From Eledone cirrhosa (taxonomy: Eukaryota): a stretch of 64,000 bases of DNA. The position numbers were made by a program, and so were the translations under genes. How positions within the stretch are numbered: the stretch's first letter is position 1; each line of letters begins with the position of its first letter. Positions 1 to 64,000 of this stretch are shown here, piece by piece. The stretch is from NCBI GenBank assembly GCA_964016885.1, contig OZ024745.1, positions 47,368,001 to 47,432,000 on the forward strand, read 5' to 3'. The notes beneath the pieces were generated by a model. The model did not search any database and was not told where the DNA came from. It saw nothing but the letters and a program-made list of their open reading frames with translations.

Positions 1-78
1 AAAATAAAATATTAGTCATTTGCTGGAGTCAATATAACGACTTCCTCCTCTCTCAAAATTGTCGACCTTGTGCCTAAA
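1..78 (+). mobile_element. 3' part of a tRNA-derived SINE (window starts inside it)
   Basis: Aligns by eye with SINE 3' ends elsewhere, e.g. 33001-33087 (aaataaagtacc...gatcttgtgcctaaattagaaac). Confidence 0.6.
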
Positions 79-977
79 CTGTTATTTCTAGCACATAACT
101 GGTCTTGTGCCTAAAGTAGAAACTGTTATTTCTAGCACATAACTGGTCTTGTGCCTAAAGTAGAAACTGTTATTTCTAGCACATAACTGGTCTTGTGCCT
201 AAAGTAGAAACTGTTATTTCTAGCACATAACTGGTCTTGTGCCTAAAGTAGAAACTGTTATTTCTAGCACATAACTGGTCTTGTGCCTAAAGTAGAAACT
301 GTTATTTCTAGCACATAACTGGTCTTGTGCCTAAAGTAGAAACTGTTATTTCTAGCACATAACTGGTCTTGTGCCTAAAGTAGAAACTGTTATTTCTAGC
401 ACATAACTGGTCTTGTGCCTAAAGTAGAAACTGTTATTTCTAGCACATAACTGGTCTTGTGCCTAAAGTAGAAACTGTTATTTCTAGCACATAACTGGTC
501 TTGTGCCTAAAGTAGAAACTGTTATTTCTAGCACATAACTGGTCTTGTGCCTAAAGTAGAAACTGTTATTTCTAGCACATAACTGGTCTTGTGCCTAAAG
601 TAGAAACTGTTATTTCTAGCACATAACTGGTCTTGTGCCTAAAGTAGAAACTGTTATTTCTAGCACATAACTGGTCTTGTGCCTAAAGTAGAAACTGTTA
701 TTTCTAGCACATAACTGGTCTTGTGCCTAAAGTAGAAACTGTTATTTCTAGCACATAACTGGTCTTGTGCCTAAAGTAGAAACTGTTATTTCTAGCACAT
801 AACTGGTCTTGTGCCTAAAGTAGAAACTGTTATTTCTAGCACATAACTGGTCTTGTGCCTAAAGTAGAAACTGTTATTTCTAGCACATAACTGGTCTTGT
901 GCCTAAAGTAGAAACTGTTATTTCTAGCACATAACTGGTCTTGTGCCTAAAGTAGAATCTGTTATTTCTAGCACATA
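77..977. repeat. 44-bp minisatellite, about 20.5 near-perfect copies
   Basis: Unit AACTGTTATTTCTAGCACATAACTGGTCTTGTGCCTAAAGTAGA; lines 121 and 781 are identical (660 = 15 x 44). Only the last copy shows a variant. Confidence 0.97.
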
Positions 978-1049
978 CCAAAAGGTTGGTTTATTAAAAC
1001 ATATTGTACATGTAAACATAATTTATATAATAAATATGATCAGGACAAA

Positions 1050-1234
1050 AAGCACCCAGTACTCACTGTAAATGAAGTTGGCGCTAGGAAGGGTATCCAG
1101 CTGTAGAAACTAAACCAAAATCGGTTCTGTATGAGCAAGACATGGTCACCTGTCCTGGCATTGCTCAAAAAAAGATAACTCATCTAACCCATGCCAGCGT
1201 GGAAACATGGATGTTAAATGGTGATGATGATGAT
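1050..1234 (+). mobile_element. Short RTE 3'-UTR-type repeat with (GAT)n tail
   Basis: aggaagggtatccagctgtagaaac...catgccagcgtggaaacatggatgttaaatggtgatgatgatgat, a family repeated many times in the window. Confidence 0.7.
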
Positions 1235-1340
1235 ACAAAAGAAGCATATCAATAGAAATTAATTAAAAATTAATAATTTTTTTTTAAATCAGCAAAGACA
1301 TGCACACTCAATTACAATTATTTTTCTTTTTTTTTAATAG

Positions 1341-1497
1341 CCATTGGTGACACCTTATTCCACTGCCAGTGATTCTGAAATTCTTGAAGATACTTCCTTT
1401 TACAAACAAGGCTCCAGACTTAGTATGTCTGCAAGTGAAGATGACCCGCCATCTGGAAGTAATACACCAAAACGTAGATTCAGTAGATTTCAGTTAG
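1341..1497 (+). CDS. unc80: UNC80-like internal exon (PLVTPYSTASDSEILED...TPKRRFSRFQL), phase 0-1
   Basis: Long polypyrimidine tract plus AG at 1339-1340, open frame of 157 nt, GT at 1498; phase matches the next exons. Assigned to UNC80 by phase continuity, not by a recognised motif. Confidence 0.7.
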
Positions 1498-1977
1498 GTA
1501 TATCCATTTATATATTTTGAATTCTGGCAGATTATTGCTAATTTTCTTTTGACAATTATATAACACAGATATCTGTGTTCCATTGTTGTTACTTTATATT
1601 CACAGATGCAGCCATCTTGATCTGTTTCCTGCCTTTTTCTATTTTTCTTTTAGAAATTATTTATAAAACCATTACAAGTATGTGAATTACTATTTATGTT
1701 ATTTTTGGGGTTGTCTATTCTTAATTGTTGTATTAATGATTTGTAATATATATTTCATTTCTTTCTTACTTTATATTATGGTTGAATAACTTGAAAGCAT
1801 TTTAGCCAGAATCTCATTATGAATTCCATTATTTCTGTAGGAGAAAATAGTCCTAATGACACTTGAAGATATTTATTTCTTAGACTTTTGTTTGCAGATA
1901 TATTTTGCTATTACTTTAGCTCATTTCTTTCCAGAACTTTACAAATTTTTTCAATGGAGATTTTACAGATTTTCTTC

Positions 1978-2557
<580 letters not shown>

Positions 2558-2770
2558 TTATAATGAAACAATTGTTTGGAAAGAGATATACTTTAACTTT
2601 AATTATATCTCATGAAATAATACAACTGGTTTTTCCACATTATACATATTGTTAGCACCCCAAACACTTAAATTGGGTTTATATTTAAATATAACCTAAT
2701 GTTTGTTGAGTGAGATGGTTACCAGTCAGAGTTTAGCTTTAAACTATCTCTGTTATTGTATTAAATATGT

Positions 2771-2804
<34 letters not shown>

Positions 2805-2874
2805 ATAAATATATATATACATGTATATACATATATATACATGATATATGTATATATAGATGTATATATATATC

Positions 2875-3150
2875 AAAAGTATAAATTGAGTTAGAAACTC
2901 AGAATAGACCCTTACAATTAAAATAACTCAAGGGAAAAATGTTCTGAGCCGTATAATATAATTTAATATAATAAAGATAAACACAGATATATACATATAT
3001 GTGTTCAAATTATAAGGGACCAGATTCGCTGTGGTGAATAGGATACTAACTATGAACAATAAGGTTTGCCAGACTCAATTAAAAGAATAAAATTAAAAAA
3101 ATAGAAAATCTGGTCCCTTATAATTTGAACACATATAAGTATAGATGTAT
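2875..3150. repeat. Fold-back element in a TA tract; 31-bp perfect arms 2996-3026 / 3107-3137
   Basis: tatatgtgttcaaattataagggaccagatt ... aatctggtcccttataatttgaacacatata. Confidence 0.8.
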
Positions 3151-3230
3151 GTATATATATATATACATATGTATGTGTGTGTATATATGTATATGTATGT
3201 ATGTATATATATATATATGTATATATATAT

Positions 3231-4315
3231 TATCATCATCATCATCTTACTTCCGCTTTTCCCTGCTTGCAAGGGTTGGCCGGGTCCTATTCAGCACAGC
3301 ATCTCTCCACTTGTCACGGTCCTTCGTTATCTCCTCCGTGAGTTTCAGCGATCTGAGGTCTGCTCTCACCACCTCCGCCCATGTTTTTCGTGGGTCTTCT
3401 GTATTACTGCGTGACGCCAGAGGTCAAAGTCATGTGCCATCCCCTTTGAGAGATCTAATTGGCTAAGGTCGGCTTTTATCACCTCATCCCAGCTCTTCTT
3501 GGGTCTCCCCACTCCTCGGTTTCCATTGACTTCTAGTGCTCTGCACCTTTTTATGCAGCTGTCATCCTTCACATGCATCACATGTCCATACCAACGCAAC
3601 CTCCTCTCCTGCACACAGCATTTAATTCCTCTTATGCTTAGTCTCTCTCTCAATTCGTTTATGCTTTGCCCTCGCGTATATTACTATTACACATCCATCA
3701 GAGCATGCAGGCTTCGTTTCTTTCTAATCTGCGCAAGTCTTCCACAGACAGTGCCCAAGTCTCACTACCATGTAACATTGCTGTTCGTATACACGCATCA
3801 TACAGTTTGCTTTTCATTTTGAGGGAAAAGCCTTTTGCAGCTAGCAGTGGCAGTAGCTCCCTGAACTTCTTCCATCCCGTTCTTACCCTAGTTATTGTAC
3901 TTTCCGAATATCCACCTCCGCTGTTAATTCGGTCACCTAGGTAGCAGAAGTTGTCTACTGTTTCTACAGAGCCCTCCCAGAGTTTGGTGGTACTTGTTTC
4001 CTGTGGCTGTTTGCTGCTTGCTGTCCCAGTACAGCTGCTGCATGTGAAGCCTACATTCTTAATTAAGCTTCCTGAGATCCCGCTACATCTCTTGTGTACC
4101 CATTGTTTGCATTTGGGGCAGAGAATGGAGTTCCTACCTACACCTTTCCTACATAATGAGCAAGGCCATTTTCCTGAGAGGATCTGGGTTCTGTTTTCTC
4201 GTCTACTTATAAGGACCTTAGTCTTTGTCAGGTTGACTTTGAGACCCTTTCTTTCTAGTCCCTGCTTCCAAGTTTGGAATTTCTTCTCTAGTTCTACCAA
4301 AACAATCTCTTCGGA
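3231..4315 (-). mobile_element. 5'-truncated RTE-clade LINE (RT C-terminus with PHD-like Cys cluster, (GAT)n tail)
   Basis: ORFs 3698-4315 and 3366-3653: GLKVNLTKTKV, FCYLGD, MLHGSETW, RRLRWYGHV; frameshift near 3690; (ATC)n at 3231 on the + strand; 5' break at (TA)n. Confidence 0.92.
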
Positions 4316-4374
4316 ATATATATATATATATATACATATATACATATACACACATATATATATATATATAATAA

Positions 4375-4421
4375 TGCATATGATGGCTGCCCCCTCGTTA
4401 TCGAGTATGGCCATTGCACGA
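4375..4421 (-). mobile_element. Probable detached 3' terminus of the RTE at 5411-8937
   Basis: Minus strand reads cgtgcaatggccatactcgataacgagggggcagccatcat, resembling RTE 3' ends; CACGA occurs at both 4417-4421 and 5411-5415. Confidence 0.45.
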
Positions 4422-4479
4422 GAAAAAAAACAAAAAAAAACCATAATAACAATAATAATAATAATAACAACAATAATAA

Positions 4480-5330
4480 TGATTTCTTTATTGGCCACAA
4501 GGGCTGACATCAAGAAAAACATTACAGACGGCACAGGACGGTACGATGTGGGTTTTGTGCGTGTAAATATTTTTATTATTTATATAAGAAAAGAAAAAAA
4601 AGGACATAGAAACATATATATAAACAATAAAAATGAAAATTGAAACAATGAAAAATTCCCCAATAGGGGGGAAACCTCTGAGGGTTACTCGTGGCGAAAA
4701 CCACACAAAAGACCACGGCCACCCTGACCACCAGGGCAAGCACCCTCTCTCAATTTTTCCATCTCTCAAACTACAGACGTATATTCAGAGTTCACTCGGA
4801 CCATTCTCACTACATTCACCCATCTTTCAACAAACTTGCTAGAAGGCAGCACTTGCCTCTCCACCCTGATTTTCCTCTTCAAGTGAAACTTGAAAAAGTT
4901 AATTAGGGATTCGCCGAAGAGGAAAGTGTCTGTCTTTAACCCTTTTAACCTTGTCCACCACACAATCTCTTTCGCCATGGCGACCAGGCAGATGAAAACC
5001 GCCTGCCCTTCCTCCTCGAAGGAAGACGGCGAGACCATCTGCACAATGGACTCAGTCGACAACCGGATCAGTCCTACACGCGACAGCAACTGTTCGACAT
5101 AGCTCCACAAGTCAGCAATGCTCGGGCATTGAACGAGTGCGTGCACGACGGTTTCATCGCTATGCACACATCTCGGACAGGCTCGGCTGACGGCACTTCC
5201 GTGCCTGTAGAGCTTATCTCAAACCGGCAGCGCTCCCCGGTAGCACTGCCAGGCCAGGGATTTTTGGAAGTTATCCATAGGCCCCGGTCTCAAAGTTCTC
5301 CAGAAGAAAGCAAACAGCTGATCTTCTTCG
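4480..5330 (-). mobile_element. L1-clade (Tx1-like) LINE 3' fragment in an (AAT)n tract
   Basis: ORF2 C-terminus WQCYRGALPV*DKLYRHG...CPRC..SDETVVHALVQC (CCHC knuckle); T-rich 3' UTR ending AATAAA then (ATT)n; (AAT/AAC)n on both flanks. Confidence 0.8.
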
Positions 5331-5410
5331 ATAATAATGACAACAACAACAATAATAATATACATATATATATACACACACATGCACACACATAAACATA
5401 TCTATACACA

Positions 5411-8400
5411 CACGATAGCAATTAACAGCGCTGCGATCGAATGTGGCTTTTTAGCCCAGCCAATGATCTAAAATGTCTTGCACAGAGTCGGCAACCAAAA
5501 CATTCACTGGGAATAGCCGGCTGTGGTTGGAGTTCATGTACTTTTGCATGTCGTTTGAGCCCTCCTGCTGATTTACATTCTTTACAATATGCTTGGCAAG
5601 CATGATGAGTAGCATCTCCAACAGCAGCCTGGTAGTCAACCACTGGTCTTACTTTATGAGTGCAAAGATGACTTTCGAGTCCAGCTTTACTTAGGCAGAG
5701 TCTCGCACAGACGCTACATGTCAGCACCATAGGAGGACCTTTGCCGTCTGGAAGTGCAACAGCAATGCCCTTCCTCACATCCCGCTTTACTTTCTCGTAT
5801 GCGATTCGAGATGCCTCAAAGGCAACTTTTCCCTCATATACAGTCTTTCTCCATTTATTACGATCAGCAGCAACATTTTCCCATGTATCAGCAGAGATGT
5901 TAGCGTCTTTCAAAGAGGCTTTCAAGGAATTCTTATACCTCTTTTTTGGTTTATGTGGCGGTCGTTTTCCTTTAACTAACTCCCCATAAAAGAGTTGTTT
6001 TGGTATTCTAGAATCCTTCATCCTGGCAAGGTGACCACTCCAACGGAGATGTTGCTTAAGCACAAGAGCTTCTATACTGTCACACATAGAGCTTTCCAAA
6101 ATCTCGACATCACTGATGTGGTCCCTCCAGTGAACGCCATGGATCCGTCTGAGACACATCTGATGGAAACGCTCCAATTGCTTAAGGTGGTGTCGATATG
6201 TGACCCAGGTCTCGCAGGCATAAAGAAGAGAAGAGAGCACACATGCCTTGTACACCTTTACCTTTGTCTTCTTGCATATGTCTCGCTGACCCCAGAGTCG
6301 CTTTTCTAGCTTTCCGAAAGCATCACTTGCTTTCCTAATCCTGAGTGGGATTTCATTATCAAGGTTGCTGTATCGATTGACAGTGCTTGCCAGGTAGACA
6401 AACTGATCAACCACTCCAAGTTGTTTACCATACACGTAGATATTTGGTTCACTGTACTGCTTACCAGGGGCAGGTTGGTACATTACGACGGTTTTCTTGA
6501 GACTGACAGTCAATCCTAGAGCAGTGCAAGCATCAGAAAATACATTCAAAATGTGCTGCATATCACTCTCTGTGTGCGCTACAAGATCGCAATCATCTGC
6601 ATACAAGAGGTCTCTTATGATTGATGTAAATAGTTTTGTTTTGCAGCAAAGCGCCTGATGTTAAATATGCTGCCTGAGGTTCGATATCGGATGTAAACAC
6701 CATGCTCGCAACTCCTGAATACAATATAGAAAGTATATGGCAAACAGGGTTGGTGCTGGAATATCCCCCTGTTTCACACCATTTTTTACTGAGATAGGCT
6801 CCGACATATTACCTCCGACATTAACCCAAGCCTTCATGTCGTCATGGAAAGACCTAACTAAAGCAAGGAACTTATCAGGGCAACCTGGAGAACCTTCCAT
6901 AATGCATCTCTGTTGACAGTATCGAAAGCCTTTGTCAGATCGACAAAAACCTGATACAGATCCAAACCTTGTTCCATGCACTTCTCCTGGAGCTGTCTAG
7001 CTGAGAAGATCATATCAGTAGTGCCGCATCCAGCACGAAAACCAGATTGACTTTCAGGAAGAACACAATCTGCAATGTGTGTCAGCAGACGGTCCAGAAG
7101 CACCCTACATAAAACTTTCCCTACGACAGAAAGCAATGATATACTTCTGTAGTTCCCATAATCATTCCTGTTACCCTTTCCCTTGTACAAGACCACCATT
7201 ACTGCATCCCTCCAGTCCTCAGGTACGGATTCATTAGCCCATATCCTGCCAAACAAAGAGTGAAGATGTTGCAGGAGTCTCTCACCACCATATTGTAGGA
7301 GCTCAGCATGTATGCCATCCATACCTGGAGACCTTCCACTGTTCAGCTTCGAGATAGCCACTGCAACCTCCACAAGCGTCGGAGGTTCTGCGAGAGCTAC
7401 TTTCACAGGACTTTCTGGAATGAGATTGAGGAAATCTTCATTGACGACAGATGGCTGATTCAAAAGATCATCAAAGTGCTCTCGCCACCTTTGTAGAATT
7501 CCTTGTGAGTCACGAAGAAGTTCTTTGCTGCGAAGCAGTGTCACCAGAGAAGAAGACGGTCCATAAATTTCACGCAAGAGACTGTACAACAGCTTTGTGT
7601 TATTGGAATCTGACGCAGTTTGTATCTCATCAGCCTTCTCACTCCACCACTGATTCTTCATCTGAGAAAGACTCCGCCTAACACGTGATTTCACATCCTT
7701 GAGTTCCTTATGCAACATATTCTTCTCCTGTGGTTTTGCCATCAAGTAGCGTGACAGAGTACACCTCTTATCAGCCAACGAGTCTTCTATATGTTCATCA
7801 TTTTCATTAAACCAGTCTTGATGTTTTCTCTGCACCAATCCCAGAACACGCCTGCCTACATCATAAACCAACTTTTTAAGGGTCGGCCAATCCTCACCAA
7901 GATCTGCAACCTGCATCTCTTCTTGCAATGTCCTCTTCACATTTTTATCCTTAAGACGAGCAGCATTCAATTTTCTGGGCAGGGCAACACCAGGAGCCCG
8001 GATTTTACGTTTAGTGATTAGTTTCACTTTTGCGCGTACCAGGCGGTGGTCCATCCAGCACTCAGCTCCACGAAGAGCACGAACACACTGCACATCCTGT
8101 CTGTCACGCATCCTGACTAGGACGTAGTCCAAAAGATGCCATTCCTTAGATGCAGGATGCATCCATGTGGTCTTAAATTTGTTCTTTTGTTGGAACATGG
8201 TGTTGGTAACACAGATCCAGCTCCTTACACATCTGCAGCAGGAGCATACCATTGTTGTTACACTTTCACACCCCATGCCTTCCGATTACATTCCATGTGT
8301 TAGAATCCCTACCCACTCTAGCATTAAAGTCACCAAGCACGATGACTTTGTCTGCTTGAGGGATATTTCTTAAAACACCTTTCAAGGCATGGTAAAAGGA

Positions 8401-8937
8401 CACTTTTTCTTCATCGACAGAATTCATAGTTGGAGCATACACACTCACCAGGGTCGCATATCTTCCTTTGTCCAGCGGAATTCTCATGGACATAAGACAC
8501 TCACTAATCCCTACTGGGAATTCTTCTAATTTATTCACAAGAACAGTCTCAACAGCAAATGCTACCCTAGCCTCTCTTCTGGTTCCTTCATCTCTTCCTT
8601 TCCAGAAGAATGTATATTCTCCACAAAATTCTGTAAGATGACCATCTCCAGCTAACCTCGTCTCAGATAAAGCCACGATGTCAAGATCGTAAGGTCGAAG
8701 CTCCTTTGCAACGAGAGCGGTCCTTCGTTCAGGACGTTCCAAGGAATCCCTGTCAAGCAGCGTCCGTACGTTCCAGCAGCCAAGACTAAATGCCTTGTTT
8801 GGCTCTATTACAGTGGCACGATGACGAGCGGGCCCAGGCTGTGATAACCTGGAGACCCTGCCCTTATTGCCAACCATCTCCCTTGTTCCAGAACCTTTAC
8901 TGCCAATTATCTCTTTTATATTGTTTTGGAATATCAT
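5411..8937 (-). mobile_element. Near full-length RTE (BovB-like) LINE: APE endonuclease, RT and three C-terminal C2H2 fingers; several frameshifts
   Basis: GCWNVRTLLDR, PERRTALVAKEL, ALSETRL, LGDFNARVG (APE); YRSISLLS, QSGFRAG, FVDLTKAFDTV, GVKQGD, YADD (RT); HLRWSGH; CxxC...HxxxH fingers. Confidence 0.95.
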
Positions 8938-9493
8938 TGAATTGGAAAAAAAAAAAAAAGTAATAATAATAGTAACAATAATAATAATAATACACTATTA
9001 ATAATTATTAATTAATGCAATCGTGCAATGTCTGTGCGTGACGAATATTTTTAAAGTGAGGAAAGACTGTGCACTGAGCCAATCCCACTCTCTGAGCAAC
9101 AGTAGCTATAACCCAAAAAGAAGAAAAGATCAACATCATCGGTAACTACTGAACCGCAGGTTTTATGTCGGAGTTAACCCAGTTTCCTGAGATGCCTTCT
9201 CCTAGAAGAATGCATATATATACATATATACATATATATACATATATATACATATATACATATATACATACCTCTCTCCTCACCTGTCCCAGCCCTAACA
9301 AACCCTGCCATTATTATGTATATATTTTCTATTCATTTCTCATGGGATTGGCTTGTTTACTCTGTATTTCTTTTTCATATCTGTGGGAAAAATATTTTTA
9401 AATGTCGAAAATATATTTTATGTAATTTGAACAAATCCTTTAATTTATTATTTTGTTAGTTGTTAAAAATTAACAAAAAGCAGTATCTTGCTT

Positions 9494-9598
9494 CCCGCCG
9501 AGGTTGACTTTGCCTTTCATCCTTACGGGGTCGATAAAATAAAGTACCAGTAATGCACTGGGTAATTGCTGGCCTTGTGTCTAAAGTAGAAACAATTA
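9494..9598 (+). mobile_element. 5'-truncated tRNA-derived SINE
   Basis: gaggttgactttgcctttcatccttacggggtcgataaaataaagtaccag core, near-identical to the copies at 30257 and 46980. Confidence 0.85.
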
Positions 9599-9877
9599 TG
9601 ACAAAAATAGAAAGAGGCATGTGATATTTTATATTATGAGTGAACTAAAAGTGATTATAATGTTACAATGTGTATTATTTTTTGATAACTTGAATTTTTA
9701 TTTAGATAAGGTATATAGATAACCAGTCTTGTAATTTATCTATAAAATATAAATAAAGATAAAGAAATAAAATGAGGTTTGATAAAACAGATTAACAGCA
9801 AATACTTCACCTGGTTTTGGTCAAAAACATGTCAAGGCTGGTTTTTAAAGTACTTCGGTACAATATATATTTATAAA

Positions 9878-10140
9878 AGCGGTGAATTAGCAGAGTCGTT
9901 AGAATGTCAGATAGAATGCTTTATGGTATTCATACTGGCTCTCTGCTCTTAAATCCCGCAGAGGTCAACTTTGCCTTTCATCCTTTCAAGGTCGATAAAA
10001 AAAGTAAGAGTTTAGTACTGGCATCAATCCTTCCTCTCTCTGGAAGAAATCTGCTGTATTTAGGCTTGGAGAGGGATGGGCTCCACCAGGCTTAAAATGC
10101 CCAATATGGTGTCCCTGCGATTCTATCAAGAGTTGGAGGA
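9878..10140 (+). mobile_element. tRNA-derived SINE, alternative-tail subfamily
   Basis: Head ggtgaattagcagagtcgttagaatgtcag, same core, then ctggaagaaatctgctgta...ggctccaccagg tail also seen at about 29330, 31340 and 50940. Confidence 0.75.
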
Positions 10141-10902
10141 CCATAGTCTACAATATGTCAGAATAAGTAGTCAGAAAATATCAGAGTTACTGTGCTGCTT
10201 CAAACAATAGGATTGATCACTCTACAGATATAGATCTGTTTGATCAATGATTTTGATCTAATAACAAAAAACAACGATTAACTTCCTAGTTTTATATAAT
10301 TTTATTTCCCTATATGTCATATACAAAAATAAGAATAGCTTCATTAATTGCTATTTTTATGTCTAGATGACTATTTATTTTTATATTTAAATTTTATTTT
10401 ACTATAGTACACACATATTCACACAATTACTATTAGTTCTTCATTTATATCAATGCACACACATGAACATACACACACACAAACATATGCATAGACACAT
10501 CACCATCATACTTATTATATGTATGTTTTCCACACTGACATGTGTTGCACAGGATGTTAAAGTCCAAAATATATAACCACATCTTGCTCATACATTCCCT
10601 ATTTTGACATTCTTTCTATGGCTGGAACCCTTATTGAAACCAGCCACTTTACAGATTGTACTGTGCATTTTACCATAGCACCAGCATTTAACTTTTACAG
10701 GATGTTCTGAGTACATTTTATCAAGACACAAACACTAACTTTTCCAGAGTGTACTAGACACATTTAATGATAGTACCAGCACTGAGAGATTGTCATATGC
10801 ATGGCAATTAAAATACCTTCCATCCTGACTTCAGCTAACACACTTAATGAAATATGTACACATTCAATCCTGAAAACAAGAAAAACAAAACCAAAAAGCA
10901 AC

Positions 10903-10950
<48 letters not shown>

Positions 10951-11327
10951 AAGATGAATATAAAATGAAAGTGCTTTTTTTAAAAAAAAGGAATTTATTA
11001 GGTATTGACATATGTTTCTGTAACAGACGGAATACCTATGTATCGCTGCTTGCGTAATCATATAATGTTAGCAAGTATTCGATAGCAAATGTATAATCAG
11101 TTGTCACTTCTTCAGAGATTTTGGATAAATTGGAAAAAATCAGAAAAATTGAAGTATTTATATTAGTTGTAATAGAGGAAGAAGAGAGGGGATAGTATAT
11201 GACAGATGGTAATTCAATTTACTGTTAAACAAGTATATAAAGGGTTTCTAATGAGAATACAATATAACGTAACGATATATTATCACTACATTATTGATAA
11301 CCTGAAATTTATATATATATATATATA

Positions 11328-11530
11328 TCATCATCATTTTACGTCCGCTTTCCCTGCTTGCAAGGGTGGGACGGGAACTGATTCTGGCTTGATTTCTACA
11401 GCTGGATGCCCTTCCTAACACCAACCTCATTTACAGTGAGTGCTGGGTGCTTTTTTGCCGTGGTACCTCCACGACCACTTTACAGTGGAATGATAGGGAC
11501 TCCTGTCCTATCATCTAATTTCTACAGCTG
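11328..11530 (-). mobile_element. RTE 3'-UTR-type repeat
   Basis: catcatcattttacgtccgctttccctgcttgc...tttctacagctggatgcccttcctaacacc. Confidence 0.75.
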
Positions 11531-11638
11531 AGTAAACTGGAGCAATGTGAAATAAAGTGTCTTGTTCAAGGAAACAACACATCACCCAGTCTGAGAATTG
11601 AACTCACAACCTTTCGATTGCAAGGCCAATGCTCTAAC
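11525..11638 (-). mobile_element. tRNA-headed CORE-like SINE fragment
   Basis: Minus strand: gttagagcattggcc...gagttcaattc (B box)...ccttgaacaagacactttatttcacattgctccag; homologous to 51305-51433 and 44690-44770. Confidence 0.75.
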
Positions 11639-12204
11639 ATATATATATATATACACACTGCAGTATGCTATGAAAATGTAAATAAATGTGAAAACATTTT
11701 ATATATTTTTCATACACAGAAAATTGGAGGGATTGTCTTTACATGTTTCACAAACAATTAACTACTCATTAGAAGACGCATACCTTTATTCTTCCACCAA
11801 TGTAAAGAGTTCAAGCTAATTAGGATTTATATCAAACACAACCCATAACTTCATTGAAATGGCTAGTCTCATTTGCATAATGTGCATTTGCTTGGCAAAA
11901 TAATTAAGTAATAATCATGTCTTCTGATGAACGGGTGACTAATCTTAGTATGAGTGTTGGGGGATCTGAGAAATTAATAAGTGGGGTGATTGCATGTAAA
12001 CACAATCTGTACATATATATATGTGTGTGGGTGTGTGTGTGTGTATAACCTCATCATCATTATCTACATTTAATATACATATATCATTATTTTTATGTCA
12101 GCTTTTCTCTGATGGTACGTTAGATGAAACTCCTTATATATATATATATATATGTACATATATATACATATATATATATGTACATATATACACACACACA
12201 CATA

Positions 12205-13268
12205 TATCATCATCATCATCATCATCATCATCATCGTTTAACGTCCACATTCCATGCTTGCATGGGTTTGGACGGGAGTTTTCCCACTTGAGGCAAGAGT
12301 GGTTGTCTTGCTCGCATAGGACTGTCTGACGGGTTTTCTACGGCTGGATGCTCTTCCTGACACCAACCACATTTACAGTGTGGAACTGGGAGGTTTTTAC
12401 CGTGTTACCTACACGGCCACATTACAGCGTGGACTGTGTGTTTTTTTGTCGTGACACCTACACGATCTCATTTGTTTCGGGCTGGATGTTGTGGTACCAA
12501 CATAACTTTACATTGAAAGGGGTGGTGTGGATGGGGTGGGGGTGTATTTTGTTAGAGGTGCCTACTGACTGTAGTAGGTTTCACTTTGTACTTAGGTAAG
12601 GCGGGTCTTCTCTATTACTGTGTAGCGCCAAAGGTCTCGGTCCAGTGACATTGTCTTGGAGAGGTGTAAGTGTGTGAGGTCGGAATTTATCAAGTCATCC
12701 CAGGTTTTTCTGGGTCTGCCTACTCCGTGGCTACCGTCTATTTTTATTGCCCTGCTCTTTTTTATACAGCTGTCGTCTTTCATGCGCATCACGTGACCAT
12801 ACCAACGTAGTCTTCTCTCGAGTAAACAACATCTGATCCCTCTTATTTCTAATTTTTCCCTTAGTTCGTTTATACTTTGCCGTTCACGTATATTACTATT
12901 ACACATCCAGCGGAGCAAGCAAGCTTCGTTCCTCTCCAGCCTGCATATATCTTCTTCACACAATGCCCAGGTCTCACTGCCATGCAACATTGCTGTTCGT
13001 ATGCAGGCATCATGCAGCCTGCCTTTCATTTTTAGGGAGAACCGTTTAGCGGCTAATAGTGGTATAAGCTCTCTGAACTTTTTCCATCCAGTTCTGACTC
13101 TAGCTACTGCACTTTCAGAGCACCCTCTCCCACTGCTGATTTTGTCACCCAGGTAACGGAAGCTGTCCACTATTTCTATAGAACCATCTGTGCAATGGAG
13201 TGAGCTAGTATTTTGTGGGCACTTGCTGCTACTTATTGCACCAGAGCACCGGCTACATGTAAAATCTA
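12205..13268 (-). mobile_element. 5'-truncated RTE LINE with complete 3' UTR and (GAT)n tail
   Basis: ORF 12592-13170 (FRYLGD, MLHGSETW, RRLRWYGHV) runs directly into the 3'-UTR repeat, linking that abundant repeat to this LINE family. Confidence 0.92.
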
Positions 13269-14180
13269 TGTATATATATATATATAATATATATATATAT
13301 GCTATTAATTGACAGTAGCACTAAGACAGCATTGAGCTTAATAGGAGTGTGTATGAAAGTTTATACTATATGTTTATATACAGTAAACATATGAGAGCCT
13401 TGCTATAAAATTATTATTATTTTTTTTATTATGAAAAAATTAATTTTCTTCCTTTTGCTCTGTGAACAAATCACAGATATCTCAGTAGCCATTGAGAATG
13501 CCAGACACTACTGTTTCAAGATTTGTTAATCTCTTATCAGTGACATTTACTCAACTGGTACTGACATGGAAATAAACTAGAGTCTAATTGATTTTACATG
13601 ATGAACATTGGCTGGTTATAATTAATTAGCAGTAGCACTAAGACAGCATTAAGGATAATTGGGATGTATATGTTTTCCTTTTCTCCTTTCCTTATCACTC
13701 CTACGTGCCAACAAACTCCTTTTTTAATCATCTATATGTTTCACCTGCTTTTCACCCACCTCACAACTTTCCATCTCACCATAGTGGCCACTGGTGAACA
13801 TATGCATTGCTTTAGTGCTGTAATTTTTCTGGTGGTTATGTCTTCAATCTCTAGGTCAGTCAATCTATATATTGTCTGGTTCAATAGCACAAATAGCAAT
13901 AGCAATAGCACAAATAGCAAAACAATGAATATGAGAATATCCTTAGATAATGGAATGAAAACAATTTCTCTCCATGGATTAAATAAAGGGTTCTTGTATG
14001 AAATCCAAAGAATCTCACCAAATACAACAGGACATTGAAGAAGTGTTGAAGCTTCACTTACCCAAACATTATGACATTAATAACCAAGATGAGGATACTA
14101 ATCCAAAATATCAATGAATAGAAGTAGTAATTCATTATCTGAAAATTCAGGCAAAAATTGTTGGTCATTACTTGAACCAT

Positions 14181-14491
14181 CAGGGGTGTGCAACATATTC
14201 CATTGGCGGGCCACTTATGAACATTGGAACACCTATTAGGGCCATTAATATTTATTAAGCACTATTCCAAAGATTCACTACAACTTCTTTCCATAACATG
14301 GAATTATAACACACATAACCCTATCAGTGAAGCCCTTTAGTATAGGTCAACTAACAGAAAATTGTATTACAGTTACGAAAAAAATTCTAAATAAGCCTAC
14401 AAGGAAAAAATCAAAAACAGTCATCGCAGGCCACTCTGACTGGTCTGGCAGGCTGGATTGTAGCCCGTGGGCTGCCTGTTACATGCCCCTG
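14181..14491. mobile_element. hAT/Charlie-like MITE
   Basis: Ends CAGGGGTGTGCAAC ... GTTACATGCCCCTG with subterminal GCGGGCC-type motifs; no clean TSD. Confidence 0.6.
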
Positions 14492-15581
14492 ATCTACATG
14501 GTCACTCAGCCGGTTAGAAATAGCAGTCAGATACCCTTAAATTGTAGACTACTCTCTCAAATGTAGGGAAAACTCATTGGCTAATGTAGTCCTAGATATA
14601 CAAAAAAGATAGGATGGTCAAGCTGGAATGTCTTTGAACCCTGCTCCATCTGCGATTATTTGGAGCTAAATAATGATTTCTAATTTAGGCACAAGATCAA
14701 CAATTTTGGGGGGGAGAGAAAAGTCAATTATATCAAGGTTACATCCTCAAATGATACAAACCCACCTAACCCATGCTAGCGTGGAAAATAGATGATGATG
14801 ATGATGATGATGATTTCATGAGAAGCTGAAGCCTCTTGGATCATTACTCTGAGTTTCATATAGTTGAGTATTCAAACAACTGAAGAAAGGAAGCATTGTG
14901 ACAGATGAAAATTTCAGTCTCAAGGCATTGGTCAGTCCAAGCCCCTATAGTGGAAGACACTTTCCCATAGCACCAAAGAGTGAGATTGAACCTGAAATCA
15001 TGTGGTTGCTAAGCAAACTTCTTAAACAGCCACATTTGTACCTAGCCATGCTTGCTCTTAGCCATGCCTGTACTTAGCCATACTTGCACCTAGCCATACT
15101 TGTACTTAGCTATGTTTGCACCTTGTCATACCTGCACCTAACAATTACTGACACTATTTGCCAGTTGCAGCTGCTAGCAGAAGCATTACCACATTTCCAT
15201 TGACAATAAAATGCATAGAGCTAGAACAGATACCACAAAGAATGTCATCTGACTCTTTAACAATTCCACCAGTCTACTGTCTCTGGACTAGAACTTTATT
15301 GATCCTGAAAGGATGAAAGGCAGAGTTGGCCTTGATGGGAACTTAGAGAGCTGGCACAAATACTGAGGCATTTAAACTGATGTTCTAACATGTCAAAATG
15401 AATATAAAAATGAAACTGGAAAAAAAACAACTAACTGAAAGAAGAGAAAGAGTATATTGATGACATCAGCTTAGCTATATGTATTGTAGGCAGAAAGCAT
15501 ATACAGTTACATATAAGAAATATCACAAATCAGATTTCTCTTATGTCAAGCTAGAAATGTATTTTTGATTGCACATATTTG

Positions 15582-16020
15582 CCATCACCATCATCACCAC
15601 CATCATCATCATCACCACCACCATCATCTCCACCACCACTATTTAATGTCTGTTATCCATGTTTATATGGATTAGATGGGCTGTCATGTAATGAAGCCAG
15701 CTAGTTTAGGTGACCACATCTTGCTCATATGATCCATTTTTTGGCTTGGTTTTCTATAGCTCGCTGCCCTTCCTAATACCAACCACATTACAGCATATAC
15801 TTATAGCTTTTTTCATGGCACCATTACCACCTTTCAGGGTGGACTAGGGGCTTTTCTCTTGTATACCCAGTATGACTACCTTACAGGGTGAACTGGATGC
15901 ATTTCATCATGGCATCACTACCATCTTGCAGGGTCTACTCGGGGTCTTTTTGTTGTATCACCAGTAGAACCACCTTACAGAGTGAACTGGATGCTTTTCA
16001 TATGGCTCTAGTACAGAGTA
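15582..16020 (-). mobile_element. Diverged RTE 3'-UTR-type repeat with internal tandem subrepeats
   Basis: (CAT/CAC)n tail, gcccttcctaataccaaccac motif, repeated accttacagggtgaactggatgc units. Confidence 0.6.
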
Positions 16021-16299
16021 GACTGTTTTGTCTTTTTAGTTGAGTACTAATTTTATAGTATTTTCCTGTATAGAAAGGACCCTTTATAATATTTACAATA
16101 ATAATAGTTTCATCAGCTAAATGTTGTAATATGGCTTACTTTCATTTGGTTGCAGTAAAAGTACCCATTAAATATGAATTCTTTCAAATGCTCAAAAAAC
16201 TCCTTAGAAGTAAGTCATAGTTTCTGTTATCAAGGTGACCGAACTATCAAGAGGATAGTAACCTGAGCAAAAATGAGATGGTAAAACTTCAGAGAATTA

Positions 16300-16782
16300 T
16301 TATCTCTATTCGTCTGTGGGTAAAGTACAAATTGTACGATGCTTGTGTACAATATGCAATGTTGTATTGTAGCAAAACATGGGAATTGAATACAAAAGAT
16401 GTGTGAAGGCCGGGAAGAAATGAAGGGAACATCCTTAACTGGATATGTAGCATTAGTGTATGTGAATGATGGAACACGAATGAGCTGGGAGAAAAATCAA
16501 GTATAAAAGGAATGTAGTTTGTAGGAATGAAGCTGCACTGGTATGAACATCTGATTCATATGGAGAATGGCAGTTGGGTAAAGAAGTTTGAAGCAGGCCA
16601 AGTGGAAGAAAGCATTGGAAGAGGGAAAACATGGGGAGGAAATGATGTAGGCAGATATCAAGAGGCTCAACCTCATTAAGATGATAACTTCAACAAATAA
16701 TGAGATGCAGTGCTGGAGAAGATACTTCTAACCCAGGCAAGCATTGAAAACAGACATATAAAATTATGATGAGATGATGATA
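16300..16782 (+). mobile_element. Degraded RTE LINE 3' fragment
   Basis: Remnants of KLYDACV..AMLY.S.TW and LHWY.HL; (GAT)n-like tail. Confidence 0.7.
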
Positions 16783-16943
16783 TCATGTATATGTGTGTGT
16801 GTTATTAGTTCAGATTAAAGTTTAAGCAAAGAATTTCTGCTTTCATCCTCTATGGGATCTTCTGAAACTAGTGGTCTTTGTATTTGTTATCACTATTTAT
16901 ATATCTATATAATGTGTATGTATGTGTGTGTATACTTAATTTT

Positions 16944-17007
16944 TTATATATATATATATATATATATAAGCAGGGAAAAGTGGACGTAAAATGAAATGAT
17001 GATGATG

Positions 17008-17039
<32 letters not shown>

Positions 17040-17127
17040 TGTGTGTATGTGTGTATATATATATATATGTGTGTGTTGTGTGTATGTGTGTATATATATG
17101 TGTGTTGTGTGTATCTGTATATATATA

Positions 17128-17186
<59 letters not shown>

Positions 17187-17225
17187 TGTGTGTGTGTATA
17201 TATATATATATGTGTTGTGTGTGTG

Positions 17226-17276
<51 letters not shown>

Positions 17277-17293
17277 GTATGTCTGTATATTTA

Positions 17294-17328
<35 letters not shown>

Positions 17329-17655
17329 GTATGTGTGTATATATATATATATGTGTGTGTGTGTATATATATATATATATGTGTGTGTGTATATATATAT
17401 ATATGTGTGTGTGTGTATATATATATATGTATGTGTGTGTGTATGAGTGTATATATATATGTGTGTGTGTGTATGTGTGTATATATATATATGTGTGTGT
17501 TGTGTGTATATATATATATGTGTGTGTTGTGTGTATATATATATATGTGTGTGTTGTGTGTATATATATATATGTGTGTGTTGTGTGTATGTGTATATAT
17601 ATATATATGTGTGTTGTGTGTATGCGTGGATATATATATATGTGTGTGTTGTGTG

Positions 17656-17687
<32 letters not shown>

Positions 17688-17922
17688 AATATGAATGTAT
17701 ATGTGTGTGTGTATGTATATATATATATGTGTGTATGCAAATGTATATATGTGTGTTTGTGTATGTAAATATATATATATATATATGTGTGTGTATGTAA
17801 ATGTATATATATGTTTGTGTATGTAAATGTATATATATGTTTGTGTATGTAAATGTATATATATGTTTGTGTATGTAAATATATATATATATATAAGTGT
17901 GTGTGTGGGTGTATATATATAT
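16944..17922. repeat. (TA)n/(TG)n compound microsatellite
   Basis: Direct inspection. Confidence 0.95.
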
Positions 17923-18474
17923 ATTGTTATACTTTGGGAGGTTTATGCTGCCAATAGAAAACACACACGCCTATTGGATTTCACTTCAATTTATTGTTAT
18001 AGTTTCCCAGTTGGTTAGTTTAATAACCAGATGTTTGTTTTTGATTCTCATCAAATTTTTTTCGTGACCTCGTTAGTGACTACTTTTGTTATTATTTTGT
18101 TTCTTCCCCTTGTACTGTCCTACACCATCCTGTTTTTGTGAGGCTCCCAAAAATAAGATGGCGTAGGACAGAAAAAATACCTTTAGAAAATAGAAAGACA
18201 TAATTGTAGTGTGTGTGGACATTCTCTTGAGATGAGTGAAATGTAGGCAAGGAGAATTACATTCATTAGGTGAAGCAGGAATAATAAATTCTTGCTTTGA
18301 AAAAAAATCATATTCTTGCTATGAAAAAATCATATTCTTGCTATGAAAAAATCATATTCTTGCTATGAAAAAATCAGGAGACTAATAATCTTTTCAGAGT
18401 AGCAGAATAATTTTCAGTACCATATAAGGAAACTGATATTTACAGTAGTAATATGATTGTATATATATATATAT

Positions 18475-18679
18475 ATAGGAAAAGAGTCAGGACCCCGACG
18501 GCTGAGCTCCGGCCGTTTCGACAGCTACTTCTGAACTGATTTCAGAAATGGCTGTCAAAACAGCCGGAGCTCAGCCGTCTGGGTCCTGACACTTTTACTA
18601 TTACCCACTCTACTACCCATAATAGCGAGTACTCTGGTGCATTATGGTCCACCTGGTTCCTTACCACACTTCCTTCATT
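18475..18679 (+). mobile_element. Fold-back Penelope-like remnant: about 117-bp imperfect palindrome plus tail homologous to the Penelope 3' end
   Basis: Palindrome 18480-18596; tail 18597-18679 matches the reverse complement of 55726-55807; (TA)n on both sides. Confidence 0.8.
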
Positions 18680-18692
18680 ATATATATATATA

Positions 18693-18965
18693 TCATCGTC
18701 ATCATCACCGTTTTACGTCCGTTCTTCCATGCAAGCATGGGTTAGACGGGTTGTCCTGTTGTGGGCAGTGTCTGGTCGGCTGACCATGCCTTGCTCATAC
18801 ATGAACTGATTTTGGCTTGATTTCTACAGCTGGATGCCCTTCCTAACACCAACCTCATTTACAGTGAGTACTGGGTGCTGTTTCCGTGGCGCCTACACAT
18901 CCACTTTACAGTGTGGGCTGGGTGCTTTTTTGCCGTGGCACCTCCACGACCACCTTGCAGTGGGA
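18693..18965 (-). mobile_element. RTE 3'-UTR-type repeat
   Basis: Same family motifs and (CAT)n end. Confidence 0.8.
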
Positions 18966-20054
18966 TATATATATATAAATCAGTCATCAGGTCCCATCTC
19001 TTTATAATATGTATATATATATTGCATACATACTTTGCTGCAAAGTATGGTTTCTTTAAAGTTACTCACAATGAGTAAATAATTATGGATCAACCATTTG
19101 TGAAAACATGTAATGTTTTGAACCTATATCAAAATGAAGAGTTTGATGTTATTAATAACGATATGCACAGTGAAAAATACAGCCGAAGGGAAAATATTTT
19201 GACTTTTTATAAAATTTACTTCACCCTCTCTCTTTTCATTATCAGATTGTTTTAGTGTTATTTCAATTAATAGTTAAATAGTATTATTTTTATTGATAAC
19301 ATATATTTATTGAAAATATACAAATGAGAATTTTGTTTTATTTAATTAACTATTTTTATTTTCAAAGTTAATATTCATTTCTGTATAAGCACTGTGAAAT
19401 TTGAAAGAAAGAAATCATAACTATTTTATTCATGTAACATTACTTGCTATTACCTACAGTGGACAATCCCGAATCCCTATAAAATGAATTTTTAAAATAC
19501 CAAAAAATGAGAACCCCAACAGCTTGTAAACTCCCAAATTCTAAAAACTGAAAATATACTTAAAGGAAAACAAATATTAAAAAAAAAAACGTTCTTAAAA
19601 GATACTTATTGCAGTTCTAAAAGGGATATTTATTTGAAGAAACATTATTTACATTTTTTAAGCAAATGTCAATCAAAAATATCAGAAGCATAAATTTATT
19701 AAAGAAATAGTAAAAAAAAAAGAAGCATTTCTAAACGATATTAACTTATTATATATATAAAATATTTCCTTAATAAAATGCATGTTTGATATTTTTTATC
19801 AACATTTATTCAGATTTAAATAATATATTTGCTAAATAAATACTCTTTGTTAAAACTATAAATAAATAAATATCTTTTATTATTTTTTTTTCCTGGAGTA
19901 TATTTTCAGTCTTTTGAATTTTGTTGTCAGTGTTTTATTTCTAAATTGAATCTTATAAACCATTTAAGATTCTGTATATGACAGGTAACACTGTAGTCTA
20001 TATTTTTTAATAATTGTAAGAAACTTAATGTTTCATTCTCTTTGTCTTATTTAA

Positions 20055-20238
20055 CGCTTTAGCATTTACATTACTCTATATATACTATTGTATTTTTGTG
20101 GTAAAGGTTTTACCTCACATAATTTTCTCACATAATATGGAATCTATGAAATTTTGATGTTATTTATTTTGAGAACGATACCTTAACATTAGTATGAGAG
20201 AATTCTGGCCGGATATAACTGGTTTAAATGCTAAAGGT
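20055..20238. mobile_element. piggyBac-like MITE family A, copy 1
   Basis: TTAA then cgctttagcattta ... taaatgctaaagg; reverse complement of the copies at 32024 and 53915. Confidence 0.7.
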
Positions 20239-21903
20239 TCAAAACAATAAAAAAAATAACTTCAGTAGCATACTGATAATTTCTCACTTCATTGACTGAT
20301 ACATTGAAAAAATGAATCAATTTGAAATCAACATTTAAAAATAGGAATAAATAAATTAGTACATAAATAAATTTAGTTTTAATAAATATTTCACTATTCA
20401 TTTTAAATCATTTGAAAATGTAATATATATTGAAATAAGATTGGCTTGCCAAATTTAGATTTTGTTTTAATAAATTAATTCATTTAAATATTAGAAATAT
20501 TATCCAAAGAGGTTATTGATGGTCATTAGCAAAATCAATAAAATGAAACTTTTTCGTCAGAGAATGACAAAGGGCCTTGCTCAAAACATTAGATATATTC
20601 TCTCTTCATGGCAACTTAACATACCTCTTTTTTTGTTTGTACTGAAAACACACACTCACACACACACACACATATATATATATGATCCTCAGATTGGTAT
20701 TGCCAAAAAATATTTAGTATTTGCAAAGTATGTTAGTCTAAATTTTAATGGATATGCATGAGTTTCATAGTAAAATGGGAAGCATTGTAATTTTATTGTT
20801 TATATGATTTCTTTGTTAAGGAAATGAAGAAGTTAAGTTGCTTTATATTTTTAATGAGATTTTATTGAAACTTGAAGGAACAAGTAAAAATTCTGGTGTA
20901 AAATTACTTTCTTGAGAAAAGATGACATCCACTTATCAAAATTCAATAATTTTATTAGAGTTTTTTTATATAACGAAAATGTTTGCATTGACACTTGATT
21001 TTTGATTTCTAAACATATGTAAATTATTTAGATGATGAAATTGATCATTCACCCTTATATTTCATCACAGTTTTGTAGCAATGGCTCTCAAAGTACAGGG
21101 CCAAAGATACTTTTGGCACCCCAACCTTAAATAACAACCATGATAGACCAGAGGAGACTCTCCGGCACCCTTACCATCCCCATTATCACTCCTTACTATT
21201 ATTGTATTTGCCTGAGAATATTAAAAGCTAAACTGAAATTTTATTTAATCCATCACAAATTCCATCTAGTTTCAATAATAAATCTCATTAATAAGTCATG
21301 TAGTTAAACTTCTTTTTATCTTTGAATTCCTTACACAATTATTTAACTAGTTCCACACACCATTCTCTGATTTTGATTTTCATAATTTACTGTCACTTTT
21401 ATAGTTTTCAATGTTATTAAAACAAACCATATTGTATGTTGTTCTTATTTTCTTGCTTTTGTTTATTATATCTTAATTATTTGTGAATATCATATGTCAA
21501 TGTTGTCATCTATTTGTTTCATTACATTTTCAGAAATCCACATTATCATTATTGTTATCATTAATCATTGCCATAATCATTGTTATTTATGTCATTAATT
21601 TTTTTTTCGCCAATCTGTACAGAAAACCCACTGATTGATGTACTAACATTTTTGAAAATGTTATCAACACCATTTCAGTAACTACTATTATTAATCATAG
21701 TACTCCTAAGTATGACAACAGTGATTGTTGGTTTCTTTACTTATTCCCTATCCCTCCTGTATTCCTTGAAAGCCTCCACCAACCCTCACTTTGAAGCTAA
21801 AATAGCTCTGTCCACTTTAGCAATCTACTCTGATTGATTGAAGTCCACTAATCCATCTGCTTGCCTACCCCAAATGTTTGGTCCTACACTGTATTTTATC
21901 TAG

Positions 21904-22131
21904 GCTCCAAGCGTCACGTGAAATCAGACCACGAAGAGGACATTGCTTGCGATACCCCGATATTAGATCGCAGAGACAGTCGCAGTGAGACTCATTTCAA
22001 CCGAGTTAAAGGCAAAATGTCCTTCCGTGCTGCAAGCCATGCAACATTGACATTTCTGAGTGCCAGGAAGAGGATAGAAGATGGTATAAAAATCCTTGGA
22101 AGACGAATGAGCCGACGGGGCAGTGTAGATG
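21904..22131 (+). CDS. unc80: UNC80-like internal exon (GSKRHVKSDHEED...RRMSRRGSVD), symmetric phase 1-1, 228 nt
   Basis: ttttatctAG acceptor, GC- and CpG-richer open frame, G|GTAATG donor; phases fit both neighbours. Confidence 0.72.
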
Positions 22132-22559
22132 GTAATGAATTGAATAAGTTTCGCGAAAGTTACAAGTTATGACTACATTTGCTTTTGTTGACCAGAAACT
22201 CATTGGTTGTACCTTGTAACTGCTTTATAGGCTATATCTCTCTCTATCTATCTCTATATATTTATATATTGGTGCTTTGGTCAGTCAACTCTTGCCAAAA
22301 CAAGTCTTGATGCTTTAGATATTTTTAGAATGCATTTTTTTTAGTTGGTGATAATGACATGATTGAGAAAGAGAAACCTTGAGCTGTTTAACATTAACAT
22401 ATATTTGTATGTTTACTTAAAATATGTAAAAAATGTGAAGTATGCTGTGTTAACTAAAGCCTGTCTGTTGTCATTTCAGTTTAATATCTATGCTAATTTT
22501 TTTTATTTAAATTTAAAATTTAGATTAATCTTTAATGCACTTTATTCCTCTTGCTCTAC

Positions 22560-23460
22560 TTGGCATAACCCATTTAATTCATCACAAACTACATAAAAAA
22601 ATAAATAAACAATTACTATAGTCTAATTATTCATGCTGACACTTAACATCTTCATGAACCCCTAAGAAAAACATATGCATGATAGGTGCAAGTAGAACCT
22701 TTATTTAAATCAGTCTTGCACCATACCCAAATATTTTTCACTGGTTTCTGTTTGGTTGGTGTTTGTATATTTAATCTCTGTCTCACAGACAAAGGACTCT
22801 ACATTACAATTTTGTTGTAATGGACAGTCATCTTTTATCCTGCAAGAGCATCCTAGATTTACATCTGGTTTGGTCTTGGCAGTCATTTTGGATCTCATAG
22901 ATGGTGGGCAAGAAGATATCTTCACCAAGCAAGGATTGAAGATCTTAGTGTACCTATGTTGTGGGGGAATGTGCCTATCAATTGGGTCTAAGAATCTCTT
23001 ACATTTATCCTTACGTTGAGTAGAGGGGGAGTGAACCAGATTATTTTCCTTTTTCTATTTCTATTCTTAGGTTGAGGTCTACTGGGTATGTACTGGATCT
23101 CTTCCCTGAATCCACTATCAATTATCTCCCTTGGCATTTTAAAGCCGATCAGTTTTATGATAAACTTTATCACATATTACAGATAAACATCGAATCAAAG
23201 CAAATTGCATGCACCTCTCTGTACATATAATGATGTAATATTATAATCTACTAATTTTGGGGAGTTATCCACCCCCTTTGTTTTTGCGTGAAACTGACCA
23301 GTTTTTGTAAAGTAATGATTTTTTCTTAAAATTTGTCCTTGCCTCTGATGAGAGAGGCCAGTTTTAGAATGGCTCCACCACTATATAATGGTGACCATAA
23401 CTGAACCTCGAAACCTAAGATCGTGCATACATGTTGAGTGTATGGAATTTAATATAAACT
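22560..23460 (-). mobile_element. Degraded Penelope-like element fragment with an inverted terminal-repeat-like segment
   Basis: ORF remnants SGFREEIQY...RKRKIIWFTPP and CSCRIKDDCPLQQNC...EKYLG..FK.RF (GIY-YIG-like); degenerate hammerhead-like CTGATGAGAG...CTCGAAAC on the opposite strand at 23345-23414; ends at (TA)n. Confidence 0.75.
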
Positions 23461-23471
23461 ATATATATATA

Positions 23472-23812
23472 ATAAGTGGTTCAGTAGATTCATGGTTTAA
23501 TGAGGAAGGTACGAAAATCAGCACTCTATGCTATGCCAGAGTGTAAATCTTAAAAACAAAATGAGGTGATGGATGGCCCAGGATCCATGTAAATGCTACA
23601 GATCCGACTCCAGCCTGATGTGCTCATCAGACTTGTTAATCAAACCAAACCGGATGAGATTTTGGCTTTGTTTGATTAACAAGTCTGATGAGCACATCAG
23701 GCTGGAGTCAGGTCTATAGCATTTACATGGATCCTGGGCCACCCATCTGTGGAACGGTCATAACTGTGTATAATCAATAAAGACTCTAATGTGAGACCTC
23801 GTTTTATTTTTA
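23472..23812. repeat. Fold-back element; about 84-bp arms 23568-23651 / 23664-23747 plus outer 17-bp arms
   Basis: gatggatggcccaggatccatgtaaatgct ... agcatttacatggatcctgggccacccatc; TA tracts on both flanks. Confidence 0.85.
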
Positions 23813-23829
23813 ATATATATGTGCGTGTG

Positions 23830-24330
23830 TGTGTATAAATAACATCTCAGGGCAAAATTCATCTTCCCCAGCAGCCTTGCCACATTTGAGCTCTTAAATT
23901 GTTCTTGAGACCTCAGCCTCTGAGAGATTAATTACCGCTCCCAGATGCCCCTCGTGTATATTAGAAGATGCTGTTGTGATTGGGTCTAGGAGATCGGCAA
24001 AGTATTCTCTTAACGTTGCGAGGATGCACTTCTCTGAAGAGAGGAGAACCCTAGACACATTCCTCATAGCAGGTGTGGAGGAGAACTTCTTATTATGAAG
24101 TCTGCATATCGTCTGCCAGAACATTTTTATTTGCTGATCTGAAGTCAGATTCCAACTTAACCCCCAAGTTCTCTCATGTCTTAACTGTGGATGCCTTTAC
24201 TGTCTCTGCTGCGACTTTTTGCCCCTGCTTGTAACACAAGTGTAAGGAGGACTTATTTACAAGCCAAGCTTTTAGACCTCTTTATTTCCTTAAATGGTCC
24301 CTTCGACCTCTTGATTGCATGGAAAAGCAG
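23830..24330 (-). mobile_element. Degraded RTE-like LINE internal fragment
   Basis: ILATLREYFADLLDP...LSEAEVSRTI resembles the pre-RT linker. Confidence 0.55.
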
Positions 24331-24601
24331 ATGTAAAAACGATGATGATACTGGGGATCTCAATGGAAAGATAGCTAGAAGTTTCAAGTTAGAGGAACAA
24401 TTAAACATAGTTTAATTTATGCCAAAATCTCCATTGGGAGGAATACGAGTTCAGAAAATGAATATAAGAGAGTTTTGCTCTTATCTTGTCCCTAACTGCT
24501 TATTGAATATGCACGTGTGTTTTTTCTTCAATTTTTTTTCTGTTCCTTTCACTTCTCACTCTTTATCTTTCCATTTCATCTTTTATTTTTCATTTTATAT
24601 T

Positions 24602-24632
24602 CTGATGAAGGACTAGTGTCTTAAACTTTAAG
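24602..24632 (+). ncRNA. Degenerate minimal hammerhead motif within a repeat (about 24560-24720)
   Basis: CTGATGAA GGAC TAGT GTCT TAAAC; homologous to 45882-45917. Confidence 0.45.
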
Positions 24633-27349
24633 CCTATTTTCCTGTTATTTCAAGTGTGAAACTATTATATTTCTTCATTGTACTATGACGTTTGCTTTGT
24701 TATTTCTGTTTACTTTTTACACACACCCACCCCCACACACATATATGTACTTAGGAAGGGCATCCAGCTGTAGAAACCAAGCCAGAAACAGTTCTGTATG
24801 AGCAAGACACAGTCACCTCAAAAAACATGCAACTAGTTGGCAGGAAAAAATCCTTTTTTAATATCTTGTAATTTACAAGAGAGACTAAAAGCAGCATGTT
24901 GATAGCAATAGGCATTTTATAGAAGCACAATATCAATAGAGATAAAAATACAGGTAAATCAGAAAATCAGGAGAAAGGAAATAGTCATTTATAGTGAAAT
25001 TACCATCACTGTACATAAATAGAGTAGAAAAACATGTCAAAAGAAAATGAAATCAGCTTAGCAATAGCAGAAATCATGTCATTAGAGAGCAAACTATCAG
25101 TAAGCTGACCATTAACAAAAGAACAATAAAAAATGTTGAAAACATCAGCACCTTCTAATAAAAACTTTAATCTTTTTTTGAAGCCTGAAAATTCATCAGT
25201 ATATCATTGTAACTAATGCTGATACAACTGTTTTTAAAACACCCTTTGTTTTCAGTATCATAAAAGGCATTACTAATTCTATACTTTTTAACACTTTTAT
25301 AGTTGTATCTATAATGAAATACACTCTATTTCAATTAATTGATGAAAACTTTGAAGGATTTACAAAAGAAGTATTATCTATTTCATTATTAAGGTAGTAA
25401 CTTAACATATGGTTCTTATATAAAATTAGGCTGGCATATCTTATTTTAAATAGGAACCCTTTAAAATAGATGGTTTGTTTCATAGAAACAGGGATGATTT
25501 GGGCTATGTGTGTATCAAAAGAGTTAAAAACCTTCACAATAATTTCTGTTTTTACAGTTTTCAAAGATTCTTACACTCACTCACACACTTGTGAAATAGT
25601 GGTGGTGGTGGTTTGTGTGTGTGTGTGTGGGGGGGGTTGAAGCTTCTGGTTGATTTGTGGTCTTCATCAGAATCTCACATCCATTCATTCCAATGTTCTC
25701 TCATTATTTTTTAATAATTTGTTTCTATACACATACCAAAAGTACTGCTAATCTAATAATTCAACTTCACATATAAGGCCTACATTATATTTCTTTAGTC
25801 GATTTTGATTAAATAAAACTACAGTTTTTTAAAGTATATTGTATGCTGTCTCATACTCTCAGGCATAGCATCCTAAGACATTTCTCAATTATTTTACCTT
25901 AAGTGTTTCTTCACCTATATTTTCTACTTATATCATCAGCTCATGTTTTGTTTTAAATTTTTACCTAACATATATTTATCACATGAATCCTATTGACCAA
26001 CAATTCTCAAAATTACATTCCTACTTTTTCAACTCATTTGCATTCTGTTAATTCTGTCAATCAAAATAATTTATTTACTTTATGCATTTTTATTATTTGT
26101 TTTCCTAAAACAAGTGAAACATATAACTGAAATTATCATCAAGAAGTTTGAAACATTGCAGTTTTGTCTGCAGGGTGCAGCCCAAACACCACTCTGATCT
26201 AGGCCAAGAACCCATCACCCTCCCTTTTTTCTGTGGCCTAAGAGTCCTTGCTTTCCCCCCTCTTCCTCTCATTTATGGCATTTATAGTCCTTTCCTCTAC
26301 TTTCCCATACAGCCAGATTTGCCCTTCTTTACCCCTTCCCCTTTTTCTCATTACTTAATTTTGCTTTTATCTTTCTTTTTCATATTTATGTAATCATCAA
26401 TGATTTTTAATAAAATATATAACCAGTTATAAAGCAGGGTATTATTTGAACATGTATTGTAGTATTAGATATAATACCTACTGTTTTATATACATTCACA
26501 TACACACATGGCTTTTGAAGATATGATGGCACTTTATGAATGTATTTATTGATTCGCTTCTCCAGATGCTATTACTGTTGTTTTTGTTTTATTGTGGCTT
26601 GTTGATAGAATTACTTAGATCTCTAATGCTTTTGGGTGATATCTTTTAGTGTTTGCCAAGTAGTAAATGTTGCCATGTTATCAAGCAGCATTATGTTTAC
26701 GATCTATGGTTAAGAACCATCAGCATGATATATTGCTTTGTTTACTGAGATATTTTTTGTAATTTTAGCTTGTAGTCATTCTTTGTTAACCGTTATTTAA
26801 TACTAGATATTCTCTCTCTCTTTCTTTTTCTCTCTGTCACCTCCTCCACTTCTCCCTCTTACTTCTCTCTTTTTCTCACTAGAATACACAGATACCAGAT
26901 TGTTTATATATATTCACAAAAACACACATACATATATACAATATGTGTTTATATATTATATATATACATCATCATATACACATATATATGTGTCTTTGTG
27001 ACACACACACATATGTATTATTAGCACAGATTAAAAGTTTAAGCAAACAATTCCTGCTTTCCCCTTAAAGTAAGATCTTCTGAAACTGGGAAATAATCCA
27101 TGGTGGCAGATGTAAATATTTCGAAAAAATTACAACTAGATATTGCCTTTGAATAAATAGAAAAGCAGCAATAACGCATGAAAACATTCTCTTGAGATAC
27201 AGTGAAATATATGCAGGAGAATAAAATATCTAAATATGTCATTAAGTGAAGCAAAAAGAATAAATTCTTGCTATGAAAACATTATGTGATTAATACTCTT
27301 TTTAGAATAGCTGAATATTTTCCTGTTACTATATATGGAAAATATATGG

Positions 27350-28285
27350 TAGCCTAAGTGAGAACTTGATGGAATAAGTTCAGGGAGCTACTACTGCTGC
27401 TAGTTACAAAAGGTTTTTCCCTCAAACTGAAGGGAAGATTGTATGATGCGTGTATACGAACAGCAATGTTGCATGATAATGAGACCTGAGCACTGTGTGC
27501 AGAGGACCTGCGACGTTTGGAAAGAAATTAAGCTGGCATGCTTAGATGGATGTGTAATAGTAATATACATGAACAGCAAAGCATAAATGAATTGAAAGAG
27601 AAACTGAGCATATGAGGCATCAGATGTAGTGTGCAGAAGAGGAGATTGCATTGGTATGGACTTGTGTTGCATATGCCAGATGACAGCTGTATAAAAAATA
27701 ATAAAGTTGATAGAAGTTATGGAGTAGGAAAACCTAGGAAGACATGAGATGAGGTGATAAAAGCTGACTTTGCACAATTACATCTCTCAAAGGTGATGAG
27801 ACAGGATCATGATCTCTGGCCTTATGTAGTAATACAGAATACCTGTATTCCCATGTGCACAGGGTGAAGGATACATCTAGTACCTACTACTTTCCCTCAC
27901 CTCCTTTTTCCATACACCTCCAATATCCTAACACCCCTCCCTTGATCCACCCCTCACCTGATAAGTGCTCCACTCTAGATCTACCTCTCCAATCCTCATG
28001 CACCTCCCCCACCCCAGTCCACACTCTAAAGTGGTCGTGTAGGTGTCATGACAAAAAGCACTCTGTTAGCACTGGAAAGTGGTTGTTTTGGTGCCATATT
28101 AAAAAGCAGCCAGGCCACACTGTAAATGTGGTTGGCATTAGGAAGGGCATCCAGCCATAGAAACCAGGCCAAAATCAGTTCAGTGTAAGTAAGACACAGT
28201 CATCTAGTCCAGCTGAGCTCACATCTGGACAACTCATCTAAACCATGCTAGTGTGGAAAAATTGATGTTAAATAGTGATGATGAT
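27350..28285 (+). mobile_element. Degraded RTE LINE 3' fragment with 3' UTR
   Basis: Remnants of WNKFRELL, LYDACIRTAMLH, RRLHWYG; 3'-UTR repeat and (GAT)n tail. Confidence 0.85.
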
Positions 28286-30256
28286 AATATATATATATAG
28301 AGATAGAAAGTATGTTTGGGAAGTGGCAAGTGAATAGAAATAGAAGCTTCACTGTAATACCTTTTACTATAATGTAGTCCAATAATGGGGCGTATAAACC
28401 CACTGAATGGAAGAAGATGGGTATCAGCATGAGTGTGCTGGTGCTGAACCCATCTTTCTATCTCTATTTCAATATATATATATATATGTGTGTGTGTGGG
28501 TGTCTGTCTGTGTATGTATATGTAATGATCTAATTTTAGAAACGTTGAGTGGATATGCAATTATTGAAAATTAACCTAGAGTTAAAAGCTTCAACGCAAG
28601 TAATTTTTTTACTATGAGAAATCATCATCAATCTAACAAATTGGGTATAAAAGCTGTTGGACAGAAAAATGTTGACAGCATCACCCATGGGACTCGAACT
28701 CACTTCTACCTTATGCTGGACAGTTGCGCTAACCAATTGCATTGAAACAAGGCTGGCAAAATATCCATTATTTTGAATTCTTATTAATTAGCCAGAATGT
28801 AAACTATGATCTACTTTTAGAAATGTTGAATGGATGTGTATTTATTGTAAATTAACCTATCTTATTTGATGATGAAAAGTAATCTAACAATTGGGCAAAA
28901 AAGCTGTTGACTTTTTTCAATCGAGGTGCATAAATTTCTTTGACTATTTTTCATAGTAAAAATAAAACTATCTCTTTAAATTACCATTTGATTGGTTGTG
29001 GATGATCACAGGATTAGGTATAAAGTTTTGAGCCAAAAAATTGGTGATCAAAATTCTATTCCAAACTAGATGATCATCCACAATCAATCAAATTGTACTT
29101 TAAACAGATAGCAATCTGAGCCACTTTTTTGCACAGAACGGACAGAAGTTTCTCAACCTGTCAAATGCATGACACATCATGGCATAGCCACACACATCTT
29201 CATTTCACTTAACTTTTGAAAATTGTGAAACTCTGAAACTGGTAATATTATTGTAAATAAATCTTAGTAAAGTGCTGGGTCGATTCTTCCTCTATATTTC
29301 TTTCTCACTTCTATTCCCTCAACCTCTATCCATCTCTGGAAGAAATCTGCTGTATTCAGACCTGGAGAAGAGTTGGGCTCCTCCAGGTTTAAAAATGCAC
29401 AAGAAATGCTGTGTCAATACCACAATATGAGAAGTTATGGGAACAAAAATTAAATAAATAAATAAATTCCTAAGAATATTTTATTATAAATAATGTTCTA
29501 TTGCCTGTGTTGATATCCTTGTATTTCTGTTGATACTGCTGTTATTATTTCTTTCTTCATTTCACTTTTGGTTTTGTATTATTATCAGATATAATGGTGG
29601 TGGATTGGCAGGATCATTAGAGTAGCAGTCAAAATGCATTGCACCATTTAGTTTTGGCTGTTTACTTTCTGAATTCAAATCCTGCTGAGGTCATCATCCA
29701 CACATACCACATAACCATACTAGCACATTTTCTCTTTTGCACACTACACTAAATACATTTGGAGCATTCTTATTTCATTATTAAGACTATTTGGGACATA
29801 ACTTAACAAAAGGTTCATATATAGAATGGAACCAGGGGTGGTTTGGGGCAGGTTAGTATTGAAAGGTTTGACTGTGTACTACTATAGTTCTGAATCTAAT
29901 TCTTTCAAACTTGGCTCCAGCATAGATTACCAAACCATTAGACTACTTCTTTCTCTTGATTTTGTTCAATCAATATTTTAATGTAAAAATTAGTCATATT
30001 ATTAACCTGTGCTTTTTCCTCACAGCTGATATTAATGTGTAATTTCTATACTTTCTATCTTCTAATGTTTTATTCATCTCCAGTATTACTATTAGCAGAG
30101 CTTTATTTCGTTGTTCTTCAAGTTCACTCTATTTATTATTCCCAGTGTGATTTCTGGTATTACATAGTGTTTTTCCTTGTTTTCTGTGTGTAAAAAAAAT
30201 TTTTAAATTCGTTTTTATTAATTTTATTATATCATTTAACATTGTTTCACAACCAT

Positions 30257-30430
30257 CGGTAGAGGGTCTGACGCTATGCTTTGCAGCAAAGAGTTACGCC
30301 CCTTTATGGTTTGAGTTCAAATCCCGCCGAGGTTAACTTTGCCTTTCATCCTTACGGGGTCGATAAAATAAAGTACCAGTAATGTACTGGGTAATTGCTG
30401 GCCTTGTGCCAAAAGTAGAAACAATTATTA
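30257..30430 (+). mobile_element. Young tRNA-derived SINE
   Basis: B box gagttcaaatcc plus conserved core plus cttgtgccaaaagtagaaacaattatt tail. Confidence 0.88.
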
Positions 30431-31154
30431 CTGTTTTATTAATTCTTAGTTTTAGTTTTGTAGTGTATTTTCTTTTAGTTCTGTGAAGTCAGAATTCATT
30501 TCAAACACAATTCAAATATGGATGTAAATCTCTTTAAGAAACATTAATTGTATATATCAAGCACTTACATCAGGGAAGAATCAGTTTTAGCCATACAAAA
30601 CACACAGTAATTATATTCTTTTTTCATTTATTTCATTGTGGCAAAATTTTCATCACAGACTGTCTGACCAGGTCACTTTCACAATTCCACTGCAACTCAA
30701 ACGAAAATGCCATTGTTGAGTTCAACAAAAATGTTGATTCTATGAAATAAATGAAAAGTGTGTATGAGAGATTTTGTGTGTTTTTTTTTTTATTTTTTTT
30801 TTTTAATGGCTAAAATGTCTCCTCAGAAATTTCTTCAGTTTTAATATATGGCCTCAAATCCTGTCACATGTCAAACAAATACAACTCTGAATATATCTTG
30901 TTTCTTAATTAATTCATCTCTGTCTTTAATAGGTTTCTATTGTTTCCTGTTTTCTATTTTTAACATTGACTCATATTTAATCTTGAATTATTTTTAACTT
31001 TGACAGTTAAAGAACATGTTAAGTCTTGATTATCTTTTAGTTTGTTAAGGGGATTTTGAACTGTGAATTTCTTAAAAGAAACAATGTGGTAAGCTTAGTG
31101 TACAGTACTAAATATGCATCTTTCAATGGTTTATTGTCAGGCAAGTTCTACAAA

Positions 31155-31460
31155 GGCAGTGAATTGGCAGAATCATTAGGGTGTCAGATTAAATACCTTG
31201 GTATTTGTTCTGCCTCACTGCACTCTGTTTAAATCCTGCTTAGATCAACTCTTTGCCTTCAAACCTTTCAAGGTAGATAAATTACCTGTCCAATACTGAG
31301 GCATGTTTTTCCTCTTTCTCTTATTCTCTCTTCCATTATATGGAAGAAATTAGCTGTGTTATGACCTGGAGAGGAATGGGCTCTGCCAGGTTTAAATGCC
31401 CAAGACATGCTGTGTGTTAGGATGGTGCCCCGATGACTGCATCAGAAGTTAAGGGCTTCT
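31155..31460 (+). mobile_element. tRNA-derived SINE, alternative-tail subfamily
   Basis: Same head, core and tail as 9878-10140. Confidence 0.7.
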
Positions 31461-32023
31461 TTTCTTTCTTTCACAAAACTATACTTAAAAGGTTCACGTT
31501 ATTCCACTTTTTTAACTGTACCTTAATGGTTGAAAATTTAAAAGATCGAATGTAGAGTTAGTAATTTAATTTCAAATTCCTATTAAAAAGATATAGTCAC
31601 TGAAATTTTATAAAAAGTATAATGATACTAAATATCAGATTGGATATGCTAATTCATCATCTTTGATAGGATTTGAAATGAAGATCTGTTTGCTGAAGAT
31701 CGGTTTCACTTGAAGATCTGTTTGTTTGGACATTGGATAGAAAGCCTTGTGGTATTAATTCAGGCTGTCTGCATACTGTGCCCAAATTCTGTGGAGGTCA
31801 ACTTTGCCTTTCAACTTTTCAGGGTTGGTAAATAAAATACTAGTCCAGTACTTTTGTCAATTCTTCTCTCTTACTTGTTAATATTCACTCTTCTTCACAT
31901 TCTTTCCCTTGCTCTCTTTCTCTTTCAATCTGTCTCAAGAAGGATGATGGTCTCCACCATGTTTAAATGTCCCAAACATGTTATATACCACCACAGGATG
32001 ACTATGATGCCAGTCAGAATTAA

Positions 32024-32227
32024 CCCTTCAGCATTTTAACCGGCCGCATCCAACCAGATTTCTCTCACCTCATTCTGTTCAAACTGGCCGTAACTGGCTG
32101 CTCATATTGACATTAAGGTATTGTTCTCAAAATAAATAACATCAGAATATCTTAGATTCGATATTATGTGAGATAATTTACTGCAAAAATACAATAGTTT
32201 ATACAGAGTAATGTAAATGCTAAAGAG
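32024..32227. mobile_element. piggyBac-like MITE family A, copy 2
   Basis: TTAA-cccttcagcattt ... aaatgctaaagag-tta. Confidence 0.75.
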
Positions 32228-32774
32228 TTATGGGTTCAAGGAGAAACAAATAAGACTTGCTGGTGTTGTGTACACATCACTGTGATTTAGCACAACTTTG
32301 CTAGCTGGGAAAACAAACAATAAATGATGATGAGAATGATGATAATTATAATTGTAGAATTAATCTTGAAACTTGAAAAAATCAACTCTAAAAATAGTGT
32401 AAATGATTTTGTCAAAAAGTATACTTATATTTGTACATTTCTTTTTAAGATATGAAAACTTCTATTCAGGAATGCGCAAACTGAATAACGTTATTTGAAA
32501 ATAATATTTTTCAGATATGCTATCAATTATAAGAATTAACTCCTGCTATTTAGTTATCATATAAGATATGTGATCATGAGGTCAACAATCAAACTACCTT
32601 ACATCCAATACACTCTAAAGGGTGACTGGCATTAGGAAGGGTTTCCAGCCATAGAAACCATGACAAACTTATGCCAGAGTGGAAGGAAAATGTAAAAATG
32701 ATAATGGTATTTATATGCTGTTGTTTGGAGTAGTTTACTTGTTTGCTCTCAGTATTATTTTGTTTAATGAGCAC

Positions 32775-33090
32775 AGTAGATTGGCAGTATCAGTAGATAC
32801 TTTGCAGTATTTAGTTACAGTTTTCTATGTTCTGAGTTCAAATCCAACTGAAGCCAACTTTGTCTTTCAACCTTCCAGGGTCAGTAAAATAAAGTACTGG
32901 TTATGTACTGAGGTCATTGCAGTCGACTTTCCCCTTCCACCAAATTTACTGACTTTATACCTAAACTAGAAAGAGAGTTCATATCCCTTTGAGGTTGATA
33001 AAATAAAGTACCAATCAAATACTGAGGTTGATATAATTGAATTTCTCCTCCTCGCAAATTGTTGATCTTGTGCCTAAATTAGAAACCAAT
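32775..33090 (+). mobile_element. Tandem SINE: full copy plus a second 3' half
   Basis: B box gagttcaaatcc, core, tail; core and tail repeated at 32980-33087. Confidence 0.7.
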
Positions 33091-33466
33091 ATTGTTTTGT
33101 TTAATTTTTCATTTGGATCCTGAAAATATTCTGGTATTTGTCCTTTTAAACAAGTGCAATATTAAATGTATGGATGAATATGATTGTAGCTGTCTAACTG
33201 CTAGTTTTTCATGAAATCGACAACTTTCAAGGTGATGTACATATAGATTTATAATGGAGGGGGATAACAGAACAGTTGAAGTTGATTACTAAACTAGTTA
33301 TTATTTTGAAATTAGAGAAGTTACTTTTGCAATTACTAAATAACCACACTCTGCCTACAAAGATATTGTAGAAAAAGTTGTGTTGATATATATATATATA
33401 AACACACACACACACATATGCATGTGTATGTTCACCTATCTCTTCCCCCTCTCTCTCATTCTCTTT

Positions 33467-33523
<57 letters not shown>

Positions 33524-33869
33524 GAAGTGCACTAGCAGTGTATGATAAAGTTATATCTATATAAATACAGTGTATAACCAAGACTTCACCAACATGTATG
33601 TGTGTATATATATATATATATATCATCATCATTTTACATCTGCTTTTCTCTGCTTGCAATATATGGTCTGGCTTATCTCACAATGGAACAACTCGTCTAA
33701 CCCATGCTAGCATCGAAAAATGGACATTAAACAGTGGCTTGGTTGAACCAATGTGAGAAACAAATCTAAATAAGAATAAAACTCTTTAACTACTGGCATA
33801 TAATGTCATGTTGGTGACACAAAATAAAGTACTCAGTCTAACCTTTACCCTTTAAGGTGGTTGTGTTGG

Positions 33870-34295
33870 TGATATGAGAAAAAATACCCATTTCACACTG
33901 TTAGATGATTGGCATTAAGAAGAGCATCCAACTGTAGAAAGCAAGCCCAAACACAGATCTATATGAGCAAGACGTGGTCACCTGACATAAAGCATCTAAC
34001 CTGTGCAAGCATGGAAAAATAGACATTAAATGATGATGATGATATATGATGCAGGTACCACAAAAAAAACATCTAGTCCACTTTGTAAGTTGGTAGTGCC
34101 AGAGTCACAATAAAATGCTCCAAGTACATGCTGTAAAGTGGTTGTCATTAGGAAGAGCCTCCAGCCATAAAAAGTCCAATGCCAAAAACAAGTAAAACAT
34201 GGTCCCCTGACCAGTCTAGCCTCTGTACATGACAACCTCTATAATCCATGCAAGCATGGAAAATAGATGCTAAACAGTGATGATAAGGATGATGG
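33870..34295 (+). mobile_element. Two tandem RTE 3'-UTR-type repeats
   Basis: ggcattaagaagagcatcca...gatgatgatgat, occurring twice. Confidence 0.7.
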
Positions 34296-35637
34296 CATCT
34301 GAAGTTGATTAAAGAAAATGTCAGTAAAATCAAAGTGTATATAGAAGCACTAGAAATGAAGTTAATAGTCTTCTTTCTCTATACCATTTTAGTTATAATA
34401 ACACATCTAAGTAATAGAGATATCTAACTGAAATGCATATTTATATCATCCTCTTAACCACATTTATTATAAAGAAATGAAATGGAACATCTGCTGAATT
34501 TCCTGTTATTCCTGGAATTATTTCATTTGGTTTTTCTAATGAGTTCATTTTAACACACTAATACTTTACTTTGGTACACCTTTACAGAAGGCCTAGTGAT
34601 TAAGGTGGTGGACTTATGATCATACTGTCATAGGTTGCGATGGACTGGTCAAAAGGAAGTCTTATATTCTCAGTCACTTAACACCAATGGAAAATGAAAC
34701 TAGGGATAGGCACCTACCTATCAATATTTTTTTTAAACATCTACACATACAAAAATACAATTTAACATACATTTTATTGCTTTGGAAAATCTGTCACTAT
34801 GCAATTTGAAAATACATGAGTGAAAACTAAAGTACCATTCATCACCAACACCACACTCCATTTTCTTTTTTTTTTGGAAAATAAGTCCAAAGCTCAATAT
34901 GAAATATAAAATAAAAGTGTAAACCTTCGTTTTGTCTTTCTTACCTTAATATACTCTAGTTTTCACTCGTCTATTTTCCATTATGCCAGATTTCCCCAAA
35001 ATTCATAAACACACCTTTCACAATGCTTTATTTAAACTATAATACTTTTATTGATTTAAAATATATTATTTGAAATCATATCAAAATATTTTATTCTACT
35101 ACAATCTCATTTGGTAAGACTTATAAAATGACTTAAATCATGATAGTTGTTTTGACAATATTTATTACATCATTGTGTGTGAGTAGCATATATTGAATTT
35201 AAAATAATAAATATCTATACAAGGCACAGTGTATATTGGAAAATCATAAGTAAATTTAATGTTGGTATAACTACAGTTTTTTAATTATAAGCCTCACTGC
35301 AAATGCCTGAAGAAATGTAAATACATTTTTGTTTTTCTTTCTACACAATACATTTGCCATTCCATGGATAGAAGGGTAAATATACATGTTTCTGATGAAC
35401 TACTAACTAGCTGTGAAACATGCAAAGGCAATCCTTATATTTGCTTGTGTATGAATAGAATAAACAAAGTGTATTTACATTTGTTCAGTGACGGTTATAA
35501 TTATAGAACTGTAGATATACTTACATTAAATTTATCTTAGATTATTTGAAATATTTTATTGAGTTTATTTTTAAAAGATGACTTTGTCAAATATCTTATA
35601 TGTATGTATATACAGCTCTATCTATCCTTATATATAT

Positions 35638-36050
35638 CGGGAGAGAGTGGCAATAGGAAGTCAGATTTGCAGCTTGTTTTGAAACTTTATTGCATATTAC
35701 AACTGTTTCGATATCGATCAGCTCGGGTTTGATCAGGTGATCGGATCCCGACTCTTAATCAACACCTCCTGAGATATGCGAGTTTACATGGGTCGTCCCA
35801 TCCAAACTGTTGACAGATATTCTGTGTTCGTTTTATATACATGTTATTGGGTTTAGGTATATATAAATGAAAATGATGAAGTTTCATTTACATGTAGTCA
35901 GTGTTTTATTGTGTATCAATTTGTTACACATGTTTCACAGAGGATTGGCTCAAGGTCACCCATAGAAGTTTTGGACCCACGTAACAGGCTGATACACAAT
36001 AAAATACTAGCTACATGTAAACAAAACTTCAACGTTTTCCTTAATATATA
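35638..36050 (-). mobile_element. Fold-back Penelope-like terminal remnant carrying the hammerhead
   Basis: Imperfect arms about 35859-35918 / 35991-36050; TA on both flanks. Confidence 0.65.
35692..35779 (-). ncRNA. Type I hammerhead ribozyme motif with extended stem II; core variant CUCAGGA
   Basis: Minus strand: GCATAT CTCAGGA [GGTGTTGATTA...TGATCGATATC] GAAAC AGTT GTA ATATGC, then AATAAA. 6-bp stem I, GUA cleavage triplet, G5-to-C change in the core. Confidence 0.75.
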
Positions 36051-36120
36051 CACACTACCTGTGTATTAAGTGCTTACTTTGGTACCAACACCAGTACTTT
36101 ACTGAATCACATACACTATG

Positions 36121-36150
<30 letters not shown>

Positions 36151-36153
<3 letters not shown>

Positions 36154-36618
36154 GGCGATGAATTTGTTTTGCGAGGTTTTTGATATGAAATCGTGTGTCA
36201 AAACAAATATTGTTATACTTGGGGAGGGTCATATTGTTATAATAATATTGCCAGAAATAATAACAGAACACACTCACTGTTTGGTTGGTTTTCGCTTCTG
36301 TATCTTTTATAACAGTTAATTCATTCGGTCCTCAAAGTTTACCATTGACTGACCAACGGTCAAAAATACAACAGGAGGAACATAATAGCACCACTGACGA
36401 TGTTGCAAATGTGCAATGAAAGAACTTTATTAGACTATATATATGTGTTTATATCTATATTATATCTGTATTTTTGACCGTTGGTCAGTCAATGGTAAAC
36501 ATTGAGGACCGAATGAATTAACTGATATAAAAGATACAGTAGTGAAAACCAACCAAACAGTGTGTTCTGTTATTAATTCTGACAATATTATTACAACAAT
36601 ATGACCCTGCCCAAGTAT

Positions 36619-36626
<8 letters not shown>
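36151..36626. repeat. Fold-back element; about 160-bp arms 36207-36370 / 36467-36626 plus a 56-bp unpaired tail
   Basis: Arms begin atattgttatacttggg; same family as 55370-55577 and 17922-17990; bounded by pure (TA)n. Confidence 0.88.
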
Positions 36627-36669
<43 letters not shown>

Positions 36670-36724
36670 TACTAAAATCTGGCTGCTTGATTTTTACTTT
36701 AAAAAATATTTATTATTAGGCATT

Positions 36725-36945
36725 CTTAGGGTTGTGAAATGCCAGAATTGGTAGAGCGTGAGACAAAATGCATTATAGTATTTACATTACACCCCTTTAT
36801 TTTCTGAGTTCAAATATCATCAAAGTTTACTTTGCCTTTCATCCTTTATGGTTGATAAAGTACCAGTGAAGTACAGGAAATTGACTATGCCCTTCCCCAT
36901 TACCATCAGTCTCCAAGTATCTACCCTTGTGACCATGCTAGAAAT
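36725..36945 (+). mobile_element. Diverged tRNA-derived SINE
   Basis: gagttcaaat B box plus tttgcctttcatcctt...gataaagtaccag core. Confidence 0.7.
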
Positions 36946-37401
36946 CTTTGTGTTCTTAAATAAATAACTCCCTCATATCACAAGGGAGCCACTACGTTGT
37001 CATTTAACCTGCTAGAAATAGCAGCCAAATCTCCCTAAGCTTGACCATACCATCATGTCAGCTCAATCAGAGCCAGTCTGGGATTATACAACATATATAT
37101 CTTACACATATATTTTTATTTTTGTCTTATTTATAATTTTTTTCTATTGGTTTGTTTCTACTTCATTTAGCATGTTTGTGTATGCATATATATATATTTA
37201 TATATATACGTATTTGTATTTTTTCATTTTTGTTTATTTCATTCATTTATTTAATTATTTTGTTTTATGTTGCTCTTATTTTTATTTTTATCTTTATTTT
37301 TGTGAATTTATTCTTTTAGCAGCACAAATATCCAACGCTTATTTTTTTACTTTTAACAAATAACCGTGTATGAATTTGCATTTTGCTCATTATTAACCTT
37401 A

Positions 37402-37434
<33 letters not shown>

Positions 37435-37630
37435 GTATATATATATATGTTTGTATGTATTTATATGTATGTATATCTTTTAAATATATATCTGTGAAGC
37501 TCTTTGTTGTAGATTTAACAAGTATTCATTTGATGCATTGCTTTTTACAGATCAGAACTGCCTTGTTGTTTTGAATGTATATTTTTTGAATATATATATA
37601 TGTATATATATATATAATATGTATGTATAT

Positions 37631-39168
37631 ATGATGAGATCAATAGGATTGGGTATAACACTCATTTGTTACCAAGTGCATTAAAGCTCAATGTGTTAAT
37701 GGCATGGAAAATACAGAATATAATAATTCAATTCAAGTGAATAACCAAAGATTTTATTGTTTAAATCATTTTATTTATTTCTACGATCATTTTGATTTAT
37801 CAAAACACAATTGGAAATATCAATAACAATTTGTAGATTAATTAATTAATTACTTAATTAAATCAACAAACATGGCAATTACATTTCAGAATTCTCCTCG
37901 GGATATATACATTTAGATTTAGGGAATAAAAGTTTTGATTACGAGATAGGCATGCAATAATATGCAAATTTACAGAAAGCATAGAAAGTTTTAAAAGCAA
38001 ATGTGAGAGGTACATAAGTAACAAAGAGTATTCATGTTTAGCATTATAGAATGTGATTTAAGCAACAAAGAAGTATAATATGTAGAGGATATAAGTAGAA
38101 GATTTGATCAATAGTGTTAAGAACATTAAATTAAAAAAAACATTTCCTTTACAGAAACTCGTTCTTAAATGATCTCAACACTATTATATGCAATTTCAGA
38201 AAACAAAAAAAATACACTGGTTCTGGTAGAAAAAAACTAAAAATATTTATCGTGTTGGTTTCCATTCTTACAAATCATTTATCTATAAAGAATTAAACAA
38301 AAACTATATAAAAAAAAATAGACAAAAACGTTAGTGACATAAACAATGAAATGAGAAAGATTGTAAATTATCTAGATCTTTAAACATATACAGAACCTTT
38401 CACTCCTTTGGTGTGTTAGTATTCTGTAAGTAAAGTATACATGTATTTGAATACATGAACAGTAATTACAGCATATGGACTTATATCCTTTAGATATACA
38501 GTTGTCTCCCAGTATTTGTGGGGATTCCATTTCTAGAGCACCCGCGAAGAGTGAAAAACCTCCAATATTGGACGTGTTCCATAAAAATGTCTATAAACGT
38601 CAAAATATAATAAAAAAAGAGGGAGCATCTTATGCGAAAGGGCGTCCAATAGGCGTCCAATAGGCTGGCAAATACTGTATATTATTTTTAATAATTTAGC
38701 GTTAAAAAAGCCATTAAAAAAATCACAAGATATTTACGATTCCACGAATATGCAGTGGTTTCCACGAACAATTATTAGTTAGGTTCTAAGGAACATTCCG
38801 TGGATGCTGAGGGTACACTGTACTTCTTTGTTGCTTAAATCACATTCTATAATGCTAAACATTAATACTCTTTGCTACTTCTCACATTTGCTTTTAAAAC
38901 TTTCTATGCTTTCTGTAAATTTGCTTATTATTGCATGCCTATCTGGTAATTAAAACTTTTATTCCCTAAATCTAAATATATATTTCCTGAGGAGATTTCT
39001 GAAATGTAATTGCCATGTTTGTTTAATTAATTGTTTAATTAACTAATTAAATTATCTACAAATTGTTATTGATATTTCCAATTGCAGTTTGATAAATCAA
39101 AATGATCATAGAAAGGAATAAAATGATTTGAACGATAAAATCTTTCGTTATTTACCTAGATTGAAGTG
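37631..39168. repeat. Large fold-back element; about 350-bp arms about 37720-38095 / 38479-39168, right arm interrupted by a MITE
   Basis: e.g. gcattatagaatgtgatttaagcaacaaagaagta versus tacttctttgttgcttaaatcacattctataatgc; TA-rich microsatellite on both flanks; about 90-bp unpaired tail on the left. Confidence 0.9.
38499..38820. mobile_element. Tigger/pogo-like MITE with TA target duplication
   Basis: TA-CAGTTGTCTCCCAGTATTTGTGG ... CCGTGGATGCTGAGGGTACACTG-TA. Confidence 0.75.
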
Positions 39169-40362
39169 TATATATATATGTATGTATATACATATGTGTA
39201 TATGCACATATATATGTAATTATATATATAATTGTATTTGTTTACATTGTTTGTTTTTTTAAGTTTCATAAAATTAGCCACATAGGTGAGAACTCTAGGT
39301 ACAAAAGACAATTAACAGATATATCCTTACATTTCTTTTGACCTTTTAAATATTGAGTACATGCCGAAAGTTATTACTTGGGCATAGGAGGGCAGTGGAT
39401 TGGCAGTATCAGTAGAGTGCCAGACAAAATGCCTTGTGGGATTTAGTCCTGCCAAGTTCAATATTACCATTCATCTTTCTGGGGTTGATAGATTAAAACA
39501 TCAGTCAATTACTGGGATCGATATAACCAACTTCACCCCTCTCCCAAGTTGCTTTTAGAAAAATATATTAGGGTGTAGGTACTCGTAGTGCAAGTGAAGG
39601 CTTGGTAAATTATTACAAAATTCCGTAGTCTATACAGTCTTTAGGCTGCCTACACCGTCATATTGCATAAAGCAGGCAGGTTAAAGCTCCTGCTATTTCT
39701 TGAATTTCTTCTAAACAAAAATGACGGTATATGTTCCTATCACTTGCTGAACAGGATAGAGAAGAGGTGAGGGAATGTGGGCAATTTAGTATGGATTGAT
39801 GAAACATTCTGTTTTGTTACTTGTAAGTACATCATGTACACTAAATATGCATGTATACTTATATAGCATACCTAAATCCTATGTATTTATTACTAATTAT
39901 TAAAATACATAATGAGCAGTTTTAACATCTGTCTTTAGCCTATTACCAGCTTGTCATGGGTCTAATGATGAGTTTACTATGGCAGCCATGGTAAAGATAT
40001 TTTACTGCTTGGCCTGTCTTGTTAAACTGTTTCTTTTTTCATTCATTTTTCCCTCCACACGTACTGACAATGCACCTTGACCACTCCAGTTATTTTACCT
40101 GTTTCAGCCCACAGACTGTGATAATGCCTAGTTCTATAACCAATATGTTTTGCCCTTAGAAAAACATTGTTTTTTGTTTTGGAAAATAATTAACACTTTC
40201 CAAGTGATTTAGGAAGGGAATTTTAGCTTTACTTGAGCAGATATATAATAAAGAGGTAATGAAACAAAAGCTTTTAGAAATCATCAACAAATACAGTATG
40301 CCAGATATAATTTTGTTTGTGACCATAATGCAAAGCGTTCCTCAATATTGGCTTTGGTTTAA

Positions 40363-40599
40363 CTCTTTTATTACCAAACCAGCTGAAACTGCCCCTGGTT
40401 CTGATACAAAATTGTTTATTTTAAAGTGTTTATCTAAAAACATTCCATCATAATCTTTGTAAGGACCTTTATTATGTTCAAAATACCAGATAAAAATGAG
40501 AAAGTTATATTACTAAATCCCTTCAAATTACTGAGTATTTTAAAAATTATTTGAAGATCATAAGCAATGTCTTTAGTAAGAAATAGGGTAACAAATTGG
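40363..40599. mobile_element. piggyBac-like MITE family B (related copies about 52610-52839 and 53500-53700)
   Basis: TTAA-ctcttttattacc ... ggtaacaaattgg-TTAA. Confidence 0.55.
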
Positions 40600-41309
40600 T
40601 TAAGTTTCTCTCAGGTCAAGACTCCAACACAGTTTCAATTTCTAGTTGATGTCATTCACTTCTTTTACTCTGCTAATTCTGCTGGAGTAATTATGAATAT
40701 CATAATTTTCAGTTCCTCTCTTCTGAAAATATGTGGCTTCAGAGCATTAATCCTTATAAGAGAGGAAGTGTTGAGAAGTACTTTGTCAATATAATATCTA
40801 TACTAACAACATGTGGCATTAATAAAAAGCAGGAAATAAATTTGTGTAGAACTTAATAATAAAATCATTGGGAGAATCATCTATTCCTGGCATTTTATTT
40901 CTTCCCCCTCATCATCATTTTAGGGCCATTTTCCATGCTGGCATGGGTTGGGTGTGTTATCACAGTCTGAAACTAGATAAGTCAGAGGATTATGTTCCAT
41001 CTTGGGATGGTATTTAAAATATATTACTTTAAAATGTCAGCTCTAACATGATATATATATATAAATATATATGGTAGGTGGGTGACAGGCTGAGATGCAG
41101 AATTGAAATTTTTAAGGTATGCTATTTAATATAGATATTCGCATAGTTTAGTTAGATTTTATATATTTTGCATCATTTATTATTATCATCATTGTAAAGA
41201 AATTATTATTGTAATGTCTTCTGTGTTACCTTAAAGTTACTGCGCTGTTGTTGTTATTATTGTTATTATCAATTTGTTTTGTTGTTTGATTATTTCCTTC
41301 AAAATACAG

Positions 41310-41497
41310 ATGCTCGGGCAACTGGTCCAAATGATATTACAGATCACCCAGAAAATGATATTTGGTTCAGAAGAGAGAAAAAGCTGGTTGATCAATATAT
41401 TATCAAATCCGGAATGATGAGATTCTCATTTTTACTGGAATGTTGTGCTCCAGGTTCTTTACCTGATCCGCAGCTTGTTGCTGCAATGTTGACTCTG
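41310..41497 (+). CDS. unc80: UNC80 exon (DARATGPND...SGMMRFSFLLECCAPGSLPDPQLVAAMLTL), phase 1-0
   Basis: AG at 41308-41309, GT at 41498; RFxFLLECC.PG..PD.QL.AAML motif recalled as characteristic of UNC80. Confidence 0.9.
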
Positions 41498-41994
41498 GTA
41501 AATTTTCCCTTATATTCTGTTTTTCTTTTTCTTTGTTCCTTTGTTTTCATTGAGAGAAATAGGCTCCACCTGGCTCTATCTGCCCAACATATGCTGCATA
41601 AACACCTCCTCCCATGACCCTAGAGTGTGATGTTCTGAGGCTATTGATAGAAAATAAATTGACCTCCACTGGTTTCAATAACATGCAAGCAGCTGAGTAT
41701 TCCACAAACATGTATCTTTAAGATAATTGTGAAAGAGATTCAGAATGACAGTGTGTGACAAGGTTGGCTGTCTAAAATACAAGCCTGACCTACCTGAAAT
41801 TCTTTCAAATCATGCTGTTTACCTAATTTCATCCACACACTGCTTGGGTTGACACTTATCCAAGACTCCACTATGTGAGATCAAATTTATAATCCCTCAT
41901 TCTGCCATACTGCATCTATGGAAATTATTTGGCTTTGCTGCATCCAAGATCATTGGTGTCATGTTTCTTGTTTGTTTATGTCATGTATGGTAAA

Positions 41995-42185
41995 ATAATT
42001 GTTTCTATTTTTAGTACAAGGCCAGCAATTACCCAGTGCATTACTGGTACTTTATTTTATTTACTCCGTAAGGATGAAAGGCAAAGAGTTAACCTTGGCA
42101 GGATTTGAACTCAGAATGGCAAGGGCTATAACTCTATGCTACAAAGCATGGTGTCCGACTCTCTCTACCGATATTGCCAATCCAC
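41995..42185 (-). mobile_element. tRNA-derived SINE
   Basis: Reverse complement of the 30257/46980 family (ctggtactttattttatttactccgtaaggatgaaaggcaaag). Confidence 0.85.
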
Positions 42186-42777
42186 TAATGGTGTATGTAT
42201 AGTAGAGATATAAACATTTTTTTGGAAATGTTATTGTTGAAATCTCAGGTTAGTCCTCATTGAGAAGACTTGTGATCAAAGGAATTCCACCCACAATGAT
42301 CTGATCTGTTTGTGTATCTATGATTATAATATGTTATTCCTTTAAAACAGTAGTGTGTGGTTTTTAAGTAGATTTGGCTGCTATTTTTAGTATGTTGAAT
42401 GACCACATAAAGGATTGCTCATGGTTGCATTGTATAATATTGTGTAATAGATAGTGTAGTACAGTGTAATGTTGTGTCTTGTGTAATATGCTGATATGTC
42501 ATTGTGTTGTGAATGATGTGTCATGTATAAAGTAGAGGAAGGAATTGGTGAAGCACAGTGTAAGGTTGTGTTATATGTAGTATAATGACAATTTATGTTC
42601 TATTTGCAGTGATGTGTCATGTGTATGCCAGTGTAAATATGTCAGGTGTAGTTTAAAATAGTATAATGTAATCATAAGTAGAGTAATATAATGAAATAAT
42701 GGTTAAAGTAAAATATAGAGAAATATTGTTACCTTTATTGCAACATCTGTTATATATTTCCATATATTCTTCTGTAG

Positions 42778-42993
42778 GAAGCACCTGTGATTGCTCGGGC
42801 AACTTTGTTATTGGAATGTGCCCATTTTATACACCGTTGCAACCATGGGGATTGGCCAAACTGGATGAAACTCAACTTACCAACCTTTCGTCATTCAACT
42901 GCAGCCTTGCAAAGCAGGGGGCAACCTTCAGGTTATAGACGTAGCTTAGTCCTCCAAAGAGCAGCTGGCAAGATGTTTTATCAATGGGCAGAG
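42778..42993 (+). CDS. unc80: UNC80 exon (EAPVIARATLLLECAHFIHRCNHGDWPNWMK...MFYQWAE), phase 0-0
   Basis: tctgtAG acceptor, GTGAGT donor, 216 nt; ARA.L.LECA.F.H.CN.G.WP.WM is a conserved UNC80 motif. Confidence 0.93.
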
Positions 42994-43647
42994 GTGAGTG
43001 AGACTTGACGACAATAACATCAATTATTCCAGAGTTTTTTTTAATTTTATTTAATAGCTTAAGGTTAGTTTGCTGTCTGTGACCAAATAGGGTGTCAACT
43101 CTTTAGTTTAGAACTGGTTACCAATGTGGGTTCAATGGAAAAATTGTCTTGCTCCACAAGATAAGGTATCTTTTAATAACATTTTGTAAAGATTTATTGC
43201 TTTTTTTTATATATAAAAATAAATTTTCTTTAAAATAATTTTTATTTCATTTAATGCATTAGTAACATAAAATAGTAGGGATTGTCTATAAAATATGGGT
43301 TCAGTGATTTTTGGAAATATCATACAAAATGTCCACAATAAAATAAGTTTACCAACCTCTAACTTAGAGTTTACTTGTTAAAAGCCTTTTATAGATAAGA
43401 CACATATTGTATAAGCCGGCATAGAAGTCGACATTTGGAGCCTAAAAATATCTCTCCAAAACCAGGGTTTGACTTGTCTGCCGAATATAAAATGTGGAAG
43501 TATGCATGCTGCTTCACCTGAACTACACCTCAGAAGTTTAGGGGTCGACCTATATGCTGAATCAACTTGTACGCTGGCATATATGGTAAGTGAAGTCTGG
43601 CTCCACTTGAATACCAGCTTGGTCTTTTATGACCCATCCAACTCAAG

Positions 43648-43953
43648 TTGGTACCACAACATCCAGTCCAAATAAATGAGTTAATGAGATCGAGATCGTG
43701 TAGATGACACGACAAAAAAAAAAACACACAGTCCCGCTGTAATGTGGCCGTGTAGGTAACACGGTAAAAAGTTCCCAGTTCCACACTGTAAATGTGGTTG
43801 GTGTTAGGAAGGGCATCCAGCCATAGAAAACCTGCCAGATAGTCCTATATAAGCGAAACACGGCCACCCGATCAACCTTGCCTCAAGTGGGACAACTCCC
43901 GTCTAACCCATGCTAGCGTGGAAGATAGACATTAAACGAAGATGATGATGATG
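43648..43953 (+). mobile_element. RTE 3'-UTR repeat
   Basis: Family match; (GAT)n tail. Confidence 0.88.
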
Positions 43954-44949
43954 GTTAATAATTGAATATAATCATACAACCCATCCAATGGTTTACCTTT
44001 AACCAAGCTACACACTTTCTCTAAGTGAACTTTTCAATATATTCCCCCCCACTGCCACCACCTGAAAATGCTAGAAGAGTTGTATACAAAAAGTTATTTC
44101 TTGACTTGAAGTGGCTTATTATCTAGGAGATTTTGTTTATACAATAGAGTTATCTAAGCTGCTTTTTCCTGTCAGCAACTTCTCACTGCCATCAAACAGA
44201 TGTAGATTGTAATGATGTTGGAAATCTTATGCACCTAGTTAATTATAAACAGCTCTCATTGAAAACAATATCCAGTGTTTTCACATATTCAATAAACTAA
44301 ACAAGCAAATTCATTTGGAAAGTAACGGATATTACACCAGGGCCAATAATAGGTGAGGCAGGGGGAGTCAGTCGAGAGCCTGGTGTGTCAAGGAGAGACT
44401 CATGAATATCTAATGCTCACTCCTAAAAAAAAACACGTCTCAGCTCCCTTCAGTGTTTAGAGCATGGGTCCCTAGCCAGCCAAAACAGACTATTGAATAT
44501 TTTAAAGGATGTTGGATATTCACTTCTTCTCATTCTTCAGAAATTCTATACTGAATTTTTTAGATATTAAAAAATGAGCAAATCATTAGGATGGACCAAA
44601 GAAACAATGCTTCCATTAATCTTCCCATTATAATCAATAATTATTGATACTATCTGCTACTTGTAACACCTCACAGAAGGAACAATATGAAATAAAATTG
44701 TTTACTCAAGAACACAATGTGCCACTCTGTTTAGGAATCAAACTCATGACCTAATGATCATTGCTCTAACACTAATCACTAGATATTAATGCTGTAATAA
44801 GATTTATTAAGATTTATTCTATCTTGCCATATTTAACACACCTCTCTTTAAACAATCTTAAATGTTATTTTTTCATATTTGGATAATTTTGATTTTATTA
44901 TTCTTTTATGTTGTTGTTGTTATAAATATTATAAATGTTTTACTTGTAG

Positions 44950-45085
44950 ACTTTAGGAAGCCAGTTGGAATACATCATGGCTAAAGAATACACTGATAAA
45001 CTAACAGTTATCGATGAAGTCACTGATGAGCTGCGTAAACGAGAATTACGAATGGAAGATGAAAATGAAAATTTTTTAGATGAAG
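44950..45085 (+). CDS. unc80: UNC80 exon (TLGSQLEYIMAKE...MEDENENFLDE), phase 0-1
   Basis: ttgtAG acceptor, G|GTAC donor, 136 nt; phase continuity; acidic E.FLDE motif. Missed by the ORF track because it is short. Confidence 0.88.
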
Positions 45086-45311
45086 GTACATACATACAGT
45101 AACAACACATTGTTTTCTATTCAAAACTGTTAGTTCTTTAGTTCTATTTTTAGTTTGTTAACCAACACAGCAAATACTATACTTGAGCACCATTTGGTTA
45201 TTCTGATGAAATTACAGCCAGTATAATGCAAAATAGAAATAAAGGAGTGAAAATGAGAGTAAAATATGACTAACAAAATAAAACAACAGTTTACATTTTT
45301 ACTTTAATCAC

Positions 45312-45588
45312 CATCATCATCATCGTTTAACGTCCATCTTCCACGCTTGCATGGGTTTGGATGGGAATTTTCCCACTTGAGGCAAGATTGGTTGTCTCGC
45401 TCATATAGGACTATCTGGCGGGTTTTCTATGGCTGGATGCCCTTCCTAACACCAACCACGTTTACAGTGTGGACTGGGAGGTTTTTACCGTGTTACCTAC
45501 ACGACCACATTACAGCGTGGACTGTGTGTTTTTTTGTCGTGACACCTACACGACCTCATTTATTTCGGACTGGATGTTGTGGTACCAA
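45312..45588 (-). mobile_element. RTE 3'-UTR repeat
   Basis: Reverse-complement homolog of 43648-43953. Confidence 0.9.
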
Positions 45589-45881
45589 TATATATATACT
45601 CAATAAATGTAATGAAGACATCATAAATCATCCTTTTTATTATTATTATGATTATATATATATAAAGAGAGAGAGAGAGATGTATTAGGTAGATTAGTAA
45701 CATGTTTAAATCAATCGAATAAAGTATTAAACTTTGGTTATATATTTATTCATTATACATACACATATGATGTCAACATGAATGGACCTGTTATTTTTAT
45801 CTAAAGACAATTTTTTCCAATTCCAACCTGCCCGTCCCCTCAACCCGCCCGTTCCCTCAATCTATCTTATTTCTCATTCTT

Positions 45882-45917
45882 TCTTCTGTTGAAGGACTAG
45901 CGTCCGAAACGTTAAGA
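45882..45917 (+). ncRNA. Minimal hammerhead motif, core variant CUGUUGA, within a repeat (about 45860-46005)
   Basis: TCTT CTGTTGA A GGAC TAGC GTCC GAAAC GTT AAGA: 4-bp stem I, 4-bp stem II, palindromic AACGTT stem III. Confidence 0.6.
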
Positions 45918-46669
45918 CCCTTTTCCTGCTATATCAAGCGTTAACCTAATATATTCCTTCCATATACTGTACTGATTGTGTTGTTATTTCTGTTTACCTT
46001 TTACATATATGTATATATATATATGTATATATATATGGAGGAGGAGGAGTACTTTATATTTCATAATATTTCAAAATTAGAGTTCTATATTTAAAAGAAA
46101 GAAAATGGAGTGTGATAATGGTGTCGAACTGAGCTCTTGTTTCAATATTTCCTTTGAATTCAATCTAACACTATCAACTAGGCTTTGAGTGCCTTTAATG
46201 GAGTTCAGTGTTGCAAGCATTTGAGCTGAGTCTCCAGTTTGAGAATAACTTCCTTCCATCTTCTTGCCAAAATTTTTTTTACCAGGCCTACCTCCTTCTG
46301 GGCCTAAGTAAGGGGCCTCATAACTTAACTAGCATAGGGCCTCATTTGTCCTAAATCGGGCACTGCTTATGTTGTTGTTTTTTTTTTATTTTACTATTTC
46401 ATTAGTTCTAAAATAGATTTGTTAAACCCAAATATGGAATGGTGATGTAGAAATATATCTATTGAAATATGTTGCAAGAGAACAAAAGTTGAGATTAATA
46501 ACCTAGAAAACCCACACTACTCGTTTCCACTTATGGTTTTAACCAGTTGGATGTGGCCATGTTGGAACACAACCAATACTCTGTTATTTCTTTTGAATGC
46601 TATTTTATTTTTCCCTTAAATAATACCATTCAGTTTTCAAAGTAAGGTATTCAATGTTTCCGTTTCTAG

Positions 46670-46933
46670 CTACTGTAAATTTTACTGGAGCTGAATGCCC
46701 TTATGCCTTGAAAATGGTTGCTTGCCTAGTCCTCCTGGAAATTACAACTTTTATGAGAGAAACCTATCAATATATACCTAAATCGCGCATGGGAAAAAGA
46801 GATGCTGTATGGGAGCGAACAGCAAGTACAACTCGCAGATGGAGTAGTGGAATTGGTAGTCCTGGACATTCAGAGAAAAGTATTGAATCAAACATAGGAG
46901 ATGTGCAACAAACAATGCAGTCTGGTTCAACAA
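46670..46933 (+). CDS. unc80: UNC80 exon (ATVNFTGAECPYALKMVACLVLLEITTFMRETYQ...QSGST), phase 1-1
   Basis: tttctAG acceptor, A|GTAAGT donor, 264 nt; CP.AL..VAC..LLEIT.F.RE motif of invertebrate UNC80. Confidence 0.92.
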
Positions 46934-46979
46934 GTAAGTATGGCCAACTTTCTAGAGATGCGTTTTGTAAACATTATTA

Positions 46980-47163
46980 CGGCAGTATCAGTAGAGGGTC
47001 GGACGCCATGCTTTGCAGCAAAGAGTTACGCCCCTTTATCGTCTGAGTTCAAATGCCACCGAGGTTAACTTTGCCTTTCATCCTTACGGGGTCGATAAAA
47101 TAAAGTACCAGTAATACACTGGGATAATTGCTGGCCTTGTGCCAAAAGTAGAAATAATTATTA
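46980..47163 (+). mobile_element. Young tRNA-derived SINE
   Basis: Near-identical to 30257-30430. Confidence 0.88.
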
Positions 47164-49103
47164 CATTTTCTTTTAGAGTGGTGGATTGGCCCAATTGCTA
47201 GAGCTTCAGATAAAATGTCATTCTGATATTTGTTCCTGTACTTTTAATTTAACATGGTTAAATTTGCCTCTTGTTCTTCTGGTGTTAATAAAATATTGTA
47301 TTAGTACTGCAGTCAATATAATCAACTTTCCTCTTCTTAAATTACTGACCTTGTGACAATGTTAGAAATAATTAATACGTTTGTTTTCTATAATAGTGTA
47401 GATTAAATAGGGATATATGTATAGTAACTATTCTTTTATTCTACTGGTTTCAGTCATTCAACTAAGTCCATGCTGGGGCTCCACCTTCAAAAGGCTTTAG
47501 TCAATCAAATCGGTCCTAGTACTCATTTTATTGATCCCTATTTTTTAACTGCTCGGTTACAGGAGATAAACAAACTGTAATGCAAAAAATAAAAAAAAAA
47601 CATGGGTGATGGGGAATTACAAATACGCTTAATTTGAATAAAATGTTACTCCCCTTCCCTTGATGCCCTAAACATGTGCTTATTTTTCTTAGTGATTGAT
47701 CCAGACCTGCTTCCACTTAGCTTTTTATTCTATTCATGTTTAATCTTCACTCAATCAATAACATTTTATGGATGTTAATAGAAAAAAATTGTATTACATT
47801 CCTTAAAAAAAAAAAAATCATTTCCATATGACTGGAAAAATTAATGAGCATAGCATTTCTAAAACTTTAAAAGTTAATGTAATATCAAATTCTATGTTTG
47901 CAATTTTAGATTGATCCATAAAATAAAAATGCTTTCTTGAATTTTAACCTTAGTGAGATTTGATTACAGAACAAAGTGGCACAGTGTCTTGTAAGATAGA
48001 CTCATTTGATTACATAACTAAAAGGCACAATATCTTGTGAGATGGAGTTATTTAATTACAGAACAAAGTCTACTCTGAAAAATCTGCTTGATCCATGTTT
48101 CATATTTCTCTAGATTGATTGACTTTGGCAGATATCTTGTATGTATGTATTTGTAGTTGTATGTGTGTATGTGACTGTTTCAGTGGGTTCATAGTTATTT
48201 GTGTAATTGTTTTCAGATCACAATCATAGTCAATGTGTGTTAGTGTGTCATCAACAGCTCCATGTGACTGTGTATTTGTGTAAATACACAAAACGTTTGA
48301 ATTAAAAGTTTTTGTCAATTTTTTTTTATTTAAATACAATAAATTTTAAAGATTTTATTTTATTTTACATGCTTTGTAAACTGACTTTTTGTTGCATGTT
48401 AGTTTAGCTTCAATTATAAAAATATTTCTTTTGATTAAGCACATGATCAATTTTTGCAGCAGAGGAGTATAATCTGTTGATTCAACTTAGTATTTTACTG
48501 GGACATATTTTAGGAACCCTGTAAGAATGAAACCCCTGTAGATTTTAGTTTAAAAGCTTAGTGATATAAAGCTAAATACTGCAAATCATCTGACCCATCA
48601 CTACAATGATGTTGATGATGATGATATAGCCTATATCAATTTCAACAGTGAATAGTTTGATAAACTGTATAACCAACTTATGAGTTGACATGTAAGTGGT
48701 TGAGTATTCCACAGACATATGGTATCCTTAATGAAATTCCCAAGCCTTGACACAATATGGGCTATTAAAACCTTTCTCCCCTGTGAAACCTTTTATCAGT
48801 TAACTCTGACTGTCAAAAACATACTGGTATATCTTTTAAGCCCCTCCACATGTGTTCCAAAGACATACTTCTACATGTTAGTTTAATTTGTAAATCTCAG
48901 GCCTAGACAGTAATTAAAGCAAATTATATCAAAATATCTTTTTTTTAACAATTTCTTTTTTAAATGCAAAAATTAATCTATAATCTTAACCTGGGGCAGT
49001 AAAATACCAAAAATAGCACTGGCACTCAAGAGTTAAGATATTGTTGAACGAAAAATATAATAAAATGTTTTAAAAGATTTTTATTTTCTCTTCCAATATG
49101 CAG

Positions 49104-49220
49104 CTGTTGGAAGCCCAACAGAGAGAAAAATAAGTTTTGCCGTCCAGGCCGAGCGATCAGATTCTATCCATAGTAGTAACACATCACTGTCAGTTGTAGA
49201 AGGAACAGAGGAAAGGAAAG
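49104..49220 (+). CDS. unc80: UNC80 exon (TVGSPTERKISFAVQAERSDSIHSSNTSLSVVEGTEERK), phase 1-1
   Basis: Pyrimidine tract plus cAG, AAG|GTAAAT donor, 117 nt, in frame with the previous exon; ERKISF motif. Confidence 0.85.
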
Positions 49221-49929
49221 GTAAATATTTTGGAATTTTCTTCAAATTCTGTATTATTTATAAATCATGTTTTATTCCAAAGTCAAATTACAGAAAGAAA
49301 ATGTATGTAAAAAAAACAACAATATGCAAACAATATCTAAAGGAATTTTCAGGTTCTGAAAACATATATTATCATTACTATTATGAATTATTATGATCAT
49401 TATTGTTATTATTAATATTATTTATTACCATGCTTTCAACAGTTTTGTACAAGATACTATCCCACTACCAGATGTGCATCATTGTGATTGAGATTCTCAG
49501 ATTCTTGCAGCATTGTCTTTTGGGGGTGAAAAGTTGTATTTGTATACTACATCAATTTTGTTTTGTTGTGGAGGTTGTTTTCTTGGGGGATTGCTTTTGT
49601 TGTAGGGGGTTGCTTTGTTGTGGGGGGGTTGCTTTGTTGTTTCTGGTATTATTTTAGTATTTTCTCTGTTGTTTAGAGAGTGTACAACATAAATTGGTTT
49701 GGTGGTGTTTGGGTGTTGTATATTCTGTGTTATGTGTTTTAGTTGCTCAGTGATGTTTGTGCAGAGTATGTGGGTTGCGTTATATTAAAAGCTAGGAATC
49801 ATGAAGAATGTGAGTTTTGTTAGTCAGTTATGTTATATCAATGGATATTGATTATGTAAGACTGTGTTGTGTTATTTTGTTGCATAGCACCAGCTTCAGC
49901 ATTCTGTAATCAGATGGGAAGAAGGTGTA

Positions 49930-50350
49930 AAAACCAAACTCACTATCTTTAATTTGGTATTTGTGTTAACCCTTACCTTGGGTAATGATGGAAAGAATAT
50001 GATTACCAATCTAAGTGGCTGAAATGGGATTCCTTCAAAGGATCTTTGGAGTAACGTTACTCGATAGAGTGTATAGCTTGGAGATCAGAGAGTCACTCAC
50101 AGCTCTGATACTATGGGCATGTGGTTAGAATGTCTCAGAAAAAAATTGCTGGACAGATTTTACAGACAGAACCAACCAGTAGGAGACCCAGGGGTAGATC
50201 CCAAGCAAAATGGTTGGATAACATCCATGAGCTTGGCTGGTCTTGCTTGGGGATCCAGCTGGATCAATTAGAGACAGTTGCTTCTGACAGGACCCACTGG
50301 ACTCTGCACCCATGAACCTCCCAGGAATAAGTGGGGGAAGAAGAACGGCA
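49930..50350 (+). mobile_element. Degraded RTE LINE 3' fragment (another family)
   Basis: AEMGFLQRIFGVTLLDRV, YGHVVRM, RPRGR...W remnants. Confidence 0.7.
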
Positions 50351-50559
50351 ACAAATACATAGAGTATTATATTATTTTGTAGGCTAGCAAATACATAGAG
50401 TCTGTGTTGTGTTATTGTATTGGATGGCAGATATATAGTGTATGATGAAAATTCCCTAGAGTATGTGTTATGTTGTTTTATTGGGTGGTGATTGTAAAGA
50501 GTATATGTCATAAGTAGAGACTGTACCGTGTGAGATATACTATTCGTTGAAAGTGTCTC

Positions 50560-51300
50560 ATGTAGGCTGTATCTTGCAGGGTTGTCATTTTGACTGTAAT
50601 GTCATGAGCCTTGGTATGATTTTTATGTTTTTATTTTCTTCTTTATGATAACTTGTGCTCCAGTTATTATTGGGACTGCCTTTATGTTCATGCCCCACAT
50701 TGTCCATTTTTCAATTTCAAGATCCTTATATTTTGACATGGCAGTGAATTGGCAGAGTGATTGGGTCGTCAAATTAAATGTCTTGGTATTTGTTTCAGCT
50801 ACCTATGCTCTAAGTTCAAATCCTACTGAGGCCAACTTTGCCTTTCATCTTTTTGAGGTGGATAAATAAAGTACCAGTCAAGTACTGGGGTTGACTCTTC
50901 CCCTACCTTTCTTACTTATTTTTCCTCACTCTCTCTTCTTTTCCAGAAGAAATTAGCTACGTTCAGACCTGAATAGGGATGGATTCAGCCAAGTTTAAAA
51001 TGTTGAAGACACACCATGTATTAGAATAGTGGTGTTCCTATGACTCCATCAGGAGTTAAGGGCTATTTTATTTCCTTTACTTTATACTTTGACAGTTTTT
51101 CCACCTCCTTCTAGGTAAAGCTTTGGTCAGAAGGATTCAAGATATTTACCAGAATATAGATATGTTTATTCCAATCCTTGATATTATATTAGGATGGTTT
51201 GCCTTGACTTTCTTCTCAGTCTGAACAAACATGCCCTGAAGGTTGTGGCAAGTTTGTTGTCATGCACTTGTCTTTGGTACATGTTTATGTGACTTCCTTG
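50560..51300 (-). mobile_element. RLE-type non-LTR (R4/Dong-like) C-terminal fragment split by a SINE
   Basis: Minus strand remnants PSD...KEVEKLSKY | KYKDLEIE...MWGM..KAVPII.GA. Confidence 0.6.
50739..51080 (+). mobile_element. Full-length SINE (alternative tail) with target-site duplication
   Basis: Flanked by ttatattttgaca and ttatactttgaca. Confidence 0.8.
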
Positions 51301-51304
51301 TAAA

Positions 51305-51600
51305 GGCATGTAGCTCAGTGGTAAGGGTGTTCTGTTTACAATCATAAAGTCAAGAGTTCAATTCTCAGACCAGGCAGCACATTGTGTCCTTGAATAAGAC
51401 ACTTTATTTTAGATTGCTCCAGTTCACTCAGTACCTGAATTTTTAGTGTCAACTGTGTCACACATTGAATTAAGTTGAATCTTCTTTAGATTAATGTTAA
51501 GGGTACATGTATATGGAGTGCTCAGCTAATTAAACATTAATTTCACGAGCTGGTAGTTCTATTGGTTGAATCAACTGGAGCACCAGGCATCAGAAATGTC
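51305..51600 (+). mobile_element. tRNA-headed CORE-like SINE
   Basis: A box tagctcagtgg, B box gagttcaattc, gtgtccttgaataagacact core. Confidence 0.8.
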
Positions 51601-53914
51601 AGAGGTCCAACAACAACATGACTTTCTATCTGTTTCCTTGTTAAAGTATTGGCACATTGGTCAGTAGAAACAGCAGCTGACCTGATCATGTCTGTCTATA
51701 TGCTATTTAGATTTGGGTAGTTAAGACTGGTCAGCCACAAATGATGTGGTTACTTAACAATAATTGTCACCATTATCATGTTTTTAACATCTTTGTGTGA
51801 GTTTTTACTGCACCACCAGGTGCATATCCATGCTCCCAAAGTGTGTGTGTATATCATCATCATCATAGTTTGTTAGAAGTGTTGGTATATTAACTATGGG
51901 ATCACTTACTGTTACAGCCAGTAAATGAATATTATTAGTGTGTGTGTATGTTCTGTTTTGATTTGATTTTTTCATAGGTTCCTAACAGTTTTCAACTGTA
52001 GCAGTTTAATTAAAAGATGATAATGATTAATTATCGACAATATTTATATATGTTTGTTCCTGGTTAATATTTACTGTAGAAAGTTTTCCAATTCAAAGGG
52101 TTGGGAGGACCCTCAGTGGTGTCAAAGACTTCTCCTGTGCACTTGGTATATATATATGACCATACATAAGCAAGACGACAGATCCCTGGCTTGTCTGTGA
52201 GATCTGTAGCCCTGCTTCAGTACTGACTTAGTCTATGTAAACCTGTCCAATCCTTACTAACAGGGAAAGCGGACATTAAAACAATGATGATGATAGTGAA
52301 GAAACTATGCTCCTATAATTGCTTTAGTGAAACCTAATTAATATATTAACATATTTATCCAAAACTATAAGGATTGTGCAAATGAAGAGAAAGAGATTTC
52401 TTCCCATTAAGGTTACTGTTTCAAAGAACAACTTTATCTTATGTAAAATTTTATTTTCATAAATTATCAAAAGATTAACAATTTACAGAAAAAAACTAAT
52501 CAGAAAAAAAAAATAAAGATAAGAAAAAGCAGAAAAAATGGTTGGAAAAGACAAATTCAATTACACACCATAACAAGGGTAGGGTGGAGATCTCTGGAGT
52601 TTTCTTCTAAGAATTTTAAAATTATTCTAACTTTTTTATTGCTATATTTCTAATGAAAACACTCCAATGATTTTCAAATAATTTGAAGGGGGTTAGGAAT
52701 ACAACTAACTTTCTCATTACTAAGCTGGTGTTTGGAACATTACACAGAATTCTGATGAAAGTTAAATATAAAGATTTTCAAATGAACAGTTTTATATCAT
52801 GAAAGCAGGGACAGCTTCATGTAGTTTCGTATCAAAAGGGTTAATATTTATAACATCTTCATTTTCTTTATACAGCCTCTTAACATGGATTCAACATCAT
52901 CTGCAAAATCACCTCATTTCCTTCACCTTCTTCTATCTTCTATCCTTCCTTCTATTTGAATTTTAAAGACCTACATCAGCCAACTCCAATATCTTATTAG
53001 CAAGACAAAGAGTCTTCTCTTTATTCTGTTTTAATTGCCCATTATTATGCCATCTCTATACTAATTCCTATTAGAATTAGTCATCACTGTGGAACCTGAT
53101 TTATTCTGTTGTATGCTTGTGGTTATATCTTAAAAAACAAAGAAAAATTACCAACATTTTAACTGTGTTAAGTACCTTGTGTTAAATGTATATAAAAGTA
53201 TATTTATGCATATGAACTACCTAAGCCATGCATTTTCTGAGTGTCACAAAAAGACATTGTAAAAAGCTGCAGTTTCTCAAACAGCCACCTTGTATCATTT
53301 GTAATGTTACTTGAACAGATTCTCTACTTAGGAATTTTGTTATTCCTTATGACCTCAATTGCATTCTTATAAACACACACTCTCTCTCACAAACACACAC
53401 ATACTCACACACACTTCATCATCATCATTATTGTTTTACATCCGCTTTTTCATGCTTGCAACATAGACACACATACATATATATATATACACACACACAC
53501 ACTCTCTCGTTCTCTCTAATGAAAGAATTTGGAGGAATTTAATAATATAACTGGGTTTTGTTGAATAACTTATGAAACATTTTTTACATAAAATTATAAT
53601 GAAAGTTTAAATATAAATATAATCTCTTTGAAACAAAAGTTTTTGTATCTTAGAACCAAGGAGGGAGTTTCAGACAGTTTGATAACAAACAAATTAGAGT
53701 AAGGCTATAATTAACCTAACCATCTATTGTTTATCATCTTCAAAGCAAATGCAAAATCTCTAACTATTCTCTAATATAAAATAAATTTACATGCAAGACA
53801 ATTTTGTTGAATTATTTCACAATTGTCCAAATTTATAAACATGTGTCAAATAATCTATTCATAATCCTTTACCTTTTTAACCAGCTAATAAATATAAATT
53901 GTATCTATTTTTAA

Positions 53915-54138
53915 CCCTTTAATGTTCAAACCGGCCAAAACCGGCTAGGATTCTGTACCTCTTTCTGTTGAAACTGTCTATTACCGGTCGCTCAAACAGA
54001 TGTTAAGGTATTATTCTCAAAATAAATACTTTTAAAATCTCATAGATTCGATATTATGTGAGATAATTATGCGAGGTAAAGCCTTTACCATGAAAATATA
54101 ATAGTATATATATAGAGAGTAATGTGAATGTTAAAGGG
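53915..54138. mobile_element. piggyBac-like MITE family A, copy 3, intact TTAA duplication
   Basis: TTAA-CCCTTTAA ... TTAAAGGG-TTAA. Confidence 0.85.
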
Positions 54139-54564
54139 TTAAGGCAAAAATCAAAACTCGCATTTTTAAGACAAAATAAGTTTTTTTTTTTTTCATTAGA
54201 TCTTTATTCTAATACTTATGTTATTGTACGTGTCATAATTCTGTATATATGATGTGTGTGTATGTTTTTGACATTAGCTACTTTGAGTGTTTTTAATAAG
54301 GCACATATATTATTTTTCTACTTTATATCAGCACTATCTCAAAATATTTGAGATAGTAAAAATGTTTGAAATTAAGCAGCTTGTTCTTTCAGAGAAGAGC
54401 TACCTCATTTCCTCTCCTTTTATTTCTTTTATTTTCTTCAACATATTGTATTAATTAATTAGATTGTCTTGGCCTGTTTTTAGTCTCCCCTCTTCTATCC
54501 TTCTCTGCCTCTCGGCAGTAAGATAAGTTAGATAGCAATGTGATTGTGTTTGGATGTGTGCATT

Positions 54565-54575
54565 ATATATATGTA

Positions 54576-54617
<42 letters not shown>

Positions 54618-54645
54618 GACACACATACACACACACATACCCACA

Positions 54646-54699
<54 letters not shown>

Positions 54700-54726
54700 C
54701 ACACATACACATACATATACACATAC

Positions 54727-54817
<91 letters not shown>

Positions 54818-54850
54818 TACATATATATATATATATACACACATATATAT

Positions 54851-54911
<61 letters not shown>

Positions 54912-54925
54912 TATATATATATATA
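54565..54925. repeat. (TA)n/(CA)n/(TG)n microsatellite
   Basis: Direct inspection. Confidence 0.95.
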
Positions 54926-55278
54926 TCATCATCATCATCATCATCAACGTTTAACGTCCGTGTTCCACGCTTGCATGGGTTTGGACGGGGGTTTTCCCAC
55001 TTGAGGCAAGAGTGATTGTCCTGCTCGCATAGGACTGTCTGGCAGGTTTTCTACAGTTGGATGCCCTTCCTAATACCAACCACATTTACAGTGTGGGTCT
55101 GGGAGGTTTTTACCGTGTTGCCTACACGGCCACATTACAGCGTGGACTGTGTGTTTTTTGTCGTGACACCTACACGATCTCATTTGTTTCGGCCTGGATG
55201 GTGTGGCACCAACATAACTTTACATAGAAGGGGGGCGGTGTGGATGGGGTGGGGGTGGTGGGACGGGGGTGTATTTTG
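54925..55278 (-). mobile_element. Young RTE 3'-UTR repeat
   Basis: Nearly identical to 59412-59657 and close to 12205-12550. Confidence 0.9.
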
Positions 55279-55287
55279 TATATACAC

Positions 55288-55348
<61 letters not shown>

Positions 55349-55369
55349 CATATATATACATATATATAT

Positions 55370-55577
55370 ATATTGTTATACTTTGGGAGGGTCATGTTGC
55401 CAATAAGAAACACACGCACCAGTTGCTTTCACTTCAATTTATTATAATAAATTGAAGTGAAAGCAACTGGTGCGTGTGTTTCTTATTGGCAACATGACCC
55501 TCCCAAAGTATAACAATATCGGTTTCAACACACGTTTTCAGATAAAGAATCTTGCTAAACAAATTCAGAAACGAAAT
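55370..55577. repeat. Perfect 150-bp spacerless palindrome (55370-55519) plus a 58-bp tail
   Basis: Centre atta|taat at 55444/55445; arms match base for base by eye; (TA)n on both sides. Confidence 0.95.
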
Positions 55578-55600
55578 ATATATATATATCTATATATACA

Positions 55601-55728
<128 letters not shown>

Positions 55729-55849
55729 GAAGGAAATGTGGTAAGGAACCAGGTGGACCATAACGCACCAAAGTACTCAATACTTAGGGTAGTAGAGTGG
55801 GTAATAGGAACCAGTAAAGAAGCCTTCAATACATCAAAAGTCTTTATTA

Positions 55850-55887
55850 GCCAACAATGTTTCGTCCTATTAAGGACTCATCTGGGC
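55850..55887 (-). ncRNA. Minimal type I hammerhead motif in the Penelope 3' end; core variant CAGAUGA
   Basis: Minus strand: GCC CAGATGA GTCCT TAAT AGGAC GAAAC ATT GTT GGC, followed by TAATAAA. Confidence 0.75.
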
Positions 55888-57481
55888 AAGTAAAGCTACA
55901 AGAAGCACTATCAGCCAATACAAGCCAAAAACTCAGAAGAATATGGAGTATACATCTATTAAAGCTTAGCCAACTTTTCCTTGATATCTTTCCTAAGACC
56001 AAGAGTGAGCAGTTACAAACATAGATATAGACCAAATAGCAAGGAAGTGATTAACATGTTGAACCCACATTGTAAATATTGTATAATGTAAAAACTTGAA
56101 ACACAAATGGCAATATAATGCGAGAATTACAGTACGATATAGAATATAATATAATATAATAGATGGTGATAATAAAAAGCTTAATATATGCATATATATA
56201 TCCACATATATATACATTAGTACAAACACAAACTAACACTTATTAAGTATCTAAACATATATATATATAATGTTTACAGTTTAATATAATAAAGATAAAA
56301 ATAAGAGTAAAGAAAAAAATAAAAATAAAATATAATATATAATTCCCTGTCAGTGTGCATAAACAATATAAAAACATTATAATAACATTATAATAACAAT
56401 ATTATAATATATTGGCATCAAAAGATATACAAAATTACATCATATATATAATTCAAGGTTAACAAATAGTATAAAGTTTTACACAGGGTAAGAATCATAT
56501 AGAACTAAATTGTGTTGAAAAAATATCTATACCATTGCAACAAATACACGGAGGTCAAGTCATTTTACATTGGCATAAATATTACCAAAATATCACAAAA
56601 TATTACAAAATATAACAGAACAGTACTTCAAATAACATATATTAAAATCTATAATACGATTACATAAAAATGATATGATATAACAACGTTAATATCAAAC
56701 AGAGTCTAAGGAAATGCTTAATATATATATTTACGTGGTTGACATACACAGACATATATTAATGAAGTTAGATGAATCCAACAGAGAGCGTGTGGTAGTA
56801 AAAAAATAAATAAAATAAACCGAAGATCGAAAAACAAAAACAAGTATATTTACTTAGGTGTCACAAGCGGTTAAGTAAAAGAAAAGATAAAAATGTAAAC
56901 GGAGAATTGACTAGAAAACCTTTTTAAATTAATTAATATTAAAAGTATTTAAAATACATATTTAGTCACTTCAAAATTGGCTAGGGTTTAAGTCATCAAA
57001 AACGTATAAGTTTAAGATATTTCAATAAAATTATCAAGAATAGAGTAAAATATGCTCCGTTCAGTCGAATAACGTTATCAAACAAAAGGACTCTAAATAG
57101 AACTATGGTAGACCAATGTGAACAGAAAGAAGAGAGGTTATGGAGGATAGGAAGGAGCATAAAAGTAAAATCAATATATTATATAATATCATAAAAGGAG
57201 CATAAAGGTGAAATTTATATATAGTATAATAGAAGGGGCGGATATTAAGTGTGTAGAGGAGGAGGTACATTAGTTGAATGAGACTCCAACCAAAGTATTT
57301 AATAAGATATAAACTCATAAGGTGTTAGTAGTGAAACTATAATAATGCTTAAGAAGATAGATAGGGTGTGGTAGCCAAAAGACTATGGAAACTAAAATCA
57401 AAAAGCTGTAAAAAACTAATAATAATAAAGATGATGGTAATCAAAATGAACCTAAACAAAAAAGATAAGGAAATATAGCAG

Positions 57482-60413
57482 CTAATGGATACGATTTAAA
57501 CTACCATAACTTTTAGGTCTATAATAGAAGAAAGAATTAGAAATGGCATGGGGGCAGGAAGAAAATATCTCAGACTTTCTATTAAGCAAAACTTCCCTAG
57601 AGAAAATTATAGAGTGGGTCTCTAGGATACAGAGATTACAGAATTTAGTGTGTGTTGATAGGTTATTAGAGCGTGCTACTATACGCCAATTAAGGCTATA
57701 TGGCATGCCAGCCCCTTTAAGATCCCAGATATGGTGTGCTAAAGAAGTAGAGTTCTTAAACTTAACATGCTTAAAATTAGAGATATGAGAATTAAACCTA
57801 GTTTTAAAAGTATTAGATGTGGAGCCTATATATGAGCTATTAGAAGAATTAGTCTTAACTTCACAAGCATAAACAATGTTCCTAGAGAGGCAGTGACCAT
57901 TTAAAGGGCAGTTAATACTTACTCTACAGTTACACTTCCGGGTGCTATTGACCGGCTGAATGAGTGATGCATCACTCCTAGGGTTATTATGAGATAAGGT
58001 CTGCTCAGGTGGTAAGGCATTAATGGATCTATCAAGACTAGTAGTACGCAAAGAGGAGTAGCTGTCCCTAATTTTCTTATTGTTAGTGCTAGCTAAATGA
58101 GAACTAATATTAGGGGTGGTAGAGAATGATAGTTTAATTACATTTTTATTAAAAATACCATGGTATTTATTAGTAGGAGAAAAATTTTTCTCTAAGATAG
58201 AAAAGAAAGACCTAGGAATGTTAGTTAATACTTCATGATCATAAGGCGGGTTAAAATAAGTATTCAGTCTCCTCCTATTTCTAACCTTACCAACTCTACC
58301 GTTATCCAGTATCCCACTAATAGGATCAGGGTTACTACGAGGACTAGTTGAAACAACATTATTAGAAGCAGCCAAAACCCTATTGAGTCTCCTTCTGTTT
58401 CTACCTTTAGTATATCTACTGTTATCTGGAATCATATCAATAGGATTAGGGTTACTACCAGGATCAGTTGAAACAACACTATTAGAATTAGTAAAAACAT
58501 TACCACTGGGTGAGCGATCAGAGTGCCTAACTTGTTCCCTAGAACTAATCCCGAAAAGTGTACCATTAGACTCACTATTACGATTACGGTAGCTTAACCT
58601 ATGGATGGGTTCGGATACACTTATGGGATTTCTACAATTCTTATGCTTTCTACTCCCATTCATGGCCATATTATGGGATATTATGTTATTATTATTATGG
58701 GTAAACGGAGACTTTCTAAGGTTGTTCTCATTATAACGTATTTTACCAGAGTAACCAGAGTTAGCTAGGGTATTATTATAGTACTCTGCATGTGAATTAA
58801 ATATTCCTATATCCTTAGAGAGTGTGGAAATTCTATTAGATACACCGTTAATTATAGAGCTAATCATAGATTTGGGGTGGTTAGAATTGGGATTAACATA
58901 AGAGAGTATCTCATTTGGCTTATGGAAGGGTTTATAACTATTAGTGACCAAGTCCAAAGTCACATCTAAAAAGTTGACCGCTCTATCATTTCTATCAATC
59001 GTGATCGAAAGGTTAAAATTTTTTTAAGATTTATAAAGTTTCTTCCTATTATGCTCAATGTTATTGGTGCTAGAGTTTATCACAAACAATGCATCGTCAC
59101 GATAAAGTCCGCCTTTAAAGTGCGGAAAGGTAACATACAGTTCATTTAGGAGGAACAGCCCAACAAGATCAGTTACCTGGGCCGAATCACTCGAACCCAT
59201 TGTAACATCGAAATTGTTGGGTGTGTTTTTACGCGTCCAAAGTGTATCCTCGAATTTGATGATAGTCCTACGGGCTGCTAGTATAACATCAATCTGCGGT
59301 CGTGTAAGGCTAGATACTCGCATGGCCATAATTAAGGCTTTATTAAGGAGGATAGGTGAAATCGACATGTAATAGGCATCAATATCAAACTGGATAAACC
59401 TACTAGACTCATCATCATCAACGTTTAACGTCCGTGTTCCACGCTTGCATGGGTTTGGACGGGGGTTTTCCCACTTGAGGCAAGAGTGATTGTCTTGCTC
59501 GCATAGGACTGTCTGGCAGGTTTTCTACAGTTGGATGCCCTTCCTAACACCAACCACATTTACAGTGTGGGTCTGGGAGGTTTTTACCGTGTTGCCTACA
59601 CGGCCACATTACAGCGTGGACTGTGTGTTTTTTTGTCGTGACACCTACACGATCTCAAGTTTATTAATACCAGAGAACCAATCTATAACATCCTTAGTGT
59701 TCCCCCATAGATTAAAATGAACCTTTTCCCTAACGGCTGGTATAATCAGGTCAAGGATTTTCTTACTAATTATAGCTATATCAGACTTAGAAGGACTAAT
59801 GAGTCTAACAGAAGGATTACTAATGAAGTCTACCTTATGATCCTTAAGAGTGAATCTCGGTTCCCTAGGGTAATATGGCTGGGTATACTTATCAAGGCCC
59901 AGGTCCGAAACTATCTTGAGACCCTCATTATTGATATTATCAAAATTATCTTGCGTTGTCTTTTTGTAATTTTTATGCAGCTCCTTATAAATAAAATTAC
60001 GGTAAGCATTGTAATCCATAGAGTAAAGATTCTTAGTCTTGTCAGCCGGGACAAGAATAGACTTATTCCCTTTAAAATCCTTAACAATATTCTTAAGTTT
60101 AGACTGGAACCTGTCGAACTTATTATAGTTCCCATATCTATTATACGGCCTATACTTTATATTTTTGACAAGGGAAAGTAAATCGTTCTTAAAATTATCT
60201 AATAGAACATTATGCGGCGGGCTCTTATAAGTTATTGAAACGAGTCCTATCCCGGGGGTCAATCCCATTCCTATTAATATCAAAGTGGAAAGCACGCCAT
60301 CTAATCCTTTTTACGAAGGAGTTAACACTAGCAATTAAGAGTTTTTCATAAGTATTTCTAGAGGGGATGGGAATATTCTTCAGAGATAAAGGCAGGTAGC
60401 TCTTTGTTAGCAT
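57482..60413 (-). pseudogene. Disrupted Penelope-like polyprotein (about 890 aa when repaired)
   Basis: ORF pieces 60225-60443, 59645-60295, 59024-59368 and 57482-58963; the last three are in the same frame; in-frame TAA at 59024-59026. Confidence 0.88.
59412..59657 (-). mobile_element. 246-bp RTE 3'-UTR insertion in the Penelope RT
   Basis: CTCA at both junctions (59408-59411 and 59654-59657); removing it restores NKLESSRFIQFDIDAYYMSI. Confidence 0.93.
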
Positions 60414-60430
60414 ACTGTCAGATATATATA

Positions 60431-60641
60431 AAGGCCAAAACACCGGTATATAGGAAGAAGCTCAACCAATCGGGAGCCGTAACAAGAATTAAAATACTAG
60501 AGTGTGTTGGAGTTAAACACCTTGGTTTATTTTTTATAATTCTTCGGCTCTGTTTAATTACATTGAGCTATATCTTATACTGTCATTTCTTTAATATGAA
60601 GAGGGTGTTTAACTCCAACACACTCTAGTATTTTAATTCTT
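60431..60641. repeat. Fold-back element; perfect 38-bp arms 60484-60521 / 60604-60641 plus a 53-bp tail
   Basis: aagaattaaaatactagagtgtgttggagttaaacacc and its exact reverse complement; TA tracts on both flanks. Confidence 0.9.
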
Positions 60642-61559
<918 letters not shown>

Positions 61560-61846
61560 GGAATAGAATGAAACGAAATTTCATTTCTCACTCTTAGTAC
61601 GGCACTTACTTAAATGTAAGTATGTATGTATACGTACATACATATATGTATACAGACGTACAGTAGCATGTATATATATATATACATACAGGCACACATA
61701 TATATATGCACCTATCAGTTTACCGAACATTTATTATAATGCTCGGTTTGTTCGTTTGTAAACAAACAAACAGCCTGAATTACGCCGTACAGTGTTTAGG
61801 CAACCACGTCACCTTTTTGTTCAACACTGACACAGGAACGATGTAC

Positions 61847-64000
<2,154 letters not shown>

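Follow-up and report, generated by a model that had tools for sequence, protein, structure and literature searches.

Hairpins in (TA)n of Eledone cirrhosa as putative truncated Penelope-like insertions that pair a tailed with a tail-less arm

What kind of element leaves a hairpin with a tail on one side only, and how do its two arms arise? The question is raised by the window studied here, a 64-kb stretch of Eledone cirrhosa DNA (OZ024745.1) in which a preliminary description had recognised eight one-tailed fold-backs in (TA)n, here E1 to E8. Comparison of the window sequence confirmed genuine inverted arms in all eight intervals, and E1–E5, E7 and E8 folded with z = −8.3 to −37 against 30 dinucleotide shuffles. 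The arms and their likeness to Penelope-like elements (PLEs) stood; the limits of E4 and E8 had to be redrawn. Five further inverted repeats in the window (18115, 19536, 20848, 28968, 35242), together with 34808, gave no match to the analysed families. The features are as follows, each with the basis of its assignment.

2875..3156, minus strand: E1, inserted PLE derivative of 516 bp, non-coding and with a hammerhead (sequence comparison, folding)
18475..18679, plus strand: E2, Hydra-type family related to H2 (sequence comparison)
23472..23819, minus strand: E3, hammerhead-bearing family (sequence comparison)
35638..35855, minus strand: tail-less arm of a Hydra-type PLE family, with AATAAA (translation, motif)
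35862..36122, plus strand: E4 as corrected, old hairpin 35862–36051 plus tail 36052–36122 (sequence comparison)
36151..36626, minus strand: E5, Neptune-like family (translations, arm comparison)
37631..39168, minus strand: E6, old Hydra-type family (sequence comparison)
41198..41617, plus strand: exon assigned to unc-80 as the likely host gene (UNC80 domain in Pfam, E 2e-18)
55370..55577, plus strand: E7, Neptune-like family related to E5 (sequence comparison)
55727..55817, minus strand: 91-nt tail belonging to H2, a coding family (90 nt match a natural H2 copy at 100%)
55818..60483, minus strand: W, coding Hydra-type PLE (translation, motifs)
60484..60521, minus strand: 38-nt upstream pseudo-LTR (pLTR) remnant, W 3' end plus W 5' start, left arm of E8 (comparison)
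60522..60641, plus strand: right part of E8, the tailed arm of W (its 3'-most 120 nt) in the orientation opposite to the ORF (comparison)

Comparison among copies supports what was first supposed, that the hairpins are short insertions into (TA)n from several families of Penelope-like retrotransposons, truncated on the 5' side: the 3' end of the tail is constant, and arm length and turn point vary. Ends occur at two constant positions per family, an outer site and an inner TA-like site, 56–107 nt apart, and the inner sites are similar to the insertion target. This interval is the true tail length, constant within each family, rather than the 50–220 bp first given. The tails correspond to the 3' termini of elements with RT/GIY-YIG or, in E1, to that of a non-coding hammerhead unit. 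Tails that are otherwise unrelated have in common a covarying RCTC-N10..30-GAGY stem directly 3' of the inner site, which the E6 tail fits only with a longer loop. The elements had been called mostly unrelated; E5 and E7 are in fact related (83% over 78 nt), and E3 and E4 have tail and hammerhead motifs in common, as read by eye. A frequency of one hairpin per 8 kb of intron proved too high: the density is about 1 per 12–18 kb and likewise in arbitrary stretches, and it is not special to this intron.

An ORF with RT and GIY-YIG lies upstream of the tail in W/E8, H2, E2 (locus L238), E5 (5/25 loci in sense, 2 inverted), E6 (L174, L175) and E7 (L056, L057), and in the family of the 35638 arm (L265); two further candidates for that family, L267 and L270, were rejected because the ORF lay beyond the inverted arm. 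The tails of E3 and E4 had also been expected to adjoin such ORFs, and no sense-linked ORF was found in 25+20+4 loci for E3 or in 15+5 loci for E4. Atlas neighbours of these PLE proteins carry RVT_1/GIY-YIG; Pfam and PDB sequence searches did not detect the PLE proteins (Pfam: neither RT nor GIY-YIG domain). Hammerheads were called by motif, and the best 150 of 211 Rfam matches included no hammerhead and consisted of microsatellite or miRNA noise below gathering scores. The hallmarks of PLEs are present: a partial tandem pLTR, an inverted truncated copy, an optional tail and variable 5' truncation.

On motifs alone, W and H2 would fall in the Hydra clade, and E5 and E7 in the Neptune clade. 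By the definition in PMC8557442, translations of W, H2 and L265 are Hydra-like in their C-terminal EN, CxCx5C linker and lack of CCHH. Like clade members such as Hydra-1_Obim (PMC8557442), W and H2 have RT followed by GIY-YIG and insert in (TA)n, and W shares the DKT motif (as ADKT), the RWR variant of RWK and a canonical hammerhead; the H2 N-terminus was not recovered. In contrast to that clade, whose members are generally <3 kb, W measures about 4.5 kb, and the hammerhead core of H2 is a variant, reading TTGAGAAG in 13/14 copies. The E5 and E7 translations show, at motif level, a CX2-5CxxC linker and a CCHH-type EN; relative to Neptune-type PLEs (PMC8557442), among which motifs place them, the tails of these families are without the RCTC/GAGY stem (E5: 0/25).

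The hairpins differ in how their arms are proportioned. E2 comprises a hairpin (18481–18595), whose arm includes the 3' strand of hammerhead stem II, GAAAC and stem III, and a 78-nt tail (18596–18678). Its tail does match the end at about 55726–55807, as had been noticed (18595–18678 against 55810–55727, 89% over 84 nt). In E5, the tail-less arm (−57 to −327; 36626–36365) extends further 5' than the tailed arm of 223 nt (36368–36151). E6 has arms at 37729–38075 and 38821–39163, a tail of about 92 nt, and a 745-bp spacer, most of it unassigned. E7 is a perfect hairpin (55370–55519) with a 58-nt tail (55520–55577). In E7 locus L056, a stretch CTGAAGAG...GAAA is visible, which the hammerhead descriptor did not accept. 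Summed depth was very high on the E7 arm and on the H2 tail.

E3 has a tailed arm (23472–23651) and an inverted tail-less arm (23663–23819), and appears two-tailed because of a deletion of about 45 bp within the tailed arm. The tail of E4 had been placed on the left, together with a hammerhead and AATAAA. The true tail lies to the right, and the piece at 35638–35855 is a separate insertion, whose hammerhead core is degenerate in the window (CTCAGGA). The E4 hairpin is a family of its own (1886 candidates at first look), a relative of the E3 family with an arm match of 72%; both families have the hammerhead and follow the two-end rule, and E3 has the tail stem. Not all hairpins are truncated coding elements, as had been assumed: E1 derives from a non-coding unit with a longest stop-free frame of 59/72 aa. 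Its tailed arm (3101–2875) is the unit's final 230 nt, with a short inverted arm at 3107–3156. The core pattern of a type I hammerhead occurs in 16/30 E1 loci, and the 3' end is joined to the 5' start as a partial tandem pLTR in 25/30 by BLAST. At locus L097 an upstream GIY-YIG match was not accepted as the coding link of E1, since it lies beyond the element's inverted arm.

E8, taken at first for an independent hairpin, belongs to the coding element 55727–60641, of which it forms the 5' end. Its supposed tail (60431–60483) and TA run (60422–60430) are internal 5' UTR of W, and 60300–60490 is colinear in all 40 copies scored. W has a 5' UTR (60483–60414), an ATG at 60413, then RT and then GIY-YIG in several frames; it is a broken copy with a SINE-like insert (59408–59654) and a hammerhead at about 55900–55855. 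In its family the core reads CTGATGA in 21/25 loci, and the 3' end is joined to the 5' start (pLTR partial tandem) in 20/20. The H2 tail is foreign to W, joined to it via a 2-nt TT overlap and found in only 1/25 W-family loci. In the window, W has a tail-less arm of 4.7 kb and a tailed arm of 120 nt, which abut at −121/−120; the tailed arm starts exactly where the W sequence of the long arm stops.

The rule by which arms are paired is best seen in the young family H2. A 49-mer gave 2287 exact matches (backwards control: 0), and the 100 listed among them resolved into 82 loci; the sample comes from one contig and holds copies with at least one arm of at least 128 nt carrying a perfect 49-mer. 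The two end sites are fixed and separated by 78 nt. Among these listed loci, we counted 53 pairs of a tailed with a tail-less arm, 2 tailed pairs, no tail-less pairs, 9 tail-less and 6 tailed singles (no partner within 350 nt), 10 loci running off the stretch and 2 unresolved. One-of-each pairing in 53/55 two-armed copies departs from independent choice of ends (binomial p = 9e-14). The E2 family is similar: its 61 loci comprise 28 mixed pairs, 2 tail-less pairs, 1 tailed pair, 9 unresolved cases and 21 lacking a second arm within range, of which 4 have just an inverted tail piece. Either arm can be longer or present alone. We located no statement of the pairing rule in the literature.

We consider it probable that the two arms are separate reverse transcripts, one primed from each end of the cut target. 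The H2 arm-to-arm distance, which lies below that to the median other copy in 10/12 measurable long pairs, speaks for this reading. One target 3' end would prime at the outer site of an RNA; the other would use the inner site, either of that RNA or of a sibling, so that the tail would be the interval between the two starts. Both polymerases would run 5'-ward, often stalling at the ribozyme fold, and the two cDNA ends would be joined head to head via a few bases of microhomology or filler, then filled in. The RCTC/GAGY stem is a putative docking signal of the protein, and ORF-less units such as E1 could therefore be mobilised in trans.

The main rival, which we judge unlikely but worth weighing, is the fold-back first proposed, which comes close to the self-priming model of PMC3846280: the cDNA from the outer site would fold and be copied back, and the endonuclease would use the inner TA-like site to resolve the product. 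Every insertion should then have exactly one tail, as found in 53/55 H2 copies, and inner sites that are similar to the target would be accounted for. This reading also suits the copy-specific variants mirrored between both arms in the E2 family comparison. H2 arms are near-equal (within 5 nt) in 30/53 pairs, and their lengths are correlated among 35 short pairs (Spearman 0.50, p = 0.002). This correlation is partly explained by a shared stop zone: arms halt preferentially in the hammerhead stem II region, and 9/15 single arms likewise end between −130 and −147.

Long palindromes are prone to deletion, so unequal or single arms could be secondary; that they arose by later deletion of unstable palindromes is part of the same reading and, to us, equally unlikely. 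Such deletions would be needed in 11/53 H2 pairs, in which the tail-less arm is longer by more than 5 nt, in the 9 tail-less singles, and in most of the 15 tail-less ends among 30 E1 loci with the unit's 5' part (10 others tailed, 5 ending elsewhere). In the window, W would require a 4.5-kb deletion ending exactly at the other arm's start. There is no surplus of pairs with the longer arm tailed (12/53 against 11), and in 5/53 pairs the tailed arm is merely 47–81 nt, and hence incapable of templating the other. In vitro, both target strands are extended and both sites are RT starts (PMC11167929). The fold-back of cDNA first proposed is therefore not favoured, the tail-less arm having its own fixed start, often extending further 5' and also occurring alone. 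Both routes may nevertheless operate, fold-back giving rise to the short symmetric hairpins.

For the hairpins to be MITEs, or to derive from other DNA transposons that duplicate a TA target, is highly improbable, despite their inverted arms, TA flanks and high copy number. The best 30 whole-element E2 matches were near-uniform in length, a fixed length that we rejected as a ranking bias: samples anchored on tail or arm run from 14 nt to >2 kb and reach RT/GIY-YIG ORFs. The ends are asymmetric and hammerheads are present, and the difference from MITEs noted at the outset holds; for E2, E5, E6, E7 and E8 the MITE reading is refuted. Assembly or library chimeras from palindromic reads, which could give the 100% identical arms of E7, are least credible of all, since the other arms differ by 6–28%, flanks are unmirrored, and ends fall at identical family-specific bases in dozens of unrelated loci.

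The hairpin with a one-sided tail is itself a known architecture: PLE insertions with an inverted 5'-truncated pLTR and a tail at one end have been described (PMC8557442 Fig. 2; PMC3846280). Our insertions share with these (Craig et al. 2021, PMC8557442; Arkhipova et al. 2013, PMC3846280) the head-to-head inverted copy, partial tandem pLTR, (TA)n targets and hammerheads. They differ in being mostly ORF-less solo hairpins, in tails of 56–107 rather than 30–40 nt, and in a nearly strict pairing of one tail with one tail-less end, with arm lengths unordered. Poseidon of Anolis (PAc) is alike in vitro: according to Frangieh et al. 2024 (PMC11167929), the purified protein cuts and extends both strands of an AT-rich target, and two RT starts bracket the tail. 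PAc belongs to a different clade, and in the available part of that work the two starts are not tied to opposite target ends or inverted arms. Non-coding E1, with a type I hammerhead and PLE-type ends, resembles non-LTR retrozymes (bioRxiv 10.64898/2026.07.22.740005), from which it differs in consisting of monomers that bear a partial pLTR. A non-exhaustive set of 30 loci contained partial tandems only, and in none of them two complete hammerhead units in an array; we therefore do not class E1 as a retrozyme.

In L1 twin priming, the second target end primes internally, giving an inverted segment joined by microhomology. Here, in contrast, the position of the second start is fixed and close to the 3' end; the arms mostly share sequence, and what results is a hairpin, not an inversion accompanied by a deletion. 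A more far-reaching version of two-ended priming, which we advance tentatively as possible rather than probable, is that PLE integration is obligately two-ended. A protein dimer on the conserved RCTC/GAGY stem of the tail would assign the outer start to one target end and the inner start to the other, the hammerhead would act as a built-in stop, hairpins would be the default product, with about 2 x 10^5 dsRNA-forming hairpins seeded across this genome (an extrapolated figure), and ORF-less units would ride along.

The origin of the PLE inverted repeats and one-sided tail was called undefined in PMC8557442, and the later steps of integration were left unvalidated in PMC11167929. Because thousands of young short copies with two sharp ends are present here, counting can discriminate between the models, and the one-tail/one-tail-less anatomy opens an unsolved step of Penelope transposition to testing. 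A minimal substrate is available in the 78-nt tail, the inner TA-like site and the covarying stem. In practice, annotation would mistake such elements for MITEs. If they are transcribed in introns, those of unc-80 for example, they could give long dsRNA for editing or small-RNA pathways.

Inverted arms are present in all eight of the fold-back elements that the preliminary description had placed in the window (E1 to E8, in order; C5:47368001-47432000 in a genome of 3.0 Gb), as seen by comparing the window with itself, and the seven that we folded gave z scores of -8.3 to -37 against 30 shuffles each. The borders drawn for six of them stand; those of E4 and E8 do not. E4 is a composite: its tail, the stretch between a family's outer and inner end sites, had been placed on the left, whereas the tail of the hairpin family sits on the right, at 36052-36122. 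The left piece (35638-35855) belongs to a different Penelope-like element (PLE) family, the 35638 family, which has its own tail further 3' in other copies and whose upstream end reaches a GIY-YIG ORF at locus L265. E8, described as a separate hairpin, is the 5' end of W, the coding Hydra-type PLE of the window (55818-60483, minus strand; ATG at 60413), and a junction of W 3' end and 5' start was seen in 20/20 loci. The E6 arms are parted by a 745-bp spacer (38076-38820), for the most part unassigned.

The elements are real and derive from Penelope; they add members to known clades and include one unit that is non-autonomous. Their hairpin architecture is already known, the inverted copy, tail and (TA)n targeting being described in PMC8557442. 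The expectation that tails adjoin PLE ORFs was borne out for several families, in that walking upstream meets RT/GIY-YIG ORFs for H2, a second coding PLE family elsewhere in the genome (loci L040 and L044; a 544-aa frame in L438), E2 (L238, 68% to the EN of H2), E5 (5/25 loci in sense), E6 (L174, L175) and E7 (L056, L057). E3 and E4 contain hammerhead motifs, and no ORF link was found for either in the loci walked upstream. E1 spans 516 bp, contains a type I hammerhead and lacks an ORF; its 5' part led into an ORF in 0/30 loci holding that part. First-look genome searches, anchored on tail or arm, gave lower bounds rather than copy numbers: at least 1202 candidates for E1, 3079 for E2, 289 for E3, 1886 for the E4 hairpin family, 1618 for the 35638 family, 1831 for E5 and 66 for E6.

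Translations of W, H2 and L265 have a CxCx5C linker and no CCHH, in agreement with the Hydra clade as defined in PMC8557442, and the E5/E7 proteins carry a Neptune-like CX4CxxC linker. Pfam detected neither the RT nor the GIY-YIG domain of these PLE proteins; their Atlas neighbours carry RVT_1 and GIY-YIG. Between RT and EN, W has an in-frame Asn/Ser-rich stretch with a 118-bp tandem duplication (58261-58498), recalling the N-rich inserts in PMC3846280. The hammerhead core of the H2 and E2 families (L040, L044, L238, L244-L247) reads TTGAGAAG/TTGATAAG, not CTGANGA; stems I-III are kept, and the two families differ by a paired change (CGGCTA/TAGCCG vs CAGCTA/TAGCTG).

For a 49-nt motif from the H2 arm there are 2287 exact matches genome-wide (control, 0). 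The 100 matches listed (first 208 Mb of genome sequence C1) gave 82 loci, every one of which was examined. Among these matches, H2 ends at -1 or -78, counted in nt from the outer 3' end, and 53 loci pair a tailed arm, ending at the outer site, with a tail-less arm, ending at the inner one; two pair tail with tail, and none pairs two tail-less arms. The rest comprise single arms, tail-less in 9 loci and tailed in 6, along with 10 loci that run off the stretch retrieved and 2 unclassified. The claim that 3' ends stay fixed while arm length varies is supported. Of the 53 mixed pairs, 30 have arms within 5 nt of each other; an excess of >5 nt lies with the tail-less arm in 11 pairs and with the tailed arm in 12. 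The nine long pairs show no order of arm lengths (550/1191 and 2320/407, for example). In 35 pairs the two arms both fall at 125-150, and 9/15 single arms end at -130 to -147, immediately upstream of the hammerhead stem II 3' strand. In 5/53 mixed pairs the tailed arm is just 47-81 nt and the tail-less arm reaches 133-139, with 2-3 shared bases at the junction. Copies L055 and L034 have up to ~270 bp of unrelated filler between the arms.

The older E2 family (61 loci) gave 28 tailed/tail-less pairs, 2 tail-less pairs and 1 tail pair; 9 loci were unclassified and 21 had no partner arm within 1.5 kb. E1 ends at 516 or ~439. Two W pairs have one tail each; in one pair it is the tail-less arm that is longer, in the other pair the tailed arm.

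Directly 3' of the inner site sits an RCTC-N10..24-GAGY stem, spotted post hoc and counted afterwards, which may have a function. It occurs as ACTC/GAGT in H2 (30/30), as GCTC/GAGC in W (14/15) and E1 (16/25), and as RCTC/GAGY in E3 (15/25), against 2-3% in shuffles. None was found in 25 loci each of E5, E6 (at this spacing) or the 35638 family, whose sampled ends are without tail; with a 22-34-nt loop, E6 has GCTC/GAGC in 9/25 loci.

In the window copy of W the long arm ends at -121 and the tailed arm spans -120 to -1. At 55727 this copy terminates in a tail foreign to W, that of H2; the 24 other W loci end in their own tail (15) or at the inner site (9). At this chimeric junction (55727-55818; 1/25 W loci) the 91-nt H2 tail joins W through a TT overlap. 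The H2 and W endonucleases are 36% identical. This arm layout is a single event, and an H2 stub already at the site, or a template jump, could account for the foreign tail.

Twin priming is known from L1, and palindromes are unstable. For the PLE pairs we consider two-ended priming, in which each cut target end starts its own reverse transcript, the likely explanation, the deciding point being that a purified PLE protein extends both strands from two start sites in vitro (PMC11167929). Fold-back of one cDNA copied back on itself, with later deletion, seems rather unlikely to us; it likewise predicts one tail per insertion, and it fits the 30 near-symmetric H2 pairs and the correlation of arm lengths (Spearman 0.50). 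Arm-to-arm identity exceeds background in 10/12 measurable pairs (2 further pairs were not measurable), which is compatible with two-ended priming and fold-back alike.

A strict filter for inverted repeats with TA at one end and, at the opposite end, a tail of 35-140 nt followed by TA matched 11 times in 200 kb flanking the window (mirror-repeat control, 1) and 16 times in 200 kb of arbitrary stretches (control, 0). This gives ~1 hairpin per 12-18 kb, uncorrected for misses; extrapolated, the genome would hold ~2 x 10^5. Inside the window the filter recovers 5/8 elements and one SINE pair (mirror control, 2). Of the 27 matches in 400 kb, 9 fall in analysed families and 17 in none, the remaining one being a SINE pair; in this blind scan 12/27 tails have the RCTC/GAGY stem (3% shuffled), 3 of these 12 matching H2/E2-type references. 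The stem in 9 of the 17 unmatched asymmetric TA-bounded hairpins (L441-L480) points to further Hydra-type families.

The window is AT-rich with abundant (TA)n, and its hairpins are likely intronic, the one exon mapped being:

41198-41617, plus strand, UNC80 exon (Pfam)

More decayed inverted repeats at 18115-18171, 19536-19921, 20848-21294, 28968-29111, 34808-34978 and 35242-35543 gave no match to analysed families. A SINE-like repeat of ~250-290 bp lies at 12236-12517, 43648-43939, 45325-45592, 54947-55229 and 59408-59654, the last copy interrupting the RT of W; the pair 43648/45588 is a chance inverted repeat. Translations reveal AP-endonuclease/RT non-LTR retrotransposon fragments, which we take to be RTE-like, at 5422-8994, 3698-4579 and 12592-13320 (minus strand) and 62400-64000 (plus strand). 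A tandem array of an 88-bp unit occupies 76-977, its copies ~99.8% identical.

In mostly open literature, with earlier PLE reviews outside it, we found neither PLE inverted arms tied to twin priming nor a pairing rule. A term search of three text supplements of PMC11167929 returned nothing, and that paper's supplementary figures may bear on novelty. The value of the finding lies in the natural copies, which are a clean test of an open mechanistic step.
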